Source: Calditrichota bacterium
GTDB taxonomy: Bacteria > Electryoneota > AABM5-125-24 > Hatepunaeales > Hatepunaeaceae
Reading direction: 5' to 3'
Assembly (NCBI GenBank): GCA_018644935.1
Contig: JABGPL010000002.1
Span: 20,139 to 84,138, forward strand
Length of the DNA: 64,000 nucleotides
Shown here: positions 1 to 64,000 of the stretch, piece by piece
How the letters are laid out: every line of letters starts with the position of its first letter
Numbering within the stretch: the first letter of the stretch is position 1
Program-made: the position numbers and the translations under genes
The notes under the pieces: model-generated
What the model was told of the DNA's origin: nothing
The model's input: the letters and a program-made list of their open reading frames with translations, nothing else
Database searches by the model: none

Positions 1-22
1 GACAAACGGTGGACACTATTGT

Positions 23-1945
23 ATGGCAGCTCGAGCTGATGCTGAGGGGAACCGAGTTTGGGATCATCTATATTTTGAGGGATTACTCTTTGCAGTTATC
101 GAACTCAAAGGCGGTAATTTTCTCTGTTGTGGAACTCAGGATCTCGGAGATTCAGATATCGGAATCTTGCTAACTCTTGATGCCGAAGGTGATACCGTCT
201 GCTGTTGGCGCTACGATGACCCGGCCAACTTATATTTTAGGGCACTTATCGAAACAGAAATTGGTGTTGCTGCATTAGGTTATGAATACAGGGAAGATTC
301 ATACATAATGGTCGTAGACGATGAGGGTGAAATCGTCTGGGACAGAGTATTACCCGGAGACGGCAGATACGAGGCACAAACTCCAAATCTTGTACGGTCA
401 TTAGATAGAGGCATAGTTATCAGTAATCGCATATTGCAGGAAGACTTGCTCTACGCTGCTCTCACAAAGCTCAGTATTAATGGTGATTTTATTTGGAGGA
501 GAATGTTTGAATGGAATGAATTAGCCCTGTCCAATTCAAATTTTAAACGCACCGGTCTGGCGAGATTGTATGATGGCGGATTTGTTTTAACCTCTTATCT
601 CTACGAAATTGAAGAGAGACAGTACTTGCCAGTTGCGTTTAGAACTGACGCACAAGGTGAAGAGCAATGGCGTCAGGTATATGATGAAGGAGGAGCATTT
701 TTCGCGGTCGTTACAGACCGGCGTGAACGGATTGTCGCAGCCGGTTACGCGAATATGCCTGATATGGAGGAAAACCGAAAGGGAGGTTGGTTGATTCAGC
801 TTGAGCCTGAACGAACGGCGCCACGGTTCACAAATGTATCACCTCTGGGAAACGATCCTGATCGTCAGGCTGAGGAAAATATATCCAGTCGTCACGAATT
901 TTTAAGGATACTGGTCGAAGATGAAGTCACTTTCATGGTTGATGCATGGGACCCGCGCGACCGAGAGTTAACATACTCCTGGTTTGATGAGAACCAAAAC
1001 CTTCTCGATCAGGATTCGACCGTGGTTGTTGTATTCGACGAATTGGGAGAAAAGCAGGTTAGATGTGTTGTCAGTAATGGTGAAGAGGAAGCTGTCGCCC
1101 TGTGGGATGTAACAGTCCTTGAAATGATAATAACGAGACATACTCCAATAGAGGATGAGCTGTGGATAAACAGGGGATTCTGGGTTGATTTTGAAATCGA
1201 AGCGGAATCATATTCTGACGAATTTGATTTTGAATTTCAGTGGGATGTAAGTTACGATGAAGTTGAAAATCGTGTGATAGGAAATAGTGCGGATCTAAGT
1301 TATAATTTCCCAAGAGCCACCGATTATCAGCTGCGAGGTCGTGCCATCTGGGGTGAATCCTTTGAGGATCACATCTGGTCAGTTCAAGCGAGTTCAACAC
1401 TGTTAGGATTTGAACCCGAGATTATAGAGCTCATTGTTCCTATTGATAGCCTTGTGCGTTTTGAGTTGATTCCTCGCGAGCCAAACTCTCCAAACTTGAC
1501 CTATCAGTTCCTCGTTGATGATGATATTGTTGGTGATTCTTCAGTTGCTGAAATTTCTTTTCAGGAGGCTGGTTTTCATGTTGTCCGCGGTCGATTTTTT
1601 GATGGCATAGAAGCTGACTCCGTTCGATGGGTAATCACCGCGACGATACCGAATGCGGTTGATATTGAAAGCCGGATGCCGAAAGAATTCGGGTTCTCCT
1701 CAGTCCTTCCCAATCCATTTAATGACAGAACAATCATTAATTTCCACATTCCACGAATCACGGAAGCTCGAATCGATATATTGGATGTTAATGGCAGAAT
1801 AATAAAATTGTTGTCAAACCAGAGATATACGGAGGGAGATTTTCAAGTAAAATGGATTGCGGGTGGGATTCCCGGTGGCATCTATTTCTGTCGGTTATCA
1901 ATTGAAAACCAATCCGCGATTACCAAGATTACACATTTGAAATGA
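23..1945 (+). CDS. Secreted protein with T9SS (Por) C-terminal sorting domain; 5' end probably continues upstream of the window
   Basis: 640-aa ORF. Its reading frame stays open back to base 2, so the protein is likely N-terminally truncated by the window. The last ~80 aa (LPNPFNDRTIINFHIP...ILDVNGRIIKLL...GIYFCRL...ITKI) fit the T9SS CTD consensus. Confidence 0.6.
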   Translation: MAARADAEGNRVWDHLYFEGLLFAVIELKGGNFLCCGTQDLGDSDIGILLTLDAEGDTVCCWRYDDPANLYFRALIETEIGVAALGYEYREDSYIMVVDDEGEIVWDRVLPGDGRYEAQTPNLVRSLDRGIVISNRILQEDLLYAALTKLSINGDFIWRRMFEWNELALSNSNFKRTGLARLYDGGFVLTSYLYEIEERQYLPVAFRTDAQGEEQWRQVYDEGGAFFAVVTDRRERIVAAGYANMPDMEENRKGGWLIQLEPERTAPRFTNVSPLGNDPDRQAEENISSRHEFLRILVEDEVTFMVDAWDPRDRELTYSWFDENQNLLDQDSTVVVVFDELGEKQVRCVVSNGEEEAVALWDVTVLEMIITRHTPIEDELWINRGFWVDFEIEAESYSDEFDFEFQWDVSYDEVENRVIGNSADLSYNFPRATDYQLRGRAIWGESFEDHIWSVQASSTLLGFEPEIIELIVPIDSLVRFELIPREPNSPNLTYQFLVDDDIVGDSSVAEISFQEAGFHVVRGRFFDGIEADSVRWVITATIPNAVDIESRMPKEFGFSSVLPNPFNDRTIINFHIPRITEARIDILDVNGRIIKLLSNQRYTEGDFQVKWIAGGIPGGIYFCRLSIENQSAITKITHLK

Positions 1946-1980
1946 GGGTTGAGAAATTCTTGATCCTACACAGAGTAGTA

Positions 1981-2020
1981 GGTGACTGCTGAATACGATG
2001 GATTCTATCAAGCAGTCACC
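1981..2020. terminator. Hairpin (10-bp stem ggtgactgct/agcagtcacc, 20-nt loop) between convergent genes; possible bidirectional terminator
   Basis: Perfect inverted repeat read directly. It lies between the stop of the + strand CDS (1945) and the stop of the - strand CDS (2129). Confidence 0.3.
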
Positions 2021-2128
2021 TGGTCAGGTTGGCCACGATATCTTGATTTAGACTTGTCATTCCCGCGCAGGCGGAAACCCAGAAATAACAATAACCTACT
2101 GAAGAATCTATTCCTGACAAAGTTTCTT

Positions 2129-2497
2129 TCAGTTACATTTACCCCGTATTATCTTCGACTCAAAATACTGCTCCTGGAAATGTGTCAATTTCCGGATTGT
2201 TTCGTTATCGATATTGGTTCCGGACGGTACTACGATCAACTTATCATCGTCATCATCTAATCTACGAATCACGGCGATACATGTACCTTGAAATGAATCA
2301 AGGGGAACTTCTACACCCAGCACATACGCATCTAACTCAGCACCATCACCAGACAGTGTTCCGGGTACGTATCCATAGTTGACTGGATACTCGTCTCCAA
2401 AGCGGGGGTGAAGTGAACCCATTGGGCGATCCATTACGATCTTTACCTGTTTGCCAATGTAGTCTGTGCTGTCAATGGGTGTCATGATTATCACCAC
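2129..2497 (-). CDS. Truncated family-I inorganic pyrophosphatase-like protein (122 aa)
   Basis: YPVNYGYVPGTLSGDGAELDAYVL aligns with the E. coli Ppa segment [23 protein letters not shown]. The downstream acidic stretch RLDDDDDKLIVVP aligns with Ppa MTDEAGEDAKLVAVP. It lacks ~25 N-terminal and ~40 C-terminal residues of canonical PPases, and one Asp of the DxDxxD triad is Ala. Confidence 0.55.
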   Translation of the reverse strand: MVIIMTPIDSTDYIGKQVKIVMDRPMGSLHPRFGDEYPVNYGYVPGTLSGDGAELDAYVLGVEVPLDSFQGTCIAVIRRLDDDDDKLIVVPSGTNIDNETIRKLTHFQEQYFESKIIRGKCN

Positions 2498-2511
2498 ATT
2501 TGAAACATTCG

Positions 2512-3378
2512 TTAAACATTATCTATGGACTCAAAGTATTCACAATAAATAAACTGTTCCTCAACAGTATCGAAAATTGACAACGCCTCCCTGCCGCCTA
2601 AAACGGGTAATTCAGTGTTAATTGAGGCGATGTACCTGTTTGAGAGAGGGAAAAAGTTGCTAACATACATTTTATAAGCCTTTGAAGGAAAGAAATATCT
2701 CCTCCCTTTTAGTGTTTCAATATAGTTGGGACGACCGCTGAAATCGGTCCCGAAGTAATGTGTATTATTCACTTCAGCACAACCAGTGTAGCCTGCTAAT
2801 CGTTTTTTAATTCTCTTCTTAAATCTCAACTCAGTACCATCGACAGTCCACAGGTCTGTGTATTTACTATTATCACCAGTAGAAATTAGAATCTCTGACG
2901 GAGTATATTTATGTATGGAATGTATATGCCGGACGGTCGGAATGTCGTTGTAAAAATCGTTTATTATGCAATCTTTTTCTGTTATAACCGCTATGGTCGC
3001 CGAGTCTTTAACAAGACGATATTCGCCAATTATCAATAGGTTGCCTATCCGAACAAAACTCTCAGTTCTGCATCCCGAAAAATCCTGTGGCAAACCCTGG
3101 ATATAAAATTCATCACCGAAATCTTCTAATAGTATATCTCTTGTGAAAAAGCGTTTTTCAGTGAGAGAGTTGACTTCGTTAACCAAACTTTGGACTAATC
3201 CGGAATCGACAGTTTCTTTAACATCAGATGGTTTAAAGAACAAACTACAGTAGACACCATTAATTAATTCAGCAAATCGTCCCTGACGAATAGTGAGAAA
3301 AAGTGCTTTTACCAACAGCAAGGGGTTTTTGGTTTTTCTGAATTCTGCGATATTTTCAGAAATTGAACTTTTATCCAA
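2512..3378 (-). CDS. Hypothetical protein (288 aa), AT-rich, co-operonic with the PPase-like gene
   Basis: Long ORF, with a 14-bp gap to the downstream PPase-like gene on the same strand. It is markedly more AT-rich than the neighbouring housekeeping genes. No motif recognised by eye. Confidence 0.45.
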   Translation of the reverse strand: MDKSSISENIAEFRKTKNPLLLVKALFLTIRQGRFAELINGVYCSLFFKPSDVKETVDSGLVQSLVNEVNSLTEKRFFTRDILLEDFGDEFYIQGLPQDFSGCRTESFVRIGNLLIIGEYRLVKDSATIAVITEKDCIINDFYNDIPTVRHIHSIHKYTPSEILISTGDNSKYTDLWTVDGTELRFKKRIKKRLAGYTGCAEVNNTHYFGTDFSGRPNYIETLKGRRYFFPSKAYKMYVSNFFPLSNRYIASINTELPVLGGREALSIFDTVEEQFIYCEYFESIDNV

Positions 3379-3423
3379 TTATTACTCCGATAGACAAAGT
3401 ATGCTCATTATTTATACAAAATT

Positions 3424-3939
3424 TCATTGACGTCCCTGTGGTGCGCCTTCAGCATCTAACCACTCGTCATCAGGGCTAATTGGTTCGGGCTGATTTTCTC
3501 CGGTATTTTCTGCGTTTATATCAGCCATAATAAAGTTCTCTGGACGAATAGGCGAACCGAAAAATCTTCTTAGCATTGCCAATTGACCCGCATGGCTCAT
3601 TGCATCGGAAAGTGGCCCTTGAAGCATTCGCTCCGGGGTAAGATTCTCGAATGGAGTGTTACTTTCCAAGAGTTCCCTCAATTTGGTAAGGATTGAGTGA
3701 AATCGATTTACCTCTGCCGGGAAATCTTCCTCAATAATCGGTCTCCACGTGCCTCCTGTCAAGAACGTGCGTGCATAACCCAAAACTCCTGTAATGTGAA
3801 AAATCAATTCATGTGGAGTGCGGACGCCTGGTGCAGCACGGAACTCTGCGAATCCCGGTGGTGCTTCACGAAGAGCCTTCTGAGTACGATAGGCGATTGC
3901 TGCAAGGAAATGCTGGAGCATCAATCTTTTCTTATCCAT
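3424..3939 (-). CDS. DinB/YfiT-like (DinB_2 superfamily) protein
   Basis: 171 aa. The N-terminal LQHFLAAIAYRTQKAL...PHELIFHITGVLGYARTFL pattern, with conserved His positions, is typical of DinB-family four-helix-bundle proteins. Confidence 0.55.
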   Translation of the reverse strand: MDKKRLMLQHFLAAIAYRTQKALREAPPGFAEFRAAPGVRTPHELIFHITGVLGYARTFLTGGTWRPIIEEDFPAEVNRFHSILTKLRELLESNTPFENLTPERMLQGPLSDAMSHAGQLAMLRRFFGSPIRPENFIMADINAENTGENQPEPISPDDEWLDAEGAPQGRQ

Positions 3940-4079
3940 AGAATCTCAAATTTTTACTCGGTTTACAACAAGATAACATTACAAGGATAAATTTGCAAAT
4001 TATGGTTAAACATCCTCCTGACAACAATCCCGCAACTTCTTGATAACAGGGGATGGCGTGTTTTCTTTGTTTTAACCTT

Positions 4080-4177
4080 GGAGTGCTCAAGCCATGCTTG
4101 AGCTTTAAAACTTTCACTTTACTATTCGAGAATAAACTGATCGAAGATTACAGGCTCAAGCATGGCTTGAGCACTCC
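4080..4177. repeat. MITE/REP-like palindromic element, family A
   Basis: 24-bp terminal inverted repeats, GGAGTGCTCAAGCCATGCTTGAGC and its exact reverse complement, flank ~50 bp. Each arm is itself a hairpin (gctcaag / cttgagc). Confidence 0.6.
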
Positions 4178-4185
4178 GAATCAAC

Positions 4186-5022
4186 TTATTTTATCGCTTG
4201 AATCCCTAATGTAATTGTTTCATCAGACGTTTCAAACTTGACCAAATAGTTGCCTGCTGCTAAATTATCTCCATAGATAGGCATGGAGTATCTTCCTTGA
4301 GACTGATAATTATTCACCAGCTTTTCCACCAACCTCCCCGCGGAATTATACATATTTGCCATCACCCAACCCGGTTTGCCGAGAGTGTATGCCAATGTTG
4401 TCGAACTGTTGAACGGATTGGGATAATTCTGTAGAATTCTGAAACTCTGGGGTAAGGCTTTGGTGTTTTCCTCCACCTTCAATGGATCATTGAAACGGAA
4501 TATTTTGAAGGAGCTCTGATCGGCGACGTACACAATGTCATGTTCAACAAAAACACTCTTCATAAATCCGGGCTCATAGGTGTTCCAACCGGGAAAACGA
4601 TAATGTCCGACAATCTCTGGATTTTCCGGATCACTGACATTTATAACTTCCAGTCCGGCATTCCCGACCAAAAAAGCGTGATTATCTTCTACATAAATAT
4701 CCTCAAGGGAGTGTCTAAATTCGAGCGTACCTCTATTCAATGGATTAAGGGAATTTGAAACATCAAAGATATGCAATCCGCTGCTGTTCATAAATTCTGA
4801 CTCGACAACATATAGTGTATTATCTACACATTCAACAGCAACGCCATCTCCCGGAAGGTCAATATTATCAACTTTCTCCAGCTCTGAGATGTTTACGGTT
4901 GCTACTCCCCAGAAACCCGTTGCAACGAAGGCATAATTGCGTTTAACTGCTATATCCAGTGGCTCACCATCAGTCCTGATCCAGGTGTTATTTATCAATT
5001 CTAATGTACTGACACATTTCAT
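4186..5022 (-). CDS. LVIVD-repeat beta-propeller protein with T9SS C-terminal domain; no N-terminal signal peptide, possibly truncated
   Basis: Four LVIVD-like repeats (YAFVATGFWGVATVNISE, NTLYVVESE..GLHIFDVSN, NHAFLVGNAGLEVINVSDPENP, DIVYVADQSSFKIFRFNDP). C-terminal YPNPFNSSTTLAYTL...GNYLVKFET motif. AGGAGT RBS before the ATG, but the N-terminus MKCVSTLELINN is not a signal peptide. Confidence 0.55.
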   Translation of the reverse strand: MKCVSTLELINNTWIRTDGEPLDIAVKRNYAFVATGFWGVATVNISELEKVDNIDLPGDGVAVECVDNTLYVVESEFMNSSGLHIFDVSNSLNPLNRGTLEFRHSLEDIYVEDNHAFLVGNAGLEVINVSDPENPEIVGHYRFPGWNTYEPGFMKSVFVEHDIVYVADQSSFKIFRFNDPLKVEENTKALPQSFRILQNYPNPFNSSTTLAYTLGKPGWVMANMYNSAGRLVEKLVNNYQSQGRYSMPIYGDNLAAGNYLVKFETSDETITLGIQAIK

Positions 5023-5661
5023 TTGTTACTCCTTTCCTAAAAAGTGTTTACACAAGCCAAAAACATCATCACACAATCAAATTTCTTGATATATCACTCT
5101 TGTAATATAGTAAGAGGAGTATAGGAATGCAATTTGTCATGAACTGGACTCACCTATCAATCTGTTTTAGTAGGAAAAATTTGTGTTTATAGCGTTTCTT
5201 ATAAGTAATGCAAATTGTCTGTGTGGCACAGGCTATTTATTGCCCGGGTTTCATTATTTACAAATTTTTCATAAACATGTACATAAAGCATCTCTAAGAT
5301 TTATTCTGTAAAGAAACATGGGCAACAAGTAGCCCATGCCACCCCGATCCAAAACGCATGTCTTTCAAGAAATGCTATATCGATAATATTTAGCTGAATC
5401 CTACTTTTTTGATATTTTGTCTGAGATCAAGGGATATTATTTGATATGAGAGAGTATAAAGAATAACCATACAACCAAAAGATTTGTATTTTTTTGCCAT
5501 CGACATCCCGGTAAGCCATTTAATCTGTTACATTTAACCACGGAATTGCGATAGAATTTGTTTAACTGATATTCATTTGAAGATAGAGAGTAGCAATTTA
5601 ATCTGCAGGGGTTGAAAACCTTCAACCCTGATGATAACTCTCGTTTTGCGAAATCAAGATC

Positions 5662-6714
5662 TTGGAGTATCTTTTGAACCGAATGAGTATCAGTCTGTTA
5701 AGTATTATCCTTTTGCTGTTTTTGGCAGAATCCGGCTACTCCTGGTATAGTAACCCTTATATCGAAAAAGCCAACCTCGATTTTCTCTTAATCCAACCCA
5801 ACAACCGAGCCTTAGGCATGGGAAATGCCTTCGTTGCCCTCGCTGATGATGCCTCTGCGACATGGTGGAATCCGGCGGGATTAGTGAAAACAAAATCTTC
5901 TGAGGTGATGATTTCCCATACCTTCGAAGTGCCGCCGCCCATTGTTGATTGTTTCGACCACAGTTATCTTTTTATTGCACGAACAAAACCGCTCGATGAA
6001 TCTACCGTGATTGCCTTAAGCGGAGTTCAGCATTTATGGGGGCATACAGAAAGACGATGTGAGCTTAATTCTGGTCAGAGCTTTAATCAATGGGATTATT
6101 CCGTGGCTTTTTCCTATGGAGTTAAAATCAATAAACAGTTCGCCACGGGACTTTCCGTAAAATATATAAACAGCCAAAAAGAAAGTGGGGGTGAATTAGC
6201 ACAAATCAAGCATCTCGCTTTAGATGCTGGAATGTTGTATAATACTGATCAATCTTCATCTTTTAAACACTCATTTGGATTGGTAATACGCAATATTGGA
6301 CCAAAATTCAGATATGGTGACAAGGAAGAATTCAAATCATTACCAACCAATCTCAATGTGGGATATGCATTAACCGCCATATCGAGAGTTGGACCTACAA
6401 ATGTTTTGTTTGATATAAATAAACGTCTGAACAAATTACAGATGGATACATTTTTTCGGAACTTCACTTATCATATGGGGATTGAAACATGGTTGGATGA
6501 TGTATTCGGAATTCGCGTTGGACAGTGGTTTGACAATATAGAGAGAGATTCGACTCTCTCACTTGGAGCTTCTCTCCGGATAAAGAAGCTAATTAAAACC
6601 AAAGAAGTTCAAATTGATTTTTCGCGCTATTTTCCCGGAAGGAAGCTAACCGGATACTCCAGTGTAGGCAAGTATGCATTTTCACTTGGCATTAGCCAAT
6701 CTGCGAGTAGTTGA
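5662..6714 (+). CDS. FadL/PorV-like outer-membrane beta-barrel protein (paralog 1 of 5)
   Basis: Signal peptide, then NRALGMGNAFVALADDASATWWNPAGL. This matches the FadL/OmpP1/TodX N-terminal motif ([25 protein letters not shown] in E. coli FadL). Amphipathic beta-strand pattern throughout. The true start is probably MSISLL near 5686. Confidence 0.55.
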   Translation: MEYLLNRMSISLLSIILLLFLAESGYSWYSNPYIEKANLDFLLIQPNNRALGMGNAFVALADDASATWWNPAGLVKTKSSEVMISHTFEVPPPIVDCFDHSYLFIARTKPLDESTVIALSGVQHLWGHTERRCELNSGQSFNQWDYSVAFSYGVKINKQFATGLSVKYINSQKESGGELAQIKHLALDAGMLYNTDQSSSFKHSFGLVIRNIGPKFRYGDKEEFKSLPTNLNVGYALTAISRVGPTNVLFDINKRLNKLQMDTFFRNFTYHMGIETWLDDVFGIRVGQWFDNIERDSTLSLGASLRIKKLIKTKEVQIDFSRYFPGRKLTGYSSVGKYAFSLGISQSASS

Positions 6715-6728
6715 ATTACATTTGATCT

Positions 6729-6968
6729 GGAGTGCTCAAGCCGTGCTTGAGCTTTAAGCGATCAAGCGAACTAATTTTAAAAATATTTGAGAAGTTATTA
6801 ACAAATAGCTCAAGCATGGCTTGAGCACTCCGGTGATTTGATAAATCAGTGTAAAATTCAGAGTACTCAGGCGTGACTTGAACTTTCACCGATCATGTGA
6901 ACTTATTTTCAAAAAGCTCAAGCATGGCTTGAGCACTCCTGTTATTAGATAAACTTGAGCACTCCGAA
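6729..6968. repeat. Cluster of three family-A MITE/REP-like elements plus a terminal fragment
   Basis: Copy 2 at 6729-6831 has intact TIRs (one C->G change). Copy 3 at 6860-6939 has a degenerate left TIR (agagtactcaggcgtgacttgaac) and an intact right TIR. A cttgagcactcc fragment sits at 6954-6965. All lie between convergent genes. Confidence 0.6.
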
Positions 6969-6972
6969 CTGA

Positions 6973-8088
6973 CTACCGATCCAACACCAACCTGAATCCC
7001 ACACAATCGCAACTCCAATCGGGATCGTTCTGGGCTCTTTGAGCGGAGCGATGGTACCTCTCATTCATGTCGTATGCTCCTCCTCGTCTTACGCAATATC
7101 CATTACTTCCTTCGTCTACCCAGGGTGATCCGTCATCGGGAGCATTTTCATAATTCTGATGCCAGCTGTCCTCACACAATTCCCAAACATTACCACTCAT
7201 ATCATATAGTCCCCAGGCATTCGGCAGTTTGGTGCCAACTTCCCTGAATCTTCCCCAGGAACTATATTCAGGAAAGTTAATGTACATGGGATCATCTCCC
7301 CAATAAAACCTTGTGGTTGTCCCGGCACGACAGGCATATTCCCACTCCGCCTCCGATGGAAGGCGATAATTGAGGGCGGTTCGAGTCAGAAATTGAGAAT
7401 GAATCTCGTCCCATGAGAAATTATATGCAGTCTGATTTTCGCCTCGACCATTATACCATCGTCCTTGATTTTCCTCACCTGCAACAGCTTCCCACTGTGA
7501 TTGAGTCACCTCATATTTTCCCATCCAGAAACCACTTTTGAAGGTCACCTCATGACGTGGGCGTTCAAAATCATCACCATCCTCATCAAATCCAGTTCCC
7601 ATTGTAAATGAACCGGGTGGTATCCAGACCATTGTAATATTGACGCCATCAACCAATTCAAATCCAAGGGCTTCGCCAACCTGAAAATCTCTGGTGATAA
7701 AACTGAAAAGTGGAGTTTCTGTCAGGTGATCATGATCATCTCGGGCTACTATCCGCCAGAAATATTGGGTGTTGTGTTCCAGAAAGGGGAGTAAATAAGT
7801 CGTACTGTCCTGATTTTTATTGATTGCGTGGGGAGTATTCAACCCTTCAATGAGAGTCTCGCCAAAATAGACATCATATCTCAACGGATCACCTTCAGGA
7901 TCGGAACACGACCAACTCAGCTTTACATCTATGGTTTGTTCGGTCGATCCATCCATAGGGAATATGGGGGAAGGGACTGATGGTGCTGAGTTTGTGGGTC
8001 TTGTTATGCGATCTTTCTCGCAACCGATGGAGAAGATGATCACAATTGCAATTAGGAAAATATGTTTCATCGTGACTCCAAATATCAT
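6973..8088 (-). CDS. FGE-sulfatase (SUMF1/formylglycine-generating enzyme-like) domain lipoprotein
   Basis: Lipoprotein signal (IFSIGCEK). C-terminal 230 aa carry GFWMGKYEVTQ...YRLPSEAEWEYACRAGTTT..YWG...GLYDMSGNVWELCED...RGGAY...DCVGFRLV, hallmarks of the FGE-sulfatase domain. An N-terminal FN3-like region precedes it. Confidence 0.75.
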   Translation of the reverse strand: MIFGVTMKHIFLIAIVIIFSIGCEKDRITRPTNSAPSVPSPIFPMDGSTEQTIDVKLSWSCSDPEGDPLRYDVYFGETLIEGLNTPHAINKNQDSTTYLLPFLEHNTQYFWRIVARDDHDHLTETPLFSFITRDFQVGEALGFELVDGVNITMVWIPPGSFTMGTGFDEDGDDFERPRHEVTFKSGFWMGKYEVTQSQWEAVAGEENQGRWYNGRGENQTAYNFSWDEIHSQFLTRTALNYRLPSEAEWEYACRAGTTTRFYWGDDPMYINFPEYSSWGRFREVGTKLPNAWGLYDMSGNVWELCEDSWHQNYENAPDDGSPWVDEGSNGYCVRRGGAYDMNERYHRSAQRAQNDPDWSCDCVGFRLVLDR

Positions 8089-8126
8089 CTATAACAATGC
8101 TCGAAAGTATTTTCGTATTATTAACC

Positions 8127-8192
8127 GGAGTAGCGAAGCTTGCTTCGCGCTATAAATGTTATGGAAAGGCGCGAAGCAAGCTTCGCTACTCC
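8127..8192. repeat. Palindromic element, family B (24-bp inverted arms GGAGTAGCGAAGCTTGCTTCGCGC separated by 18 nt)
   Basis: Perfect inverted repeat read directly. The arms share the GGAGT terminus and the internal-hairpin architecture of family A but have a different palindromic core. It sits in a divergent intergenic region. Confidence 0.5.
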
Positions 8193-8428
8193 AGGCACTG
8201 TTATATATACAAAATAGTACTTCTGAAACACAAATGCAAGTTGGACCTGTTTATGTTCTTCAAACATCTCACCCTATTGGAAACAACAGTTTAATTATAT
8301 CAATCGCAAAAAGATAGAACTTCATCTTGACTTAAAGTTAGGCATGTCATATCTTGTTTGCATATCCAAACTTTATTTGAACGGTAAACAATTTGTAAAA
8401 ATAATACACATTTCAAGGAGGTAGAGAA

Positions 8429-9661
8429 ATGAGGATTTGGGTTCGGTTTTTAGTTCTATTTATTGTTGTAGGGACTTCAGTTATCGGTGGGGATGCTTTC
8501 GCGTTGTCGAGCAAAAATCTCTATGAACTTAAATGCGGCAGGTGTCATGTTGCGTTTGAACCATCGGAGTTCACGGCACAGGAATGGCCGGGTATTGTCC
8601 GGTCTATGAAAGCTCAGGCTGCACTGACCGCTTCGGAAACTCAAGAGATAACGGAATATCTCGTTAATGCAAGCCAGGGTGAAGACTCAGAACACTCTGG
8701 AAACCGCCCAAGCTTTGGCGGGTATTTGTATACTGAATATTTCCAGTCTCCAAAAAAAATCAAGAACTTCGATATACATTATCTGGCTTTTCACATATCC
8801 GGCTGGGCAAGTGATAATATATCCTATTTTGGTGAGTTTGAGCTTGAACATGGTGGTAAAGGTGAAGATACTTTTGTCGAGCAGGCATTTCTCGACTGGT
8901 GGGTCAGACCGACAACAGCTGTAAAGATCGGTGCAATGCTGACACCGTTCAACCGCTTCGATGAATTCCACGATCCACTGATGAATTACCTCATTACCCG
9001 TCCACAGGTTTCGCGCGAACTCGGTGTGAGTGCGTGGAAAGAGGTTGGTGTTGACCTGCACGGATATTTCAATATTGCAGATACTGGCGTTCTATCTTAC
9101 GACCTATATACGATAAATGGTCTTGGGGAAGGTGATAATTTACGTAAGAGCCGTCAATACCGTGACAATAATGAGTCGAGGGCTTTCGGGGGAAGAGTTA
9201 ACTACGTCTTCAAGGACATGCTTGAGGCTGGAGCATCAATGTATCAGGGTGCCTGGGACGATGAAGCCGACTACAACTTGTCGATGTTTGGCGCGCATCT
9301 GATGATGCAGACTCCATTTGCGGAAATATTCGGTGAATATACCCAGGCAACCTCCGAAAACCCCGGTGATGTCGGTGACGGCGAAATGTCCGGATATTTC
9401 ATTCAAGCTTCACGACTGTTCAATGGCGCATATCGCCCGACTGTTCGCTACGGCATGCTGGATTACCTCGACGAAGGCGACAAACGCGGTCGCGATTCCG
9501 ACAATGGCAACAAGGATTTAACAGAACTGGCATTAGGTTTGTCTTACTATCCGACATCCAAAGTCGCTTTCAAATTTGAATATACGATATTCACCGAGGG
9601 CGACCGGATGGAAGAAGTTGACAACAATCAGATTGGGCTTCAGGCGGCGGTGAAGTTTTAG
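8429..9661 (+). CDS. Outer-membrane beta-barrel (porin-like) protein with an N-terminal CxxCH heme-binding motif
   Basis: Signal peptide. A single CGRCH motif sits within a ~70-aa N-terminal domain (ELKCGRCHVAFEPSEFTAQEWPGIVRSMKAQA). It is followed by ~330 aa of alternating hydrophobic pattern rich in Y/G/D and ending in a C-terminal Phe (AAVKF), as in OM beta-barrels. Confidence 0.45.
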   Translation: MRIWVRFLVLFIVVGTSVIGGDAFALSSKNLYELKCGRCHVAFEPSEFTAQEWPGIVRSMKAQAALTASETQEITEYLVNASQGEDSEHSGNRPSFGGYLYTEYFQSPKKIKNFDIHYLAFHISGWASDNISYFGEFELEHGGKGEDTFVEQAFLDWWVRPTTAVKIGAMLTPFNRFDEFHDPLMNYLITRPQVSRELGVSAWKEVGVDLHGYFNIADTGVLSYDLYTINGLGEGDNLRKSRQYRDNNESRAFGGRVNYVFKDMLEAGASMYQGAWDDEADYNLSMFGAHLMMQTPFAEIFGEYTQATSENPGDVGDGEMSGYFIQASRLFNGAYRPTVRYGMLDYLDEGDKRGRDSDNGNKDLTELALGLSYYPTSKVAFKFEYTIFTEGDRMEEVDNNQIGLQAAVKF

Positions 9662-9896
9662 ATTTTGAACCTGTGCTGGGGGAGTATAATTATTCTCCTC
9701 TGTGCAATTTTTATGTTCACAATTTCAAGGTGATTTATGATCGCCTTGAAATTGTCTCCTCTTTCCATAGTGTCGTCAAATTGGAGCGACCTGTTTCAAA
9801 TCCCCAAAAATAGTCTCTATCTATACGCCTCTATAGACATGCCTTCTATTTAAGATTATATTTAGAAAGCTATGTGTTTTTATGGTTTAACTTGAA

Positions 9897-12764
9897 GTGA
9901 GAATTGTCATGCTAAAAAGAACTCTATTTTTCGCCGTGATTATAGCAATCACAGCATCCCAAGTGCTTGCCCTAAACTTTGATCCCCCCTTAAATGAGGG
10001 GGTTGAGTTCCCCGTTACGAGAGTTGACGAAGTTAGTGAGGTCGTAATGATGGTTATGGAAAACGATGATCGTCGGCCTTCAAGAATTTTGTTCGGAGAA
10101 TTTCAAAATCAGGTATTCAGTGTTAATCCAGCACAATTTCAAATTGAGCCAGGTCAGCGGATTGAGGTAACTTTCACATTTGAACCTCGAGAGGGTGGAG
10201 TGGTAGAGGAAAGGGCCAGGGTTACAATTGCGACAGCGAACGGGAATATGGAAGTGAGGGAGTACCCGATTAGCGGTGAAGGATTTGCCGGTTTTCCTGA
10301 AATTCGAGTTGACCCAATGGATATTGAGTTGGCACTTGGTGCACTGGGTGAGCATGTTGAAGAGATCGTGTCTATTTCAAATGGTGGACTTGCGGATCTG
10401 GAATTTCAGATTGAATTAGATGAAGATGTTGAATGGCTATATGTTGAGCCAATGCAGAGTGTTGTTGAACCTGATGAAAGGATGGAACTGACTGTATCCA
10501 CCACAGATTTTGTGCCGGCGCAGGGGGAGTACTTAACCAGAATCCGTATCCACTCAAACGATCCTGAACAGGAATTAGTTGAAATGACAGTGCAGTTTAG
10601 TGTGGGTTTTGAACCGACACTGACATTAGATCCGGGTATGATCGAAGAACAACTCGGCATAGATGCAAATGTAGAGATCGCCATTGAAGCAACAAACACA
10701 GGCGATGCGGAATTAGCGTTTAATATTGAGCGGAAACTTATCGGAGATCAAAACGCCGCCCCGTGGGATGAAAGATATAATGTGAATTATCAGGAACACC
10801 TGGAAGACAATGGTTTGCAGGGAGTGGTATTTGCTGAAGGTTCCTTTTTCGTAGCCAGTTCAAATGGAAATGGTGAAAGGGGGAAGATCTACGAGTTAAC
10901 ACCCGAGGGTGAGGTCGTAAATGAGTTCGACCAGTTTGTCAATTCCCGTTATGGAATGCGTGATTTAGCCTATGATGGAAATCTGATGTGGGGTTTGGAT
11001 AGTGGTGTTCTATATGGATTTACCACTGCAGGTGAATTGGAAACAACAATTGAAGTTCCCGATAATCTCAGTGTCAGATGTCTCGCATATGATCCGGACA
11101 ACTCCATTTTCTGGCTAGGCAATATCACAAATGACTTTTTCGCAGTCGATCTTGAAGGAAACTTGATTCGAACCGTAGACAGAAACCGGGAACTCCGAGC
11201 ATATGGACTGGCGTACTGGGGGGATGATCCGGATGGTTATTGCCTTTATGCAACAACTCCCGGGGTTGAGCAGGACATTACCATTAGTAAAATCAACACC
11301 GAAAATGGGGACTTTGAAATTGTTACCGAATTATCCTGCGGAAGTACTCGTCCGAGTGGGATAGCCATCACGAATAGATTTGATGCACTAAGTTGGGTGT
11401 TGGTCGCTCTTGTTCAGACTCCGGATCGCGTAGCAGTTTGGCAGCTCGACTCCAATCTCGACTGGTTTACCATTGAACCGGAAAATGCTGCGCTTGAAGC
11501 AGGAGATTCGCAAGACCTTACTGTCACATTAAATACAACTGGACTTCCGGAGGGCGAGTTTGAAGCTCAGTTCGTCCTCACTTTGGACAACGCCGGTGGT
11601 CAGGTAATTCTGCCAGTTGCCCTTACTGTTCAGGCTGGTGGAGTTCAGGAACGGGTAATTGAATTGAATGTAGGATGGAATATGGTTTCAACTAATGTCG
11701 TCCTTGAGGATGATGATATTTTTGTAATTATGAGTGAACTGGTTGAAGCTGAGCAACTTCTCCTAATGAAAGATGGATCAGGAAGATTCTACAGCCCTGC
11801 ATTTGGTTTTAACAATATTCCCGGTTGGGATGTTGCATCGGGGTATTTGATTAAAATGAACGATCCAAGCGAGCTCACTTTAACCGGAATGCCTGTTATG
11901 TTCGATGAGCCTATTGATCTCGTGGAAGGTTGGAATATGACTGCATATTATCCGCGTGTACCTGTGGCTGATATGATTGCATTATTCGGAATTGTCGACC
12001 AGCTTATCATGGCAAAGGATGGGGCGGGACGATTTTACTCCGTCGATTTCAATTTCAGCAACATGGGTGACATGGTAGAAGGGAGCGGTTACCAGATAAA
12101 GGTCGAAGAGGATGTGGTGCTGATCTATCGACTCGAAGAGGAGGGTCAGCTAAACATGACTTCACCTCTGAGATCAGAAAATGATCTCCTAAGGCTATCT
12201 GACTCAAACATGAGTGTATTGGTATACTGTGAAAGTTCCTATTCAGGCAGTGTGAGCGCGTATTCGGGTGACTTGTTGGTGGGTACTGGTGAAGTAGTAA
12301 ACGGAACAGGCGGATTGGCAGTCTGGGGTGATGACCCAACTACACCAGAGAAAGAAGGTCTTAAGACCGGTGAATCATTTGAACTCAGGTTCGGAAATCA
12401 ATCCAGTTTCAAATCATATGAAACCTTACAGGGAAATGGATTGATATACGAGACCAATGCATTTACCGCCCTGAAGATAGAACAAAACCAGAACCTCCCC
12501 CAGGATTACTATCTATCCGAAACCTACCCAAACCCGTTCAACAACCGCACAACAATAAGCTACGGATTGCCGGAATCGGGTGAGGTTTCCATAGGCATTT
12601 TCGACCTGAACGGCAGATCAGTAGAAACCTTACTGAACCAGCAGATCACAGCCGGTCACCACTCAATTACCTGGAATGCTGAAGACATGGGATCAGGGAC
12701 TTATCTGGTTAAGATGCAGGCTGGTGAGTTTAGCAACATCAGAAAAGTTGTTATGATCAAATAA
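9897..12764 (+). CDS. Large secreted protein (955 aa) with T9SS C-terminal sorting domain
   Basis: Signal peptide MLKRTLFFAVIIAITASQVLA. C-terminus YPNPFNNRTTISYGLPESGEVSIGIFDLNGRSVETL...GTYLVKMQAG matches the T9SS CTD. Confidence 0.6.
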   Translation: MRIVMLKRTLFFAVIIAITASQVLALNFDPPLNEGVEFPVTRVDEVSEVVMMVMENDDRRPSRILFGEFQNQVFSVNPAQFQIEPGQRIEVTFTFEPREGGVVEERARVTIATANGNMEVREYPISGEGFAGFPEIRVDPMDIELALGALGEHVEEIVSISNGGLADLEFQIELDEDVEWLYVEPMQSVVEPDERMELTVSTTDFVPAQGEYLTRIRIHSNDPEQELVEMTVQFSVGFEPTLTLDPGMIEEQLGIDANVEIAIEATNTGDAELAFNIERKLIGDQNAAPWDERYNVNYQEHLEDNGLQGVVFAEGSFFVASSNGNGERGKIYELTPEGEVVNEFDQFVNSRYGMRDLAYDGNLMWGLDSGVLYGFTTAGELETTIEVPDNLSVRCLAYDPDNSIFWLGNITNDFFAVDLEGNLIRTVDRNRELRAYGLAYWGDDPDGYCLYATTPGVEQDITISKINTENGDFEIVTELSCGSTRPSGIAITNRFDALSWVLVALVQTPDRVAVWQLDSNLDWFTIEPENAALEAGDSQDLTVTLNTTGLPEGEFEAQFVLTLDNAGGQVILPVALTVQAGGVQERVIELNVGWNMVSTNVVLEDDDIFVIMSELVEAEQLLLMKDGSGRFYSPAFGFNNIPGWDVASGYLIKMNDPSELTLTGMPVMFDEPIDLVEGWNMTAYYPRVPVADMIALFGIVDQLIMAKDGAGRFYSVDFNFSNMGDMVEGSGYQIKVEEDVVLIYRLEEEGQLNMTSPLRSENDLLRLSDSNMSVLVYCESSYSGSVSAYSGDLLVGTGEVVNGTGGLAVWGDDPTTPEKEGLKTGESFELRFGNQSSFKSYETLQGNGLIYETNAFTALKIEQNQNLPQDYYLSETYPNPFNNRTTISYGLPESGEVSIGIFDLNGRSVETLLNQQITAGHHSITWNAEDMGSGTYLVKMQAGEFSNIRKVVMIK

Positions 12765-12776
12765 CTTCCTTATATT

Positions 12777-12799
12777 CCCCCCTGCTATCGCAGGGGGGG
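12777..12799 (+). terminator. GC-rich hairpin (cccccctgc-tatc-gcaggggggg) just after the stop of the 955-aa CDS
   Basis: 9-bp perfect stem read directly. No clean T-run follows. Confidence 0.4.
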
Positions 12800-12849
12800 A
12801 ACGAAAGGGGGGGGCTTACCCTCAACAGACGACAGATCGCGCAATGTAT

Positions 12850-12881
12850 GGGCGATTCACGAATCGCCCTTTCTCTCTCCG
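12850..12881 (+). terminator. Rho-independent terminator (gggcgattc-acg-gaatcgccc followed by tttctctctcc)
   Basis: 9-bp stem plus a T-rich tail. Second of two tandem hairpins after the 955-aa CDS. Confidence 0.55.
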
Positions 12882-12984
12882 AATTTCACTTAACATCACC
12901 TCAACTCCCATCTCTCCCTTGAATTCCACCTTTTCAAGATTATATTGACTTTTGTATGACTTCATCAGCAAAATTTCTAATAAC

Positions 12985-13012
12985 TACGGCCGACAAAACC
13001 GCAGACGCAAGG
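12985..13012. repeat. REP hairpin (GCAGACGCAAGGCATTGCGTCTGTACAG), 38 bp upstream of the RAYT gene
   Basis: 8-bp stem agacgcaa/ttgcgtct with a 4-nt loop, flanked by GTAC. Same unit as the REPs at 13382, 13425, 13784 and 13828. Confidence 0.6.
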
Positions 13013-13050
13013 CATTGCGTCTGTACAGATAATGAATAGTGTAGTTACGG

Positions 13051-13704
13051 ATGACAGAAAAATACAAAAATAAATACAGAATTTCATCCGCTCGTTTAAA
13101 TGGCTGGGATTATGGTTGGGTAGCAGCTTATTTTGTTACCCTCTGCACCAAAAAACAAGAGCATTATTTTGGAAGAGTCGTTCGAGATGAAATGCAATTG
13201 TCATTAATCGGAAGAATCGTCTATGCCGAATGGATGAAAACTCCCACTATCCGTCCGGACATGAATTTAGAATTAGGGGAATTCGTGGTGATGCCGAATC
13301 ATTTTCACGCTGTTATTTTTATTGGAGATAATGAATTTAATCGGCATCCTGATCATTCAACTACAATACCCGCCAAAGAGTGTACAGACGCAATGCCTTG
13401 CGTCTCAATTTCCGCAAAAGAGCTCAGAGACGCAAAGCATTGCGTCTGTACATGGCAGAAAAACTCTGTTGAAACAGAATTCAAAAACTTATTTGCAGCT
13501 CAGTCAAAAAATCTGGCATCAATCATCCGCGGATTTAAAGCATCGGTAACAATAAATGCCCGTCGATTAACATCGGATTTCGGCTGGCAAGCTAGATTTC
13601 ATGATCACATAATCCGAAATGAGAAATCGTTCGCGAAGATTTTGGAATATATAAAATATAATCCATTAACATGGGAAAAAGACAAATTTAACAAAATGGG
13701 ATAA
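13051..13704 (+). CDS. REP-associated tyrosine transposase (RAYT; IS200/Y1 HuH family) carrying an in-frame REP-doublet insertion
   Basis: N-terminus YRISSARLNGWDYGWVAAYFVTLCTK is typical of Y1_Tnp/RAYT proteins. HuH motif MPNHFHAVIFI. C-terminal ...WQARFHDHIIRNEKSFAKILEYIKYNPLTW contains candidate catalytic Tyr. 217 aa against ~150-170 usual; the extra ~29 aa (IPAKECTDAMPCVSISAKELRDAKHCVCTW) are encoded by a REP doublet. Confidence 0.7.
   Translation: MTEKYKNKYRISSARLNGWDYGWVAAYFVTLCTKKQEHYFGRVVRDEMQLSLIGRIVYAEWMKTPTIRPDMNLELGEFVVMPNHFHAVIFIGDNEFNRHPDHSTTIPAKECTDAMPCVSISAKELRDAKHCVCTWQKNSVETEFKNLFAAQSKNLASIIRGFKASVTINARRLTSDFGWQARFHDHIIRNEKSFAKILEYIKYNPLTWEKDKFNKMG
13366..13452. repeat. REP doublet (inverted pair of REP hairpins) located inside the RAYT coding sequence, in frame
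   Basis: ~87 bp, nearly identical to the doublet at 13768-13856, including the flanking cccgyCAAAGAGTGTACAG and internal ...ttccrcaaaagarctcagag. The ORF remains open across it. Confidence 0.6.
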
Positions 13705-13767
13705 AAATCCCTGTAGTATGAGAATTGGCTGAAGAAACATAATAATCCAAATTGATCTTGCACATTA

Positions 13768-13856
13768 AATGCCCGTCAAAGAGTGTACAGACGCAATGCC
13801 TTGCGTCTCATAATTCCACCAAAGAACTCAGAGACGCAATGCTTTGCGTCTGTACA
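13768..13856. repeat. REP doublet 3' of the RAYT gene
   Basis: GTACAGACGCAATGCCTTGCGTCT ... CAGAGACGCAATGCTTTGCGTCTGTACAG; two hairpins in inverted orientation. Confidence 0.65.
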
Positions 13857-13897
13857 GATTCAATATCTCTCGGTTGCTGCTTTATCCTATATCAAAC

Positions 13898-16800
13898 CTA
13901 CCTGACCGCATAATACTTCCCTTCCTGATGATGAAACACAACCGCAGAAACCGAGCTTTCCGGACTCATCATCATACCTTCGGTCAGTGAAACACCTATG
14001 CGTTCTGGTTTTAGGAGGTCGAACAATGGGCGTTGGTCAGCGAGGTCGGGGCACGCGGGGTAGCCGAAGGATAGGCGAATGCCTCTGTATTTGGTTTTGA
14101 ACTGGTAGTCGAGATCGGTATCCTGCGGATCGGGGATTCCCCACTCCCGGCGCATTCTTATATGTACCCACTCGGCGGTGGCTTCGGCGAGTTCGATGGC
14201 TACAGCCTGCAGGATCATTGAGTCGAGTAACCTGCCCTCGGCTCGCATTTCTGCGGCGCGATCAATAGTGTCTGTTCCTGATGTAGTTACGAATAGACCA
14301 ATGGAGTCTCCGCCCAATCGTGGTGGACGAAGCCAATCTGCTGCACAGGTGCCTGTGTCTCCCTTTTCACGGGGGAAATTGAAGGTTACAGTGTCTATTG
14401 ATCCCGGGACAGTGACTTTGATTATATCGGTGCCGGGGCTTGCCGGGAACCAGCGGTAGAGTGCTCGGGGGGAAAGAATTCCCGCTTTTCGACCTTCCGC
14501 TGCAACCGTTTTTATCCGTTTCTGGAGGTCAATCAGCTTTGTGTCGTTCGGGTCTTTCATTCTTGCTTTTAACTTCGTGACACCGAGGTGTTTTCCGAGC
14601 AGCATCTGGGGGTTGATCAGGTCAAAGACTTCGTCAAAGGGGAGCTCCTTAAGGATGTGCTCTTCGTAATCGGGTGGTTCGGGCACTTCGCTTTCTATCC
14701 ACACGGAGGAGACAGGCTCTTTCTTTGCTTGAGGTTTCGCTGGTTTTACAGCTTTCGCTTTTTCCGTCCGTTTTACTGCATCAGCTTGTTGTTGAGTGAT
14801 TAACTCTGCGAGTTTTTCCGGCACAACTATTTTATTAGCCAGACCCAGCCCCTGCATTGCGTCGGATGCGTAGAAGGTCGGGGATTCATATGCGGGAGCT
14901 ATCTGGGTTTCAACAAATTTTTTAGTTAATGCAGCTCCACCGACCAGCATCGGCAGCTTGATCCCGGCAGCATTCAAATCCTCAGCAGTTGCTACCATCT
15001 GATGCGCACTGCGAACAAGTAAACCCGACAGCCCGATCATTGCGGGGTTATGTTCAGCAACAGCTTCAATCAGCTTTGCCGGAGGAACCTTTATCCCAAG
15101 GTTGATGATTTCAAAACCGTTGTTTGACAGTATCATGTCAACGAGGTTCTTGCCAATGTCGTGGACATCCCCTTTGACTGTCGCGATCAACATCTTACCC
15201 TTGATTGCCACTGACTCACCCGGTGGGAAGTACGGGCGGATGAAATCGACGGCGGCTTTCATGACCTCCGCCGATTCGAGAACTTCGGCTACAATAAGAC
15301 GATTATCCCCGAACAGTGTCCCGACCTCATCCATCCCTGCCATGAGTGGTCCGTTAATCAGATCAAGCGGACTCATCTTTTCGAGCATTTCAGCGAGGTT
15401 GATCTCCAGTCCTTCCCGGTTGGCTTCGACAACAGCTCTCGATACCTTCTCAGGAGTGGTAAGTTCTGCCCATTCGTCTTCGGTCGATTGGGGTGATACA
15501 TCCCGGAAGCGTGTGGTGAAATCCATGATTGATTTATTGTCACCGGTCAGGAGAAGGTTTTCTGCCAGTTTTCGGTCTTCGTCAGAAATGGTTGGGTATC
15601 GTTTCAAACCCTCTGTGTTCACGATTGCCAGATCAAGCCCGGCTTTTGCGCATTTATACAGAAAAACGGAGTTGACTACTTCACGACCTGCGGGAGGTAG
15701 TCCGAATGATACATTTGAAATCCCGAGTAATGTCAGGCAGTTTGGGAATCTTTCCTTTATCGCTTTGGTGCCCTGTATGGTTGCTTCGGCTGTGCCGAGA
15801 TATGCAGGATCGCCAGTTGCAGCTGGGAAGACCAGGGGATCAAAGATTATGTCACCTTCGGGAATTCCGAATTCTGTAGTGAGTATTCCATGGATTCTCT
15901 CAGCGATCTCCAGTTTGCGCTCAACTGTCGTCGCCATGCCCTGTTCAGGATCTTCGTCGATAACACCACAGACGAGTGATGCACCATATTTTCGAGCCAG
16001 TTCCGCAACGTAGCGCAGGCGTTTTCCACCATCCTCGAGGTTGACGGAATTTATTGCTGGTTTTCCGCCGATATTCTTCAGCCCGGCTTCGACAACCTTG
16101 GGGTCAGTAGTGTCCATCATTATGGGGACACGTACCTTGCGAAGTAGCGGACGAAGCACTCCTGTAAAATCTTCGAGCTCGTCCCGGTCGGGATTGGCAA
16201 CGCACAGATCAATGACCATTGCGCTCTTCTTAACCTGCTTACGGCCAATTTCGGCAGATGCATCCCATTTTTCCTGTGAGACGAGGCGTTTAAATTTCCG
16301 GCTGCCGATAGTGTTCGTTCTTTCCCCGACGAAAACGGGACGGTTGTCATCTTCAACGACCATTGCCTCAGCTCCAGCAAGGGCAGGAAAACGTCCGTCT
16401 TTAACCGGTATCCTCGGAGGAATGCCACGAATAACTGAGCAAACCGCACTGATATGTTCGTTTGATGTTCCACAACAACCACCGATGATGTTTACAAATC
16501 CGTCGTTGGCAAACCGCTCGATTATTTTGCTGAACACTTCAGGAGTATCTGTATACTTACCCTCTGTATTCGGCAACCCGGCATTGGGCCAAGCGGACAC
16601 AGGGAAACGTGATATCTGTGAAAGTGTTCGCAGGTGGTCTGTCATTGCTGCGGGACCAGTTGCACAGTTTAAGCCGATAGAGAGGAGATCAAAATGGCAG
16701 ATGGAGTGGTATAAAGCCTCGATGTTCTGCCCGGCGAGCATCGTCCCGTTGGGTTCAATGGTCACAGAAACTGAGACAGGAGCTTCGCGATCAAGATCTT

Positions 16801-17368
16801 TCTGAGCTGTCTCAATCCCGAACAATGCTGCTTTCAGGTTAAGCGTATCCTGAGTTGTCTCGAGAAGCAGTATATCGGATCCTCCTTCGAGTAGGCCTGA
16901 AGCATAAATTCGGTATACTTCAACGACTTCATCAAACGTAATTCCACCAGTAACAGTTATCGGTTTGGTTCCTGGTCCCATTGATCCGGTAACAAATACG
17001 CGTTTGTCCATTGCATATTCAGCAACAGCTCGATTTGCCAGTTGTGCGGATTTGCAGGCGATTTCTCTTGAACGCTCAGCAATACCATATTCAGCCAGAA
17101 CTGTTGGCGAGCCGTTGAAGGTGTTGGTGAAGATCAGGTCTGAGCCAGCTTCAATGTATAAGCGATGTAGTTGAACAACCATGTCCGGGGCATGAACATT
17201 AAGCATTTCATTGCACCCGCTGAACTCCTCCCCTCCGAAATCTTCATCTGTCGGATTCATCCATTCGAGGGCGGTTCCGGTGGAACCGTCAGTGGCAAGG
17301 ATTCGCTCTTGTAATAATTGTTTCAGAAGAGCTTTATTTTTGATATCTTCTTGTCGATTAATTGCCAT
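13898..17368 (-). CDS. metH: Cobalamin-dependent methionine synthase
   Basis: 1156 aa. Homocysteine-binding domain (ILATDGSTGTALE...GGCCGT), pterin-binding domain, B12-binding domain (DVHDIGKNLVDMILSNNGFEIINLG) and a C-terminal AdoMet activation domain. Confidence 0.9.
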   Translation of the reverse strand: MAINRQEDIKNKALLKQLLQERILATDGSTGTALEWMNPTDEDFGGEEFSGCNEMLNVHAPDMVVQLHRLYIEAGSDLIFTNTFNGSPTVLAEYGIAERSREIACKSAQLANRAVAEYAMDKRVFVTGSMGPGTKPITVTGGITFDEVVEVYRIYASGLLEGGSDILLLETTQDTLNLKAALFGIETAQKDLDREAPVSVSVTIEPNGTMLAGQNIEALYHSICHFDLLSIGLNCATGPAAMTDHLRTLSQISRFPVSAWPNAGLPNTEGKYTDTPEVFSKIIERFANDGFVNIIGGCCGTSNEHISAVCSVIRGIPPRIPVKDGRFPALAGAEAMVVEDDNRPVFVGERTNTIGSRKFKRLVSQEKWDASAEIGRKQVKKSAMVIDLCVANPDRDELEDFTGVLRPLLRKVRVPIMMDTTDPKVVEAGLKNIGGKPAINSVNLEDGGKRLRYVAELARKYGASLVCGVIDEDPEQGMATTVERKLEIAERIHGILTTEFGIPEGDIIFDPLVFPAATGDPAYLGTAEATIQGTKAIKERFPNCLTLLGISNVSFGLPPAGREVVNSVFLYKCAKAGLDLAIVNTEGLKRYPTISDEDRKLAENLLLTGDNKSIMDFTTRFRDVSPQSTEDEWAELTTPEKVSRAVVEANREGLEINLAEMLEKMSPLDLINGPLMAGMDEVGTLFGDNRLIVAEVLESAEVMKAAVDFIRPYFPPGESVAIKGKMLIATVKGDVHDIGKNLVDMILSNNGFEIINLGIKVPPAKLIEAVAEHNPAMIGLSGLLVRSAHQMVATAEDLNAAGIKLPMLVGGAALTKKFVETQIAPAYESPTFYASDAMQGLGLANKIVVPEKLAELITQQQADAVKRTEKAKAVKPAKPQAKKEPVSSVWIESEVPEPPDYEEHILKELPFDEVFDLINPQMLLGKHLGVTKLKARMKDPNDTKLIDLQKRIKTVAAEGRKAGILSPRALYRWFPASPGTDIIKVTVPGSIDTVTFNFPREKGDTGTCAADWLRPPRLGGDSIGLFVTTSGTDTIDRAAEMRAEGRLLDSMILQAVAIELAEATAEWVHIRMRREWGIPDPQDTDLDYQFKTKYRGIRLSFGYPACPDLADQRPLFDLLKPERIGVSLTEGMMMSPESSVSAVVFHHQEGKYYAVR

Positions 17369-17371
17369 TGT

Positions 17372-19270
17372 TTACTCCTGTGGAACTAAAATCTTGCGAC
17401 CGTAATCGCTTTCACGAAAGATGTCTATTACTTGAAGTGCCAACTCCACTCGCCCGAAAGGCGGCATAATGTAAGCGCCTTGAGCTTTCGGAGCTGATTT
17501 GATTAGAGTTTCGGCCGCTATTTCAACACCTATTTTTGCTGCTTCTTCGCGGTCGGTCACAGGCTTCAATCGATCTCTTATCGGTTGGGGTACTTCCATG
17601 CCAGGTACTTCGTTATGGAAGAACTCGGCGTTTCTAAAACTCGCCAGAGGCAATATCCCGACTAAGATCGGAACCTCCGGAATATCTGCTTTTTCTACAA
17701 AATGGAAGAAGATTTCCTCGTTGAATACTGGTTGTGTCAGAACATAACATGCACCGTTATCGATCTTTCGATGCAAACGGTCTATTTCAAGATCAAGATC
17801 AAGTGCCCCGGGGTTCGCACCACATCCAAGCAGGAGTGCTGTCGCATTTGGTATTGGGTTCCCGGCGAGGTCGAGGCTGTGGTTCAGGTTATCACCAATG
17901 TGAATCAAACCGATAGCGTCAACGTCGAAAACCGCAGTCGCCATTGGATAATCCCCTAATTTGGGGGGATCTCCCGTTATGCATAGAATATTATTGATGC
18001 CCATTACTTCAGCACCAAGTAAATCGGACTGAATGCCGAGAATATTGCGATCGCGACAGGTGTAATGAGGGAGGACGTCCATGCCTGTTTCTGCTTGTAT
18101 AGACTGAGCGAGTACCATTGCAGAAAGTCTTGCTGAAGCACGAGGACCATCGGGAATATTTACAATGCTAACGCCATTTTCCTGAAGTTTTTTTACATTG
18201 CGGATTATCCGCTTTATCGAAGGGCTACGCGGTGGATTCAATTCAACAGAAAAAACAAACTGATTATCATCAAATGACTTTGCAAGCTGTGACATTTCCC
18301 GATAGGGTTTTATAAAGTCAGTTCTAAAATCGCGAGGTTTAATTTTAACAGCAACCGGAATTTTTACTTTTGACAGCTCAGGCGATATCGCCCGAATAGC
18401 CGCTTCCATTGCTGAAATATGCGCTGGAGTCGAACCACAACACGCACCAACAAGTTTAACACCGTTCTGGATGAGACGTTTCGTATATTCAGCGAAATAT
18501 TCTGGAGTCGAACGGGTAATAAGACGGTCTTCAACCCATTCGAGTTCACCAGCGTTGGGCTGGATTATAATCGGATGATCAGTGTTCTCAAGCAATACCT
18601 GTGATGCTTCAAGCAGCTTATATGGACCGATAGAGCAGTTAATGCCGATTACATCTACATCGAGGTCATGAAGTTTTGCTGCAAACAGGGGGAGTGTCGT
18701 TCCATAGGCACTTTCGTTCCACTCTGAGAGTGTAAATTGCGCAATTACTGGGAGATCACAAACTTCGTGAACTGCCTTAACTGCCTGCACCAATTCTCCC
18801 GCAATTGCCATAGTTTCAATGATAATAAGGTCAACTCCACCCTCAACGAGACCTCGAGCCTGCTCGGCGAAGGCTTCTTTGGCATCTTTAATATCCAGGG
18901 TACCGAGTGGCTTGAGTCTTCTGCCGAGAGGTCCGATGCATCCGGCTACGAAAGCATCATGTCCGGATTTTTCCATGGCGCTTCGAGCAATTTTTGCTCC
19001 GGCTTTGTTGATTTGTACAACAGTTTCAGCCAGACCGTGGCTTGAGAGTTTATGCCGATTTGCCCCATAGGTGTTGGTGGAGATTATTTCAGCTCCTGCC
19101 CGGAGGTAATCGGAATGCACCGCTGAGACAATTTCCGGACGGGTGGTATTCAACTCATCGTAGCATTGGTTAGTATAAACACCACGGGAGTATAATTCGG
19201 TTCCCATCGCACCATCAAGTAATAATGGTGCACCTTCCAAGCGTCTTCGAAAGTCTTTTGTGTTTTTCAA
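17372..19270 (-). CDS. yitJ: Bifunctional homocysteine S-methyltransferase / 5,10-methylenetetrahydrofolate reductase (YitJ-like)
   Basis: N-terminal LLLDGAMGTELY...GACCGSTPAHI homocysteine methyltransferase domain. C-terminal MetF-like domain (SVELNPPRSPS...). Apparent TTG start. Confidence 0.75.
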   Translation of the reverse strand: MKNTKDFRRRLEGAPLLLDGAMGTELYSRGVYTNQCYDELNTTRPEIVSAVHSDYLRAGAEIISTNTYGANRHKLSSHGLAETVVQINKAGAKIARSAMEKSGHDAFVAGCIGPLGRRLKPLGTLDIKDAKEAFAEQARGLVEGGVDLIIIETMAIAGELVQAVKAVHEVCDLPVIAQFTLSEWNESAYGTTLPLFAAKLHDLDVDVIGINCSIGPYKLLEASQVLLENTDHPIIIQPNAGELEWVEDRLITRSTPEYFAEYTKRLIQNGVKLVGACCGSTPAHISAMEAAIRAISPELSKVKIPVAVKIKPRDFRTDFIKPYREMSQLAKSFDDNQFVFSVELNPPRSPSIKRIIRNVKKLQENGVSIVNIPDGPRASARLSAMVLAQSIQAETGMDVLPHYTCRDRNILGIQSDLLGAEVMGINNILCITGDPPKLGDYPMATAVFDVDAIGLIHIGDNLNHSLDLAGNPIPNATALLLGCGANPGALDLDLEIDRLHRKIDNGACYVLTQPVFNEEIFFHFVEKADIPEVPILVGILPLASFRNAEFFHNEVPGMEVPQPIRDRLKPVTDREEAAKIGVEIAAETLIKSAPKAQGAYIMPPFGRVELALQVIDIFRESDYGRKILVPQE

Positions 19271-19410
19271 GAAACTGTTGTTCCTTTCATTAATTCAATA
19301 AATCTGATTAATTGTAACCCTCAGACATCCTGTTTCTACTAAAGATATTACGAAAAGCGATTAGTTCGGGTTGACAGTTTTGTAAATATAAATAAAGTTA
19401 ATGGAAAAAT

Positions 19411-19436
19411 AAAGGCACGAGTTTATCGTGCCTTTA
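19411..19436 (-). terminator. Rho-independent terminator for the FadL-like gene ending at 19467
   Basis: aaaggcacg-agtttat-cgtgccttt hairpin. On the minus strand it is followed by ttatttttcc. Confidence 0.5.
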
Positions 19437-19466
19437 GAAAGAGATTTAACAGGTAGTGATTAGATG

Positions 19467-20363
19467 TTAAATTTTCATCCCCAATCCAACCCGCCAGGTA
19501 GTGCCAAGGTCATTTTCAAAGGGCGTAATCGCGAAATCCGCGTTAAACTGATTAAAAATAAATCCCAATCCACCGCTAAAATTTCGGCTGTCGTGACCTG
19601 CCATGTAGCCAGCTCGGGCGTATATTCGATCTGACCAGTTACTTTCCAATCCGAAATGATAATACTTATGTTCTTCTCTCTCAGCTATCCCATCAATTGC
19701 AAAGATTAAATTGACAGGTCCTACCTGGTAATCTTTAGACATTCCGAGTCGATAGGTTGTCGGATAAGCGTCATCTCCGGGACTTTCAAAACCAGCATTA
19801 GCTATAGAGAAACCAAAGTTAAAGTCATCGGTTTTAAGGAGAACTCCTAAATCGAGAATGTTCCAGACATCCAGACGGTCACCGAATATATCTTCGTATC
19901 CGCCTTTGTAAACAACTCCAAAAGATAGTTTTTCCGCAGGATGGTAAGCAATTCCCGCGCCGAGTACTACCTGCCTGAGTGTGAATTCTCCCTGTGGATC
20001 ACCGGGACGGTCGCGGACCTCAAATCCCTCTATTCCGTGATTAACGTAATAAGCGGCAACACCTCCCCAATCTGTCTGTAGATGTGCTCCACCGAAGCTA
20101 CCACTGCCATCTTCTATCCACTTAAATCCCTGAAACCAGAAGCCGGTATGACTCTGACCTATGTGAGCTGGATTCCACCAGGCAGCAGAGGCATCACGAG
20201 CATGGCTGACGCCGGTTTCACCCATTGCGATTTCACGTGTGCCGTTTGGAATAGACATAAAAGCCCAGCCTGTTGCAGCATTAGAATATGTGCTGCTAAG
20301 TCCCATCAGCAATGTGCAAATTATAAGAACTCTGATCGAATTCATAGTTTCCTCAAAATCCAA
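19467..20363 (-). CDS. FadL/PorV-like outer-membrane beta-barrel protein (paralog 2)
   Basis: Signal peptide, then IAMGETGVSHARDASAAWWNPAHIG (a FadL-type N-terminal motif) and a C-terminal aromatic-rich barrel. Confidence 0.5.
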   Translation of the reverse strand: MDFEETMNSIRVLIICTLLMGLSSTYSNAATGWAFMSIPNGTREIAMGETGVSHARDASAAWWNPAHIGQSHTGFWFQGFKWIEDGSGSFGGAHLQTDWGGVAAYYVNHGIEGFEVRDRPGDPQGEFTLRQVVLGAGIAYHPAEKLSFGVVYKGGYEDIFGDRLDVWNILDLGVLLKTDDFNFGFSIANAGFESPGDDAYPTTYRLGMSKDYQVGPVNLIFAIDGIAEREEHKYYHFGLESNWSDRIYARAGYMAGHDSRNFSGGLGFIFNQFNADFAITPFENDLGTTWRVGLGMKI

Positions 20364-21405
20364 AAATCCAGGTTAAAATATGTACGCCGTCAGCAGATTC
20401 ATTTTCAAGCAGAAATGCATAATCCAGCGCGACGTTAACATGCCGAACCATCAGGTCGAGACCAAATCCAAAGGTAGGAGCGAATCCCTGATAACCCGCC
20501 CTGAATGCCATCTTATTGTCGTTGAAGTAGGGACGGCGATACTCGACTCCGAACAGGGGTTGAAATGCATCATCATCATCTCCTATTATTTGAGGATATG
20601 TCACAATGTCTGATGCGATTGTTAAATCCTGTATGGGGTCCCACGCTGCACCTATCCTGATCTGGGTTGGAAGAGTATCTTCTTTTTCTCCGGTATCATC
20701 ACCCCAGACATCACTAGTTTCCCAGGTTATTTTGCTTCCGAGATCTCGTATTTGAAGACCAAACCTGAGATTACTCAGCGGCACAACCTGCATGCCCAGA
20801 TCGACACCCAAACCATTGGAGAAGAGTGTTTTATCATCTTCTTTGACTTTCGGAACTGCGTTCATCATCCACTTTATCGAAACACCTATAGAGACAATAT
20901 CATATGGCATCAGCGAGAATGTACCATGAAAAAGATTGTCTGACCAGGTGAAAGTTTCGTACAGCTCACCATTGGAATCGCGTCCTTCGATATCTCCTGT
21001 TCCTGCACGCAGTATTCCGAAAGCAAGTCCTGCTTTAGTTTGACGGACATCATGTTTAGCTCGCAATTTTCTCATTTCCGGCTGAAGCGGCATCGAGATT
21101 CCTGCATACATCAGGCTTCGATCAATCGATAACTTCCGGTAGCTCAAGGTTGCCGTTTTCGAGGTTTGGTAAGGTACTGCTGCCGGGTTGTAGTACCAGT
21201 TTGCTCCGCTCGATGCCATTGCAACACCAACTCCTCCCATGGCAACCCGGTCTGCTCCAAGCCCCATTCTTAGGAAATAACCAGCCTGACTGCCCAATTG
21301 CTTTGCGTTTAGGTTCGGACTGAGCAGGAAAATCCCAATTAACAGAAGTAAAACAAAGCGTAAGGTTTTATTTATTAAAAGCATTCTATCCTCTTTTTGA
21401 TGCAA
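20353..21405 (-). CDS. FadL/PorV-like outer-membrane beta-barrel protein (paralog 3)
   Basis: Signal peptide, then VAMGGVGVAMASSGANWYYNPAAV, C-terminal ...TWIFGF. Overlaps the downstream paralog by 11 bp, so the two are in one operon. Confidence 0.5.
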   Translation of the reverse strand: MHQKEDRMLLINKTLRFVLLLLIGIFLLSPNLNAKQLGSQAGYFLRMGLGADRVAMGGVGVAMASSGANWYYNPAAVPYQTSKTATLSYRKLSIDRSLMYAGISMPLQPEMRKLRAKHDVRQTKAGLAFGILRAGTGDIEGRDSNGELYETFTWSDNLFHGTFSLMPYDIVSIGVSIKWMMNAVPKVKEDDKTLFSNGLGVDLGMQVVPLSNLRFGLQIRDLGSKITWETSDVWGDDTGEKEDTLPTQIRIGAAWDPIQDLTIASDIVTYPQIIGDDDDAFQPLFGVEYRRPYFNDNKMAFRAGYQGFAPTFGFGLDLMVRHVNVALDYAFLLENESADGVHILTWIFGF

Positions 21406-21504
21406 TTCCAGGAATTGCCAATAGTGGTGTCAGTCGTCCTCGTCTGACCCTTCATGCATAGTTCGGATTGTCAGGTAGGACACATGACAATACTAAATTG
21501 GGGT

Positions 21505-23052
21505 TTAATCAAGAACCATAACTTTTCCCCACCAGGTATTACTGCCTACCTTTACCCGATAGAAATAAACACCGTTTGCAACAAGATCTCCATCACTGTC
21601 CCTGCCATCCCATTGAATTGCGCCATATCCGGACATCTCATTCGTTCCTCCACCGGGGAGTAACATTGAACCTGAGCTGTAAACAGATTCCATATTGAAG
21701 TTCATTATTTTCAGTTCGGCACTTATAGAAGATGAAGCTGGAACCTGAAACCGGGTTAATTGCCCTCTTTTCGGAGAGAACGGGCTTGGATATGCATATG
21801 TGTTCGGAGTGCCGTCGACTCCAGCTGGTTTAAATGACCGATGTATGCGCCATGAAAATGTACCGGTGTCATGGTTGAATCTACCTTCAGCAAGTCCAGC
21901 GTTTGTGCCGACCCAGATGGCATCGCTGGTTTCTTCCCACACAGCCGAGAAGAAATCGACGTTTCTGAAGTTTTCACCAGTTGTCGGATCATAAATTTCA
22001 TCCAGTGGTGCCCACGTATGACCGAGATCCTGACTGAACCAAAGAGCTCCATCTGCGGCTGCATATACCGTGCTGTCTCCACCAAAACCGATGTTGTGAA
22101 CGTGCAATGGCCCATATCTGTCAATCAGATATTCACCGGGCTGTAGTTCGGTCGAGTCCGACAATGCAATTCGCCATGAAGCACCATCGTTTTCCGACAC
22201 AGATAGACCGTAGTATTCTTTTGGATCATTTGCCTTCCACGTAGCTGCCCAGATGTTGAAGTGATCTGGAATCGTCGGAGATTTTTGTGCTGCAAGTGCG
22301 GTAACAAAGTTACCGGAGATGTGTCCGGGATCTTCATGAAATGCGAAAGCTTCCCAGTTCAATCCTTCGTCAATTGACCGGCTTATACCACCCGCAGTTC
22401 CAACCCAGAGTGCGTCTTTGACATAAATAACACTGAAGCCTCTATGGTTCAGATTATGTAATGCTGTGAATGACTGGCCGTCGACTGTCACCAACTCCCA
22501 CTCTTCGCTTCCGTATCTGAGTCTGCGCAATCCCCCGCCCCAGCTTGTTATCCAGACCGATTCCTGTGAAAGTGCAATATCGTATGTTACATTCTGGACA
22601 TTAGTTGTTGTGGGAGCATAATCTTCAGTGTCTACTGGATCTACTGGCTGTGGGAGCCATATCCAATCTTCCCCTCCATTTCGGGAGTATCCAACCCCGC
22701 CACCGGCAGGCAACGTTCCCGCACTTGTTTTTTCGCTGAATGCAGTTGCTGCCCAGATAATTGAATCGCTGACGGTTAATGCTGAAATCCCACCGGTACC
22801 AATCGCATCGCCGCTTCTGATGTTAAACCAGCCCTGACCACCCAAGTAGTATTGAGCAATCCCGCGACTTGTTCCCATCCATAATGTTCCATCATCTGGA
22901 AGGATGTCAATTATTGAGTTTGATGGCAGTCTTCCCTCCGGATCTGGAGATGAGTCAAGTTCGAAATATCCGGGGAGCACCGCTGCATTTGAAATGCCAA
23001 ACAGGAGCAGCACTGCTACGAGGGAAAGTTTATTAAATGATTTCTGTTTCAA
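21505..23052 (-). CDS. Secreted BNR/beta-propeller-like repeat protein with T9SS-type C-terminal domain
   Basis: Signal peptide. Repeated W/G-rich blades (DGTLWMGTSRG, WIWLPQP, ALWVGTAGG...). C-terminal WDGRDSDGDLVANGVYFYRVKVGS...GKVMVLD resembles CTD / FlgD-Ig-like sorting domains. Confidence 0.45.
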   Translation of the reverse strand: MKQKSFNKLSLVAVLLLFGISNAAVLPGYFELDSSPDPEGRLPSNSIIDILPDDGTLWMGTSRGIAQYYLGGQGWFNIRSGDAIGTGGISALTVSDSIIWAATAFSEKTSAGTLPAGGGVGYSRNGGEDWIWLPQPVDPVDTEDYAPTTTNVQNVTYDIALSQESVWITSWGGGLRRLRYGSEEWELVTVDGQSFTALHNLNHRGFSVIYVKDALWVGTAGGISRSIDEGLNWEAFAFHEDPGHISGNFVTALAAQKSPTIPDHFNIWAATWKANDPKEYYGLSVSENDGASWRIALSDSTELQPGEYLIDRYGPLHVHNIGFGGDSTVYAAADGALWFSQDLGHTWAPLDEIYDPTTGENFRNVDFFSAVWEETSDAIWVGTNAGLAEGRFNHDTGTFSWRIHRSFKPAGVDGTPNTYAYPSPFSPKRGQLTRFQVPASSSISAELKIMNFNMESVYSSGSMLLPGGGTNEMSGYGAIQWDGRDSDGDLVANGVYFYRVKVGSNTWWGKVMVLD

Positions 23053-23061
23053 AGCTGTTCT

Positions 23062-24408
23062 CTATTTTTGGAAATAGCCCTTATTAATCGATGAAAATGG
23101 AATATATCCAGAGGGGTCATCCGGATTATTCTTCCGATTTATAAATTGTTCATCATCATATGCAAAGACCAGATCCGTTGAAAGCGTTTCGCCACTATTA
23201 CCGGCTCGGTCTGAGGGTGTCCAATTGAATGTAAAAGTCACGTCTGTAGGATTAGTTCTGTTCGCACTGAAACCCGCTCTATAAAATCCATCCCCTGCTG
23301 TAGAATCTATGTCTACACCATCGTCGAAATAGAAACTCTGCCAGGGATCTCTACCTTCTCGTGGCAGGAAAACGAAAAGTGAATCAAAGTCATTAACACC
23401 TTGGTCATCCCTGACCTCAATATCAAAGTGAAAGAAAACTGTTGTTGTGTCTTCTCGAGGAATCCAAACGGTGTCTGGTCCACTGAAATTTACAATCTCC
23501 GGAGGCAGGTTCTCAAATTGGCATGCAATTCGGTCACTGTAAACCCACTGCGGAACTTGACCCTGAGACAGTACATTATCCATCGTTCTGTATACTACCT
23601 GATATGGACGATCGTGAATCCCTACAGCCATTTCCGGGAATGAAACAATAGTCCATGTTGAGTCATCCATCCTTTCCATAGGGTATGACCTGAATCCTGA
23701 AATTTCCAGTTCAGGTTCTGTCAGTACAAGTTCAGTTCGGTTGACATCGGAGAATCCATCGGGATCACCGATAATTGCAGTGAATGTATCACTGTTACTG
23801 CCACTTGCAACAAACGGTGGCGTCTCGTGGCGAATTACAGCAGGAGGAGAATTTTCACTCACTGAAACTTTGACATGCAGGGAATCAGGTGGGGGACCAG
23901 TCGTAAATACAAAAGACAAGTTATAATCACCTCTGCGTGGAGCAAATTTGGAATTGATTCGCCTGGAAAAAATACCATCTCCAGGAATGATGTCGCCGCT
24001 CTTTGAGTCTGCCCAGCCATCCGAATCATTCCAGGTTCCCAACCCACCGTCATCGTAGAGCCTGAAATGAGTATTACTTCCTGATTCGCCTTTAATAAAG
24101 CAGATCATAGTTTTATCGGCTGAAAGATCTCGAGGTATTACTTGAATTTCGATCTGACGGTGTTCTTCAGATTCAAAAACCCATAAAAGATCGAGTGTTT
24201 TCGCGGAAATGCCTGTTGCTAAACCGACAACCTGAGTGGTGGGTTCACAACCGGAAACTAAAATGGATAGTATAAACACAATCGATAATAACGCGGATGC
24301 GCCTGCCCAAGGCGGCTGGTGCGATTGATTAAATAATCGATTGTGAAAAGATTGTAGTATTTTCACAATAGTGATCTTGTTGTATTTGAACAAATTGTAG
24401 AAGGTCAT
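23062..24408 (-). CDS. Hypothetical lipoprotein; the track ORF extends to 24594, but the probable start is near 24408
   Basis: A lipobox LLSIVFILSILVSGC lies downstream of an internal Met. The rest is D/G/S/T-rich with no recognisable catalytic motif. Confidence 0.4.
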   Translation of the reverse strand: MTFYNLFKYNKITIVKILQSFHNRLFNQSHQPPWAGASALLSIVFILSILVSGCEPTTQVVGLATGISAKTLDLLWVFESEEHRQIEIQVIPRDLSADKTMICFIKGESGSNTHFRLYDDGGLGTWNDSDGWADSKSGDIIPGDGIFSRRINSKFAPRRGDYNLSFVFTTGPPPDSLHVKVSVSENSPPAVIRHETPPFVASGSNSDTFTAIIGDPDGFSDVNRTELVLTEPELEISGFRSYPMERMDDSTWTIVSFPEMAVGIHDRPYQVVYRTMDNVLSQGQVPQWVYSDRIACQFENLPPEIVNFSGPDTVWIPREDTTTVFFHFDIEVRDDQGVNDFDSLFVFLPREGRDPWQSFYFDDGVDIDSTAGDGFYRAGFSANRTNPTDVTFTFNWTPSDRAGNSGETLSTDLVFAYDDEQFINRKNNPDDPSGYIPFSSINKGYFQK

Positions 24409-24659
24409 TGTTTTAACCAATATGACCTTTGAAATGTTCCGGAATTGCGTGGATTTGAGTTTCACAGACATTCCTGACTCGTTAGCGTTTAAAAGTCTAA
24501 TAATAACGGCATATTCAACTGCCGACCGAAAGAAAGCTTTTCGGTATGTTTTTGATAAAGTAAAAACTCTAACGAACTTGCCCGTTAACCTCAAGATAAG
24601 GGATTGAAGAAATGCGTAATCCTAAAGATAAAGAAAATTTACTTTAAAAACAAGATATT

Positions 24660-25370
24660 TCAGATGTTCTTCATTAAATTCATATCAACTTCAATAATCT
24701 GTTGATAAAGCACTTGAAACTTTCCATGCTCAAAATCCTCATGAAAATGAGCACCGAACCACTTTTCATATGAACAGCGATCATTTACAATATCCAGAAA
24801 AATAGATGTTGGGTCGTTAGTTTTTTCAAACCACTTCATAAAAGATGAAACCACTTTTTTGGGCAAAGTATGGGTTAAAATGTAATCCACTTTATTGTCG
24901 AATTTTTCCAGATTTTGAAACGCATGCTCCATTTCCTCAGGAGATGGAATCTCGCTTTCCCACCATGATATTCCTGGCTTCCGTGCGAATTTATCTATCG
25001 AATCAGCACCTCCCATAACAAAAATATCTCTATTACCCATTCGGTAAATCTCACCGCGCTTCAGATGCCAGATATTCTCACTTACCTGTCCGGCCATTCC
25101 TCCCTGAAAACTTACTTCAGGCATCTCTGATAATCTTGAGTGATTCTCATGGTTTCCATCTATGAAGGCGACACGACAATTTATCTCATCGAATAGCTTT
25201 ATCCAATATCGCTCTGTATTATTGGGTTCATTGCTCCAGATAAAACCGAAGTCACCGAGTATGATAAGAAGATCTTCTTTATTCAGTTTGTTTTGTTCAG
25301 GCCAATTCTTCTCAGAGAGTTTCTCAGCTGAAAGACCACCATGAGTATCACCTGTTAGAAAAAGTCTCAT
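24660..25370 (-). CDS. Calcineurin-like metallophosphoesterase
   Basis: GDTHGG ... ILGDFGF ... IDGNHEN ... GAHFHED motif series. Confidence 0.7.
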   Translation of the reverse strand: MRLFLTGDTHGGLSAEKLSEKNWPEQNKLNKEDLLIILGDFGFIWSNEPNNTERYWIKLFDEINCRVAFIDGNHENHSRLSEMPEVSFQGGMAGQVSENIWHLKRGEIYRMGNRDIFVMGGADSIDKFARKPGISWWESEIPSPEEMEHAFQNLEKFDNKVDYILTHTLPKKVVSSFMKWFEKTNDPTSIFLDIVNDRCSYEKWFGAHFHEDFEHGKFQVLYQQIIEVDMNLMKNI

Positions 25371-26965
25371 TGGATATTTGCGTCAGAAGAAAGATTTATC
25401 TTTATTTTTAGGCTATCTTCGACTTGCATCTTAAAATCAATGTACAGGCTGGTTTCAACCTTTACCGTTTCAAAGTCGATTATATTATTGCCGGCAAGAA
25501 TATTTAAAACATTTGATCCGGATGGCAATAGAATATGGAATTCAACCAAACAGTTTTTGGAATAAACTTCAACTGAAATGAATTCATCTTGCATTTGATA
25601 GATATATTTGAGCCAACTTTCAGATGCTGCGTACTCAACTCGAACCTCAGCATTTTTTACACCAGCAGCAGACCATCTTGGCGAAAGGTGTACTTTGCTG
25701 AAGGTCGAGTTTTTGTCGACAACACCAGCCAGTCCTTCCATCAAAGCATATAGCATCGCACTCGATCCCCAGCCGTCGGTTGGTTCGGCTTCGGGACTGG
25801 TGCTGGTTTCGACACTGGCTGCTGTGCCGTCCGGGAAATACCATAGATAGGTTTCGTCGTGCTCTGAGATTATTTTATAATATCTTCCGAGAATGTCGAC
25901 ACCATAGGCTTCAAAGCCATGCTCGAAGGCAGCTCTGGCAAGTTCACCTCCGACAAGGGGCATAATGCCACCATTTGCATAGGCTCCCTCAACGAGGAGT
26001 TCCTCACCGAAGAAACCTGCCGGAAATGGTGGTTCTATTGAAAACCATTCGGCAAAGGCATCCGTTGTATCCCGGCGCTTCTGATATTCCTTAAGGATTG
26101 AAACTGCCATCTCGTGTGATGTTACCCCTCGGTTAATGTCCATTGGGTTGCTGAGACTGAGCTGGTTGTTCTCGTCAACTTCAGGAAGATCAAGCGGGGT
26201 TAATTTCAAGAAATGTCTGTAGAAAGTACCGTTCCAGCAGAATTTGTTCATATTTGTTTTAAGCTCTTCTGCTCTATGGTGCCACTCCTGTGCTTTTTCA
26301 GGAAAGTCAGCGAGTTCGTTTAAATCACCGACAATATGGAACGCTTCATAATAACCGCTGTTATCACCGTGCATTATTCCCCAGAACGTATCCTCGTCTA
26401 TCTGGAATTGCAGCCAGTCATGCTTTCCGGCCGAATAAGCAAAATCCCAAGTGTCTATGGTATACGCGCGTTTGACAAGACCGTGTTCCGCATCCCACCG
26501 GTGGGGATGACTCAGTATGTAGTTGAGGGCTTTTTCCAACTTAGGCAACAGGTTAATGAACCATTCATCATCACCAGTTGCCTGCCAGGTGGTGTGTGCA
26601 GCTTTTACAAACCGGAATTCAACATCGGCTTCAACAGGAACGCGAACATATTTAGTCCAGTTTTCGCGTTCACTCGGTAGTTTTTCAGGAAAGGTCGTGA
26701 AGTAGTCAAAGACACGTCCCGAGTCAGATTGATTCTCCGCGAAATGGTCAACGACGCTCTTGAGATCCGACTCAAAATACTTGATGCCACGCATCATATC
26801 CGAGTAATCCCTAATCCAGATTGATTTAGCATCGGGAGGTCGGTAACCACGGATTTTCTGTCCTTCGATGTTTACCTCAAGCAAGTCTTTCTCAAGAAAG
26901 GACTTTACTTTTGGGTAGAAGTTGTCAAAGATGGGGGAGCCGGTTTTTATGTAAACGTTGTTCAA
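25367..26965 (-). CDS. Putative (alpha/alpha)6-barrel glycoside hydrolase-like protein
   Basis: 532 aa. The C-terminal half has GGIMPLVGGELARAAFEHGFEAYGVDILGRYYKI and DGWGSSAMLYALMEGLAGV, typical of six-hairpin glycosidases. ATGA overlap with the downstream phosphoesterase gene. Confidence 0.4.
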   Translation of the reverse strand: MNNVYIKTGSPIFDNFYPKVKSFLEKDLLEVNIEGQKIRGYRPPDAKSIWIRDYSDMMRGIKYFESDLKSVVDHFAENQSDSGRVFDYFTTFPEKLPSERENWTKYVRVPVEADVEFRFVKAAHTTWQATGDDEWFINLLPKLEKALNYILSHPHRWDAEHGLVKRAYTIDTWDFAYSAGKHDWLQFQIDEDTFWGIMHGDNSGYYEAFHIVGDLNELADFPEKAQEWHHRAEELKTNMNKFCWNGTFYRHFLKLTPLDLPEVDENNQLSLSNPMDINRGVTSHEMAVSILKEYQKRRDTTDAFAEWFSIEPPFPAGFFGEELLVEGAYANGGIMPLVGGELARAAFEHGFEAYGVDILGRYYKIISEHDETYLWYFPDGTAASVETSTSPEAEPTDGWGSSAMLYALMEGLAGVVDKNSTFSKVHLSPRWSAAGVKNAEVRVEYAASESWLKYIYQMQDEFISVEVYSKNCLVEFHILLPSGSNVLNILAGNNIIDFETVKVETSLYIDFKMQVEDSLKIKINLSSDANIQ

Positions 26966-27108
26966 GGATACCTCTAATGGGAAAACTTGTCAATTGTCGA
27001 AAAGTCCAATACCCAAGATAAACGCTAGTTATTGATATTTCCACCTTCAAAGAAACCGTTAGCGGGAGTTTCCGATGCGGGTGTGTAATTTTTTGAGGGA
27101 CAAAGCTG

Positions 27109-28005
27109 ATGTTTAGATTGTGTTCTGAGGATGTGTATCTATCAGCTATATTTTGTTTAATTAGTATTATATTATATGTACATATGAAAAAGCCGCTCTA
27201 TTTGAAATCTTCAAACAAGTGTCGTCGGACCAGATACAATTCATTTACTAATATTTCTGAGTTTAAGTTTATGGACAAATACAAGACGTTAAGCGAAAAT
27301 GATATCGAAGTGCGATATCATGGACAGGACGGAACATTTGCAGAGGAAACACTTTACACTGTATGGGAAGCAAGGACTTTTCTCAAAGACTATTTTGACA
27401 TAAAAGAACAATTTCCCAAAATTAGAGTGGTTCTGACTCCGAATCGAGATGAATTTGATCGGCTTGTAAAGGATTGGCTCCATGTTGAAATCGAGAGACC
27501 TTCTCACCCTTCAAGGATGGCGCAGCCTCAAAGGACCGATTTGGTTGTTCTATCCCCATCAGCATATGATAAGTATTCCACTTTTGAGTATGTGAGTGAC
27601 GAATACCGCCGGATTCTCTTCCACGAAATGACCCATATTTTTGAAGAGTATCTCTCACCGGATATTGAGGCATCTCAGAGGTGGTGGGGGGAAGGACTTG
27701 CTGTTTTCTTGTCGGGGCACTGGAAATTCGATGATCAATACAATTTCAGAAAACCCGTTCTCGATGGAATCCGGGAGAACGATATCCCGAACATCAAGGA
27801 TATTCAATCGAATGTAACAAAAAGCTATGATTGGGGATGGACTATTGTCAGATTTATTGAAATTACATATGGCAGGGAAATTATTGTGAAAATTGTTAGG
27901 GAATGTAGTGATGGTAATGTTTTTGCAGAGTTGGGTGAGAATATTGGCAGATTCGAGAAGAACTGGAAAAAATGGCTCCTTGAAGAAGGTGATTCAATAA
28001 GTTAA
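27109..28005 (+). CDS. HExxH gluzincin-like (peptidase MA clan) protein
   Basis: ILFHEMTHIFEEY, with a downstream WWGEGLAVFLSG that could supply a third Zn ligand. The true start is probably an internal Met. Confidence 0.45.
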   Translation: MFRLCSEDVYLSAIFCLISIILYVHMKKPLYLKSSNKCRRTRYNSFTNISEFKFMDKYKTLSENDIEVRYHGQDGTFAEETLYTVWEARTFLKDYFDIKEQFPKIRVVLTPNRDEFDRLVKDWLHVEIERPSHPSRMAQPQRTDLVVLSPSAYDKYSTFEYVSDEYRRILFHEMTHIFEEYLSPDIEASQRWWGEGLAVFLSGHWKFDDQYNFRKPVLDGIRENDIPNIKDIQSNVTKSYDWGWTIVRFIEITYGREIIVKIVRECSDGNVFAELGENIGRFEKNWKKWLLEEGDSIS

Positions 28006-28079
28006 TTGAATATTCATTAGATTGTGAAACTTCTTGGAAGGCTTGATAGTTCATCTAAAGATGACTTAATTAAATTACA

Positions 28080-30734
28080 GTGCTCCGAATTTTCCAATAT
28101 TACATGCTCGCAGTGTTGATCTTGTTTTTCACTCTGCCCGAGAAGCTTAATGCACAGCCGGAATCAACCGAAGCTCAGCCATCGGAAGATATTCTGAAGC
28201 TGGTTCCCCCTCCGGTAACATCTGAGCAGGACTCCCTCGATTTTTTAATCCTCCGTCCCGATCTTCTCAAACCTGAAGCGGTCATTGACACTACCGAGTC
28301 CGAAGCTGATCTCGACACTATCATAACCTACTCAGCTGAAAAAGTTGTTTTCACTTTTAATCCCAGAGCGACTAAACTAACCGGCGATGCCAAGGTCGCA
28401 TATCGCGAAATGGCACTTGATGCAGGCAGCATTGATATTGACTGGAGTAATAACATGCTCCATGCCCGAGGATTGCTCGACACTATACAGATTGACAGCT
28501 CACTTGGTGGAGGGGATTCTATTATATGGATAGGACAACCTGAACTCGATGATGGACAACAGATTGTTAATGGCAGTAGCTTAACATATAACCTGAAGAG
28601 TAAGAGGGGACAGGTTATCGATGGGGATACAGAATTTCAGGATGGATTCTATCACGGTAAGAAGATAAAGCGGATCGACGCCGACACATACAATATTCGT
28701 AATGGATATTACACAACATGTGACGCAGAGAAACCTCATTACCATTTCTGGGCGAGGGATATGAAAATGGTGATAAAGGATAAAATTGTCGCCCGGCCAA
28801 TATCTCTATTTTTTGGACCAACGCCAGTTTTGATTTTCCCGTTCGCCGTATTTTCCACTCGAGGTGGACGACAGTCCGGGATAATAATGCCTACCTATGG
28901 AGAGGGTGGTGGGAGCGGGAGATACTTTAAAAATCTTGGGTATTACTGGGCACCAAACGACTATTATGATGTAAAGGGGCGTCTGGATTTTTATGAAAAG
29001 TTTGGAATCTTGTTTAAAGCGGATGCTAACTATGCAAAACGTTATGTTCTCACCGGTGGCATTTCCGGCTCCTTAATAAACCAACAGAGGGATAACAAAG
29101 TTGATAGGCGGTGGGACGTTAAATTTGATCATAATCACACCATAACTCCGACGATGAAGTTGATTGCAAAAGGTAACTTTGTGTCTGATGGATCATATGT
29201 AAAGGATGTTTCACAGGATCCAAATGAAAGAATGAAGCAGACTATGCACTCTAATATAACCTTGAGCGAAAGCTGGGCGGGAACACCATACAGTGCATCC
29301 ATCAACCTGAATTACACAAAAGAACTGAACACGGGGGTCGTAACGCAATCCCTGCCACGGGTAACCTTTGGACGAAGACGATCTACTTTTATACCTCTTC
29401 CCAAAGGAGGCAGCACAGATGATGCAAAATGGTACAACAAGTTCTATTACAGTTATTCCGGAAATACGGAACTTAGAAAGAACACTAATGCTGATGGTAT
29501 TTCCCGACAGAGAGGCGGGATTAAACATAGCTTTGCGTTTTCATCCACACCGGATCCGTTGTTTCATATCGCGTTTACTCCCGGAGCATCATATAAAGAA
29601 GTGTGGTATGATGAGTGGAATGAGTATTTTAAGGGAACTGATGGGGTGGTTGATACAGTTAAACATGAGGATCTCCCTGATGGATTTGCTGCATTAAGGA
29701 CATTTGATGCCTCACTGAGGATGAGTACAAAACTATATGGTCTGTTTAAGCCCAACTTGTTCTCGATTAAAGCTATTCGTCATACTCTGAGCCCAGGGCT
29801 TACAATGACCTACAATCCAGACTTTTCAGATCCGAAGTGGGGATACTATGATGTTTTTACAGATAGTACAGGTACAGAAACGAAATATAACAGGTTTGCA
29901 GGGGGAATCTATGGGGGTGCTCCAAGTTCTGAAAGAAGAACTCTTAGTATATCACTGGGAAACTTGTTTGAGTATAAATCTGTAAAAGGCGAAAAAGAAA
30001 CCAAAGGTCAGCTCTTTAATCTTACCACGAATACCTCGTATAACTTTGCAGCGGATTCTCTTGGGTGGTCGGATATTAGCAGCGGTGTTACGATTCCAAC
30101 ACTTGGAGGGGGTAAAACGGGATCAGGATATCTTGAGGAATTTTCAGGGTTTACGCTCCGTTTCGATGCAAAGCATAGCTTCTATGATCTTGAAACAAAT
30201 CCTTTGGACGGGGAAAAAATAGAGGTGAACAGGTTTGCTGATAACGGGTTGCGGCTTCTGAATTTTGCGCTTACAAGTTCTTTCAGTTTGTCTGCAAGTG
30301 GATCTTCATCAACGATTGATACTTCTGAAGCACCCATGTCAGAATCAATTAATGTTGAAAAAGATAGGTTCGATAGAGAAGAGTGGAAACCAAGTCCCGT
30401 TCCCTGGAAAACCAGTTTCTCCTTTCGGTATGCCGTGGGAAGGGAGGACCCGGACAATATAACCAAAACAATTTGGGCAAATATGAAGCTTGAACTTCAA
30501 GCGACAGAAAACTGGAAGGTTTCGTATAATGCCCGATTTGATTTTCACAATCACAGGGTCGTCTCAGGTGCAATTTCACTCTACCGGGATCTCCATTGCT
30601 GGGAAGGACAATTGACCTGGAACCCGGTTGGGGTTGGGAGTGGTTTCTTTCTGAAAATAAATGTAAAATCACCATATCTTCAGGATTTAAAGGTCGAGAA
30701 AAAAGAACGTGGCGGAAGTATCATCGGAGGTTAA
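28080..30734 (+). CDS. lptD: LPS-assembly outer-membrane protein LptD (OstA)-like
   Basis: Signal peptide. N-terminal OstA-like beta-jellyroll (AEKVVFTFNPRATKLTGDAKVAYREMALDAGSIDIDWSNNMLHARG). YTTCDAEKPHYHFWARDMKMVIKDKIVARPISLFFGPTPVLIFPFAVF matches the LptD barrel-entry consensus. 884 aa. Confidence 0.6.
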   Translation: MLRIFQYYMLAVLILFFTLPEKLNAQPESTEAQPSEDILKLVPPPVTSEQDSLDFLILRPDLLKPEAVIDTTESEADLDTIITYSAEKVVFTFNPRATKLTGDAKVAYREMALDAGSIDIDWSNNMLHARGLLDTIQIDSSLGGGDSIIWIGQPELDDGQQIVNGSSLTYNLKSKRGQVIDGDTEFQDGFYHGKKIKRIDADTYNIRNGYYTTCDAEKPHYHFWARDMKMVIKDKIVARPISLFFGPTPVLIFPFAVFSTRGGRQSGIIMPTYGEGGGSGRYFKNLGYYWAPNDYYDVKGRLDFYEKFGILFKADANYAKRYVLTGGISGSLINQQRDNKVDRRWDVKFDHNHTITPTMKLIAKGNFVSDGSYVKDVSQDPNERMKQTMHSNITLSESWAGTPYSASINLNYTKELNTGVVTQSLPRVTFGRRRSTFIPLPKGGSTDDAKWYNKFYYSYSGNTELRKNTNADGISRQRGGIKHSFAFSSTPDPLFHIAFTPGASYKEVWYDEWNEYFKGTDGVVDTVKHEDLPDGFAALRTFDASLRMSTKLYGLFKPNLFSIKAIRHTLSPGLTMTYNPDFSDPKWGYYDVFTDSTGTETKYNRFAGGIYGGAPSSERRTLSISLGNLFEYKSVKGEKETKGQLFNLTTNTSYNFAADSLGWSDISSGVTIPTLGGGKTGSGYLEEFSGFTLRFDAKHSFYDLETNPLDGEKIEVNRFADNGLRLLNFALTSSFSLSASGSSSTIDTSEAPMSESINVEKDRFDREEWKPSPVPWKTSFSFRYAVGREDPDNITKTIWANMKLELQATENWKVSYNARFDFHNHRVVSGAISLYRDLHCWEGQLTWNPVGVGSGFFLKINVKSPYLQDLKVEKKERGGSIIGG

Positions 30735-30844
30735 TTAGGAAAACTGATAGATAATTTACCGACAGCAATGCACGACTGCAATCGCATCAGCCGTGGTTTC
30801 GCACAAAAACACTTGATTGGAGAAGAAAAAATGGTTATATTATC

Positions 30845-31840
30845 TTGATTATGCCTAATTTGAAATCAACAACAAAGCTCAGCACAATGTTCTGCTTTAT
30901 TGTCGTTGGATTTCTGTGGATTACATTCCCGGTATTTGCAGGTGGACTTGCAAAGTACGGTGGGGAATTCATGGCGACTGGCGGTGGAGCAAGACCTCTC
31001 GGCATGGGAGGCGCATATACTGCCCTGAGCGAAGATGCCTACGCAATTTTCTGGAATCCCGCAGGTTTGAACTCCATTCGTCATCCTCAGCTTGGATTGA
31101 TGCATAGCGAGCGATTTGCAGGTGAAGTAGATTATGATGTCGCAGGAATAGCTCTGCCGCAACCGGATAATTCCGTTATTGGTTTTGGTATTATACGGTT
31201 AGGAGTAAACAATATTCCCTTTACCCGCCTGGAGAATCCTGGTGAGCCAATCTCTGAAGACAACCGAGTCGAAGTCGACAAAATTGTAACGGAGGGTGAA
31301 TATGCATTTTATGCTGCTAAGTCAGGGCAATTCCGGAACTGGTCGTGGGGTGTAGCTCCGAAACTGGTCTTCAAACACATCGGATCTGAGCAGCAGGCTT
31401 ATGGTCTTGGATTTGATGCTGGAATACTTGGACGACCAATAGAGAAACTGCCGATTACCGCCGGATTGGCGGTGAGGGATGTTTTGGGTACTGTTATTGC
31501 TTGGGATACCGGGCATACGGAAGTTATAGTTTCGACTATCAGGTTTGGCATTGCAGCAAAAATAAATCTACCAGCACTCGAAGCGAAGATAATCCCTGTT
31601 GCAGACGTAGATTATCGACTCGAGGCAATAGGTGAATCCAACGCATTTGCCAGCCATATAGGGCTTGAATACCTGATTCGGGATTCAATTGGTCTACGCA
31701 TTGGCAGTGATGATGGAGAACTTACTTTTGGTGGTGGTTTGAACTTGAATCCGCTATCTATAGATTATGCATTTATCGATCATGATGCGTTGGGTGAAAC
31801 CCACAGGGTATCAATTACCGCACATTGGAACCGGCATTAA
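30845..31840 (+). CDS. FadL/PorV-like outer-membrane beta-barrel protein (paralog 4)
   Basis: Signal peptide, then GGARPLGMGGAYTALSEDAYAIFWNPAGL. Immediately downstream of the LptD-like gene. Confidence 0.55.
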   Translation: MIMPNLKSTTKLSTMFCFIVVGFLWITFPVFAGGLAKYGGEFMATGGGARPLGMGGAYTALSEDAYAIFWNPAGLNSIRHPQLGLMHSERFAGEVDYDVAGIALPQPDNSVIGFGIIRLGVNNIPFTRLENPGEPISEDNRVEVDKIVTEGEYAFYAAKSGQFRNWSWGVAPKLVFKHIGSEQQAYGLGFDAGILGRPIEKLPITAGLAVRDVLGTVIAWDTGHTEVIVSTIRFGIAAKINLPALEAKIIPVADVDYRLEAIGESNAFASHIGLEYLIRDSIGLRIGSDDGELTFGGGLNLNPLSIDYAFIDHDALGETHRVSITAHWNRH

Positions 31841-32005
31841 CGATCACCATCTGGTTGCGGTATTATTGTTGAGTGTGCAGTCAAGGGTCCTGACTTGACA
31901 GAAATAAAACAACACAAGTGTCAGGCAGGGATAACTGACATCACGATTTGGTTATTCTCCGACATATTGGTTTGCGGAATAGACAAAACGGAGTAATCAA
32001 CTGCA

Positions 32006-32929
32006 GTGTTCTTTCTGCAACATCAGGCAGAATCTGCTTATGGAGTATATATGCCACGCAGTATGACTGGGTTTGGTTCAGGCAAAATCGACCGTGAAGG
32101 CAGATGTATAACTGTCGAGCTACGCAGCGTAAATAATCGTTTCCTCGAACTGAGCTTTAGACTTCCCCGTTCGCTGTATTCGCTCGAAAGTGAATTAAGG
32201 GATACACTCAGGTCACGTTTGCAACGCGGGAGAGTATCGGTCAGCGTTTCTGAAGAACGCAATCCGAATCACGTCCCCTCGATCCGAATAGATCGAGGTC
32301 GAGCAAAGAGCTACGCTGAAGCGTTGAGGGGAATGCAGTCTGATCTGGGGATTGGTGGGGATATCCAACTGGATCATCTGTTAAGTATCGGTGATTTGCT
32401 GAGCACTGAAGAGACTGATGATGACCGGCAGCAATTATGCGATATGACCCGTGAAGCACTTAGTATCGCTATTGATGAACTGGTTGAAGTCAGTTCAATT
32501 GAAGGGAAAAATCTCGGGTCCGATTTGCGGAGTCGCATGGACCAATTTCTGGCAGAAAAAGAAATTATCGTCAAACATATTGACGGTATGATAAACCAGT
32601 ATCGTGATCGATTAACCCAGCGGTTGGAAGAAGTTTTAACCGACAATCGGATTGATCCAACAAGACTTGAAACAGAGATTGCCATTGTAGCAGACAAACT
32701 TGATATATCAGAGGAAATAGTCCGACTTGACAGTCATATAAGTTTGTTTAGTGAAACCCTCTCTAAAGAAAATGTTGTCGGTAAGAAGCTTGGATTCATT
32801 TTGCAGGAAATGGGGCGAGAGACCAATACAATTTCATCCAAAAGCTGGTTGGTTGAAGTGTCACAAACAGCCATTCGTATGAAAGAGATTCTTGAACAAG
32901 TTCGAGAGCAGGTGCAGAATCTTGAATAA
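32006..32929 (+). CDS. yicC: YicC-family stress-induced protein
   Basis: MTGFGSGKIDREGRCITVELRSVNNRFLELSFRLPRSL and the C-terminal YicC domain. The true start is likely MPRSMTGFG. Confidence 0.8.
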   Translation: MFFLQHQAESAYGVYMPRSMTGFGSGKIDREGRCITVELRSVNNRFLELSFRLPRSLYSLESELRDTLRSRLQRGRVSVSVSEERNPNHVPSIRIDRGRAKSYAEALRGMQSDLGIGGDIQLDHLLSIGDLLSTEETDDDRQQLCDMTREALSIAIDELVEVSSIEGKNLGSDLRSRMDQFLAEKEIIVKHIDGMINQYRDRLTQRLEEVLTDNRIDPTRLETEIAIVADKLDISEEIVRLDSHISLFSETLSKENVVGKKLGFILQEMGRETNTISSKSWLVEVSQTAIRMKEILEQVREQVQNLE

Positions 32930-33506
32930 TCGCGGACAACTATTCGTGTTGTCGGGATCTTCCGGTGGTGGAAAAACCACAATCATTCATGAAGTTTTGA
33001 GTATTCGCAAAGATTTTGTTTTCAGCGTATCTTCAACTACCAGAGAACCGCGAGAACACGAAAAGGAAGGCGTCGATTACCACTTTCTGAAACGTGACGA
33101 ATTCTTAAAGCGCAGAGATGCCGGAGAGTTTATTGAATGGGCAGAAGTTCATAAACATCTTTACGGAACTGAGCATCGACAGATTGATAAAATGCTTGAA
33201 CTGGGGCAAAACGTAATTCTGGATCTCGATGTTTATGGTGCGAGCTCTATACACGATCTGTTCCCGAATGCAGTTCTGATTTTCATCTTTCCACCTTCAG
33301 TAGAAGAGCTGCGAAGAAGATTAGAAAATCGAGGCACTAACACACCAGAGCAGATTGAACTAAGATTATCTCGATATCCATTTGAGAGAGCAAGAGGGGA
33401 AGCCTATCCTTACCACGTATTGAATGACAACCTAATGGATACAGTTGACTCGGTTCTTGAAATAATTGAGGATGTAATCTCTTTCAGGGCCAAACGGTCC
33501 ATCTAA
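32892..33506 (+). CDS. gmk: Guanylate kinase
   Basis: VLSGSSGGGKTT P-loop, STTREPREHEKEGVDYHF. The start is probably TTG at ~32922, overlapping the yicC stop. Confidence 0.85.
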   Translation: MNKFESRCRILNNRGQLFVLSGSSGGGKTTIIHEVLSIRKDFVFSVSSTTREPREHEKEGVDYHFLKRDEFLKRRDAGEFIEWAEVHKHLYGTEHRQIDKMLELGQNVILDLDVYGASSIHDLFPNAVLIFIFPPSVEELRRRLENRGTNTPEQIELRLSRYPFERARGEAYPYHVLNDNLMDTVDSVLEIIEDVISFRAKRSI

Positions 33507-33611
33507 GGCTGATTATTTCTTGAGTGGATGACATTTCGGTGTGTGAATGTTTGTCATATAGATTGAATATCTCAGTTATAGCCTCCTGGGATTAAGAACA
33601 AACAAAACATG

Positions 33612-33666
33612 ACAATACGTAACAATACGTAACAATACGTTACAATACGTAACAATACGTAACAAA
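33612..33666. repeat. Perfect tandem repeat of the 10-mer ACAATACGTA (about 5.5 copies, one T variant)
   Basis: Read directly from the sequence. It lies in the gmk-rpoZ intergenic region, ~30 bp upstream of the rpoZ-like start. Confidence 0.85.
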
Positions 33667-33693
33667 TAGAAACCAAGAGGGAAAAATAAAGTA

Positions 33694-34128
33694 ATGATTG
33701 AAAAAGTAGAAATACCCAAGCAGCCAAAGATTACAACAATTGATGGCTTGCCATTGACAGTACCCGGTGAAACAAGCATTGAGGCGGTTGATCTAATCCC
33801 AAGTTATGTTGAACCAACTCAGCCTTTAACCGAGGAAGAAGCCAGGCTTGATTGGTTGATTAATGATTTTGAAGGGATTACAGAAAATGTTTATGAAGCA
33901 ATCATGATCTCTGCAATTCGAGCACGGCAAATCGGTCGTCGTCAAAAACAGGAGATTGATGCCTATAATTCCACAATAGAAGCAACAGAAATTGTCAATC
34001 CCGATGACGAAGGTGCTGAGGAACCAGGTCTCGATCATTTTCACCACATAAAGCCAACCATAAAAGCACTCAGAGAACTGAAGGAACAAGATATCAAATT
34101 CTATTATCTTGACAACGATAAGAAATAA
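33694..34128 (+). CDS. rpoZ: RNA polymerase omega subunit-like protein with an N-terminal extension
   Basis: ENVYEAIMISAIRARQIG resembles the omega core (..YELV..AAKRARQL). The conserved gmk-rpoZ-coaBC neighbourhood supports the call. The 144-aa length and the position of the motif at residues ~85-105 are atypical. Confidence 0.45.
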   Translation: MIEKVEIPKQPKITTIDGLPLTVPGETSIEAVDLIPSYVEPTQPLTEEEARLDWLINDFEGITENVYEAIMISAIRARQIGRRQKQEIDAYNSTIEATEIVNPDDEGAEEPGLDHFHHIKPTIKALRELKEQDIKFYYLDNDKK

Positions 34129-34151
34129 TCGATTCCTGACTATTCAATCCA

Positions 34152-35354
34152 TTGAACTGTAAAAAGATAATACTAATAGTGACCGGTGGGATAGCAGTTT
34201 ATAAATCCTGTTATCTCGTTCGGGAAATCAGACGACAAGGTGGAGATGTTTGTGTGGTTATGACTGATTCAGCCTCTGAATTTGTCAGCCCTTTAACTTT
34301 TGCTACGCTTTCGGGAAATCCGGTGTTGCAGGATATGTTTCCGGAATCGCCTCCCGAAAATCCGATTCATTTGCAACCGTCTGATTGGGGTGATATTCTG
34401 GTAATTGCTCCCGCTACTGCCAATTTCATTGGTAAGTTAGCAAATGGAATTGCAGATGACCTTGCAAGTAGCGTCTGTATATCTTTTTCAGGTAAAGTTA
34501 TAGTTGCTCCGGCAATGAATCCTCGAATGTGGGATAATCCCGCCGTCAAAGATAATATCTCAATCCTGCGCAAAAGAGGTTTCGAGGTTGTAGGACCAGA
34601 ATCCGGTGAAATGGCGGGTGTGAACGAAAATGCGGGTGAAGGTAGGATGAGTGAGCCAGACAAGATTTTGAGACAGATTAGGGAAAGTTTGGCGGTTACT
34701 GACGACCTGTCTGGAAAATCAGTCGTCGTCACATCCGGACCCACTCGAGAACCAATTGACCCTGTGAGATTTGTCAGTAATAGATCAAGTGGAAAAATGG
34801 GTGATGCAATTGCAAAACAAGCCGCGTTGCGTGGGGCAAATGTAACCCTAATTCGAGGTCGGGGCGCAGAGGGTGAACCTCCTGCTGAGGTTAAAACGTT
34901 TGTTGTTGAAACTGCTGCAGAAATGAGCTCTGCTGTAAAAGAACATTTTACTTCCTGTAATTTGTTGGTAATGACGGCTGCCGTTTCTGACTGGTCAATA
35001 ACTAATCCAGCAAAAAGTAAGTTGAAGAAACATGTCGGTGAACCGGACATTCAATGGAAGCAGACCGAAGACATACTCGCCTGGGCAGGGCAAAATCGCA
35101 CTGCTCAAGCCGTAGTTGGATTTGCTCTTGAAACGAGCAATCATCTCGAAGGCGCGCAGAAAAAGCTCAAAGAAAAAAATGTCGACATGATTGTTTTAAA
35201 CGACCCGACTCAGTCACACTCATCATTCGGTGGGGATTCGACCAAACTTACATTAGTCGCAAATGACAAAGCCCCTGTTGAACTGCCTGTTTGCACAAAA
35301 AAAGAAGCCGCGAATAAATTGTTCGACAACATAAGTAGGTTTTTACAAGGATAA
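34152..35354 (+). CDS. coaBC: Bifunctional phosphopantothenoylcysteine decarboxylase / phosphopantothenate-cysteine ligase
   Basis: N-terminal flavoprotein domain KKIILIVTGGIAVYKS...PATANFIGKLANGIADDL and the C-terminal DFP/CoaB domain. Confidence 0.85.
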   Translation: MNCKKIILIVTGGIAVYKSCYLVREIRRQGGDVCVVMTDSASEFVSPLTFATLSGNPVLQDMFPESPPENPIHLQPSDWGDILVIAPATANFIGKLANGIADDLASSVCISFSGKVIVAPAMNPRMWDNPAVKDNISILRKRGFEVVGPESGEMAGVNENAGEGRMSEPDKILRQIRESLAVTDDLSGKSVVVTSGPTREPIDPVRFVSNRSSGKMGDAIAKQAALRGANVTLIRGRGAEGEPPAEVKTFVVETAAEMSSAVKEHFTSCNLLVMTAAVSDWSITNPAKSKLKKHVGEPDIQWKQTEDILAWAGQNRTAQAVVGFALETSNHLEGAQKKLKEKNVDMIVLNDPTQSHSSFGGDSTKLTLVANDKAPVELPVCTKKEAANKLFDNISRFLQG

Positions 35355-35407
35355 ATAAGATTTTATCCGTCATCTCGCATACCCTGTAATTAAAACATTT
35401 AAACCTC

Positions 35408-36094
35408 GTGAATGATTTAATCAAATACCTTCAACAATACGCAGAGGGTGAGCCGGAGATAGTTTTAGATATTCCTCTGTTTTCCAATAAAAAGCAGATA
35501 TCTGACCCAAAGGTTCTTAATCGTCTAGATGCAGTAAAGAAGGAAGCGTTGATGTGTACTCGCTGCCAGTTGGCCAAAACACGTCAAAATGTTGTGTTCG
35601 GTGATGGATCTGCGGATGCCAGACTAATGTTTATTGGGGAGGGTCCCGGAGCAGATGAAGATCGGCAGGGAATACCGTTTGTAGGTCGAGCGGGACAGCT
35701 TCTAAATAAGATCATTGCAGCGATGAAATTTCAACGTTCAGAGGTCTACATCGCAAATATTGTCAAATGCCGTCCACCCGACAATCGGGATCCGCTGCCT
35801 GAAGAAGCAGAAAGTTGTATACCGTATCTTGAACAGCAGATTCAAATCATTGACCCGGATGTCATTGTGGCACTTGGTAAGGTCGCAGCGGTCAGGTTAT
35901 TGAATTTAGATCCGGGAGTTTCCGTAAAGTCTATCCGCAACCAAATTCATAACTACAAAGACAAACCGTTTATTGTCACCTATCATCCCTCCTATTTATT
36001 GCGGACGCCTTCAGGGAAGGTGGAAGCATGGAAGGATATGCAGGTTGTGATGGGATTATTAGCTGGGAATATTGTCTGGTCTCCTGATCGATAG
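35408..36094 (+). CDS. Family-4 uracil-DNA glycosylase
   Basis: [50 protein letters not shown]...VALG. Confidence 0.8.
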
Positions 36095-36411
36095 CACAGG
36101 CGCGGGATGAAAGAATTTTCTAACATTCATTCAACATGATTGTTTAAACTCCGGTCACAGATTGACAGCTAACTAACTTTTCATTAAGTTGAGCAAGTCA
36201 CCGATTTGTCAAAGGATAAACAGCCAGAACATCAATCTTGATTTCTGGCACTTTTATTTTATATACTAATGATCAGATACGGCAATTGATGTTGCGCAGA
36301 GTATGACATCAAGCGTTCTTATCTATCTGAAAACCAACTGCTGGAATGTCTGGCGGGGACACCTGACACCACTAACAACACATAACATACGCAAATCCCA
36401 TTGGAATTTTA

Positions 36412-37917
36412 ATGGCAGATTCAAAAAAAGAATTTAGCAACAAAAAGAAAAAGCCTGTAGACCTTCTTGGAGGAAGGGTTCCACCTCACAATCTTGAGAT
36501 GGAACGGGCTGTTTTGTGTTCTTCATTAGTGAGTCCATCCGGATTTGCAAGAGTTGTTGATTTTGTCGATGACAGCAGTTTTTACGATAATCGTCATAAG
36601 CTCATATTTGCAGCTATGGCGCGTCTTTTCAGCAGGGGAGCCGGGATAGACCTGTTGACTGTGAATGATGAGCTTGCTGCAACCGATGATTCGGAAGCTG
36701 CCGGGGGAGTGCCTTACCTTGCCGGATTGACAAACGAAGTCGCAACAGCTGCTCATGCAGAACAGTATGCAAAAACAGTTCGAGAGAAATATGGCTTGAG
36801 AAGACTAATTGCAACCGCTACTAGCATGGCAGTTGATGCTTATGAAGCTCCGGAAGCAATTGAACTCCTTGATCAATTCATGCCAAGTCTATTTGAAATA
36901 TACTCCAATCGAAGTGAGAGTGGGTATGTATCCGTCGGCGATTCAGTTACTGAAGCTATGGAGTATCTCGATAATCACCATAAGCTTGAAGGTGAACTGA
37001 CCGGAATTGGAACCGGATTCGATGAGTTGGATGAATATACATCAGGTTTTCAGGCTGGAGATTTAGTAATCATTGCTGCACGGCCATCTATGGGAAAAAC
37101 TGCATTCAGTCTTGATCTGGCACGCAATGCAGCCCAGATGTATAATAAAGGGATAGCATTTTTCTCTCTTGAGATGTCATCAATGGCAATTTCGATGAGG
37201 ATACTGGCATCAGAAGCTCGAGTTGATCTGCATAGATTAAGATCTGGCAGGCTTCAGGATCATCACTGGGCAAAATTAGCCCGTGCCTCAAGCACGCTGT
37301 CTGAGAGTAATTTTTTTATTGATGATACTGGTAACCTTGGTCTTATGGAGCTACGTGCTCGAGCGAGGCAACTAAAGCAACAGCACAACATTGATATGCT
37401 TTTCATTGATTATCTCCAATTGATGAAGCCTCCCAAAGCTGAGAGTCGTGTGCAGGAGGTTGCACAGATATCACGTGGTCTTAAGGGACTTGCAAGAGAG
37501 CTGGAAATTCCTGTAATAGCACTATCCCAGCTATCGAGAGCAGTAGAGCAACGTGGCGGTGATAAGCGACCTGTCCTTTCAGATCTGCGGGATTCCGGAT
37601 CAATTGAGCAGGACGCGGATGTCGTGATGTTTATTTACCGTGAAGCTCAGTATCAGAAAGATGCGGAAGATGATGTCGAAATTAGTAACATTGCTGAAAT
37701 ACTGATTCGGAAACAGCGTAACGGTCCCACAGGAAAGGTGGAATTGACTTTCATTCCGGAACATGCAAAATTTGAAAACAAATCAGATCGTGCCGCAATA
37801 GAAGCAGCCAGATCTTTCGCTGGTGCCTCAAATGCCGGGAGCAGTTCATCCGCCCACATTGATTCGTCTGGTATGGTTGACATTGAGGATGATCCCGACG
37901 ATGATGCTCCGTTTTAA
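36412..37917 (+). CDS. dnaB: Replicative DNA helicase
   Basis: N-terminal PPHNLEMERAVLCS, Walker A ARPSMGKTAF, RecA-like core and an acidic C-terminal tail. No intein. Confidence 0.9.
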   Translation: MADSKKEFSNKKKKPVDLLGGRVPPHNLEMERAVLCSSLVSPSGFARVVDFVDDSSFYDNRHKLIFAAMARLFSRGAGIDLLTVNDELAATDDSEAAGGVPYLAGLTNEVATAAHAEQYAKTVREKYGLRRLIATATSMAVDAYEAPEAIELLDQFMPSLFEIYSNRSESGYVSVGDSVTEAMEYLDNHHKLEGELTGIGTGFDELDEYTSGFQAGDLVIIAARPSMGKTAFSLDLARNAAQMYNKGIAFFSLEMSSMAISMRILASEARVDLHRLRSGRLQDHHWAKLARASSTLSESNFFIDDTGNLGLMELRARARQLKQQHNIDMLFIDYLQLMKPPKAESRVQEVAQISRGLKGLARELEIPVIALSQLSRAVEQRGGDKRPVLSDLRDSGSIEQDADVVMFIYREAQYQKDAEDDVEISNIAEILIRKQRNGPTGKVELTFIPEHAKFENKSDRAAIEAARSFAGASNAGSSSSAHIDSSGMVDIEDDPDDDAPF

Positions 37918-37952
37918 TTCGTAAACAGAAAAAAACAATATTAGAGTAAAAA

Positions 37953-38297
37953 ATGTTCTATTCAATAATTGCCATGGCACCTGCAGGTGGTGGCGCAGCT
38001 GGTGGTGGAGGGAGTTCATTCCTGACATTCCTCCCTATGATTCTGATCTTCGGAATCCTTTACCTGTTTCTTCTTCGCCCCCAGGCCAAAAGGCAAAAAC
38101 AACAGCAGAATATGCTCAATGCCCTGGAAAAAGGTGACAAGATTGTAACGAATGGTGGAATGCATGCTACTGTCGTTAATGTCAATGAGAAGGACAATAC
38201 GCTTCTCGTGAAAATTGCAGATAACGTCAAAGTCGAGATTGAACGAGGTGCTGTTGCACGAAAGATACCCACGGGCGGGGCTCCAATAAAGGCGTAG
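37953..38297 (+). CDS. yajC: Preprotein translocase subunit YajC
   Basis: Single TM then LLRPQAKRQKQQQNMLNALEKGDKIVTNGGMHATVVNV. Confidence 0.75.
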   Translation: MFYSIIAMAPAGGGAAGGGGSSFLTFLPMILIFGILYLFLLRPQAKRQKQQQNMLNALEKGDKIVTNGGMHATVVNVNEKDNTLLVKIADNVKVEIERGAVARKIPTGGAPIKA

Positions 38298-38299
38298 CT

Positions 38300-39223
38300 T
38301 TGAAAGTGGTATTTATGGGGACGCCGCAGTTTGCCGTCCCGACGCTCACAGCATTAATGAGAAGTAAGCACGAAGTCTGTCTGGTTGTTACCGGCCCGGA
38401 TAAGCGTGCTGGACGTTCACTGAAGGTGACAACCACTCCGGTTAAAAGAATGGCTGAGGAATTGGAACTCCCAATTCTACAGCCGATTGATTTTAAAAAT
38501 CCAGATTTTTTGGCACAATTATCAGAAGCTAGCCCGGATTTGTGTGTGGTTGTAGCGTTTAAAATTCTCCCGTTGGCAGTTTTGGAAATTCCGAAATTCG
38601 GCTGTGTTAATCTGCATCCGTCTATGCTGCCGGATTTGAGAGGAGCCGCCCCTATAAATTGGGCCTTGATGAATGGATATACTTCCACGGGAATGACAAC
38701 GTTCCTGATAGAAAAACGTGTCGATGCAGGAGGTATCTTGATTCAGGAACCTGTAGAGATACAACCTGAAGATGATGCCGGATCATTGTCCGAACGTTTA
38801 TCAAAGAATGGTGCTGATCTCATTGTTAGGACAATCGATCTTTTGGAGAAATGCTCAATTACGCCGTGTAAACAGAACGGTAGTGTCACTAAAGCACCCA
38901 AAATTACAATTGAGATTTGTGAACTTGACTGGTCAAAAACAGCTCAACAATTGCATAACCAGATACGAGGGCTGTCCCCTACTCCAAGTGCATTCACACA
39001 TATTAAGAAGAAACGTCTGAAAATTTACAAATCGGTAGTTGTCGATTCTGATTATCAGGGAGAACCTGGAGAAATAATCGGATTTGAAAACGATGTGTTA
39101 ATTGTAGCAACAGGTTCCGGTAAACTTGGCATTATGGACTTGCAGGTTGAAGGAAAACGGCGAATGACATCCTCGGAGTTCCAACGAGGCGCACATAACA
39201 TAATTGGAACTAAGTTTGCATAA
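38300..39223 (+). CDS. fmt: Methionyl-tRNA formyltransferase
   Basis: MKVVFMGTPQFAVPTL, and the formyltransferase N and C domains. Confidence 0.85.
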   Translation: MKVVFMGTPQFAVPTLTALMRSKHEVCLVVTGPDKRAGRSLKVTTTPVKRMAEELELPILQPIDFKNPDFLAQLSEASPDLCVVVAFKILPLAVLEIPKFGCVNLHPSMLPDLRGAAPINWALMNGYTSTGMTTFLIEKRVDAGGILIQEPVEIQPEDDAGSLSERLSKNGADLIVRTIDLLEKCSITPCKQNGSVTKAPKITIEICELDWSKTAQQLHNQIRGLSPTPSAFTHIKKKRLKIYKSVVVDSDYQGEPGEIIGFENDVLIVATGSGKLGIMDLQVEGKRRMTSSEFQRGAHNIIGTKFA

Positions 39224-39263
39224 GATGAGTTTTAGATAGACATGATTAGAAACTTAAGAGAGA

Positions 39264-39956
39264 TTGATTATGCCGTTTATGTTTGATTCAACAATCGTAC
39301 TGCTGATCCCTGCATTGATTCTCGCATTCTGGGCTCAATGGAAGGTAAAGCGTGCGTACCGAAAATACAGTCAGGTGCGCTCCGATTCGGGATTGTCGGG
39401 AGCAGAGGTTGCCAGAAAAATACTTGATATGTTCGGGCTGAATGACGTTGAAGTGATTTCAACAGAGGGTGTACTAAGCGATCACTATAACCCCAAGACT
39501 CGTCAGGTGTGCCTTTCAGAACCGATATATCACACAGATTCAGTTGCAGCACTTGGAATAGCAGCTCATGAAGTTGGCCATGCCATACAGCATGCAAAAG
39601 GATACTATTTCCTACAGCTCAGACATACATTGTTAGCTCCTGCGAACCTTGGATCGACATTGGCTTTTCCACTCTTTCTTATCGGCTTTTTTTTCTCATC
39701 GTTTAGTTGGCTGATGACATTGGGAATAGGGCTTTTTGGATCAGTACTTGCCTTTCAACTTGTTACGTTACCAGTCGAATTTGATGCTTCAAAACGGGCT
39801 CTGGCAAATCTAAGAAGTACAGGTATTTTGGTTGATCGTGAAGTTGGTCAAGCACGAGCGGTCCTTTCAGCAGCGGCACTTACCTACATTGCCGCGGTTA
39901 TAGTGACACTCACACATTTTCTAAGGCTCATTATCCTTAGCTTTGCCCAGGATTGA
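39264..39956 (+). CDS. Membrane zinc metallopeptidase (Zn_peptidase_2 / YugP-like)
   Basis: AAHEVGHAIQH HExxH motif within a polytopic membrane protein. Confidence 0.65.
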   Translation: MIMPFMFDSTIVLLIPALILAFWAQWKVKRAYRKYSQVRSDSGLSGAEVARKILDMFGLNDVEVISTEGVLSDHYNPKTRQVCLSEPIYHTDSVAALGIAAHEVGHAIQHAKGYYFLQLRHTLLAPANLGSTLAFPLFLIGFFFSSFSWLMTLGIGLFGSVLAFQLVTLPVEFDASKRALANLRSTGILVDREVGQARAVLSAAALTYIAAVIVTLTHFLRLIILSFAQD

Positions 39957-41439
39957 GATAACATTAATTCAAGCATACAATAGGCAGGACACAATTTCAG
40001 AGGAACACAAAAAAGAAGGAAAAACCTTCAAGCGTCGAGTGAGACCACGCCCTGACCAAAAAAAGCCCAGTTTGTATAAATCTAGAACTGCGGCAACGAA
40101 GAAAGAACGTCCTCCCCTTACGCCTCGCGAAGCCGTAGTTGAGACCTATTCCCGCTGGATAGATAATCATTTCAGAATAGATTTATCTGCACAGAAGACC
40201 ATTGAGAGGTGGGATTGGGAAACTCGTGATCGGGCGTTTTTCCTCGAAATGATTTATGGCATCGTGCGTCAACACAAACGAATTGAGTGGTTGATCAGAA
40301 GATTAGGTGGTCAGAAAGATGTCCCTCATGCCAAGGCATATGCGTGCGCAGCTTCCGGTATCTACCAGATGTTGTTTCTCGACCGTGTTCCTGACTTTGC
40401 GATTGTAGATTCAGCAGTACTAATCGCACGCAGGGCTCATGGTCCCGCAGTTGCAGGTTGGGTGAACGCAATTCTGAGAAGGCTTGGACGAGAACGTGAC
40501 CAGTGGGTTAATGCCAGCCCTGGTTCACAAGATAAGTCGTTTGAATTGTCTATTAAATACAGCTATCCCGCATGGATGCTTGAGCGATGGCTCCGGCAGA
40601 TGCAAAACAAAGAGCTCGAAAATTTCCTGACATGGAATAATAGGCGTCCGCGAATAAACCTGAGAGTTAATCAGCAGAAAACTTCCGTAGCTGAGTTAAA
40701 GGATGTTTTATCTGAAAATGGAATAAGAGCGGATATTTCCGAAATTGATCCGAACTTTCTGGTTATACAACAGACTCGAAATCCGGACACTTTAAAATCA
40801 GTCAAAGATGGTATTGCGACTGTTCAAGACCATGCACAGGGATTAGTCGCCCGATTGGTTCAACCGACCAAAGGGGAGAAAATCCTTGACTTGTGCGCGG
40901 CTCCTGGTGGAAAAGCAGGATACATCGCAGAGATTTGTCCGGAATGTTCAATTATAGCGACAGACAAAGATCCGCTCAGACTTCAATCTGTGGAAAATCT
41001 CATCAGGAGGGTTGGATACTCAAACATAACCACTCTTCCATATGATGAGATTTTAAGCAACCGAAACACCTATGATGCAATTGTAATTGATGCACCCTGT
41101 ACCGGCACTGGAGTATTGGCTCGCAGACCCGATCTCAGATGGCGACGAGACCCGAGCGATGTTAAACGTATGGCGTCCGTTCAGGAACAGATTTTGAGAT
41201 ATGCAGCGAACCGTGTTGGAGCTGGAGGACGGTTGATATACAGCACATGTTCAGTTGAGCCAGAAGAGAATATCGAACTCATCGAAAAGTTTATGGAGGA
41301 TCATCCGACCTTCCGAATTGTAAGTGTAAAAGATCCTGTACTGGAGAAACTAACTGATGACCGTGGTGTATTAAGTAAGATTGGATCTGACATCAAGAGT
41401 GACGGTGTTTTTGCAGTCAGATTAGAGCGGTCAAAATGA
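39943..41439 (+). CDS. rsmB: 16S rRNA (cytosine-C5)-methyltransferase RsmB/Sun
   Basis: NusB-like N-terminal domain; DLCAAPGGKAGYIAE; VIDAPCTGTGVLARRPDLRWRR; IYSTCS. The exact start is uncertain. Confidence 0.85.
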   Translation: MPRIEITLIQAYNRQDTISEEHKKEGKTFKRRVRPRPDQKKPSLYKSRTAATKKERPPLTPREAVVETYSRWIDNHFRIDLSAQKTIERWDWETRDRAFFLEMIYGIVRQHKRIEWLIRRLGGQKDVPHAKAYACAASGIYQMLFLDRVPDFAIVDSAVLIARRAHGPAVAGWVNAILRRLGRERDQWVNASPGSQDKSFELSIKYSYPAWMLERWLRQMQNKELENFLTWNNRRPRINLRVNQQKTSVAELKDVLSENGIRADISEIDPNFLVIQQTRNPDTLKSVKDGIATVQDHAQGLVARLVQPTKGEKILDLCAAPGGKAGYIAEICPECSIIATDKDPLRLQSVENLIRRVGYSNITTLPYDEILSNRNTYDAIVIDAPCTGTGVLARRPDLRWRRDPSDVKRMASVQEQILRYAANRVGAGGRLIYSTCSVEPEENIELIEKFMEDHPTFRIVSVKDPVLEKLTDDRGVLSKIGSDIKSDGVFAVRLERSK

Positions 41440-42269
41440 ATGCAAGTCTCCGGGATGTCAAAGCGAAAAAAAAGCATGATTGGAGCCTGAAAGGGTTAAC
41501 AACCAGAAAAGGTTTCGTCCGCACAACTAATGCTATTGCAGGATTATTAGTTGTTGTCTTTGCTGCATTCTGGACTATTGCTTTAATTGACCGGATAATA
41601 ATGCCGCTTGTGGTCGCCGGTGGTGTAGAAATTAGTGTTCCTGATTTGAGAGAAATGCCGTTAGCGAGTGCCGAAAAAGTTTGTGATGAAAAAGGAATTG
41701 AACTCGTGCAGGGTGACCGGATGCGAGTGGACAACAGGCATGAAGCAGGTACAGTGGTTGATCAATTTCCTGTTGCGGGATCGCTTGTTAAGCCCGGAAG
41801 ACGTGTGGAAGTTGTTTTGAGTGTCCGGGAGCAGCTGCTGATTTGTCCGGATGTGATGGGAAGATCCCCTCGGGAAGCTGTTTTGATTGCGGATTCAACC
41901 GGGATTGTTGTTCTTTTGGAGAATGTTACTTATCGACATTCCAATGCCTTACCCGAAGGTGTGATAATGTACCAACAACCTCAACCGAATGAGAGAATTT
42001 TGAGGAACAGTGAGTTGAGCTTGACTGTCAGTACCGGAACAAAGCCGGAAAAAATTGTTGCACCGGACTTAATCGGTCGTCAGATTTCTGAAATTGATTT
42101 AGTTCTTGCCAAATTTGAGTTAAAGTTAGGGCAGGTTTCCCGGTATCCGCAAAAGTCATCCCGAGAGGGAATTATACTTGAGCAAACCCCAAAAAGTGGT
42201 ACTGCAATGGTCTCCGGGCAGAGAATAGATCTTAAAATTGCGGTGTCTCCGTCTAAGAAAGGTGGTTAG
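41436..42269 (+). CDS. Membrane-anchored protein with three PASTA domains and no kinase or PBP domain
   Basis: N-terminal TM, then three ~65-aa repeats each beginning xPDLxG/xPDVMG and matching the PASTA consensus. Confidence 0.65.
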   Translation: MNASLRDVKAKKKHDWSLKGLTTRKGFVRTTNAIAGLLVVVFAAFWTIALIDRIIMPLVVAGGVEISVPDLREMPLASAEKVCDEKGIELVQGDRMRVDNRHEAGTVVDQFPVAGSLVKPGRRVEVVLSVREQLLICPDVMGRSPREAVLIADSTGIVVLLENVTYRHSNALPEGVIMYQQPQPNERILRNSELSLTVSTGTKPEKIVAPDLIGRQISEIDLVLAKFELKLGQVSRYPQKSSREGIILEQTPKSGTAMVSGQRIDLKIAVSPSKKGG

Positions 42270-42275
42270 AAGTTC

Positions 42276-42944
42276 ATGCAAAAAGCGATAAACATATCCC
42301 CAAGCTTGTTGAGTGCAGACATGGCGCGACTGGCAGAGGCTGTTGAAATTGTTGCGGGAGATGCCGACTACATACACTGTGATGTGATGGATGATCATTT
42401 TGTTCCAAATCTGACCTTTGGTCCTCCGGTCATTGCTGCTGTGAAAAGGCTGAACCTCATAAAACTGGATGTTCACTTGATGATCGAATCTCCCGGCAGA
42501 CGGATAGAGGATTATCTGAAAGCTGGTCTTGACAAGGATGATTTTCTGGTCTTTCATTTTGAAGCAGAACCCGATTCGGAAAAATATTTAAAACTCATTC
42601 GGAACGCAGGAGTGAGGCCGGGTATTTCAATAAAGCCGGGAACACCTTTTGAAAATGTTAAAGATATCTTCCATCTCTGTGATCAGGTTCTCATCATGAC
42701 CGTAGAACCGGGTTTTGGTGGTCAGAAGTTTATGGAGGACATGATGTCAAAAGTCTCTGCTGCAAGAAAACTCGCAAAACCACACCAGATTATCGCAGTT
42801 GACGGTGGTGTTGATATAAATACCGCTCGAATTGTGGTCAAGGCTGGAGCAGATTTGCTTGTTGCCGGCAGCGCAATATACGGTAAAGACGATCCCGCGA
42901 AGGCAATTGTGGATATAAGGAAATCAGTGACTGACATAAGTTGA
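42276..42944 (+). CDS. rpe: Ribulose-phosphate 3-epimerase
   Basis: ISPSLLSADMARL...IHCDVMDDHFVPNLTFGP... Confidence 0.9.
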   Translation: MQKAINISPSLLSADMARLAEAVEIVAGDADYIHCDVMDDHFVPNLTFGPPVIAAVKRLNLIKLDVHLMIESPGRRIEDYLKAGLDKDDFLVFHFEAEPDSEKYLKLIRNAGVRPGISIKPGTPFENVKDIFHLCDQVLIMTVEPGFGGQKFMEDMMSKVSAARKLAKPHQIIAVDGGVDINTARIVVKAGADLLVAGSAIYGKDDPAKAIVDIRKSVTDIS

Positions 42945-42948
42945 TTTT

Positions 42949-42972
42949 TTACTTCCTTTGAAGTAATTTTTA
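42949..42972 (+). terminator. Rho-independent terminator after rpe
   Basis: ttacttc-cttt-gaagtaa hairpin followed by ttttt. Confidence 0.5.
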
Positions 42973-43049
42973 AGATTATATTTTTTTAGACATCTCCGGT
43001 AAAAGTGCAATGCACCTCAGACCACTGATTTCAATTCAGGTTTACGTTT

Positions 43050-45671
43050 TTGAAGCCATTGTCACCAGTTAAAAATAGAGGGATAACCCTCGGCTCTTTC
43101 TTGTTGGTTCTGCTCATTACAGCGGGATCAATACAGGTGTGCTACGCCTCAATTAGGAGCCTCAGCAGCTCTTTACCAGGCAAATCGATAGTTTTAGAAG
43201 ATCGGGGACGCTGGTCAGTTGGTCCTGATGATCATTTCATTGATTTGGCCGGGAAATGGGGTCTTGTTGTCGGAGATAGAGCGGAGTCAGATAGCGTAAG
43301 GCTGCCCTTTGTCTGGGATGACTGGGAAGGGGTAATTGAGATATCTCGCAGTTTTTATCTTCCTCAGGATTATATTGATTACAGGTGGAAACTTGTAATA
43401 GATGGAGCCTCCCAAGCTGTCAAGATTGCCCTCAATGGCGTTAATCTGGACACACGACGAAGCGATGATGCTTCATTTCAATTAGACCTTAATCCACGAA
43501 CCCTACGCTTTGATCCAAAGCAAAATCACATCTCGATTAGACTAAGCAATCGACTGGACAATTTCCATTCACCACCATTAAGAGGCAGCATCTTTTCGCG
43601 TAGACGTTATGGTGGGATTGCGAGAGGCGTGTATCTTGTGGCATCTCCCTATGCGCAGATAATAGACCTCAGCGCAAAATGGGTAGCCGGGAAACCTGAT
43701 CGGAATAATTTTGTTGAAATAGAATTGGAAATGCGGGAGTCACCCAATTCTGCCGGGATTGAAGGCAATGATTCACCTGAATATAAGTATCAGATCCAAC
43801 TCCTGAATTCATCTGGTGGTGTTGCATACACAACTGATACAACGCGTCTGATATTTCCTGAGAGAAAAATCAGTAAAAAGGTGATCCGTATCCCATATCC
43901 GGACATTAATCCTTGGGAGATAAGCGGTACCCCGGATATTTACACCGCTCAAGCAACATTAATACGTCCGGATGGCTTGCACAGATCGTCTGCAATATTT
44001 GGAGCACTGACCTTAGACCTGGATGAAAAAGGATTCAAGGTAAATAATGTCCGAAGGAAACTGAAATGCATTTCCTACCTGAACGCGGACCCAAATTATG
44101 GAAATGCTTCGCCGAGTGAATTGGTTGCAATGGATTTAAAGCTGATCAAAGAACTAGGCATTGATGCGATTCGGGTTGCACAGGGCACTGCCACTCCAGA
44201 CATGTTGAACTTATGCGACCATATGGGTCTGCTGGTCTTTACAGAATTACCGGTTTTTCAAGTGCCGGACGACATCCTCGGGGATGAGGATTTTATTAAC
44301 TCCGCTGCTGGTCAGATGGAGGAGTTAATCAGGCGCGACCGGAGATTTACCTGCATCGCCGGATGGGGTATTGGCTCAGAGATAAATCCTCCGAATTCAA
44401 CAAACGGGAGATTTTATTCTACCTTGACGGATTTGGTTCATCAGCTTGATGATCGGCCTGTATATGCAGCAATTCCATTTTCTGAAACATTCAGAGCGGC
44501 ACCTCTTGATTTGGTGATTCTTGAGTTGACTAAATATAGTCCTTATCTGGATCACGAGTTGCCGAGTGTAATTGATGGTGATCGTCCCGCGATACTTGGT
44601 GGAATCAAACGAACAATAATGCCCGGCAACATCGGTGGATGGGAAGACCCAACTTCAGAAGCCGGACAGGCGAAATTCATCGTCGATAAAGTAAGACAGG
44701 CTGGAAACCTTGACTGGTGCATTGGAATTGTTACAGGTGATTTTGGTGATTGGATGGGTATGATTCCCTCAATCTCGGGACCATTTCATGGTTCGCACGA
44801 GAAATATGCTACCGGTCTCGTAACACCAGGACGGTTGACCAGACCTGCATATCAGCGTTTAAAGGAATTCTGGGCTTCCAGATCGGCAGAGCCATTATCA
44901 CGTGGTATGTATAGTGGAGGAGAACCTGCACTTTTGTTGGTCTTCGGGATCTTTCTGATCTTTGTTCTCCTTGCTGCCATGCGCCAGAATAATATTTTCA
45001 GGTTCAACCTGATGCGTACTTTTACCTCACCAAGAGGATTCTTTCAAGATATAAGCGATTTTAGATATTTCCAGAGTGGTCATACTCTGCTTTTGACAGT
45101 TCTAATATCAGGGGGACTTGGACTTGTAGGGGCAAGTTGGCTGCATGCTCATCGAGAAAGCTATGCCGTAGACTGGTTTTTTGGATATATTCTGAGTTCA
45201 ACGGATCTCATCGGATGGGTAGGATCTGTTTTCTGGCAGCCGTTCAGAGCATTTTTATTTTGCTGGTTGGTCACCTTTGTTCTGGTATGGATAGGGGCAT
45301 TTCAATCTTCTATCATCTCCTCGTTGTTTGTCAGAAAGAGGACTTTTATCCAGAGCTTTGATTATGTGGTTTGGGCTGGAGCACCGATGCTTATTTTACT
45401 GCCACTTGGCAGTATTGCAGCGAGACTATATTCTCGTAATGCCGACATTCTCTTAAACAGTCTGGTTACATTTCTCATATTCTGGTCATTGTCGCGCTTG
45501 ATATGGGTATATAAGCACCATATTCGAAGGTCAATTGGTGTTGTAGTGGTGCTTTGGATTGGACCTCCGTTTGTGTTTGTAGTGGGCTGTCTGATTGCTC
45601 TTGATTATTTGAGGTCATTCAGTTCATATTGGGATTTTATAGGTAGTACAATTGTTCAGGGATTTTTTTAA
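43050..45671 (+). CDS. Glycoside hydrolase family 2-like ectodomain fused to a C-terminal polytopic (Yip1-like) membrane domain
   Basis: Signal peptide. GH2-type sugar-binding, Ig-like and TIM-barrel regions (e.g. MDLKLIKELGIDAIRVAQGT...CDHMGLLVFTELP; GWGIGSE). The last ~280 aa contain at least 6 predicted TM helices. Confidence 0.5.
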   Translation: MKPLSPVKNRGITLGSFLLVLLITAGSIQVCYASIRSLSSSLPGKSIVLEDRGRWSVGPDDHFIDLAGKWGLVVGDRAESDSVRLPFVWDDWEGVIEISRSFYLPQDYIDYRWKLVIDGASQAVKIALNGVNLDTRRSDDASFQLDLNPRTLRFDPKQNHISIRLSNRLDNFHSPPLRGSIFSRRRYGGIARGVYLVASPYAQIIDLSAKWVAGKPDRNNFVEIELEMRESPNSAGIEGNDSPEYKYQIQLLNSSGGVAYTTDTTRLIFPERKISKKVIRIPYPDINPWEISGTPDIYTAQATLIRPDGLHRSSAIFGALTLDLDEKGFKVNNVRRKLKCISYLNADPNYGNASPSELVAMDLKLIKELGIDAIRVAQGTATPDMLNLCDHMGLLVFTELPVFQVPDDILGDEDFINSAAGQMEELIRRDRRFTCIAGWGIGSEINPPNSTNGRFYSTLTDLVHQLDDRPVYAAIPFSETFRAAPLDLVILELTKYSPYLDHELPSVIDGDRPAILGGIKRTIMPGNIGGWEDPTSEAGQAKFIVDKVRQAGNLDWCIGIVTGDFGDWMGMIPSISGPFHGSHEKYATGLVTPGRLTRPAYQRLKEFWASRSAEPLSRGMYSGGEPALLLVFGIFLIFVLLAAMRQNNIFRFNLMRTFTSPRGFFQDISDFRYFQSGHTLLLTVLISGGLGLVGASWLHAHRESYAVDWFFGYILSSTDLIGWVGSVFWQPFRAFLFCWLVTFVLVWIGAFQSSIISSLFVRKRTFIQSFDYVVWAGAPMLILLPLGSIAARLYSRNADILLNSLVTFLIFWSLSRLIWVYKHHIRRSIGVVVVLWIGPPFVFVVGCLIALDYLRSFSSYWDFIGSTIVQGFF

Positions 45672-45683
45672 GAGGGTAGATAT

Positions 45684-47171
45684 ATGAAATCATCGCAACT
45701 TAAAACAGGTGCCGACAGGATAGTTTCGACAGCATTAACTTTTGATGATGTTTTAATTCTTCCGGCACGTTCAGCCGTTCTTCCGCGAGAGGTTAGGCTG
45801 GCTTCGTATGTAACAAGGGGGTTGAAAATAAATATTCCCTTTATTAGTGCTGCAATGGACACGGTAACAGAATGGTTGCTGGCAATAGCGATAGCCCGAG
45901 AGGGCGGATTAGGAGTTATCCATAAGATGCTGTCGATTGAAGATCAGGCTGCACAGGTTACTAAAGTTAAAAGGTCAGAGAGCTTTACCATTCACAATCC
46001 AATTACAACACGCTCAGATTTACCATTGTCGCATGTCCATAGTGTCATGCACAAACACAATATTTCTGGTATACCAGTTGTAGATGGCGATGAATTGGTA
46101 GGTATGATAACTCATCGTGATATCAGGTTTACTGAAGATGTTACTCGTCCGGTTTCTGAGTATATGACCAAACAGCCACTTATTACTGCGCCGATTGGAA
46201 CAACTGTTGAACAGGCATGGGATATTTTTCAGGACAAGAGAATAGAAAAGCTTCCAGTTGTTGATGAAAACAAACGTCTCGTTGGGTTGATAACGGCTAA
46301 GGACATACAAAAAAAGAGGCAGTTTCCTAATGCATGCATGGATGATAAGGGAAGGCTATGTGTTGGTGCTGCAGTAGGGGTATCCGCTGAAACTATGGCG
46401 CGAGTGGAAGCACTCGTGAAGGCAGAAGCTGATTTGATTGTAGTTGATACAGCACACGGACATTCCGAAGGTGTACTTAGAACTGTTCGTGGAATTAGAG
46501 ATAATTTCCCAGACATTCAGATATTAGCTGGAAATGTGGCAACCGCTGATGGAGCTAAGGACCTCGTTGAAGCTGGGGTAGATGGTGTGAAAGTTGGGAT
46601 TGGAGCAGGCGCGATTTGCACAACCAGAGTGATTGCCGGCATAGGCGTTCCACAGGTTTCAGCCGTGATGGATTGTTCAGATGCACTTGCAGGAACAGGT
46701 ATACCGATTGTAGCCGATGGCGGAACCAGATATTCCGGTGATATAGCAAAGGCACTTGCTGCCGGTGCAAGCTCGGTTATGCTCGGTTCACTCTTTGCTG
46801 GTGTAGAAGAGGCTCCAGGTGAAACGGAATTGTGGGAAGGAAGAACCTACAAGGTGTTTTACGGTATGGGCTCGCTAGCTGCCATGAAGAAAGGGTCGGC
46901 CGACAGATACTTTCAGGAAGGGGCAGAACCAGATAAACTCGTTCCTGAGGGAATTGAAGGAAGAGTTCCTTTTAAAGGCAAATTAGCCGATACGATTCAC
47001 CAGTTGACAGGTGGACTTCGATCGGCTATGGGATACTGTGGTTGTCCCGATATCGAGAGCTTCAAAACCAAAACACGTTTTATACGAATGACTGCCGCTG
47101 GTATCCGCGAGAGTCATCCGCATGACGTCGTGATTAATAAGGAAGCACCAAATTATCAGGTAAAACTATAA
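45684..47171 (+). CDS. guaB: IMP dehydrogenase
   Basis: FDDVLILP, tandem CBS domains, [12 protein letters not shown] catalytic loop. Confidence 0.9.
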
Positions 47172-47190
47172 ATGTTTTACGCTGAAATTG

Positions 47191-47448
47191 TTAGCTTGCC
47201 TGGCTTGCGACAAATTTTGAAAGACGAGATTTGCGACGCGAGGCTGTTTTGCGATGTACAACACCTTTGCTGACAAGTCTATCCAGAATCGCGCAAGCAC
47301 TTCTCAGGTTTTCCTGACGTGCTTCAGAGTTCTCGGATTCTCTTAACTTGCGGATTGAATTGCGCATTTTAGTGCGAAATTGACGGTTTCGTTCGTTAGC
47401 TTTGCGACTGGTTTTGATTCGCTTAAGTGCTGACTTATGATGTGCCAT
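47191..47448 (-). CDS. rpsT: 30S ribosomal protein S20
   Basis: MAHHKSALKRIKTSRKANERNRQFRTKMRN... Confidence 0.85.
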   Translation of the reverse strand: MAHHKSALKRIKTSRKANERNRQFRTKMRNSIRKLRESENSEARQENLRSACAILDRLVSKGVVHRKTASRRKSRLSKFVASQAS

Positions 47449-47684
47449 TGAAATTGCCTTTACTTGTTTTCAAACTTTATGTCTTTGACCGGATATGCAA
47501 TCCCGTGCATGTCACATTAGTATCTGTAGATTGATACATAAGAACTTCGGGAAAATAGCTTGCCAGTAAATTGACTTTTACTTGAGCTTTCTAATTTATC
47601 CATTTATTTTCGTTAAGTCAAGAGGTGTTTTTAATTTCCTCAAATCATACATACGATTGTAAGCAATATCCGCGGAGGTTTTGG

Positions 47685-50084
47685 ATGAAGGTTGCATTAT
47701 TATCTCTTTCGCTGATATTCACACTTACAAGTTGCGCATATTACAATTACTTGTACAACGCAAAACAATCTTACGCTGAGGGTGAAGAAAAGCGTCGCGA
47801 GCAGATTGACGAACCTCAATCAGGAAAGAAAAAAAAGGCTCCTAAAGAATTTCAAAACGTCATTGAATCTGCAGGACGCATGTTAGATTTTTATCCAGAC
47901 AGCAAATGGGAAGAAGAAGCACTCTTTCTTCTCGCGAAAGCCTATTATCGAACCGGTAAATTTAGAAATTCTATTGGCAAAGTTGATGAGTTACTTGGGA
48001 AATACCCGGACACGTTTTTTACAAATGAAGCAATATTGTGGAAAGGAATGTCACTGTTTCATGTTGTACAGCCTGACTCTGCCCGTCAATTACTGACCGG
48101 GTTGATCATGCCCGATATTACTCCCGATATTCAAGCTCAAGCCTTCATGGCAATGGCGGATTATTATTTCGAAAATGAGAAATGGTCACCTGCTATCCTT
48201 GATTATCGAAAGGCCCTTGAGTCCGGAACCGATGATGAATGGCTGAAAGGACAAGCCCTGATAAAGGTCGGGGATTGTATGAAGCAGCTTGGATTGAAAG
48301 AGGAAGCTCTCGATTTGTACGAGGATGTTTTGTCAACGAGACAATCCAGTGCGTTTAGATTCAAGGCTGTTTTTCAACTCGCGAAGGTGAAGGCGGATCT
48401 CGGACGTTACGAGGATGCATTCAAGGACTTTAAAAGTCTTTTGAGGAAGGGAGCGTTTCTTGATGAATTTCCAAGGGTTGAGCTTGAAATGGCTCGCTGT
48501 GAGATAAATCTTGGGGAGTACGAGAACGCACATGACAGGCTTGAAAAACTAATTGAAGCGAAATCGAGAGGTCCTGTTGCAGCAGAAGCTCAATATGAAT
48601 TAGGGATGATTCACTGGTTTCAAAAACGTGATTTGAAATCAGCCATTATTGCCTTTAATGAAGTAAAAACTGCAGAGCGGTCATCCCCGCAGGCTGAACC
48701 GGCAGATTCGATGGCAGCCAGGATTGAAAAACTCAGTCGGTACTGGATGAGTCTGAAACACTTCCGTCATCAGCAGACTCGGATTGATAGTGTTAAAATG
48801 AATCTGGCAGAGATCTTCCCCAATGACACCACGTTCGTTGATTCCATTGAAATAATGCTGAATGAAGGAAAGAAAGAACGTAAATCTCGAAAAGATTTTA
48901 AGTCACGCGACGATCCTATGTTACGGATGATCGAAGAAGCCAAAAAGGCAGAGGCAGAAGAAAATGCCCGTCTAATGGATCTTGACACCCTTGAAGTAGC
49001 AGAATCCGATTCGGTTAAATCGCTTGATTCCACGGCAATCGCAGAATTTGAAATCAGCTTGAAAATGCGGGAAAGACAGGTACTTTCCGAACTCGGGAAC
49101 TTTTACTTCTTCATCCCCTCTGAGAGAGATAGCTCGATTTCCTATTTCCAAATGATTTCAAAAATGGAACCCTTCGATGACGTTTGGGGAAGTGCAGTGA
49201 CTTCGCTTGCATATTTCGAGAAACTCCTTGGTGATACTGCAAGTTATGATTCTCTATTGAACGTAATCATCGGAAACCTGAGTGATGGCAGTTCTTTTGA
49301 AAAAGCCAACAGAGCCCTCGGGCTAACCGATGATGAGATTGAAATAGACAGCCTTGAGATTCAGTATCAGGAGGCTGAAGATTTCTGGTTCGCTACAAAT
49401 AATCCGGTTGCTGCAAGAGAGCGATATCTGAACGTGGCAAATAGCACGGATTCTACATCCACTGTTCGAGCTCGTGCTCTGCTTGCAGCGGCATATTTGT
49501 CAGTATTTAAAATCGGTGAGGATACAATCGCCGGAGACTTTTACAAAATTGTAATGGAAGAGTACCCCAAAACCGATTATGCCAGGAGTGCGCGAGAAAT
49601 ACACAATAGATTCGGTGAACCCGGAGACCAACCTTTTGGGGAAGAAGAGGAAGGATTGAATGATAAATCAAAGCCACCCCCTGTTGATCCTTACTTCGAG
49701 GAAGATGAATTTGGAGGGAGCGGTATCTATGACCGATTTGAGATTGATCCGGATCTTGATGACGAGGAAGTTTTCGAGCCGGATCGCGTGGATGAATTGC
49801 CTGATTTGATTACATCTCCTAACACTATTAGGAATCTGACGCGAAGTAATTATCCTTTTGAGGCAATGAGTGATAACATTAGGGCCATTGTTGAGCTCGA
49901 GTTTGTTGTTGGAGCAAGAGGAGAGATTCGAGATATAGAAGTTGTTAGCGAAAATCCAGAAGAAAAGGGATTTGGTAAAGCGGCAATGATTGTATTGATG
50001 GAGCTCGAATACGAACCGGGTTGGTATCGGGGACGACAGGTCGCCATAAAGATAAAACAGGAAATTATTTTTGATTCAATTTAG
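47685..50084 (+). CDS. TPR-repeat lipoprotein with C-terminal TonB-like domain
   Basis: GGAGG RBS, then MKVALLSLSLIFTLTSC lipobox. Multiple TPR-like helices. The C-terminal ~90 aa (AIVELEFVVGARGEIRDIEVV...GWYRGRQVAIKI) resemble TonB_C. Confidence 0.6.
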   Translation: MKVALLSLSLIFTLTSCAYYNYLYNAKQSYAEGEEKRREQIDEPQSGKKKKAPKEFQNVIESAGRMLDFYPDSKWEEEALFLLAKAYYRTGKFRNSIGKVDELLGKYPDTFFTNEAILWKGMSLFHVVQPDSARQLLTGLIMPDITPDIQAQAFMAMADYYFENEKWSPAILDYRKALESGTDDEWLKGQALIKVGDCMKQLGLKEEALDLYEDVLSTRQSSAFRFKAVFQLAKVKADLGRYEDAFKDFKSLLRKGAFLDEFPRVELEMARCEINLGEYENAHDRLEKLIEAKSRGPVAAEAQYELGMIHWFQKRDLKSAIIAFNEVKTAERSSPQAEPADSMAARIEKLSRYWMSLKHFRHQQTRIDSVKMNLAEIFPNDTTFVDSIEIMLNEGKKERKSRKDFKSRDDPMLRMIEEAKKAEAEENARLMDLDTLEVAESDSVKSLDSTAIAEFEISLKMRERQVLSELGNFYFFIPSERDSSISYFQMISKMEPFDDVWGSAVTSLAYFEKLLGDTASYDSLLNVIIGNLSDGSSFEKANRALGLTDDEIEIDSLEIQYQEAEDFWFATNNPVAARERYLNVANSTDSTSTVRARALLAAAYLSVFKIGEDTIAGDFYKIVMEEYPKTDYARSAREIHNRFGEPGDQPFGEEEEGLNDKSKPPPVDPYFEEDEFGGSGIYDRFEIDPDLDDEEVFEPDRVDELPDLITSPNTIRNLTRSNYPFEAMSDNIRAIVELEFVVGARGEIRDIEVVSENPEEKGFGKAAMIVLMELEYEPGWYRGRQVAIKIKQEIIFDSI

Positions 50085-50886
50085 AGATATAATGCAGCCA
50101 GTCTCAGAAGCATGCGAGATCATTTCAAACACGGAAACCTCAACTGATACCTGGGAAATGACTGTTGAAACAAAAAAAATTGCATCCGAATGCAAGCCCG
50201 GACAATTTGTTCATGTGAGGACAGGTTCGGGATTTAATCCATTTCTGCGCAGACCATTGAGCATCGGTCCTTGCAACGGGAACCGATTACGTCTTATTTT
50301 TATTGTTCGAGGAGAGGGAACAAGGCTACTGGCAGAGATGCAGGCCGGTGAATTTGTTGATCTTGTTGGACCTCTTGGTAATCCATATCAACTTCCTGAT
50401 AATGATGAAGTTGCAATTCTTGTCGGAGGGGGAATCGGAGTAGTTCCTTTGTTGATTCTAAGCGATTACCTATCACAGGAAAAGGAGAATCACTTCCTGC
50501 TTGGAGTCCGGTCGCATGATTTGCTTCCGGTTCTACCTGATGAAATTGAGCTGAGAGGCATAGAGGTAGCAAGCGATGATGGATCAATTGGCTTCAAGGG
50601 ACTTGTCACGAATCTGCTGGAAAGCAAACTCAACGACCTCCGGGACAGGTCGGTCAGAATATATGGCTGCGGACCGGAACCTATGACCAGAGCGATTAAA
50701 GAGATTTGTATGAAACGCAAAGTTCCGGCTCAGGTTTCACTCGAGGTTCCGATGGGTTGTGGTGTTGGTGCTTGCCAGAGTTGTGCTGTTCTTCGTGAGG
50801 ATGGAGTGGGATACTTACTGGTGTGTAAAGATGGTCCTGTTTTTGATATAAATGACGTTGACCTGACACCGGGAGGCTCATCTTGA
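50071..50886 (+). CDS. pyrK: Dihydroorotate dehydrogenase electron-transfer subunit
   Basis: FAD/NAD-binding fold and a C-terminal 2Fe-2S cysteine cluster (CGVGACQSCAV). Confidence 0.8.
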   Translation: MIQFRDIMQPVSEACEIISNTETSTDTWEMTVETKKIASECKPGQFVHVRTGSGFNPFLRRPLSIGPCNGNRLRLIFIVRGEGTRLLAEMQAGEFVDLVGPLGNPYQLPDNDEVAILVGGGIGVVPLLILSDYLSQEKENHFLLGVRSHDLLPVLPDEIELRGIEVASDDGSIGFKGLVTNLLESKLNDLRDRSVRIYGCGPEPMTRAIKEICMKRKVPAQVSLEVPMGCGVGACQSCAVLREDGVGYLLVCKDGPVFDINDVDLTPGGSS

Positions 50887-51791
50887 ACATGTCAATAACA
50901 ATGGCTGAAATGTCATTTCGCACCCCTCTTCTGACGGGATCCGGTACATTTGGGTATGGAGATGAGTTTAAGTCGCTTGTCGATTATAACACCCTTGGCG
51001 GGATTGTCACAAAATCGGTTTCCCTCGAACCTCGTGCTGGTAACAAACCCCCGCGAATTTGTGAAACATCCGGTGGAATAATAAACTCTATTGGATTGGC
51101 AAATCCCGGTGTTGATAGTTTCATAGCGAATAAGGTTTCATTGCTGCCAATTGATGAGACACGTGTCTTTTTAAGTGTTGTTGGGAACTCCGTGGAAGAT
51201 TTTCTGGCTGTCGTTGACAAATTTGAAACAATAGCCGATATTTCAGGATATGAGCTCAATGTCTCATGTCCCAACGTAAAGCGGGGTGGGCTTGAAATTG
51301 GTGGTGATCAGGATGCCGTTGCAGCTATTGTAAAAGCTGTACGTGCAATTACAAAACGATTTATTTCAGTGAAACTGACTCCAAACCAAACCTCTATTGC
51401 CCCAATGGCGCAGGCAGCGGTTGATGCGGGAGCGGATGCATTAACCCTTGTGAACACGTTGATCGGAATGGCGATTGATACTGAAAAACAGAGACCCCTG
51501 CTTGGAAATGTCACCGGTGGGTTCAGCGGTCCTCCACTCAAGCCCGTTGCTTTAGCGAAGGTCTGGCAGGCTGCACAGGTTGTAGATGTCCCAATTTGGG
51601 CGTCAGGAGGGATGGTCAACGGGATAGATTGCATTGAGTTTTTGCTCGCTGGCGCATCTGGTTTGCAGCTTGGGTCAGTACTCTTCACAGATCCTTTCTC
51701 TCCACAAAGAGTGCTAAATGAAATGGAAGAATACTGTTCTCATCACGGGGTGGCTGAGATTAGCGAACTTGTTGGTGCGCTAAAAGTTTAG
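50883..51791 (+). CDS. pyrD: Dihydroorotate dehydrogenase (class 1B) catalytic subunit
   Basis: LLTGSGTFGYG, NSIGLANPG, ELNVSCPNV motifs. ATGA-type overlap with pyrK. Confidence 0.85.
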   Translation: MNMSITMAEMSFRTPLLTGSGTFGYGDEFKSLVDYNTLGGIVTKSVSLEPRAGNKPPRICETSGGIINSIGLANPGVDSFIANKVSLLPIDETRVFLSVVGNSVEDFLAVVDKFETIADISGYELNVSCPNVKRGGLEIGGDQDAVAAIVKAVRAITKRFISVKLTPNQTSIAPMAQAAVDAGADALTLVNTLIGMAIDTEKQRPLLGNVTGGFSGPPLKPVALAKVWQAAQVVDVPIWASGGMVNGIDCIEFLLAGASGLQLGSVLFTDPFSPQRVLNEMEEYCSHHGVAEISELVGALKV

Positions 51792-51834
51792 TGAAGGTTT
51801 TCTTCACTTTTCAAAATAATCATTAAGAGAGCAT

Positions 51835-52668
51835 GTGATACAAAGTTCAATAGTCAAACGATTGCTGGTGGCTCTGTGGGGCATACCACTTTTGCTTTGG
51901 GCGACCTACCGAGGTGGGCTGGCCTTTGAGCTCTTGATTGGTGGAATTTCACTTCTCGGATTAGCTGAATACTACAAGCTTCAGGAAGGTCTCGGACTGA
52001 AGCCATTAAAATACACTGGATTTGGCAGCGGATTGGCAGTTATCATTGCATGGGCAATGGGTGGTGGAGGAGTGGTTTGGGTAATGGCGGGTGCATTTCT
52101 ATTCGCAAGTATCATAACTACTCTACAGGTGCGATCACACAAAGACATTGTTGCGACGTTCGCAGGTATCGCATACATACCATTTCTGGTTGGAACATTT
52201 TTATTTATCAGATTAGGTCATTTTGCAGGGTCTGAGTACCTGGTTGATGGCAAGTGGGTGGCACTTTGCATATGGGGCGCGATCTGGATGACTGATTCCG
52301 CTGCGTATGGAGGCGGGAAAGCATTCGGAAAACATCGAATTGCTCCCGATATCAGCCCGAAGAAAACTCTCGAGGGTTTTATCTTTGGATTTTTGGGAGC
52401 GATGCTGTTTGTAGTAGTTCTCTATTATCTGGGAAAGATCAGCCTTGATGTCGCTCTCGCCGTTGGGATAGGTGCTGGAGTATTTGGTCAAATAGGTGAT
52501 TTAATCGAATCCAAACTGAAGCGTGACGCAAATGTTAAAGACGCTGGAGAGAAATTACCAGGTCATGGGGGTATTCTCGACAGATTTGACAGTTTACTCG
52601 TCACTGCCCCGGCAGTTGCCCTGTATCTGGTTGTGAAATACAATTTCCTCAATGGTTCTGGGCATTAG
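51835..52668 (+). CDS. cdsA: Phosphatidate cytidylyltransferase
   Basis: SAAYGGGKAFGKHRIAPDISPKKTLEGF...GHGGILDRFDS. Confidence 0.8.
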   Translation: MIQSSIVKRLLVALWGIPLLLWATYRGGLAFELLIGGISLLGLAEYYKLQEGLGLKPLKYTGFGSGLAVIIAWAMGGGGVVWVMAGAFLFASIITTLQVRSHKDIVATFAGIAYIPFLVGTFLFIRLGHFAGSEYLVDGKWVALCIWGAIWMTDSAAYGGGKAFGKHRIAPDISPKKTLEGFIFGFLGAMLFVVVLYYLGKISLDVALAVGIGAGVFGQIGDLIESKLKRDANVKDAGEKLPGHGGILDRFDSLLVTAPAVALYLVVKYNFLNGSGH

Positions 52669-52820
52669 ATCGTTTGATTTGGCGTTGATTGGTAAGGACG
52701 AGACCTTTGAAATATTCAAAGTCGAATATCTCAAAAAACTCGACGGCACCAGACACCATCAAGTTAGTTAGTTAAAAAAATAATTGATTCAATTTACATT
52801 ACAGGAAGAAGCAAGAAACG

Positions 52821-53642
52821 ATGTATAAAATCTCCATCGAAGAACTCAAAGATAAGGCATACAACATTCGCCGCGATCTCATTGAGTTGATATATCGAGC
52901 CGGTTCTGGACACCTCGATACCTCTCTTAGCTTAGTAGAGGTATGGTTGTCCATAGTTCACAGTGATTTCTATTCGCTGGACGCGAAAAACGGCGAGATG
53001 AAAAACAGGGACAGAATTTTCCTGTCTGAAGGTCATGCCTGTCCTGTCCAATATATGATAAATGCTGATTTGGGATATTATCCCAAGGAGGAATTACTCA
53101 AAGGCTTTCGCAAACCATTTTCACCGTTTGGGGGGCACACAGTTCGCAACCTGAAATATGGGTTTGAAAATTCAAACGGAAGTTTGAGCATCGGTGTCTG
53201 GCAGGCATATGGAAATGCACTCGAGACGTCAAACAATGTATTTTGCATTGCTGGTGATGGTGAGTTTCAGGAACCTACAAGCCAGGGAATATTCTCAGTT
53301 CCGCTTAATCTGAAGCCACTCGGGAATTTCACGTTGATTATCAACAGAAATCGATTAGCTCAAGATAGCGAAGTTGACCTCGGTCCGATTAAAGAAGTAG
53401 CAGCACTTTACAATTGGCAGACCATGATTGTTAAGGGACACGACTTTAATGCCCTTGGATCAGCGTTGCAGCTTGCAGTGGAGGATAAAGATCGCCCAAC
53501 TCTGATGATCTGTGATACGGTCAAGGGTTATGGTGGAGATCCAAACCATGCCGGAAAACTCGGTCATCACGGTAAACCACCTGGGAACGACGAAGAATAT
53601 CAGGCATATCTCGCTGGTCTTGAAGCTGGACGGAGGAATTAA
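52821..53642 (+). CDS. Transketolase, N-terminal subunit (split form)
   Basis: GSGHLDTSLSLVE..., TPP-binding CIAGDGEFQE. Confidence 0.85.
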   Translation: MYKISIEELKDKAYNIRRDLIELIYRAGSGHLDTSLSLVEVWLSIVHSDFYSLDAKNGEMKNRDRIFLSEGHACPVQYMINADLGYYPKEELLKGFRKPFSPFGGHTVRNLKYGFENSNGSLSIGVWQAYGNALETSNNVFCIAGDGEFQEPTSQGIFSVPLNLKPLGNFTLIINRNRLAQDSEVDLGPIKEVAALYNWQTMIVKGHDFNALGSALQLAVEDKDRPTLMICDTVKGYGGDPNHAGKLGHHGKPPGNDEEYQAYLAGLEAGRRN

Positions 53643-53643
53643 T

Positions 53644-54579
53644 ATGGAATATACTGAAAAAATCTCACTTCGAGTCGCCTTCGGAAAAGCTCTCGTCAAG
53701 GCTGGTGAAACAAGAACAGATATGCGAGTTTTTGATGCAGGTACAAAGAACTCTACCATGAGTCTGGCGTTTGAACGTGCCTATCCGGATCGTTTTTACA
53801 CGGCTGGTATCAATGAACCGGGTATGTTAGGACTCGCGACTGGATTGGCGATGGATGGTAAACCCGTTGTTGCTTGTGATATGTCGGTGTTTCTACATCA
53901 TGCTTACGCTCAAATAAGAGCTGCCGTTCGTCAGGGAAAAGGCCTGCACATGATCATTGCGGCAACCCACACTGGTATAGCTGTCGGTCCCGATGGTGGT
54001 TCCGCGCATGATATTACAGATTTGGCACGAATGCGGTTGATTCCTAACATGCACGTATTAACACCGGTTGATGGAAATCAGGTAAATCAGGCAGTTCAAT
54101 ATGCTCTCGACAATCCCGGCTTTTATTACATCCGGCTGAATCGTCCTGCAGTTCCCATCTTCACCGATTCTGATGCTCCATTTGAATTTGCGAAAGCGCA
54201 TCATCTTGCTGATGGTAATAAGATAACAATTGTTGCTGCTGGTGATAAGGCGTTCACTGCTATGGAAGCAGCTGAACAACTCGGCGATGGTGTCGCAGAT
54301 GTTATTGGTATTTCTACGTTAGAACCTCTTGACACTGATGCTATTATCAAATCCGCTGAGAAAACTGGTCGAGTAATCACGATTGAAGATCATATGTATG
54401 TTGGTGGCTTGTTTGAATCTGTTGCAGGAGTGTTGGCGCGAAGCCGACCAACTCCTATGGAGCGGATTGCTCTGGGAAGAATTCTGACCACCTCAGGTGA
54501 GCCGGATGAACTCGCACGGATATATAAAGTCGATCTTCAGGAACTCGTCGAACGCTGCAAGCAGTTTATCGATGGTTAA
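53644..54579 (+). CDS. Transketolase, C-terminal subunit (split form)
   Basis: Starts MEYTEK, 1 bp after the N-subunit stop. Pyrimidine-binding and C-terminal domains follow. The track ORF (53512) over-extends upstream. Confidence 0.85.
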   Translation: MEYTEKISLRVAFGKALVKAGETRTDMRVFDAGTKNSTMSLAFERAYPDRFYTAGINEPGMLGLATGLAMDGKPVVACDMSVFLHHAYAQIRAAVRQGKGLHMIIAATHTGIAVGPDGGSAHDITDLARMRLIPNMHVLTPVDGNQVNQAVQYALDNPGFYYIRLNRPAVPIFTDSDAPFEFAKAHHLADGNKITIVAAGDKAFTAMEAAEQLGDGVADVIGISTLEPLDTDAIIKSAEKTGRVITIEDHMYVGGLFESVAGVLARSRPTPMERIALGRILTTSGEPDELARIYKVDLQELVERCKQFIDG

Positions 54580-54615
54580 TAATTAATAGTAACCGGTACA
54601 CATTAAGGATTATCT

Positions 54616-55611
54616 GTGCGCAAAGTTCTTGAAGTTAAAGATCTGAAAACATATTTCCATTCTGATGATGGAACCGCAAAGGCTGTCGATGGGGTTTCCT
54701 TTGATATTGAGGGCGGGAAAACACTCGGAATAGTCGGTGAGTCAGGCTGCGGAAAAACCGTCAGCTGTCTGTCTCTTCTGCAACTTATACCATGTCCTCC
54801 GGGAGAAATAGCTGGTGGGCAGGCTCTGTTTGAAGGTAAAGACCTGCTCCAGTTAGATGCAAATGAAATCAGGCAGATTCGCGGTAATGACATTGCGATG
54901 ATTTTTCAAGAGCCGATGACGTCACTCAACCCGGTGTTTACCTGCGGAGATCAGGTTACCGAAGCGGTAATTCTTCATCAGAAGGTTGGAGTTGCAGAGG
55001 CTCGTAATAAAGCTGTTGAGATGTTTAAGCTTGTTGGTATACCTGATCCGGAGCGGAGACTCGATGAGTACCCTCATCAACTCTCTGGAGGTCTTCGTCA
55101 GCGTGTAATGATTGCCATTGCTTTATCCTGTAATCCAAAGCTCCTCATCTGTGATGAACCGACAACTGCTCTGGATGTTACCATTCAAGCACAGATTCTG
55201 GATCTGTTGCGCAAACTTCAGCGAGAGTTGAAGATGACAATTATCATGATTACACACGATTTGGGGGTTATTGCCCAGATGGCGGACTGGGTGGTTGTGA
55301 TGTATGCAGGAAAGATTGTAGAGTCTGCGAATGTCAGAACACTTTTTCACGATCCTCAACATCCATATTCGATTGGCTTGCAGCAGGCGATCCCTCGAAT
55401 GGGAACCACCATTGCCAGGCTGAATCAAATTGAGGGGACTGTACCGAATCCACTGAATTTCGCAAGTGGGTGTCGGTTTCATGAGAGATGCCCGATATCT
55501 GATCCGAAATGTGTTAGGGATGAACCACCGTTGTTAACAACAAATGGTGGTCAGAAAGTAGCGTGTTGGAAAACAGGTGTTTTTGACAGGGAGACACTCT
55601 ATTCTAAATAG
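54616..55611 (+). CDS. Oligopeptide/dipeptide-type ABC transporter ATP-binding protein (OppD/DppD-like); no cognate permease or binding protein adjacent
   Basis: Walker A GESGCGKT, signature LSGGLRQR, Walker B LLICDEPTTALD, and the oligopeptide-ABC C-terminal extension with Cys (CRFHERCPISDPKC). Confidence 0.75.
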   Translation: MRKVLEVKDLKTYFHSDDGTAKAVDGVSFDIEGGKTLGIVGESGCGKTVSCLSLLQLIPCPPGEIAGGQALFEGKDLLQLDANEIRQIRGNDIAMIFQEPMTSLNPVFTCGDQVTEAVILHQKVGVAEARNKAVEMFKLVGIPDPERRLDEYPHQLSGGLRQRVMIAIALSCNPKLLICDEPTTALDVTIQAQILDLLRKLQRELKMTIIMITHDLGVIAQMADWVVVMYAGKIVESANVRTLFHDPQHPYSIGLQQAIPRMGTTIARLNQIEGTVPNPLNFASGCRFHERCPISDPKCVRDEPPLLTTNGGQKVACWKTGVFDRETLYSK

Positions 55612-55630
55612 GTTGTTTTGATACAAAAAT

Positions 55631-55730
55631 CAGTAGTATAGGCGTCTCTGCCTGCGGATCTTAAAAAAAACTGTAGCCAGAGACGGCAATGCTACTGATA
55701 AATTTGCAGCCAGAGACGGCTGCGCTACTG
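55631..55730. repeat. REP-like inverted/direct repeat cluster, family C (GTAG-containing, ...GGCGTCTCTGCCTGCGG / CAGAGACGGC...GCTACTG)
   Basis: cagtagtataggcgtctctg (55631-55650) is an imperfect inverse of cagagacggcaatgctactg (55679-55698). A second direct copy is at 55711-55730. Related to the 62739-62850 element. Confidence 0.5.
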
Positions 55731-55762
55731 TTTGCAATTTCGAAGGAAGACAATATTTTTTT

Positions 55763-58243
55763 ATGACAAATCAAAAAACTGACTTGTCCGATATTACTTT
55801 GAATAAACCTTCGATACGTCTGGGTGAGGTACATTTCCCAGAACCTCCACATGGAGGCTATACCTACCGCCTTCCGAATTCCATTTTTTCCGCAAAAGAA
55901 GGTTCACGAGTCAGAGTTCCTTTTGGTCATACATCAAGAGTTGGTTTTCTAGTAAAAGTTTACTTAGGACCCGATGACGATAAATTTAAGAACATCAGTC
56001 ATCTAATTGATGATGTACCGATGTTCTCTCCTGAACTGCTTTCTCTAACTGAATGGACCGCGAATTATTACCTCTGTGATTGGGGAGAGGTGTTACTCGC
56101 CGCAATGCCATCTGGATTAAAACCCAGAAATTTGGCCACCTATAAACTCTCAGACGAAGGTCTGTTGGAAACTCTTGCAGGAGAGGGCAGCTCTCTTACT
56201 GCTCAGCTCTGGCGAAGACTGAAGGAAAAGCCACTTTCCCTGAAGAAAATTCGCACTGAATTTGATAGCGGAGAGGAAAGTCTTCGCAAGCTCCAACATA
56301 GAGGTTGGATTGAAACGGTTGTTTCTGATGCCCCACGTATCGCCCCACGTATGGACATTCTTTATGAATGGACTGAAGAAGTGAGTTACGAAGCAGCCAT
56401 GCAAGATCTTCGTAAGAACGCAACTAAGATGCACTCTGCTCTCAAACTTCTTGAGGAAAATGAGGGTAGATTATCTGGGGCATTCCTGAGCAAGACATCA
56501 AAGGGTATGCACCCGACAATGCGGACATTTTTAGAACGAGGTTGGCTGGAAGCGAAGGAAATTCCTTTTTTATATGAAGATGCACTCGAACAGGGATTAA
56601 CAGAAACCTCAACCGGATCTGCTGAATTGACGGATGATCAGGTGCGGGTAATCAATTCTCTTACAGAAGCTCTTAAGGAAGAAAATCCAAAAACGTTTCT
56701 TCTGCATGGTGTGACTGGCAGCGGTAAAACAATGGTCTATCTTGAAATAGTTGAGGCAGTTCTCGCCCAGGGAAAGACTGCGATAATGATGGCTCCCGAA
56801 ATATCGCTGACTCCTCAACTCACCGGAAGGTTTTATCGACGTTTTGGTGATCTTGTTGCACTGAGTCACAGTCGAATGTCATCAGCCGAACGTCGAGAAA
56901 TCTGGCTTAAAGCAAAATCCGGTCAAGCGCGTGTTATCATCGGTCCCCGCTCTGTAATATTTTCACCCGTCGAGAATCTTGGTGTCATTATCGTTGATGA
57001 AGAACACGAAGAGAGTTACAAGCAGGTCGATCCTGCACCCCGCTATAATGCTCGTGATGTCGGGATTTATCGTGCACGCAAATGTGGTGCAGTATCTTTA
57101 GTTGGATCTGCAACACCCGATGTAGCAAGTTATTTTAATGCAAAAGTCGGTCGCTACCGTTTGATCGAGCTCACAAATCGATACAGTGGGATTGAACTCC
57201 CACCCGTTTGGGTAGTTAAATGGGGTATCGGAAAGGAGGGATCGTTATTTTGCCCAAAATTACTCAAGAAAATCGAAGAACGACTCGAGCTCAACCAACA
57301 GACAATTATCCTGATCAACCGTAGAGCGTTTTCTACAAGCATATATTGTCCTGATTGTGGTGATATAGCGGAATGCCCCAATTGCGACATATCCCTTAAA
57401 TACCATAGCACAGGTCAAAAGCTCGAGTGTCATTACTGCGGTTTTAGTGAAGCAGTATACGATTTGTGTCCGAAATGTAATGGAAAGAGATTAAGATTTA
57501 AGGGACTTGGTTCTCAGCGAGTTGAGAAAGAGTTGAACCGCCTATTTCCACAAGCTCGAATAGCCAGGATGGATCAGGACACCACCCGTCGAAAGGGCTC
57601 ACATCGCGATTTACTCGAACAATTTGCTCAGCGAAAGCAGGACATTTTACTCGGCACCAAAATGGTTGCCAAAGGGCATGATTTCCCCGGCGTAACACTT
57701 GTAGGGATATTAATGGCAGACGCGGAATGGCACATGCCGGATTTCCGTGCACAGGAAAGGGCATTCAGGCTATATGTGCAGGCCTCGGGGCGAGCTGGTC
57801 GAAGCAGTGCCGGTGAGGTCGTTATCCAATCCTGGGAGCCCCAGGAGAGTGTTCTGAGGTGGATTCAACAGCATGATTTTGGTTCACTGTTTAACGCTGA
57901 AATTGGATCACGAAAGAGTCTCCAGTATCCACCGTTTAGTAAATTGTTAACGATTCTCGTTAAAGGGTTGGAGCCTGAACTCGTTGAGGAGGCTGCTCAA
58001 TCGCTTCGTCAGCAGCTCGATGAGAAGTTGCAGGTTAGTATCATTCTTGGTCCGGCACCACCATTGATTGAGAGAGTCGAAAACACATTTAGACGACGGA
58101 TATTACTAAAACTTCCCCAGAGAGTCACAACTCCAGTAAGAGAGGAGAAAAAGAGGATTAGAAAAATAGTGGATAAGTTTCGCAAGAAAATGAGGAAAGA
58201 TAAGGTCAGTTTCGTAATAGATGTAGATCCGGTTGAAGTTTAA
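55763..58243 (+). CDS. priA: Primosomal protein N' (replication restart helicase)
   Basis: Helicase motifs HGVTGSGKT, DEEH, and a Cys-rich zinc-binding insert (CPDCGDIAECPNCDISLKYH...CHYCG). Confidence 0.85.
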   Translation: MTNQKTDLSDITLNKPSIRLGEVHFPEPPHGGYTYRLPNSIFSAKEGSRVRVPFGHTSRVGFLVKVYLGPDDDKFKNISHLIDDVPMFSPELLSLTEWTANYYLCDWGEVLLAAMPSGLKPRNLATYKLSDEGLLETLAGEGSSLTAQLWRRLKEKPLSLKKIRTEFDSGEESLRKLQHRGWIETVVSDAPRIAPRMDILYEWTEEVSYEAAMQDLRKNATKMHSALKLLEENEGRLSGAFLSKTSKGMHPTMRTFLERGWLEAKEIPFLYEDALEQGLTETSTGSAELTDDQVRVINSLTEALKEENPKTFLLHGVTGSGKTMVYLEIVEAVLAQGKTAIMMAPEISLTPQLTGRFYRRFGDLVALSHSRMSSAERREIWLKAKSGQARVIIGPRSVIFSPVENLGVIIVDEEHEESYKQVDPAPRYNARDVGIYRARKCGAVSLVGSATPDVASYFNAKVGRYRLIELTNRYSGIELPPVWVVKWGIGKEGSLFCPKLLKKIEERLELNQQTIILINRRAFSTSIYCPDCGDIAECPNCDISLKYHSTGQKLECHYCGFSEAVYDLCPKCNGKRLRFKGLGSQRVEKELNRLFPQARIARMDQDTTRRKGSHRDLLEQFAQRKQDILLGTKMVAKGHDFPGVTLVGILMADAEWHMPDFRAQERAFRLYVQASGRAGRSSAGEVVIQSWEPQESVLRWIQQHDFGSLFNAEIGSRKSLQYPPFSKLLTILVKGLEPELVEEAAQSLRQQLDEKLQVSIILGPAPPLIERVENTFRRRILLKLPQRVTTPVREEKKRIRKIVDKFRKKMRKDKVSFVIDVDPVEV

Positions 58244-59256
58244 TGACCATCTTCTCTTACACTCGAAACTACTTTTTCCGAGCGATGGTTATTTTTGTGT
58301 TTCTCGGTCTTTTTTGTAATTATCCACTAAATGCAAGGATATTTAACTTAGATCCGTTCGTTTACTACTATGATGGAGTGGATAGCAATAAGGTAATAAA
58401 TAACCTCGATCAGAAACTCAAATCAAAACTCCCTGAGCTGGAATCACAGCTCGGTGTGAAGTTCAGCGGAAAAGCTGGAATCCATCTTACTCAGACTCGT
58501 GAAGAGTTTTACCGGGTGACTCGGGGGCGTGCTCCGGGATGGGCTGGTGGGATTGCTTATTCGAGTCAGCGCAAAGTAGTTGTGAAGTCGCCACTGTTTT
58601 TTGGGCAGGGTGTATCATTGGAAGCTCTGACAACCCACGAGATTACTCATTTAATACTCCACGAAGCCACGAGCGGGAACTACCTGCCCCGTTGGCTCGA
58701 AGAAGGATTGTGCATGATTCTTGCCGGAGAATCTCGAAGCGGATCGCTTGCGAGACTTGGCAGGGCTGCCGCTGCCAGTCGATTAATGGGATTGCCTCGT
58801 GTTGATGATGTTCTTCGATTTTCTGCACCTCAAGCGGATCTTGCTTATTCCGAATCGCGTTCTGCTGCGGTCTACCTGATTGATAGATTTGGTTGGCAAG
58901 CTGTGCGGGACATACTCAAATACGTCAGAGCTGATCGAGATTTTGAAGAGGCTTTTTCCATCGCAACGGGTGTTGAATATGAGCCCTGGCAGGTGGAATG
59001 GATAGAATATGCTCTTAACCGGTATCGTTGGGTGTTTCTTCTCGATATTGACAATTTAGTTTGGTTTTCGATAGTCCTGCTGGGAACAGTTGTTATGATT
59101 ATGGCATATGTTAGGCAGAGACGGCAGATGCGGGCGTTATTAGAAGAAATGGAGGACGACGATGAGTATTTTCCAGAATATGATACCGATGAATTTCGAA
59201 AAAAATCAGAAGAACACCCCGAAGAGGACGAATGGGAGACTCCCTACAAATGGTAA
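58243..59256 (+). CDS. HExxH gluzincin-like (peptidase MA clan) protein with C-terminal TM helix and acidic tail
   Basis: HEITHLILHE ... RWLEEGLCMILAGE. One predicted TM (FSIVLLGTVVMIMAYV). The C-terminus is D/E-rich. Confidence 0.4.
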   Translation: MTIFSYTRNYFFRAMVIFVFLGLFCNYPLNARIFNLDPFVYYYDGVDSNKVINNLDQKLKSKLPELESQLGVKFSGKAGIHLTQTREEFYRVTRGRAPGWAGGIAYSSQRKVVVKSPLFFGQGVSLEALTTHEITHLILHEATSGNYLPRWLEEGLCMILAGESRSGSLARLGRAAAASRLMGLPRVDDVLRFSAPQADLAYSESRSAAVYLIDRFGWQAVRDILKYVRADRDFEEAFSIATGVEYEPWQVEWIEYALNRYRWVFLLDIDNLVWFSIVLLGTVVMIMAYVRQRRQMRALLEEMEDDDEYFPEYDTDEFRKKSEEHPEEDEWETPYKW

Positions 59257-59467
59257 TGATAGTTTTCAAACTAAAGGCATTTAATGATTGGTGTTGTTAA
59301 TAATTAATTATGCTATATTATTAGTACACCTTGAGCAACCCGTCAAAGGGTTTGTCCAAGAGCTCATTTAACGCACTATAACTGTAACAACATGGCAGAC
59401 GAGGCTGTCTGCCAGCGCGAAATGATCATTTTCGGACATCCCGAGCGAGTCATCCTTCTAAAGAAGG

Positions 59468-60511
59468 TTGTGTTTCGGTAGACACGGTTGTGATAACGTA
59501 AAGGAAATTATGTTTACTACAACAGGAAGAAATTTGCGTGCGAGCGTTATCGTTATGCTGTTGATTGTGTTTTCGACCAGTCTATTTGCAGCAGGTCGAA
59601 CAGCTTTCCCCGTTGCAAAAACACTAATGACACCACGCAGCCTGGCACTTGCAGGTGCAGCTATCGCCGATCAAACGTGGGCGGGTGGTGCAGGTTTGAA
59701 CCCAGCCTCTGGTGTTAATGGGGAGCGTCAAGCGGGGTTTTCTTACGCGCGCCATTCACTGGACCTATGGAGTGGTCAACTCTCTGCATCTTTCCCAATA
59801 CCGGACAATCGATATGTTTTAACCAGCGGTTTTTACCTATCGACGTTCAATTTCGGTGAGTTGGAGAAAAGCGAACGGGACCTTGGATTAACAGGTGAAA
59901 CCTTTACTGCTGCAGAATATGTTTTTGCCGGTTACATGTCGGGTGCAGTGAATGATATCGTGACATGGGGATTATCTCTGAAGTATCTTTATGGAGAGCT
60001 TGATGAAGAAAGTGCATCAGGAGGAGCAGTAGACATTGGTGTAACCTGGGATACCGGATGGCACAACATCCGACTTGGGGCTGTAGGTCGAAATCTTGGG
60101 AAGCAATTCAGTGGATATGGGTCGGAAGAAGATCCAATGCCTTCTGAACTAATGATCGGAGGCTGTAGAACTCTTGACCACATGCCTATGACGTTACATA
60201 TCGCGGCAATATTTGCAGCGACAGGAGAAGAAGATTGGACGGTTGAGGAGTTGAAAGGGAATCCTGGGTTTGGATTCAGCGCCGGGAGTGAGTTCAGCAT
60301 TAATGCCGAAGGGTTGAATAAACCTGTTTTTGTGCGTTTGGGATATCATAGCAGAGGAACCGGAATGCAGACTGGACAGAGCCTTGATGCTATTGCTGGA
60401 CTGACATTTGGATTGGGCCTAAATATGGGTGCGTTCGATTTTGATTACACATATGCACCATTGGGCGCACTTGGGGATGTGCACAGGTTCGGAATAATAG
60501 GAACATACTGA
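59468..60511 (+). CDS. FadL/PorV-like outer-membrane beta-barrel protein (paralog 5)
   Basis: Signal peptide (the real start is likely MFTTTG near 59510), then RSLALAGAAIADQTWAGGAGLNPASG, C-terminal ...RFGIIGTY. Confidence 0.5.
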   Translation: MCFGRHGCDNVKEIMFTTTGRNLRASVIVMLLIVFSTSLFAAGRTAFPVAKTLMTPRSLALAGAAIADQTWAGGAGLNPASGVNGERQAGFSYARHSLDLWSGQLSASFPIPDNRYVLTSGFYLSTFNFGELEKSERDLGLTGETFTAAEYVFAGYMSGAVNDIVTWGLSLKYLYGELDEESASGGAVDIGVTWDTGWHNIRLGAVGRNLGKQFSGYGSEEDPMPSELMIGGCRTLDHMPMTLHIAAIFAATGEEDWTVEELKGNPGFGFSAGSEFSINAEGLNKPVFVRLGYHSRGTGMQTGQSLDAIAGLTFGLGLNMGAFDFDYTYAPLGALGDVHRFGIIGTY

Positions 60512-60549
60512 TCAGAAGAGATAACCTGTTCTAAAACTGTCAGGTTAGC

Positions 60550-61386
60550 TTGCGTTTCACCCAGAACAGCTATACATTCAACATTAATTATTTAACTGGT
60601 CAAGTAACCTTAGGTGTTTGCATGAAATGCCCACATTGTAAAACAAACGTAAACAAGATTCCAATCAGTTGGAAATGCCCTCATTGTGATGAAAAGATGC
60701 CAGAGCCCGGATTCTGGTACAGTTTTTCAGAGGGACTTGTAGAATACCTACAGGAAAAAGGCTTTATCTTTTGGGGAACAATTATCGCTGCGGTAATCTC
60801 TCTTATTGCAGTCGGTGAGGGTTTATTAGGCCAGGCATATCTAGTAAAATATGTTTTAAATAATTTCCTGTTTTCCATTATTATGGCATTGTATGGTGGA
60901 ATGGTTCTTGATCTGTATATGCGGGTTGTGCTACCTCTTCATATGCCTTTTGGTGGTGGTGGAGATTTTCTCTTACGTGAACGCGCGGTTATTCGTAATA
61001 TGAGAAAGAGTGCTAATATAGCGATTATTGCTGGTTTGGTGGCATGTGTGTTCTGGTTGGGACCAGAAATGTTCTTCCTGCATTTTCCATCATATTTTAT
61101 TGTATTGTCAATTACGTTAGCACTCTCAATGTCGATAGCTGGTCTATTCCTCGACATGAAAATGGCAGAGGATGTTCGGTTCAGATATTACATGGATCGG
61201 CTTGGTGTAACAGACTTGAAGAGACTTCGCCGAATTTGCACAGTAACAATAGCGGGACTTTTCATTGCAATAGTTGGTTTTTTCATCCTCAATCAGGTTC
61301 CGGATCTCTGGCATACAATTAGCAACTGGGGCATCGTCGGTACTGGAATGATGTTCTTCAAGGCATACCTTTCCTGGTTGTTGTAG
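60550..61386 (+). CDS. Membrane protein with N-terminal zinc-ribbon (CPHC...CPHC)
   Basis: MKCPHCKTNVNKIPISWKCPHCDEKM followed by ~5 predicted TM helices. The likely start is 60622. Confidence 0.4.
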   Translation: MRFTQNSYTFNINYLTGQVTLGVCMKCPHCKTNVNKIPISWKCPHCDEKMPEPGFWYSFSEGLVEYLQEKGFIFWGTIIAAVISLIAVGEGLLGQAYLVKYVLNNFLFSIIMALYGGMVLDLYMRVVLPLHMPFGGGGDFLLRERAVIRNMRKSANIAIIAGLVACVFWLGPEMFFLHFPSYFIVLSITLALSMSIAGLFLDMKMAEDVRFRYYMDRLGVTDLKRLRRICTVTIAGLFIAIVGFFILNQVPDLWHTISNWGIVGTGMMFFKAYLSWLL

Positions 61387-61399
61387 TTAGTACTGATTC

Positions 61400-62716
61400 T
61401 TGGCAGTAATGCACCAAAAACTACCTATCAGCTTAATTTTATTGGTTTCTTTTCTTCTATCGGTGATAGTTTTACCGATAGAAGCCAAACCGACAATTGC
61501 CGTTATTCTGCCTGAAACGGAACGTAATTTCCATATCGTTTCTGACATGCGACTTGCGATTGAGCAATCCTATATGAGATTCAATGATTCAGATGCTCCT
61601 GAATTTGATATTGAATTTCACAACAATTATGCCGATACAGACAGTACAACCGCTGTAACAAACCGACTTTGTTCACGACCTGAAATTGTCACAATTCTGG
61701 GTGGCTTTCCAAGCTCTTGCGCCCAGATAACTGCAACTCTCGCTCACAACGCTTCTATTCCATACTTGATAATATCAGCATCAGATGATACACTCACCCG
61801 TACTGAATCAAATCATGTCTTCCGGATAGCTCCTCCTTCAACAGATTATAATGACGGTTTAGTGTCCTGGGCGATATCAATTGCCGGAGCACGTCGGAAC
61901 ATTGCAATAATCTATGAAAATCATCCGCGTTCTGAGGAAGTTGTCGCAGATTTGATGAGGGATATGCGCAGGAGGTGGAGGGGAGCAGTTGCCCGTCACT
62001 CATTTGAGCCCGGTGAAGAAGATTTTTCAGGCTTGATCGAAGCTTTGGAGGACGACAAGCCGACGTTAGTTTGGATAATTGGTTGGTTGTCAGATACTGC
62101 CCGCTTTATGCGTCAGTGTCGGGGTGGAGACTGGACTCCGATTGCTTTTGTTGCTGGAACTGCCGGTATTGTCTCGAATAAAATGGTGTCCATTTCCGAA
62201 GGGGCTTCGGATTATCTTTTTGCACCAATGGTATGGTGGCCGAAGGTCACATATCCGTTTTCTTATGAATTTGTCAAAGAATTTAATTTTGCGAGAGATT
62301 ATGATCCCGAATACCATGCAGCAGAAGCTTATGCGACAATGCAAGTATTGCTTGAGGCTGTTTCAAAGTGTGATGTAATTGATCGATTTGAACTCTATCA
62401 TGCTCTAGATGAAATCGATATTTACACAGTAGTTGGACGGGTAAGGTTCGAGGATTATCGTGGCTTTACAAATCAGAACAGAATGACCACTATCGCGATG
62501 CAACTCCAGGGACAGCAATGGAAATCGGTATGGCCTCTGAAATATGCGGAAACAAACTACATCTATCCTGCTCCAGACTGGAACGAACGGGAAAATACAG
62601 AGTACAGACAGAAAGGACCAAACTGGCTGCCTCTATTATTTGTAATAGCATTCGGGTTGCTTCTGCTGTTTGGAAAGTGGAAACGCGATCAGATGCCTAA
62701 AGAACTTGACGAATAA
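61400..62716 (+). CDS. Periplasmic-binding-protein type I (LivK/ANF-receptor-like) domain protein with a C-terminal TM anchor
   Basis: Signal peptide. ~380-aa PBP-I-like region (IAVILPETERNF..., VTILGGFPSSCAQI...). C-terminal LPLLFVIAFGLLLLFG TM. No ABC permease or ATPase adjacent. Confidence 0.5.
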   Translation: MAVMHQKLPISLILLVSFLLSVIVLPIEAKPTIAVILPETERNFHIVSDMRLAIEQSYMRFNDSDAPEFDIEFHNNYADTDSTTAVTNRLCSRPEIVTILGGFPSSCAQITATLAHNASIPYLIISASDDTLTRTESNHVFRIAPPSTDYNDGLVSWAISIAGARRNIAIIYENHPRSEEVVADLMRDMRRRWRGAVARHSFEPGEEDFSGLIEALEDDKPTLVWIIGWLSDTARFMRQCRGGDWTPIAFVAGTAGIVSNKMVSISEGASDYLFAPMVWWPKVTYPFSYEFVKEFNFARDYDPEYHAAEAYATMQVLLEAVSKCDVIDRFELYHALDEIDIYTVVGRVRFEDYRGFTNQNRMTTIAMQLQGQQWKSVWPLKYAETNYIYPAPDWNERENTEYRQKGPNWLPLLFVIAFGLLLLFGKWKRDQMPKELDE

Positions 62717-62738
62717 GACTCTATAATTGGTAGCGCAG

Positions 62739-62850
62739 GCGTCCCTGCCTGCGGTTGCTAATTCAGGACCTTGAGACGGACTGCCCACTGTAAGATACAC
62801 AGACCGGGGCGAGTAAAGTATTGTAGCATGCGCAGGCGGGGACGCCTACC
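62739..62850. repeat. REP-like inverted repeat, family C (GGTAGCGCAGGCGTCCCTGCCTGCGG ... CGCAGGCGGGGACGCCTACC)
   Basis: Arms are imperfect reverse complements, and each is itself hairpin-forming (cgcaggc/gcctgcg). GTAG precedes both arms. Confidence 0.5.
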
Positions 62851-63007
62851 CTACCGGCATGTGAATCCGAGAGAGACAGAATTAACAAATTGCCCATTTC
62901 GGGGGCTTTCTATACGTATATATTATGAGTATATTTTAATTCGGACTGAGATATTTTCTTTCCGTTCGATAACGAAGTGAACCTGCTTTTTTTGCCTTGA
63001 GAAGAAT

Positions 63008-64000
63008 ATGATAAAAAAACTGCCAACCTTCATCCTCCTTTTGCTGATATTCATCAGCTTGAATCCTGCATTCTGCCGGCCAATCACCGATTATGATGTT
63101 GAAGTAACCAGAGATCTATCTGGTGAATACAGATCAAATCGAGCCGATTACCTGACTCAGTTTCCAGAACGCGAGCTCAATATCGATCATGTCGAACATT
63201 TTGGTCCAAATCGAGACGAAGAAGGAACTGTTGTCGTTGCTGTGAACACCACCCTTTATAATCAGCTCGAAAATGACTTTAATGGCTGGATTGAAGGTAT
63301 TGGTGAGGACGGTTACGATATGGTGCTTATTGTTACAGACGGTGGGACCGCTCAGGAGCTGAAAGATCAGGTTATTCAAGAAGGCGGTGAAGAAATCGTT
63401 GGGGCAATATTTGCCGGAGAATTGCCACTGGCATGGTTTGAGCACAAAGAACATTTCCGTCAGGAGCATGAGCCGGATAATAACCGGATACAGGATTATC
63501 CAATAGACTACTTCTTTACCGACCTCGATGGAGTCTGGGAGGATTCAACTGGCAATGGTATATATGATTATCATCATGGGGATGTTGACCCTGATATCTG
63601 GTTTGGACGTTTGCCTGCCCACAACCTCAGTCGCCTCGATGAGGTCGACATAATTTCCGCTTATCTTGCCAAAGTGCAGCAATACCGGGCGGGGGAACTA
63701 ATGCTGCCACACCGGGCTCTGAATTATATTGACGACGACTGGTGTTTGATGGATCAGGTTTGGTCGCGCTACATCCGAAATGCTTATGGTTATGTAATTG
63801 CAGAAACAGACTCAAATACAACTTCCGCTTCTGATTACTGGGAGCACCTTGAAAACGAAGGATATGAGATGGTGCAGGTTGCGGTACATTCAACCTCAGA
63901 CAGCCATTCTTTCTTTGTTGAAAACAGAACAGCACGTGATTATTTCAGGTTCTGGGACCTGCGCGACGATGTCAACGAGAATTCGATGTTTTATAACCTC
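63008..64000 (+). CDS. Peptidase C25 (gingipain)-like secreted protein, 3' end beyond the window
   Basis: Signal peptide MIKKLPTFILLLLIFISLNPAFC. TDLDGVWEDSTGNGIYDYHHGDVDPDIWFGRLPAHNLSRLDEVDIISAYLAKVQQYRAGE matches the C25 block (sDxyyxxlDGxDxxPDxxvGRlpxxtxxExxxvvxKxxxYE). The ORF is open to the window end. Confidence 0.5.
   Translation, partial: MIKKLPTFILLLLIFISLNPAFCRPITDYDVEVTRDLSGEYRSNRADYLTQFPERELNIDHVEHFGPNRDEEGTVVVAVNTTLYNQLENDFNGWIEGIGEDGYDMVLIVTDGGTAQELKDQVIQEGGEEIVGAIFAGELPLAWFEHKEHFRQEHEPDNNRIQDYPIDYFFTDLDGVWEDSTGNGIYDYHHGDVDPDIWFGRLPAHNLSRLDEVDIISAYLAKVQQYRAGELMLPHRALNYIDDDWCLMDQVWSRYIRNAYGYVIAETDSNTTSASDYWEHLENEGYEMVQVAVHSTSDSHSFFVENRTARDYFRFWDLRDDVNENSMFYNL

Follow-up and report, generated by a model that had tools for sequence, protein, structure and literature searches.

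Two adjoining genes for outer-membrane barrels of the PorV/PorQ family, named B and C here, form a lineage-specific pair in an operon. The operon encodes, in this order, a lipoprotein (X), a protein made of a propeller and a CTD (Y) and then the two barrels, C before B. It lies in a 64,000-nucleotide stretch of DNA from a Calditrichota bacterium (the window), which carries three further barrels of the same family (A, D and E). Among these five barrels, only the tandem pair C/B has a fixed partner, which is the PorZ-like protein Y. Together, the five barrels probably represent a diversified PorV/PorQ toolkit of a non-Bacteroidota T9SS that includes a PorZ/PorQ-like module and whose members are not equivalent shuttles, a reading in which we place moderate confidence. 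It was already known that this barrel family is used by T9SS, and the five copies found here are very old. In Bacteroidota, PorV/PorQ barrels are not channels but bind secreted surface proteins by the CTD, as carriers or anchors in the membrane. PorV shuttles cargo, and PorU, PorV, PorQ and PorZ form an attachment complex (PMC8754138, PMC10994853). PorV sits at the lateral opening of SprA and uses its long extracellular loops to bind cargo CTDs (PMC10994853).

The original prediction identified five open reading frames in the window as PorV-like relatives of FadL, and all five are present. Barrel A, the most PorV-like paralog, lies on the plus strand (5683..6714; the reading frame opens at 5662 and the likely ATG is at 5683). 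The tandem pair is on the minus strand, with barrel C first (20353..21384; reading frame to 21405, ATG at 21384) and barrel B second (19467..20345; reading frame to 20363, ATG at 20345). Barrel D, a PorV2-like paralog (30851..31840), and barrel E, the most PorQ-like paralog (59510..60511; reading frame opening at 59468), are both on the plus strand. The family assignment proved right as well, since HMM searches place all five in the PorV/PorQ branch of the FadL superfamily, matching PorV/PorQ models and no unrelated porin family. Against the NCBIfam model NF033709 'PorV/PorQ family protein', which has a curated cut-off of 90 bits for the whole-protein score, barrels A through E score 158, 97, 90.4, 96.2 and 98.3 bits, so that all five pass and barrel C does so barely. 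HMMs made with C and D homologs pick out exactly these five reading frames in the window and no others.

The N-terminal motif that had been ascribed to all five genes (G.G.A..A..D[DA].[SA]A..WNPAG) is matched literally only by the gene at 5662 (A). A relaxed form of the motif also matches the reading frame at 30845 (D), and the N-termini of B, C and E retain no more than a degenerate G-rich stretch and the NPA after it. A hydrophobic N-terminus of the Sec signal peptide kind and a G-rich stretch ending in NPA can be recognized in all five barrels. Because the paralogs share just 20-29% identity in pairwise local alignments, some pairs not being significant by BLASTP, they are ancient paralogs and do not represent a recent expansion. 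In comparisons between species, B, C, D, E and Y are 38-57% identical to their orthologs. The barrels, at 292-343 amino acids with the likely ATG starts, are indeed shorter than FadL or PorV (402 amino acids for the PorV chain in 6H3I), but they are not truncated, as these lengths are normal compared with the NF033709 model (326 positions) and the PorQ model (335).

An AF2 model of barrel C (pLDDT 82.8) has a helical N-terminal plug-like segment followed by 14 long strands, which suggests that the shortness lies in the loops and not in missing strands. This strand number was predicted for barrel C only. Foldseek comparisons of the model return PorV as the best match (8gl6_F and 6h3i_F, E=2e-11, TM 0.62), with TodX and FadL ranking next and BAM-complex chains also among the matches. 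PorV 6h3i_F is likewise matched by a profile of barrel C (E=9.5e-9) and by the single sequence of barrel A (E=1.3e-9). Thus PorV (LptO) of the F. johnsoniae SprA translocon (6H3I, 8GL6), a member of the same NF033709 family with a 14-stranded FadL-type fold, a plug and the NPA motif, ranks first among the sequence matches of A and of the C profile, and first among the structural matches of C. In contrast with this PorV, the barrels described here are 50-100 amino acids shorter, apparently through shorter loops, have no porU neighbour and belong to a Calditrichota rather than a Bacteroidota host.

Sub-type labels denote only the nearest model for each barrel, because none of the five reaches the equivalog cut-off for PorV (NF033710, 250 bits), PorQ (NF033711, 220 bits) or PorV2 (NF052325, 325 bits). 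The best equivalog-level scores are 95.6 bits to PorV for A, 136 bits to PorV2 for D and 121.9 bits to PorQ for E; those of B and C are ambiguous. Barrels A through D score 39-56 bits with the PorQ model, below its cut-off. Barrel A is also the sole barrel of the five to pass the Pfam PorV model PF19572 (55.7 bits versus a cut-off of 27).

Some or all of the five barrels, and especially D and E, might instead be true FadL-type hydrophobic-uptake channels that are unrelated to secretion. They have in common with FadL, TodX, TbuX and UPF0164 proteins the superfamily, the fold with its N-terminal plug segment and the conserved NPA. Furthermore, weak matches to UPF0164 are seen for A, for D and for several orthologs of D, and D and E reside amid housekeeping genes rather than secretion genes. 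Spirochaetes carry multiple FadL-like UPF0164 paralogs, which offers a parallel. However, all such scores fall below curated cut-offs, and the PorV/PorQ scores of all five barrels are well above those for FadL/Toluene_X (PF03349, gathering threshold 29.7 bits), for which A yields 20.7 bits and the other four no match. The barrels are also shorter than these channels, C is structurally closest to PorV, and the surroundings of B and C are related to secretion. A lineage with SprA and CTD cargo also needs PorV-type carriers. On balance, we consider the channel explanation unlikely.

Barrels C and B are encoded by the last two genes of the X-Y-C-B operon. Its first gene encodes X (23062..24594, minus strand, with the true start probably near 24300), an Ig-like-repeat lipoprotein with the lipobox LVSGC that matches no Pfam family, gives just scattered Ig-like matches among its orthologs and has no relative found in the PDB. 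The second gene encodes Y (21505..23052, minus strand). All four genes are on the same strand, with successive gaps of 9 nucleotides, about 100-120 nucleotides, and 7 nucleotides or a small overlap. The order X, Y, C, B is kept at 30-50% identity in one Calditrichota locus (L009), where the B ortholog (45% identity) directly follows the C ortholog, and in a Fidelibacterota-labelled MAG (L010).

A survey of 80 genomes or species of Calditrichota, KSB1 and relatives revealed a PorV/PorQ-family barrel after Y at every locus (72/72) and two barrels at 60 of 65 loci. A single-sequence search finds X directly upstream of Y at 53 of 74 loci. The second barrel of the module in other lineages scores best with the PorQ model. 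SprA is encoded 1.5-4.6 kb upstream of the module on the same strand at 20 of 56 loci, and the SprA protein of one locus (L042) scores 832.8 bits with TIGR04189 (cut-off 200). At the other 36 loci SprA is absent from the 10 kb upstream, which counts against our preferred reading. The 64-kb window itself has no SprA, and the observations that bear on a T9SS context are CTD cargo in the window and SprA beside the same operon in related genomes.

Protein Y carries a signal peptide and a C-terminus with the CTD-like pattern YAYPSPFSP...GVYFYRVKV. Its family matches (Reg_prop, BNR and FlgD_ig) are all weak. The AF2 model of Y (pLDDT 90.1) depicts a single β-propeller followed by a β-sandwich of ~97 amino acids, a domain that has no match to TIGR04183. 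The C-terminal ~90 amino acids do match the CTD portions of the NCBIfam models for PorZ and PorU (E=1.2e-5 and 7.7e-5), whose CTDs are of the long (96-108 amino acids), uncleaved kind (PMC11285876). The best PDB match in Foldseek searches is PorZ (5M11, E=1.9e-15), followed by the BT4663 and BT4673 propellers. As judged from the model, therefore, the resemblance of the Y fold to that of PorZ is real, but membership in the PorZ family is not supported by score, since Y reaches 24 bits with NF052228, through its CTD part only, versus a cut-off of 260. Low TM-scores to 5M11 (0.29-0.40) and the presence of one propeller in Y versus two in PorZ count against our preferred reading. Given at least 959 homologs, all unnamed, a PorZ-like fold and a frequent location near sprA, a part of the secretion machine is a better fit, and Y looks like a secretion-system component rather than an ordinary cargo protein.

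This arrangement invites comparison with the PorQ-PorZ system (with PorU-PorV) of Porphyromonas gingivalis, where a CTD-bearing β-propeller protein is likewise coupled with barrels of the PorV/PorQ family. Barrel E and the second module barrel of other lineages resemble PorQ in their best scores. In contrast to PorQ-PorZ, two barrels and a lipoprotein are encoded in the operon of Y, and the equivalog cut-offs for PorZ and PorQ are not reached. No PorU-like sortase is seen in the window or among the neighbours of the module, which also counts against our preferred reading, as does the finding that by homology the most PorQ-like copy is E and not B or C.

Barrel D is a core gene that heads a YicC-Gmk block, and this place at the head of YicC-Gmk-RpoZ-CoaBC-UDG-DnaB is kept across ortholog loci. 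Its best equivalog-level match, to PorV2 (136.1 bits versus 325), covers the N-terminal half only, and no literature was found on PorV2. A protein 100% identical to D is named 'PorV/PorQ family protein [Calditrichaeota bacterium]' by NCBI, and records labelled Eisenbacteria, Gemmatimonadota and Balneolales also contain orthologs. Directly upstream of D is a gene for an LptD of the LptD_2 type (28080..30734, plus strand; PF19838, 321 bits). By analogy with BamG, a FadL homolog with 14 strands that is bound to BamA (PMC12578637), it is a possibility that D is an LptD-associated barrel, or more broadly a structural partner of LptD or of an LPS- or BAM-related complex. In the BAM complex of Bacteroidota, BamG serves as a fixed structural subunit with a FadL fold, and its loops hold surface lipoproteins (PMC12578637).

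Several observations favor such a partnership. D directly follows lptD here and at L001, L011 (52% identity) and L013; its ortholog in an Eisenbacteria-labelled MAG adjoins LapA/LapB and glycosyltransferases; another (L008) lies one gene upstream of a SurA-like rotamase; and BAM-complex chains appear among the structural matches of C, as mentioned above. However, the adjacency is lost at L012 (40% identity) and lptD does not adjoin D at L007 (Balneolales), L006 (Eisenbacteria-labelled) or L008. Moreover, the BamG model (NF053685, cut-off 250 bits) returns insignificant scores of 13-13.5 bits for A and C only and nothing for D, there is no bamA neighbour, and the best model for D is the T9SS-labelled PorV2. 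We therefore regard a structural role of D beside LptD as improbable.

Barrel E occupies a similarly settled position. It matches the PorQ model NF033711 end to end, albeit at 121.9 bits versus 220, and its ortholog group is small (12 representatives at E<=1e-30). Upstream is a membrane-anchored HExxH peptidase (Peptidase_MA_2; 58243..59256, plus strand; PF13485, 56 bits) with the residues HEITH...EEGL, a signal or anchor at the N-terminus and a TM helix at the C-terminus. Downstream is a Zn-ribbon multipass inner-membrane protein (60550..61386, plus strand) with CxxC...CxxC followed by hydrophobic helices, which matches no family. The pairing of Peptidase_MA with E is kept down to 38% identity, the inner-membrane protein follows E at L096, L099, L101-L107 and L112, and the conserved order is PriA, Peptidase_MA, E, inner-membrane protein. 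For D and E alike, synteny inside a single lineage could simply reflect inherited gene order without functional meaning.

It had also been proposed that each barrel serves the adjoining cargo gene as its own shuttle or attachment partner. SprF/PorP-type proteins work in this way for neighbouring type B CTD cargo in Bacteroidota. Type B substrates offer a precedent, as they have carriers that are not PorV (PMC10994853), and three type A CTD genes are located in the window. One encodes a cargo protein at 23..1945 (plus strand; Por_Secre_tail/TIGR04183, 30.5 bits versus 23) and another an Ig-like-repeat cargo protein at 9897..12764 (plus strand; Por_Secre_tail 44.9 bits, TIGR04183 39.7 bits). The third, an LVIVD-repeat reading frame with LVIVD and Por_Secre_tail/TIGR04183 matches (4186..5022, minus strand), is divergent from barrel A. 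The neighbours of the five barrels are as originally described, except that this last gene does not seem intact. Its sequence includes no signal peptide and the 639-bp spacer upstream of it has 33% GC and stops in all frames, so the reading frame is probably a 5'-truncated remnant.

Dedicated partnership is strongly supported only for the tandem pair, whose barrels are invariably linked to the CTD-bearing Y. Barrel A faces the probable remnant, whereas D and E keep constant positions within housekeeping blocks, and neither has a CTD gene beside it in the window or at any ortholog locus examined. Two of the five barrels directly adjoin a CTD-type gene in the window, which is not significant by a rough binomial estimate. 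Even for C/B, the features of Y described above fit a machine part better than cargo. The sprB-sprF arrangement follows the same principle, in which the gene for a secreted protein has that of its dedicated outer-membrane partner directly next to it, but SprF/PorP is another protein family (PF11751, gathering threshold 22.3 bits, is matched by B only, at 14.6 bits), and the CTD of Y is of the type A/FlgD_ig-like kind rather than type B. A dedicated shuttle for every adjoining cargo gene is thus very unlikely.

It is most unlikely of all that the five copies in 64 kb are a coincidence in a genome that is simply rich in such genes, with nothing in common beyond outer-membrane barrel function, as their low identity and scattering amid unrelated housekeeping genes might suggest, because the B/C-Y linkage is clearly not due to chance and the HMMs for C and D homologs, applied to 1.3 Mb of DNA from related lineages, find only one match that is not part of the module. 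At that density, three extra copies in 62 kb are unusual (rough Poisson P ~3e-5), although this value is only indicative because the 1.3-Mb sample is not independent of the module.

What the analysis shows directly is that the five barrels belong to the family, that C has a barrel fold and Y a fold like that of PorZ, and that the operon is conserved and often lies just downstream of sprA. Within the diversified toolkit that we favor, the window would be Calditrichota chromosomal DNA from a lineage that has a T9SS. Barrel A would be the candidate for a PorV-type general carrier, E would serve as a PorQ-type copy, and D may be a PorV2-type copy maintained as a core gene in its housekeeping block. 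Barrels C and B would be co-transcribed, tightly spaced, with X and the one-propeller Y. Protein Y is predicted to be exported via Sec and then SprA, to keep its CTD uncleaved and to dock on C and/or B. With these barrels and X, it may form a fixed surface module in the role of the Porphyromonas PorZ-PorQ (and PorU-PorV) attachment complex.

The X-Y-C-B operon has apparently not been described in the literature. We tentatively suggest that it encodes an undescribed SprA-linked surface module of four proteins, present in FCB phyla outside Bacteroidota (Calditrichota, KSB1 and Fidelibacterota), that acts as a compact T9SS attachment complex. In such a complex, the CTD of the one-propeller PorZ-like Y would be retained and would fasten Y to two dedicated PorQ/PorV-like barrels, and the Ig-repeat lipoprotein X would replace the PorU-type partner.

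Five genes in the window had been put forward as short FadL/PorV-like barrels, suggested to be cargo-dedicated shuttles or attachment partners, and all five ORFs are present as described: A (5662-6714, + strand), B (19467-20363, -), C (20353-21405, -), D (30845-31840, +) and E (59468-60511, +). The N-terminus is hydrophobic in every case, and the lengths from likely ATG starts are 292-343 amino acids. The family assignment is right, and is already public annotation, because all five pass the curated 90-bit cut-off of NCBIfam model NF033709, 'PorV/PorQ family protein' (A 158, B 97, C 90.4, D 96.2 and E 98.3 bits), and because D is 100% identical to an NCBI protein named 'PorV/PorQ family protein [Calditrichaeota bacterium]'. 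A gene identical to D is also present in MAG GCA_018675255.1. The five genes are ordinary members of a known, annotated family. No barrel reaches an NCBIfam equivalog cut-off; the nearest equivalog model is PorV for A (95.6 bits versus a cut-off of 250), 'PorV2' for D (136 versus 325) and PorQ for E (121.9 versus 220, in an end-to-end match), and is ambiguous for B and C. A additionally exceeds the Pfam PorV threshold (55.7 bits versus 27). Scores against the FadL/Toluene_X, PorP/SprF and BamG models are sub-threshold for all five, and a literature search on PorV2 retrieved nothing informative.

The N-terminal motif originally assigned to all five barrels was rejected as a common diagnostic. 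Its literal form matched only the gene at 5662 (A) in a six-frame search and a relaxed form matched D as well, whereas in B, C and E all that is left of it is a G-rich stretch, itself degenerate, with NPA after it. Likewise, the barrels are short when compared with PorV and FadL, apparently owing to shorter loops, but their lengths equal those of the family and PorQ models and none is truncated. Strand number was predicted for C using AF2 with a 36-sequence alignment, and in the resulting model (pLDDT 82.8) a helical, plug-like segment at the N-terminus precedes 14 long strands. Its closest solved structures are F. johnsoniae PorV (8gl6_F and 6h3i_F; E=2e-11, TM 0.62), followed by TodX and FadL, with Bacteroidota BAM-complex chains also among the matches. 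PorV was matched by the C profile (E=9.5e-9) and by the single sequence of A (E=1.3e-9) as well. Pairwise identities among the five are 20-29% in local alignments, with BLASTP non-significant for some pairs, whereas B, C, D and E share 38-57% identity with orthologs in other species. The duplications are therefore older than the diversification of the lineage.

Barrels C and B belong to an operon of four genes, X-Y-C-B, arranged head-to-tail in that order on the minus strand. X (23062-24594, -) encodes a lipoprotein with the lipobox LVSGC, and Y (21505-23052, -) encodes a protein with a signal peptide, weak Reg_prop/BNR matches and a C-terminal FlgD_ig-like domain. The last ~90 amino acids of Y match the portions of the PorZ (E=1.2e-5) and PorU (7.7e-5) NCBIfam models that correspond to the C-terminal domain (CTD) of proteins secreted through a type IX secretion system (T9SS), and gave no match to TIGR04183. 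An AF2 model of Y from a 64-sequence alignment (pLDDT 90.1) comprises one beta-propeller and a ~97-amino acid beta-sandwich. Its top Foldseek match in the PDB is P. gingivalis PorZ (5M11, E=1.9e-15), followed by the sensor propellers BT4673 and BT4663. However, global TM-scores with 5M11 are low (0.29-0.40) and PorZ has two propellers where Y has one, so what the data show for Y is likeness to PorZ, not family membership. Assignment of X to a known family, or as a PorU substitute, was rejected, as any given Pfam family occurs in at most 2 of 19 orthologs and no PDB relative was found; the orthologs yield only scattered Ig-like matches.

The complete operon was found again in a Calditrichota contig (L009) at 36-50% identity, and in a MAG labelled Fidelibacterota (L010) Y, C and a barrel lie directly downstream of a SprA_N protein. 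A scan with the Y alignment, using one genome per species, gave 527 confirmed matches, and the ORFs of the best 80 loci were scored using single-sequence queries as well as HMMs derived from the alignments of C, D and Y. These 80 loci come from records labelled Calditrichota/Calditrichia and KSB1/LCP-89 and from many unclassified MAGs. Among those with enough flank, Y has a PorV/PorQ-family barrel downstream of it, encoded on its own strand, in 72 of 72 (within 400 bp in 67), two barrels are present in 60 of 65, X is detected directly upstream in 53 of 74, and in 20 of 56 the same strand carries a homolog of the translocon protein SprA 1.5-4.6 kb upstream. One such protein (locus L042) scores 832.8 bits against the TIGR04189 SprA model, for which the cut-off is 200. 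When eight module barrels from other lineages were tested, five passed NF033709 and two more fell slightly under its cut-off; the second module barrel in other lineages scores best with the PorQ model.

Further details of this arrangement, and variations on it, were noted. The interval between sprA and X in related genomes (for example, L042 6678-9379, L054 5987-8690 and L010 4603-5532) encodes an M28-type peptidase of ~300 amino acids, which we guess might be a glutaminyl-cyclase-like enzyme, followed by proteins of ~290 and ~310 amino acids. At loci L041, L044, L046 and L072, Y is followed by a B-like barrel alone, the C-like barrel being placed ~1.2-2.3 kb upstream of it. Elsewhere the C-like ORF spans ~470-530 amino acids rather than ~330 (L038 11515-12999, L053 5580-7169, L045 11550-12968, L049 11511-12983 and L085 11415-12866), which could reflect an extra domain or an artefact of start-codon choice; in L038 and L053, the search detected no second barrel. 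A divergent polysaccharide deacetylase (Polysacc_deac_2) lies immediately 3' of the operon in L009 (11459-12559) and L010 (9880-10977). This position in the window is occupied by methionine-pathway genes and contains no Polysacc_deac_2: directly downstream of B, a fused homocysteine S-methyltransferase and MTHFR (17372-19270, -) immediately precedes full-length, B12-dependent methionine synthase, MetH (13898-17368, -).

Most of the window encodes housekeeping proteins, including MetH, MTHFR, LptD, YicC, Gmk, CoaBC, DnaB, Fmt, RsmB, IMPDH, PyrD and PriA, and an Rfam scan of the window found no RNA families. Three ORFs carry a type A T9SS CTD (23-1945, 4186-5022 and 9897-12764). The second, an LVIVD-CTD ORF (4186-5022, -) that faces A, is probably a 5'-truncated gene remnant; no signal peptide was found in it, and the 639-bp spacer before it has 33% GC and stops in every frame. 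Two further ORFs have envelope-related architectures. One (8429-9661, +) has at its N-terminus a dihaem cytochrome c domain (DHC, 30.4 bits), joined to a Gram-negative porin barrel (Porin_4, Porin_O_P), and may be an outer-membrane cytochrome-porin fusion. The other (47625-50084, +) encodes an 819-amino acid protein that resembles YfiO/BamD at its N-terminus, contains many TPR repeats and carries a TonB_C domain at its C-terminus, an architecture that is out of the ordinary for an envelope protein.

In Bacteroidota, PorV takes type A cargo away from SprA (PMC10994853), and the attachment complex consists of PorU, PorV, PorQ and PorZ (PMC8754138). BamG is a FadL-type barrel that, as a fixed BAM subunit, holds a surface lipoprotein (PMC12578637). 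FadL-fold barrels thus repeatedly serve as surface-protein anchors in this phylum. On the best-supported reading of the window, a Calditrichota bacterium equipped with a T9SS has diversified its PorV/PorQ toolkit, in which A is PorV-like, E is PorQ-like and D is a PorV2-like core copy. C and B would form a lineage-specific pair serving the PorZ-like Y and the lipoprotein X, and the products of X-Y-C-B may constitute a translocon-associated surface module. The physical interactions, the keeping of its CTD by Y, and what exactly A, D and E each do are inferred rather than shown.

The proposal of one dedicated shuttle per cargo gene fits only B and C, which always accompany Y, since D and E have no CTD neighbour. 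The ortholog group of E is small (12 representatives at E<=1e-30), and a metagenome scan for it used an alignment of 5 sequences. The gene order ABC, PriA, Peptidase_MA_2, E, Zn-ribbon inner-membrane protein and periplasmic binding protein is held down to 38% identity; the neighbours of E are inner-membrane proteins, with no CTD found among them. Nor was a CTD neighbour found for D orthologs at the loci examined. These lie among housekeeping genes in Balneolales, beside LapA/LapB and glycosyltransferases in a MAG labelled Eisenbacteria, and one gene upstream of a SurA-like rotamase at L008, where the 754-amino acid gene upstream is not LptD. A less likely alternative for D and E is that they are FadL-like uptake channels. 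Local synteny suggests that D could act with LptD in a BamG-like way, as the order lptD-D-YicC-Gmk-...-DnaB is held in L011 (52% identity), but in L012 (40% identity) D is still first of the YicC block and lptD is absent. A conserved lptD-D functional pair was rejected given this loss at 40% identity and in other phyla. Pure coincidence is an unlikely source of five copies in 64 kb, as in 1.3 Mb of related DNA the same HMMs gave only a single copy that lay outside the module (rough P ~3e-5, from a sample that is not independent).

Peptidase-MA-like proteins with an HExxH...(E/G)EGL pattern are encoded one gene before D (27109-28005, +) and directly before E (58243-59256, +), and conservation was shown for the second pairing only. 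Their status as clear paralogs was rejected: BLASTP gave no match, and the HExxH...EGL pattern, seen by eye, is all they have in common.

Overall, the original prediction was essentially right in its observations, apart from the motif and the description as short, and only partly right in its interpretation. To our knowledge, Bacteroidota are the source of nearly all understanding of type IX secretion, and no relevant paper emerged from literature searches for T9SS among Calditrichota, KSB1 and other FCB candidate phyla. Our analysis shows that SprA occurs in the phyla Calditrichota and KSB1 alongside a conserved operon whose products are a mini-PorZ-like protein, a pair of PorV/PorQ-family barrels and a lipoprotein. 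This operon, often SprA-linked, appears to be undescribed in the literature searched and is the part worth pursuing. For annotators, the name 'PorV/PorQ family protein' spans at least five old sub-families with differing contexts, so the name by itself is no proof of a cargo shuttle. X-Y-C-B provides a compact, co-encoded model for the anchoring of CTD-bearing machine parts on FadL-fold barrels, and a route to asking what is ancestral in the Porphyromonas attachment complex.

Follow-up and report, generated by a model that had tools for sequence, protein, structure and literature searches.

The window, by which we mean the whole 64-kb stretch of DNA analyzed here, carries a complete gene whose product joins a predicted c-type cytochrome module to an outer-membrane β-barrel. 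Its open reading frame coincides exactly with that of the original prediction (8429..9661, + strand), and a database match records the identical protein as hypothetical protein HN356_00375 of a Calditrichaeota MAG. The gene and the signals around it are as follows.

8327-8355, + strand: sigma-70-like promoter candidate TTGACT-17-TATCTT, from a consensus scan
8377-8405, + strand: sigma-70-like promoter candidate TTGAAC-17-AATAAT, from the same kind of scan (region of both candidates, 8327..8405)
8415..8421, + strand: Shine-Dalgarno sequence AAGGAGG, 7 nt before the ATG, by direct reading of the sequence
8429..9661, + strand: cytochrome-porin fusion gene, complete, with an ATG start and 410 aa plus stop
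9719..9755, + strand: terminator-like hairpin with a 17-bp stem, 58 nt past the stop codon, a consensus match only

The consensus scan gives weak evidence for the promoters, with seven sigma-70-like sites in the region against 4.0 ± 2.0 in shuffled sequences. The two candidates are said to overlap. Terminator-like sites number two in the region against 1.7 expected, and the hairpin past the stop codon suggests that the fusion gene is a monocistronic unit. No Fur-box-like sequence was found upstream of the gene, where the best match to the E. coli consensus, which may not be that of the host, is 11/19 and equals background and shuffles. The neighbors in the window encode a PorV-like protein, an FGE-sulfatase lipoprotein, a T9SS cargo protein, and MetH; they offer no functional link, and no iron genes lie beside this copy. 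The window copy is a stand-alone gene, the role of which we infer by orthology. Within the protein, the following parts can be told apart.

8429..8503, + strand: predicted Sec-type signal peptide MRIWVRFLVLFIVVGTSVIGGDAFA, residues 1-25, lacking a lipobox Cys, from sequence features
8504..8671, + strand: putative monoheme c-type cytochrome module (class I), residues 26-81, akin to the first heme domain of DHC and to the TorC C-terminal domain
8534..8548, + strand: heme-attachment motif C36-G-R38-C39-H40, invariant, which would provide the thioethers and the proximal His ligand
8585..8608, + strand: W53 and M60, both invariant in the alignment, M60 being the proposed distal (sixth) heme ligand
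8672..8710, + strand: variable Ser/Gly/acidic linker, residues 82-94, from conservation, indels, and pLDDT
8711..9658, + strand: predicted 16-stranded outer-membrane β-barrel, residues 95-410, C-terminal ...AAVKF, from AlphaFold2 (AF2) secondary structure, Foldseek, and Pfam
8834..8857, + strand: EFELEHGG motif at the end of strand 3 and in predicted loop L2, with E136, E138, E140, H141, G142, and G143 invariant
8942..9037, + strand: predicted loop L3, residues 172-203, tPFNRFDefHdPlmNyliTRPQvsRElGvSAW, mean conservation 0.85, with two short helices
9119..9178, + strand: predicted loop L4, residues 231-250, GLGeGdnLRkSRQYrDNNes, mean conservation 0.87

In residues 1-25, the N-terminus is basic, the core is hydrophobic, and an A-F-A site is of the cleavage type, which points to a Sec-type signal peptide; this is the least conserved segment of the protein (mean column conservation 0.31). 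The original prediction placed a heme domain with one CxxCH after the signal peptide, and this proposal stands. The CGRCH at residues 36-40 is the single CxxCH in the 410-aa protein and the sole one among the 54 called ORFs of the window (~19,750 residues); local Cys and His frequencies give a chance expectation of ~0.0008 per 410 aa. As for the suggestion that homologues be checked for the motif, 113 of the 120 best-matching homologues listed have it, and these are all 113 of the full-length ones. The other seven all start at the conserved internal Met60 ('MKAQAAL') and thus look like truncated gene calls; at one motif-less homologue, L021, a stop codon lies directly upstream of a still-encoded CGRCH. 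Every complete close-family locus has the motif. In a 58-sequence alignment, C36, R38, C39, H40, W53, and M60 are invariant, the last two being the nearby Trp and Met to which attention had been drawn as possible partners in heme coordination.

Similarity to characterized cytochromes extends from the sequence to the predicted fold. The Pfam family DHC (PF09626) matches residues 32-87 with 30.4 bits against a gathering score of 22.2, over profile positions 1-60 of 116, and the C-terminal region of TorC (TIGR02162, positions 325-381 of 387) matches the heme module at E 9e-8. Against PDB sequences, a profile of the module finds 3u99 at E 1.7e-7 and 2fwt and 2fw5 at ~6e-5. The full-length AlphaFold2 model (mean pLDDT 87.4, pTM 0.85) has helices at 28-39, 53-59, 61-64, and 68-81, and the module modeled alone superposes on 3u99 and 2fwt at an rmsd of 1.8-1.9 Å with probabilities of 1.00 and 0.99, every other PDB fold match having a probability of at most 0.25. 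From sequence and model together, we conclude that the module is homologous to the first heme domain of DHC. These comparisons also provide good support for a true cytochrome c domain at the N-terminus, joined in one chain to an outer-membrane barrel, with one heme predicted to be covalently attached at C36 and C39.

The opposite view, that the CxxCH is incidental, binds no heme, and sits in a plug or linker, is effectively refuted. It was rejected on the conservation of the motif, Met, and Trp across phyla, on the low chance expectation, and on homology in sequence and fold to solved c-type cytochromes; as the superposition on DHC structures indicates, the domain has a cytochrome fold. A Met-to-His swap at the ligand position in a distant relative, the fused variant P0221, where the His has a spacing equal to that of M60, also speaks against it.

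The position of M60 provides a candidate for the distal ligand. In DHC, the sixth ligand H51 is located 17 residues before the YL signature (PMC2909971). M60 sits 16 residues ahead of Y77-L78 and so occupies the place of the DHC distal His, which, together with the His found at the M60 spacing in P0221, makes H40/M60 axial (His/Met) ligation of the heme likely. Past the module, the linker at residues 82-94 has a mean conservation of 0.33 and indels in the alignment, and its pLDDT is ~65 in the full-length prediction and less than 50 when the module is modeled alone.

That the remainder of the protein forms an outer-membrane barrel, as originally proposed from its composition and C-terminal Phe, agrees with the AlphaFold2 model, in which 16 β-strands span residues 95 to 409 ahead of the last residue, Phe410. 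The barrel comprises 10.4% Gly, 6.6% Tyr, and 7.9% Asp. Its Foldseek matches in the PDB are OmpC, OmpK36, OmpF, and OprP (E 1e-13 to 1e-11, TM-score 0.59-0.70; OprP 2o4v at 1.3e-11), and two Pfam families pass marginally, Porin_4 (PF13609) with 27.8 bits against a gathering score of 27.0 and Porin_O_P (PF07396) with 23.0 bits against 20.9. Standard porin topology would place the N-terminus, and hence the heme module, on the periplasmic side.

The mean column conservation of the barrel is 0.71, and the motifs of L2-L4 are near-invariant. L3 and L4 are the most conserved parts, L4 having the highest mean of any segment, whereas most periplasmic turns and the linker are the least conserved. Both loops are common to barrel-only relatives, the L3 motif to P0127, P0129, and P0131, and by analogy with other 16-strand porins L3 is presumably the constriction loop. 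In the EFELEHGG motif, which doubled as our family-specific search pattern, E136, E138, and E140 alternate along the strand and so would lie on its polar, lumen-facing side by strand parity. By the same approximation, the lumen-facing strand residues include 13 D/E, 8 K/R, and 3 His, and the outer loops are acidic, an estimate that argues against a basic (Arg or Lys) ladder like the one that gives OprP its anion selectivity.

The original prediction held a heme domain fused to a barrel to be unusual. As an architecture, it has a precedent in Cyc2, which oxidizes iron in Acidithiobacillus, Zetaproteobacteria, and Gallionellaceae and is described as combining a signal peptide and a single CXXCH with a 16-strand porin of the OprO/OprP kind (PMC8406198); what remains unusual is an origin outside Cyc2. 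The likeness in layout is close: both have a Sec signal peptide, a single N-terminal CXXCH, a 16-strand porin-type barrel, 400-500 aa, a C-terminal aromatic residue, an N-terminus presumed to face the periplasm, and ties to iron redox chemistry and periplasmic cytochromes. The criteria of Keffer et al. (2021; PMC8406198) for Cyc2 include a length of at least 365 aa, a signal peptide, a single CXXCH, and an OprO/OprP-like 16-strand barrel, and the window protein has 410 aa, a signal peptide, CGRCH at 36-40, and a barrel of that kind by AF2 and the Foldseek match to 2o4v.

The sequences nonetheless differ. A motif described as unique to Cyc2, AXPXFAR[Q/K][T/Y] just upstream of CXXCH (PMC8406198), is absent in the fused family, which has LYExK directly before CGRCH instead. 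P45 is nearly invariant at the spacing of the Cyc2 PXL (CGRCH-x4-P), with the Leu not kept and a consensus of PxxY. A Pro at this position is common to many class-I cytochromes. For a reference set, we recovered 54 full-length Cyc2 proteins from metagenomes with a back-translated signature pattern; all 54 carry the signature, as it was the motif used to fish them. In these proteins, the heme part is a ~35-aa stretch, AxPxFAR[QK][TY]-x3-CxxCH-x4-PxLNxFGRxFKxxGY, that runs straight into the barrel, whereas the fused family has a ~55-aa helical, DHC-type folded domain and a variable linker. The Cyc2 proteins have no Pfam match, in contrast to the DHC, Porin_4, and Porin_O_P matches of the window protein. 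A further criterion of Keffer et al. is sequence homology to known Cyc2, by blastp at 1e-5 or by FeGenie HMMs. Here, a home-built HMM of the 54 proteins scores the window protein at 9.1 bits and the best of the family at 21 bits, and in the reverse search the family HMM gives Cyc2 proteins at most 4.8 bits. With hhalign, only the barrels pair, and weakly, at a probability of 76% in the full-length comparison versus 1.8% for excised barrels; given this inconsistency, we treat the result as general porin-level similarity at most. The heme domains align over 14 columns only (probability 26%). Membership in Cyc2 was rejected because the signature is absent, the HMMs do not cross-match, and the heme domains are unrelated. 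We conclude from these sequence comparisons that the fused family is a second, separately assembled cytochrome-porin fusion and not a Cyc2 homologue.

Members of the fused family share 49-75% identity and occur in Calditrichota, KSB1, Gemmatimonadota, Zixibacteria, Eisenbacteria, Glassbacteria, and Aminicenantes. Literature searches returned nothing relevant on a DHC-type cytochrome fused to a porin, an absence that is not proof. 'Cyc2-like' genes have been surveyed in the same phyla (PMC9769843; PMC7005843), with FeGenie 'Cyc2' calls in Calditrichota, KSB1, Gemmatimonadota, and Aminicenantes.

A census of 47 non-redundant fused loci shows which genes accompany the family. At two Glassbacteria loci, DtxR is followed by the fused gene and then by OprB, FeoB, and FeoA; at L013, DtxR and FeoB lie directly upstream, and at one locus FUR is 40 nt upstream. 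Genomic partners differ from those of Cyc2 in that Feo, Fur, and DtxR stand beside fused members in several lineages. Nearest-neighbor Pfam counts are Fe_dep_repr_C 4, Fe_dep_repress 3, FeoB_N 2 + 2, FeoA 2, and Rrf2 2. Multiheme neighbors occur at 11/47 loci. In Aminicenantes, the fused gene comes last in a molybdopterin-enzyme/NrfD/multiheme operon: at L039, with the same order at L030 and L050, it follows genes for a c7-type pentaheme protein, a molybdopterin oxidoreductase, a 4Fe-4S protein, NrfD, and a multiheme class-I cytochrome with four CxxCH, and L029 and L032 have a similar co-oriented multiheme operon. At about 30 of the 47 loci, the window included, neither iron nor cytochrome genes are nearby.

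The barrel itself belongs to a large subgroup (6,142 representative clusters at E ≤ 1e-3), many members of which have an unrelated N-terminal coiled coil in place of the cytochrome; P0241 is a multiheme version. Barrel-only relatives adjoin imelysin plus a di-heme oxidoreductase (DHOR), or FMN_bind plus ApbE, sometimes with FUR upstream (nearest neighbors among 24 such relatives include DHOR 10, imelysin 9, FMN_bind 9, ApbE 8, FUR 4). Imelysin/DUF1111 operons are Fur-regulated iron-uptake systems (PMC3143127), and extracytosolic FMN_bind/ApbE systems have been linked to iron assimilation (PMC8238504), in an article that mentions no porin partner (0 occurrences of 'porin'). These neighbor genes suggest that the barrel lineage is iron- and redox-linked.

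At L048, FeoB and FeoA lie directly upstream (feoB-feoA, then the barrel gene) and the fusion is split into a barrel-only orthologue and a separate, adjacent lipoprotein with the same heme module (CGTRCH, with W and M kept). This split version, in which the heme module is anchored as a lipoprotein, could be taken to mean that the fusion serves anchoring only, a general diffusion porin tethering a periplasmic electron carrier with pore and heme functionally unlinked. The flexible, unconserved linker and poorly conserved periplasmic turns, which suggest no fixed docking surface, fit such a tether, as does the coiled coil on so many barrel relatives. However, conservation of the barrel far exceeds that of a general porin, the two genes remain adjacent at the split locus, and the recurrence of different redox partners beside the same barrel lineage argues for functional coupling. 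We consider anchoring alone very unlikely.

We propose instead that the fused protein is an iron-redox porin, which would couple passage of iron through the outer membrane to electron transfer. This proposal is drawn purely from gene neighborhood and analogy, and we give it an even chance of being correct. In this model, the barrel, with its acidic, His-containing lining and near-invariant L2-L4, would admit iron through the outer membrane, and the heme, tethered at the periplasmic end of the pore, would transfer one electron between this iron and carriers in the periplasm. Where fur, dtxR, or feoAB accompany the gene, the protein would serve iron assimilation, either supplying FeoB with Fe(II) or maintaining the Fe(II) for it. 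Where the fused gene ends a quinol-oxidoreductase/multiheme operon, as in Aminicenantes and some Gemmatimonadota, it would form the outer-membrane end of a respiratory electron path. Electrons could flow in either direction, in Fe(III) reduction or Fe(II) oxidation. His/Met hemes usually have a fairly high potential, no less suited to Fe(II) oxidation than to Fe(III) reduction, and the chemistry thus does not favor the assimilatory-reductase version. Several observations weigh against an iron-redox porin: a lone heme on a flexible periplasmic tether cannot by itself move electrons across the membrane, the molybdopterin enzyme of the Aminicenantes operon could indicate a non-iron substrate, the promoter region of the window gene shows no recognizable Fur box, and most fused loci are those with neither iron nor cytochrome genes nearby.

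If the substrate is not iron, the barrel might admit an oxyanion or other respiratory substrate while the heme module docks and gives electrons to a periplasmic molybdoenzyme, as the C-terminal heme domain of TorC does for TorA. The match to the C-terminal region of TorC, the marginal pass of the Porin_O_P threshold, and the Aminicenantes operon with its molybdopterin oxidoreductase, 4Fe-4S subunit, and NrfD are consistent with this alternative. On the other hand, only a part of the family has that operon, the TorC score lies far under the cut-off, the approximate net charge of the pore lining is acidic rather than that of an OprP-type arginine ladder, and the recurrent partners across the barrel lineage (FeoAB, Fur, DtxR, imelysin/DHOR, FMN_bind/ApbE) are iron-linked. 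We regard a non-iron substrate as quite unlikely.

A dedicated Fe(II) oxidase like Cyc2 would instead oxidize Fe(II) at the outer membrane, whether to conserve energy or to exclude Fe(II), with periplasmic cytochromes relaying the electrons to an oxidase or to the quinone pool. The shared layout (signal peptide, one CXXCH, 16-strand OprP-like barrel, ~410 aa) is what one would expect of such an enzyme, and a probable His/Met heme fits an acceptor of Fe(II) electrons. The pentaheme/molybdopterin-type/FeS/NrfD operon of Aminicenantes presumably resembles the alternative-complex-III-type modules discussed for iron oxidizers. The survey of 'Cyc2-like' genes in the same phyla (PMC9769843; PMC7005843) points the same way, although the host lineages are described as heterotrophs (PMC9769843). 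The heme domain, however, is not homologous to that of Cyc2 and lacks its signature, and it forms a separate folded domain on a variable linker, whereas the Cyc2 heme segment is continuous with the barrel. In addition, co-operonic feoAB, Fur, or DtxR favor acquisition over exclusion, and barrel-only relatives reside in iron-uptake-type operons. A dedicated oxidase thus appears unlikely to us.

Extending the iron-redox porin to the whole barrel lineage leads to a more tentative proposal, which we think possible and somewhat less than probable. The fused family and the barrel-only relatives might together be the missing dedicated outer-membrane component of ferrous/ferric uptake in many non-proteobacterial phyla, an iron-specific porin always paired with a periplasmic one-electron partner, be it a fused cytochrome c, imelysin/DHOR, or a flavinylated FMN_bind protein, in which case the fused clade would be a second cytochrome-porin with iron redox chemistry at the outer membrane, having evolved independently of Cyc2 and convergent with it. 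The multiheme version, P0241, hints that the lineage may reach as far as true extracellular electron transfer. In the usual view, Fe(II) reaches Feo by simple diffusion via general porins (PMC9478572), and a conserved porin lineage found repeatedly beside feoAB, fur, dtxR, and periplasmic redox proteins is a testable candidate for a dedicated iron route.

These results also bear on how metagenomes are read. Fused cytochrome-porins are currently equated with Cyc2, a marker gene for microbial iron oxidation, yet a second family with the same layout and a different ancestry exists in phyla of sediments and vents (Calditrichota, KSB1, Gemmatimonadota, Zixibacteria, Eisenbacteria, and Aminicenantes). 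In those phyla, 'Cyc2-like' calls that go by architecture or by loose thresholds therefore need checking, and iron-oxidation potential may be assigned wrongly. For work on how outer-membrane channels recruit electron-transfer modules, the fused, split, and multiheme versions form a natural series.

Beyond Cyc2, each half of the protein has a known counterpart from which it departs. The heme module resembles DHC (PF09626; PDB 3u99, 2fwt, 2fw5) in its class-I fold and CxxCH, and both have the conserved Trp and the 'YL' of the C-terminal helix. In contrast to the two-heme DHC, the module has one CxxCH and matches only the first half of the profile, with Met60 in place of the distal His51 and the 'NHFG' insert deleted. 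DHC is a soluble carrier for SHP, whereas the module here is fused to an outer-membrane barrel. Local similarity also links the module to the C-terminal monoheme domain of TorC/DorC, the electron donor to a periplasmic molybdoenzyme. Unlike TorC (TIGR02162), it reaches 31.8 bits against a family cut-off of 478.2, matches only the last ~57 profile positions, and comes without the pentaheme architecture, the NapC/NirT tetraheme part, or the inner-membrane anchor. The barrel has the 16-strand fold and long L3-type loop of OprP/OprO and general 16-strand porins (PDB 2o4v, 2j1n, 6rd3), but differs from them in its N-terminal cytochrome and in a lining that is, approximately, net acidic where OprP has an arginine ladder. 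Its loops are far more conserved than those of general porins, and it forms its own large subgroup.

The combination of an outer-membrane barrel with c-type heme, and sometimes with multiheme cytochromes encoded next to it, recalls the MtrAB, MtoAB, and PioAB conduits and the Pcc conduits of Geobacter. In the Mtr, Mto, Pio, and Pcc systems, separate polypeptides are used, and 20-26-strand barrels are threaded by membrane-spanning deca- or octaheme proteins (PMC8406198). The fused protein instead has one heme, one chain, and 16 strands, and so would contain no heme wire across the membrane. Closer counterparts may be the imelysin/DHOR (DUF1111) and FMN_bind/ApbE redox partners encoded, often under FUR, beside barrel-only relatives. 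These are separate proteins with other cofactors and folds than the fused cytochrome, which by analogy may play an equivalent role.

The fused gene is conserved and encodes a DHC-type (dihaem cytochrome c) c-type cytochrome domain with an invariant haem motif, followed by a 16-strand barrel. In the window, the predicted gene at 8429-9661 on the forward strand was borne out as an open reading frame of 410 amino acids with an ATG start. The following sequence features accompany it:

7 nt upstream of the ATG, forward strand: Shine-Dalgarno sequence AAGGAGG
8327-8405, forward strand: candidate promoter-like hexamers
9719-9755, forward strand: candidate terminator-like hairpin, 17-bp

With promoter-like hexamers before it and a terminator-like hairpin after it, the gene appears to be monocistronic. 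No Fur-box-like sequence was found upstream of it, and none of its neighbours is informative (a PorV/PorQ-like protein, an FGE-sulfatase-domain lipoprotein, T9SS-sorted proteins and MetH). Around the gene lie three proteins that bear C-terminal sorting domains for type IX secretion, together with the PorV/PorQ-family outer-membrane protein (window 23-1945, 4186-5022, 5662-6714 and 9897-12764), consistent with an origin in the FCB group (Calditrichota). A perfect inverted repeat of 25-27 bp, GGAGTAGCGAAGCTTGCTTCGCG and its reverse complement around a 16-nt loop, occupies 8125-8196, in the intergenic region between the divergent genes for the FGE-sulfatase lipoprotein (6973-8088, minus strand) and the cytochrome-porin. 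It occurs once in the window, folds at -52 kcal/mol (z-score -11) and might serve as a regulatory operator or bidirectional insulator or be left over from a mobile element. MetH, a B12-dependent methionine synthase of 1,156 aa, adjoins a 632-aa protein in which a homocysteine S-methyltransferase domain is fused to methylenetetrahydrofolate reductase (13898-19270, minus strand). From 26000 to 64000, the forward strand carries nearly all ORFs and the GC skew stays positive (cumulative ~0 to 2.1), which suggests one long co-oriented replichore segment.

The haem motif, CGRCH at residues 36-40, is the sole CxxCH among the 54 ORFs called in the window (~19,750 residues); the chance expectation, given the local frequencies of Cys and His, is about 0.0008 per 410 residues. 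Among 5.8 billion clustered proteins, the search gave 255 matches, of which we examined the best 120 (49-100% identity, nearly all ~410 aa). An identical sequence is on record as a hypothetical protein from a Calditrichaeota MAG. Retention of the CxxCH in homologues had been proposed as a check on the original prediction, and 113 of these best 120 carry it in the same place. The other seven look like shortened gene calls, since every one starts at a conserved internal Met ('MKAQAAL'). At one Zixibacteria locus (MAG Dive100_bin1.50, 10031-11185), CGRCH is still encoded and a stop codon lies directly upstream, so that gene calling begins at Met60 and the motif seems absent. The locus represents a pseudogene or an error of assembly and explains the 349-360-aa 'CxxCH-less' database entries. 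The Met and Trp noted earlier near the motif proved to be conserved as well: C36, R38, C39, H40, W53 and M60 are invariant in a 58-sequence alignment. That the CxxCH is incidental is scarcely credible beside this conservation.

The N-terminal cytochrome domain that had been proposed is supported in four independent ways. In Pfam, residues 32-87 exceed the gathering score of DHC (PF09626), covering profile positions 1-60 of 116 only, and NCBIfam finds local similarity to the TorC C-terminal haem domain. A profile of residues 21-95 matches the solved DHC structures 3u99 (E 1.7e-7) and 2fwt/2fw5 (~6e-5) over 58-64 profile positions. Finally, the AlphaFold2 fold model of the isolated module (pLDDT 81) overlays on 3u99 and 2fwt with an rmsd of 1.8-1.9 Å over 58 columns, with Foldseek probabilities of 1.00 and 0.99, respectively, and of at most 0.25 for all other PDB chains. 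DHC uses His51 as its sixth ligand, placed 17 residues ahead of the 'YL' in the final helix (PMC2909971). In the fused family, whose members carry haem module and barrel on one chain, the invariant Met60 stands 16 residues before Y77-L78, the DHC 'NHFG' insert at this region is missing, and a distant fused relative, P0221, has a His at the spacing of Met60. From these sequence features, we infer that the haem axial ligands are His40 and Met60.

The full-length model (pLDDT 87.4, pTM 0.85) has 16 strands over residues 95-409 and a long helix-containing loop at 172-203. The barrel matches OmpC, OmpK36, OmpF and OprP at E 1e-13 to 1e-11 and marginally passes the Pfam Porin_4 and Porin_O_P thresholds. 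The linker (82-94) is variable, with indels and low modelling confidence. A crude estimate from the model strands and the hydrophobic/polar alternation of each strand places 13 D/E, 8 K/R and 3 His toward the lumen and 16 D/E versus 4 K/R in outer loops L5-L8, which argues against an OprP-like anion ladder. Conservation is highest in predicted loops L3 (0.85) and L4 (0.87) and in EFELEHGG, and lowest in the linker (0.33) and the periplasmic turns (mostly 0.38-0.51; 0.70 for the 2-residue T2). The estimate would fit a constriction with a specific, cation-type binding region and a haem module on a loose tether. Anchoring alone, in which an electron carrier is fixed to a general porin, could accommodate the loose tether, less readily the conserved loops, and we consider it very unlikely.

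Among one-genome-per-species contigs, fused-family members (45-75% identity, always CxRCH) occur in KSB1, Gemmatimonadota/Longimicrobiales, Zixibacteria, Eisenbacteria, Aminicenantes and unclassified MAGs; the family is also present in Glassbacteria. Searched exhaustively with a profile, 1.84 billion representatives yielded 6,142 clusters at E <= 1e-3, 1,094 at <= 1e-10 and 85 at <= 1e-30. Among the 148 best representatives of these clusters, 135 are barrel-only and without CxxCH, many with an N-terminal coiled coil. They share with the fused family the loop motifs PF(G/N)xF(N/D)xxHxP and a (N/D)xR...R(Q/x)...DNNxNKAxGGR stretch. Relative P0232 is another fused variant of the same haem module. 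The 839-aa P0241 carries 4-5 tandem DHC-type modules before the same kind of barrel, making it a single-chain multihaem cytochrome-porin, and P0149 (six modules) and P0211 (three) are tandem arrays without a barrel.

Iron and redox gene neighbourhoods recur, and split and multihaem versions exist. In our sample of 47 non-redundant fused loci, two themes recur, iron homeostasis and electron transfer. Two Glassbacteria loci have the order DtxR-type repressor, fused gene, OprB, FeoB, FeoA; FUR lies 40 nt upstream of the fused gene at L006, DtxR and FeoB lie directly upstream at L013, and two Rrf2 regulators lie downstream. At locus L048 (9920-11238), directly downstream of feoB-feoA, the protein is naturally split into a barrel-only orthologue, whose signal peptide runs straight into strand 1, and a separate 117-aa lipoprotein (LVAGC lipobox) with the same haem module (CX3CH, CGTRCH; Trp and Met kept). 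The adjacency of these genes argues that module and barrel are functionally linked, and the lipoprotein form points to the periplasmic face of the outer membrane for the module. Together with standard porin topology and the C-terminal Phe, this suggests an outer-membrane protein with a periplasmic haem module.

Multihaem neighbours occur at 11 of the 47 loci, with 4-19 haem motifs at L034 and L017. In the Aminicenantes locus L039 (3437-11221), the fused gene is last in a co-oriented operon after a c7-type pentahaem protein, a molybdopterin oxidoreductase (819 aa; Fe4S4 and MGD-binding domains), a 4Fe-4S protein, NrfD and a multihaem class-I cytochrome c (4 CxxCH). L030 and L050 share this order, L029 and L032 have similar co-oriented multihaem operons, and the L039-type operon looks like a complete quinol-to-outer-membrane module. 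The oxidoreductase and the TorC similarity would also suit a porin that admits the substrate of a molybdoenzyme and carries a TorC-like donor domain, a reading that leaves the Feo loci aside and that we judge decidedly unlikely.

The iron/redox pattern is even stronger in barrel-only relatives than in fused loci. In 24 such relatives, the one upstream and three downstream neighbours include DHOR (di-haem oxidoreductase, DUF1111; 10), imelysin (9), FMN_bind (9), ApbE (8) and FUR (4). Arrangements include porin, imelysin, DHOR and one more di-haem protein in Tenacibaculum; FUR, porin, FMN_bind and ApbE in Verrucomicrobiales; and porin and FMN_bind in Myxococcota. Operons of porin, imelysin and DHOR are present in Bacteroidota and Poribacteria, and conserved barrel-only operons are found among loci L054-L080 (for example L071 9848-14720, L068 9057-12589 and L059 9749-11837). 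Operons with imelysin/DUF1111 are under Fur control and have been implicated in iron uptake (PMC3143127), and extracytosolic FMN_bind/ApbE systems are tied to iron assimilation (PMC8238504). For neither periplasmic system did we find a porin partner reported.

We hypothesize that iron is the substrate and that electrons are exchanged between pore-borne iron and the haem. Iron would pass through the barrel, and the haem would exchange electrons with it in one direction or the other. In some lineages, such an iron-redox porin would work with Feo in assimilation, and in others it would terminate a quinol-linked cytochrome chain on the outer side. For the window protein, we give this model about an even chance of being right.

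The original prediction treated a haem-barrel fusion as out of the ordinary, a view to be corrected in the light of Cyc2, a known Fe(II) oxidase whose one chain carries a signal peptide, one CXXCH and an OprO/OprP-like barrel of 16 strands (PMC8406198). Its diagnostic motifs are AXPXFAR[Q/K][T/Y] before the CXXCH and PXL after it (PMC8406198). Metagenomes scanned with the back-translated signature gave matches with the constant spacing FAR[QK][TY]-x3-CxxCH-x4-PxL and a reference set of 54 full-length proteins (362-502 aa, 50 of at least 397 aa), all carrying a single haem motif and nearly all ending in an aromatic residue; these matched no Pfam family. Against the Cyc2 HMM, the window protein scores 9.1 bits and the best fused-family member 21 bits; against the fused-family HMM, none of the 54 Cyc2 proteins exceeds 4.8 bits. 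In full-length profile-profile alignment, the barrels alone pair (probability 76%, identity 15%), and with excised barrels the probability falls to 1.8%; the haem regions share 14 columns around CxxCH (probability 26%). We rejected Cyc2 membership on the low HMM scores both ways and the unrelated haem domains. 'Cyc2-like' genes have been reported in the same phyla by metagenome surveys (PMC9769843; PMC7005843), and a dedicated Cyc2-like Fe(II) oxidase, which the shared layout would allow and which the Feo neighbourhoods do not call for, is unlikely.

Database names for family members are 'hypothetical protein' or 'porin', with one automatic label, 'Dihaem cytochrome c/Phosphate-selective porin O and P', and no description of a DHC-type cytochrome-porin family was found in the literature searched. 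Fused cytochrome-porins are already known as a kind of protein, and the fused family is a separately assembled version with another haem domain, barrel lineage and partners. Its layout is like that of Cyc2, but the two haem domains have no relationship, and the barrels are related at most as distant porins; by sequence comparison, the window protein is an analogue of Cyc2 rather than a member.

Follow-up and report, generated by a model that had tools for sequence, protein, structure and literature searches.

The closest described relatives of the locus analysed here are the RAYT systems of TnpA_Y1 subclass 2.4, which correspond to Group 4 in the RAYT classification of Bertels and co-workers (2017). 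In-frame REPs between the HuH and Tyr motifs have been described as a 'unique feature' of this subclass (Quentin, Siguier, Chandler and Fichant, 2018; BMC Genomics 19:475; PMC6006769), which carries the signature NH[IFV]H / WQ / YIxNNP. Table S1 of that study gives GTAGAGACGCAATGCATTGCGTCTCTAC and GTACAGACGCACTGTCGTGCGTCTCAA for subclass 2.4, and includes both a double-foot GTAG REP and a GTAC-AGACGCAC REP like that of our locus (PMC6006769). Experimental work on RAYTs has dealt with Groups 2 and 3 only (PMC8266576). Seen against this background, the locus reported here is an ordinary further example, in-frame hairpins having already been published as typical of its gene family.

We found that the ORF at 13051-13704 of the window (the whole 64-kb stretch of DNA that was analysed) encodes a RAYT/TnpA_REP-type HUH-Y1 protein, as the earlier note had recognised. 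Its HuH and Tyr-helix regions match the sequence of PDB entry 4er8 in a PDB sequence search, its sole NCBIfam match is NF047646, and the best Foldseek match of its AF2 model is 4er8_A (E 2e-5), followed by the TnpA proteins of IS200, ISDra2 and IS608. The disordered insert discussed below keeps the TM-scores modest (0.43/0.56). The protein scores beneath the curated HMM cut-offs (57.3 bits against 80 for NF047646 and 13.2 against 23 for PF01797); NF047646 is an equivalog model, subclass 2.4 departs in sequence from the E. coli Group 2 RAYT (17% identity), and the Y1 domain of the window protein is interrupted by a loop of ~50 aa. NHFH and Y200 are unchanged in all 26 aligned homologues, and the WQ motif occupies aa 179-180. 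NHFH / WQ / YIKYNP fits the subclass 2.4 signature apart from the fourth residue of the Y motif; the aligned homologues have YIxNNP as their consensus. This is a domesticated transposase gene of subclass 2.4. In the AF2 model the core is confidently predicted (pLDDT 76-97) with Y200 inside helix 191-211, and the low-confidence segment sits between strand 84-91 and helix 150-170. The structure modelling proposed in the earlier note places the insert within this low-confidence loop, and the aligned homologues, which span 180-264 aa, show nearly all of their length variation in the same beta3-alphaC region. There is no tnpB adjoining the gene and no second copy of it in the window. The surrounding genes are of housekeeping type, with metH convergent on the 3' side; the protein encoded next to the RAYT bears a T9SS sorting domain, which bears out the T9SS link drawn earlier.

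Table 1. Features of the RAYT locus (positions in the window)
Feature	Position	Strand	Basis or remarks
Upstream single REP, AGACGCAA-GGCA-TTGCGTCT	hairpin 13003-13022; GTAC foot 13023-13026		24 bp before the RAYT ATG; -10.5 kcal/mol, z -5.0
RAYT / TnpA_REP gene, 217 aa	13051..13704	+	TnpA_Y1 subclass 2.4 (Bertels Group 4); motifs compared with Table 1, PMC6006769
HuH motif NHFH, H84/H86	13300-13308	+	aligned with the HuH of 4er8
Variable beta3-alphaC loop, residues 101-148	13351..13494	+	pLDDT < 50 in model; holds the intragenic REP module
Intragenic REP module, in frame, aa ~101-134	13350..13453	+	folding, pattern matches, copy alignment
Order within intragenic module	5' flank; GTAC 13382-13385; hairpin 13386-13405; 22-nt spacer; hairpin 13428-13447; GTAC 13448-13451		
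Catalytic Tyr Y200 (YIKYNP)	13648-13650	+	aligned with Y115 of 4er8
REP doublet outside the gene, REPIN-like; lies where the RAYT gene and metH converge at their 3' ends	13753..13857	+	paralogue of the intragenic module
Order within downstream doublet	GTAC 13785-13788; hairpin 13789-13808; 23-nt spacer; hairpin 13832-13851; GTAC 13852-13855		

The gene is flanked by cognate REPs and holds a REP doublet in frame between its HuH motif and its Tyr helix, both as first reported. Searching the whole window with the pattern AGACGCAANGCNTTGCGTCT (up to 2 mismatches; 0 chance matches expected) gave five matches, at 13003, 13386, 13428, 13789 and 13832. All five AGACGCAA-N4-TTGCGTCT hairpins of the 64 kb therefore lie at the RAYT gene, as a single upstream REP, an inverted internal doublet and an inverted downstream doublet, and a looser palindrome scan of the same 64 kb returned no further REP-type hairpin away from the locus. 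The upstream REP, which exists as claimed but had been placed too far out (12985-13012, 38 bp from the gene), is an exact 25-nt reverse complement of REP 1 in both doublets (100% complementary). The downstream doublet begins 49 bp past the RAYT stop codon. As DNA, each doublet folds into one long hairpin of the REPIN kind, at -28.4 and -26.4 kcal/mol (z about -8.8), and we rejected a direct-repeat description (42/43-nt periodicity at 60-62% identity) because the feet are inverted and the strand folds as one hairpin. An Rfam scan of 12600-14100 at E<=1 returned only sub-threshold microRNA-precursor matches on both doublets (21-33 bits against cut-offs of 54.5-230), which we set aside as generic long-hairpin resemblance. 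CGTC-tagged REPs (Di Nocera, 2013), which are said to be without a transposase (PMC3733652), were considered since the stem of the present REPs has GACGC/GCGTC, and were rejected because the present REPs have a GTAG or GTAC foot and another stem/tail layout.

The two doublets belong to a duplicated module of about 105 nt (13350-13453 and 13753-13857, ~87-90% identical), somewhat longer than the ~95 bp originally proposed, and an alignment of the doublets alone has 89% identical columns and a single 1-nt indel; the duplication is real, but 'almost base-for-base' was a little generous. Both 8-bp stems and the GTAC feet are without a difference between the copies. The REP cores differ at two positions, both in the loop of the second REP, and the 5' flank and spacer carry about 9 substitutions and 3 indels; in total the copies differ at about 13 positions, with the non-core part diverged by about 20%. 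In the internal copy the hairpins are 42 nt apart and in frame, encoding ...CTDAMPCVSISAKELRDAKHCVCT..., while the downstream copy has 43-nt spacing and its equivalent frame would hit a TAA stop. Alignment with homologues only partly agrees with the insertion envisaged in the earlier note: relative to single-REP genes the first internal hairpin and the spacer are indeed extra, but the second hairpin aligns with a family-wide RDAMHCVST segment that is itself the (double-foot) REP palindrome read in frame. Homologues do contain an equivalent segment, and it is REP-like, which is not the refuting case named in the earlier note, a segment unlike a REP at the DNA level.

The same locus recurs in three other assemblies with 0-3 substitutions and with the doublet arrangement in all of them (L201, L202/L174, L203); the ORF is identical in three assemblies and 99% identical in a fourth. 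Exact-protein look-ups with the window RAYT found only this locus. The uninterrupted sister allele that had been suggested as a check did not turn up among the homologues: these fall into a group of at least 99% identity, in which every member has the doublet, and a group of at most 57% identity. Population variants of the ORF comprise only two coding substitutions, and since both are non-synonymous they lend no support to purifying selection on the window allele. A metagenome scan for the REP with GTACAGACGCAANGCNTTGCGTCT matched at least 120 stretches. Among the matches listed, the only contig from the same organism is the same locus, and REPs of this type are scattered over other metagenome contigs, most of which have a single one; among the 120 listed there is no copy of the 105-nt module beyond the window locus. 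An open frame of at least 100 codons spans 72 of 143 dispersed REPs among the matches listed, against 299 of 360 random sites, which suggests that dispersed REPs are depleted from genes, by a weak criterion, most frames of the REP itself being free of stops.

We surveyed 80 homologous loci from many phyla together with the window, and all 81 genes have a single intact ORF from HuH to Tyr. At least one internal REP-type palindrome, typically GTAGAGAC...GTCTCTAC, occurs in the same loop in 56 of the 81, at a median of 326 nt from the gene start, and the internal REPs of the family have perfect 12-13-bp stems. Two internal REPs are present in 11 genes, in some of which they are mirrored by flanking doublets (L021, L076), and internal doublets are found in L009, L021, L071 and L076. 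There are 1.39 REPs per kb inside the gene, 1.73 per kb within 300 bp of it and 0.037 further out, which puts the gene ~40-fold above the surrounding 10 kb. The internal hairpin is not obligatory for subclass 2.4: 13 of the 81 genes have none with a perfect stem of at least 7 bp, several of these keep flanking REPs, and homologues differ in how many internal copies they have (0, 1 or 2), in where exactly these lie, and in frame and spacer. The palindrome is read in two frames (32 and 35 cases), namely the stop-free ones that give RDAMHCVST or VETQCIASL (the latter in 35 of 67), and the frame that reads the TAG of GTAG is never used. Where the REP lies in frame 0, the encoded Cys, Arg or Gly tracks the synonymous third base of the Ala codon in 26 of 26 cases (GCA..TGC, GCG..CGC, GCC..GGC), which suggests that selection works on DNA pairing rather than on the peptide. 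Internal and flanking REPs of one locus share the inner-stem triplet in 27 of 30 loci (over 5000 permutations the average was 8.5 and the highest value 17), and this co-variation of the inner stem points to concerted evolution.

The explanation that we consider probable is that the window locus is a subclass 2.4 REPtron whose internal REP is a tolerated passenger with a sequence that stays in step with that of the flanking REPs. Such a REPtron consists of a single-copy HUH/Tyr nuclease gene and its cognate REPs, here with a GTAC foot and the 8-bp stem AGACGCAA/TTGCGTCT. By analogy with the RAYTs of E. coli, Stenotrophomonas and Marinomonas, the protein would bind the folded single-stranded REP and would cut and rejoin beside the hairpin, with the foot tetranucleotide as guide. 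In Stenotrophomonas a change of GTAG to GTAC abolished cleavage (PMC8266576), and for this reason the GTAC foot would have to be matched by the window protein. Subclass 2.4 REPs sit beside the gene and, in most members, inside it, in the probably disordered beta3-alphaC loop, where an internal copy could survive on three counts: the loop may tolerate arbitrary peptide, two of the three frames of the palindrome lack a stop (with a GTAC foot, none has one), and a working gene would remain only with in-frame versions. Two processes may keep internal and flanking REPs alike within a genome, copying by the RAYT or gene conversion over the few hundred bp that separate the copies. Copying between the internal and the downstream doublet, in one direction or the other, would then have involved a ~105-nt module whose end coincides exactly with the GTACA foot; spacer and flank would have diverged afterwards, with stems and feet staying identical. 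The peptide TDAMPCVS...RDAKHCVCT would be a by-product of the DNA palindrome and no functional motif.

A distinctly less likely alternative is that the internal REP is a functional cis element: either a site in the RAYT's own gene or mRNA to which the protein binds, with feedback on expression, or a 'protected master copy' from which flanking or dispersed copies are seeded and which ensures that RAYT and REP are inherited together. Presence in at least 56 of 81 genes from many phyla, in the same loop and with perfect 12-13-bp stems, speaks for it, and positive selection would be another way to account for its near-universal occurrence in that loop. The co-variation of the inner stem in 27 of 30 loci is what one would expect if the protein must recognise the internal REP, and in the window the stems and feet are identical between copies despite the diverged spacer and flank. 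However, the 13 intact genes that lack an internal hairpin, several still with flanking REPs, and the inconstancy of copy number, position, frame and spacer speak against it, and local re-copying together with an intact-ORF filter gives all the same patterns. As a statement on subclass 2.4 at large, that its internal REP is kept by selection as a cis-acting site, whether autoregulatory or a protected master copy, we hold the idea to be a little more doubtful still.

We regard as improbable that the window records a recent, locus-specific self-insertion of the REP doublet into the RAYT gene, adding 29 aa and perhaps inactivating the transposase. The ~105-nt module is duplicated at ~87-90% identity with non-REP flank and spacer included, the first hairpin and spacer are extra relative to single-REP homologues, and both coding differences of the population variants are non-synonymous, all of which would suit such an event. 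Against this, the second hairpin is positionally homologous to the conserved REP of the family, internal doublets arose independently in L021, L071, L076 and L009, and a divergence of about 20% in the non-core parts indicates that the copying is not very recent. The HuH, WQ and Tyr motifs are intact, the ORF is conserved between assemblies (identical in three, 99% in the fourth), and the loop is modelled as disordered and away from the conserved core. The particular self-targeted insertion, or special exaptation, that the earlier note had read from the locus is not supported, and a one-off event does not fit, because in-frame REPs occur in 56 of 81 homologous genes, in the same loop, and had already been described for subclass 2.4. 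Inactivation, which the note had also raised, is unlikely, given undamaged catalytic motifs and an ORF that is kept whole in 81 of 81 family genes; judged from the sequences, the insert is most likely tolerated.

It is very unlikely that the RDAMHCVST-type residues form a functional peptide motif, for instance one that binds metal through Cys/His, with the palindrome incidental. D127, V132 and T134 are nearly invariant among close homologues, but the second frame (VETQCIASL) is used in 35 of 67 cases, which effectively refutes the motif; the residue at the Cys position moreover changes to Arg or Gly together with a synonymous base in the partner arm, the same sequence is found outside the gene, and the segment is of low confidence in the model. 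An assembly artefact, in which a repeat-induced mis-join placed a copy of the downstream doublet in the ORF, might be feared given short, closely spaced repeats and a source that is probably a metagenome assembly, but is next to negligible when four independent assemblies (window, L201, L202/L174, L203) show the same arrangement, the copies differ at about 13 positions and hence are no collapsed duplicates, and homologues elsewhere have the same architecture.

In itself the window locus matters little, being one more REPtron of a subclass whose in-frame REPs were described in 2018. It adds two small points: the foot is GTAC, and a REPIN-like doublet takes the place of a single double-foot REP. 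The family numbers sharpen the 2018 description through the two stop-free frames, the base-dictated Cys/Arg/Gly, the co-variation and the ~40-fold density, and with them subclass 2.4 offers a clean natural example of DNA secondary structure dictating the sequence of a peptide. The subclass would also be a good system in which to ask whether RAYTs act preferentially in cis, because RAYT biochemistry has so far come from Groups 2 and 3. If the internal REP were indeed a selected cis site, it would lock RAYT and REP specificity together over very long evolutionary times, and the window doublet would be a REPIN-state variant of the internal element.

Comparison with known systems places the locus more closely. 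With IS200/IS605 TnpA it shares the fold and, judging by the fold match, the recognition of single-stranded DNA hairpins. An insertion sequence of this kind was nonetheless rejected: the locus is seen once, among housekeeping-type neighbours, with no tnpB beside it, its hairpins are identical on both sides and inside where an IS has distinct left and right ends, and its family has the RAYT-specific WQ / YIxNNP motifs. The E. coli TnpA_REP, the Group 2 RAYT, is said to have been treated by Messing et al. in 2012 and Ton-Hoang et al. in 2012 as well as in the reference used here (PDB 4ER8; Corneloup et al., 2021; PMC8266576). Both proteins have the HUH-Y1 fold, a Tyr on the C-terminal helix, a gene flanked by REPs and a W-Q...R segment, which contacts the GTAG guide. 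The E. coli enzyme differs in sequence (about 17% identity to the window protein), the stem of its REPs is bulged and their foot strictly GTAG, and it has neither a REP in its gene nor an insertion in the beta3-alphaC region; it is on that enzyme that the biochemistry was done. As in REPINs (Bertels and Rainey, 2011), two inverted REPs fold into one long hairpin, but the classical elements are associated with Groups 2 and 3 and number tens to hundreds per genome, whereas in the 64-kb window and the metagenome matches listed our module is seen in two copies only, both at the RAYT gene. Rickettsia RPEs and intragenic GTAG/CGTC REPs (PMC3733652) are likewise short palindromic repeats lying in frame in tolerated parts of proteins, where they add extra peptide. 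Their host genes are unrelated, whereas here the host is the presumed mobilising enzyme of the REP itself and, throughout the family, one and the same loop receives the repeat.

The likeness is greatest to the subclass 2.4 REPtrons, in the motifs, the length-variable beta3-alphaC insertion, the flanking and in-frame REPs, the REP types (the 'double foot' GTAG-AGAC...GTCT-CTAC and GTAC-AGACGCAC-N4-GTGCGTCT) and a wide, patchy spread over phyla. REP abundance may be low, as would be expected for Group 4, since the 64 kb of the window have none off-locus; Bertels and colleagues reportedly gave in 2017 a Group 4 repeat abundance of about 14 copies of the flanking 16-mer per replicon. The window departs from its subclass in an internal copy that is an inverted single-foot doublet (REPIN-like) and not one double-foot REP, in Tyr as fourth residue of the Y motif (YIKYNP), and in a HuH-Tyr distance of 114 aa against a subclass median of 88. 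These departures are variations within the described range.

A doublet of REP hairpins duplicated in frame inside the gene for a REP-associated tyrosine transposase (RAYT) was the central observation of the earlier note, and our hairpin scan and module comparison confirm it. The pattern AGACGCAA-N-GC-N-TTGCGTCT has five matches in the 64-kb window against none expected, all at the RAYT gene, and a looser scan found no further GAC-stem-GTC palindromes of the REP kind elsewhere in the window. The duplication is longer (~105 nt) and slightly less exact than first described; the upstream REP is present, although its coordinates had been about 15 bp off.

Features of the RAYT locus and its immediate neighbours (window positions)
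Feature	Position	Strand	Details
Upstream neighbour			955-aa protein with T9SS type A sorting domain (TIGR04183, 39.7 bits, cut-off 23)
Upstream REP hairpin	13003-13022		GTAC foot 13023-13026; ATG of RAYT 24 bp further on
RAYT ORF	13051-13704	+	217 aa
Internal hairpins, within RAYT ORF	13386-13405 and 13428-13447		GTAC on outer side of each
Downstream hairpins	13789-13808 and 13832-13851		GTAC on outer sides
Duplicated module (~105 nt), internal copy	13350-13453		Holds internal doublet
Duplicated module, downstream copy	13753-13857		Holds downstream doublet
Downstream neighbour, convergent			metH (TIGR02082, 1073 bits)

When reverse-complemented, the upstream REP matches the first REP of both doublets exactly over 25 nt. 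Feet and stems are identical between the internal and downstream modules, the sole two differences in the REP cores lie in one loop, and about nine substitutions and three indels fall in the spacer and 5′ flank; on the 3′ side, similarity ends exactly after GTACA. In the gene the hairpins are spaced at 42 nt and the frame is preserved; downstream the spacing is 43 nt, and the frame equivalent to that of the RAYT runs into a TAA. Both doublets are REPIN-like, because each folds as DNA into one long hairpin (-28.4 and -26.4 kcal/mol, z ~ -8.8). An assembly artefact is ruled out, since the locus recurs in three other assemblies, either identical or with 3 positions different. The only module 12-mer recurring elsewhere in the window belongs to a 15/16-nt match between ACAATAAATGCCCGTC (13549-13564, inside the RAYT ORF, 100 nt past the internal doublet) and ACATTAAATGCCCGTC (13762-13777, immediately 5′ of the downstream doublet), which may be due to chance or be the trace of an older rearrangement.

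Matches of the 217-aa protein to the RAYT and Y1 families are weak but specific. It scores 57 bits against the NCBIfam REP-associated tyrosine transposase model (cut-off 80) and below threshold against Pfam Y1_Tnp, while the E. coli TnpA_REP structure (PDB 4er8) matches it at the HuH segment and the WQ...Y segment, with catalytic Y115 of 4er8 aligned to Y200. In an AlphaFold model built with an alignment of 26 homologues as input, the core is confident and residues 101-148, which follow the HuH strand (84-91) and precede a long helix (150-170), have pLDDT <50; Foldseek against the PDB gave 4er8_A as the best hit, then IS200, ISDra2 and IS608 transposases. The best 120 of 4220 homologues at E<=0.001 are 180-264 aa long, and almost all length differences fall within this same region.

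In nearly every close homologue the variable region contains the peptide RDAMHCVST, which back-translates to AGA GAC GCA ATG CAT TGC GTC TCT AC, the REP palindrome itself. Our family sample comprised the window and 80 genomic loci of homologues (81 genes), drawn from Bacteroidota and from MAGs labelled Acidobacteria-type Pyrinomonadaceae, Cloacimonadota, WOR-3, Calditrichales and Ignavibacteria; a single ORF runs from HuH to Tyr in all 81. The earlier note had read the window's element as a self-targeted insertion or coding exaptation. A RAYT with an in-frame internal REP stands but a one-off event does not, the internal REP being family-wide: at least one internal GAC-stem-GTC palindrome is present in 56/81 genes (one in 45, two in 11), and a perfect hairpin of any kind (stem of at least 7 bp) in 68/81. 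Typically, the element is a 28-nt 'double-foot' REP (GTAG-AGAC-inner-GTCT-CTAC) whose median distance from the gene start is 326 nt. REP density across these loci is 1.39 per kb in the gene, 1.73 within 300 bp and 0.037 in the remaining flanks to 10 kb.

The variable inner stem is common to the internal and flanking REPs of one locus in 27 of 30 cases (permutations: mean 8.5, maximum 17), so the internal and flanking copies undergo concerted evolution. Doublets inside the gene are mirrored by flanking doublets also in two further loci, L021 (48-nt spacing in both) and L076. Only two frames are used by the 67 internal REPs (32 and 35 times), and none uses the third, in which the GTAG foot gives a TAG stop, so that part of the frame preservation is due to the element's own sequence together with selection for an intact gene. 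We consider the internal REP most likely to be a tolerated passenger in the modelled disordered loop: neighbouring REPs would have been repeatedly re-copied or converted into the internal site, and the copies filtered for an open frame. That the internal REP is instead a functional cis element is the most interesting remaining reading, but an improbable one. Internal copy number and reading frame both vary, and 13 intact genes, several of which keep flanking REPs, have no internal hairpin, so that the internal copy is not obligatory; all three observations speak against a required cis role. Selection acts on pairing and not on the peptide. Whether Cys, Arg or Gly stands at the Cys position depends, in each of the 26 frame-0 cases, on the synonymous third base of the Ala codon across the stem, and the one DNA palindrome is read as either RDAMHCVST or VETQCIASL. 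This use of two frames effectively excludes a peptide-level function.

A second, rarer intragenic site lies ~126-143 nt into the RAYT gene, near residue 45, in four loci (L004, L013, L022 and L029), read as VETxCxAS in three and as TDALTCV in L013. This site is possibly the counterpart of a small insertion in the alphaB loop reported for subclass 2.4 (Quentin et al., PMC6006769). Two homologues, P0004 and P0002 (protein alignment A2, columns ~100-290), carry the HuH-containing segment twice as an internal direct repeat, ...FELRPDMNL...MPNHFHAIIGIGENEFNTPSRGMGRDAMHCVST being the repeated stretch in P0004. All copies terminate in the RDAMHCVST encoded by the REP, a pattern suggesting that REPs mediated a segmental duplication within the gene. 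At a Bacteroidales MAG locus (L011), the homologous RAYT gene (10001-10597) is followed by an ORF (10607-12079), a tandem array (12081-13004; 5.2 copies of a 179-bp unit, 95% matches) and a further ORF; every unit holds the double-foot REP GTAGAGACGCGATGCATCGCGTCTCTAC, and the flanking ORFs are, from their translations, putatively HsdM-like and HsdS-like respectively.

A metagenome scan with GTAC-AGACGCAA-NGCN-TTGCGTCT matched at least 120 stretches, and among those listed the window's organism appears only once, at the same locus. Of the 80 stretches examined, 71 had no RAYT on the contig, and these 71 mostly had one REP apiece, so that in several communities the GTAC-footed REP is a genuine dispersed repeat. 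One 1501-bp contig (L105, Ga0099364_10380622) encodes a RAYT homologue (49% identity) among 12 very densely clustered AGACGC...GCGTCT hairpins; of seven exact GTAC-footed matches, two are intragenic and five lie no more than 300 bp downstream.

The remark in the earlier note on a T9SS-type lineage is reasonable, given the TIGR04183 match of the upstream protein. Two unrelated GC-rich hairpins lie 3′ of that gene, CCCCCCTGCTATCGCAGGGGGG (12777-12798) and GGGCGATTCACGAATCGCCC (12850-12869), the latter followed by a T-rich run and called terminator-like by a terminator scan. The downstream doublet sits between convergent 3′ ends, 49 bp from the RAYT stop and ~40 bp from the end of the metH stop codon (13898), and might serve the two genes as a terminator in both directions or as an mRNA-stabilising hairpin; a simple terminator scan made no call at this doublet, with no T-run after the hairpin.

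This RAYT locus is a REPtron of subclass 2.4, and its feature belongs to a kind already described. TnpA_Y1 subclass 2.4 (Bertels Group 4) was defined by Quentin, Siguier, Chandler and Fichant (2018; PMC6006769) and has the motifs NH[IFV]H, WQ and YIxNNP, a mean length of 194 aa, and a beta3-alphaC insertion, variable in length and sequence, in a region peripheral in their homology model. They also noted, as a feature unique to this subclass, REPs lying in frame between HuH and Tyr. The subclass 2.4 REPs in their Table S1 include GTAGAGACGCAATGCATTGCGTCTCTAC, the sequence encoding RDAMHCVST, and GTACAGACGCACTGTCGTGCGTCTCAA, with a GTAC foot, 8-bp AGACGCAC stem, 4-nt loop and CTCAA tail, the same architecture as the window REPs. 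RAYT biochemistry is confined to Groups 2 and 3, in which a GTAG foot guides the cleavage site; when it was changed to GTAC, cleavage was lost in one system and shifted to a new target in another (PMC8266576). For Group 4 RAYTs, evolution was reported to be slow and vertical within genera, and their flanking 16-mers number only ~14 per replicon (Bertels et al., 2017), a figure compatible with the lack of dispersed REP copies in 64 kb. The window's intragenic REP is the positional homologue of the one usual in the family. The usual state is a single double-foot REP, whereas the window has an inverted doublet; also particular to it are the ~105-nt module in common with the downstream doublet and the GTAC foot on the internal REP. 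A double-foot REP can derive from an inverted dimer through central deletion (Quentin et al., PMC6006769), and in the window the dimer occupies exactly the position at which most relatives carry the double-foot form, its collapsed version.
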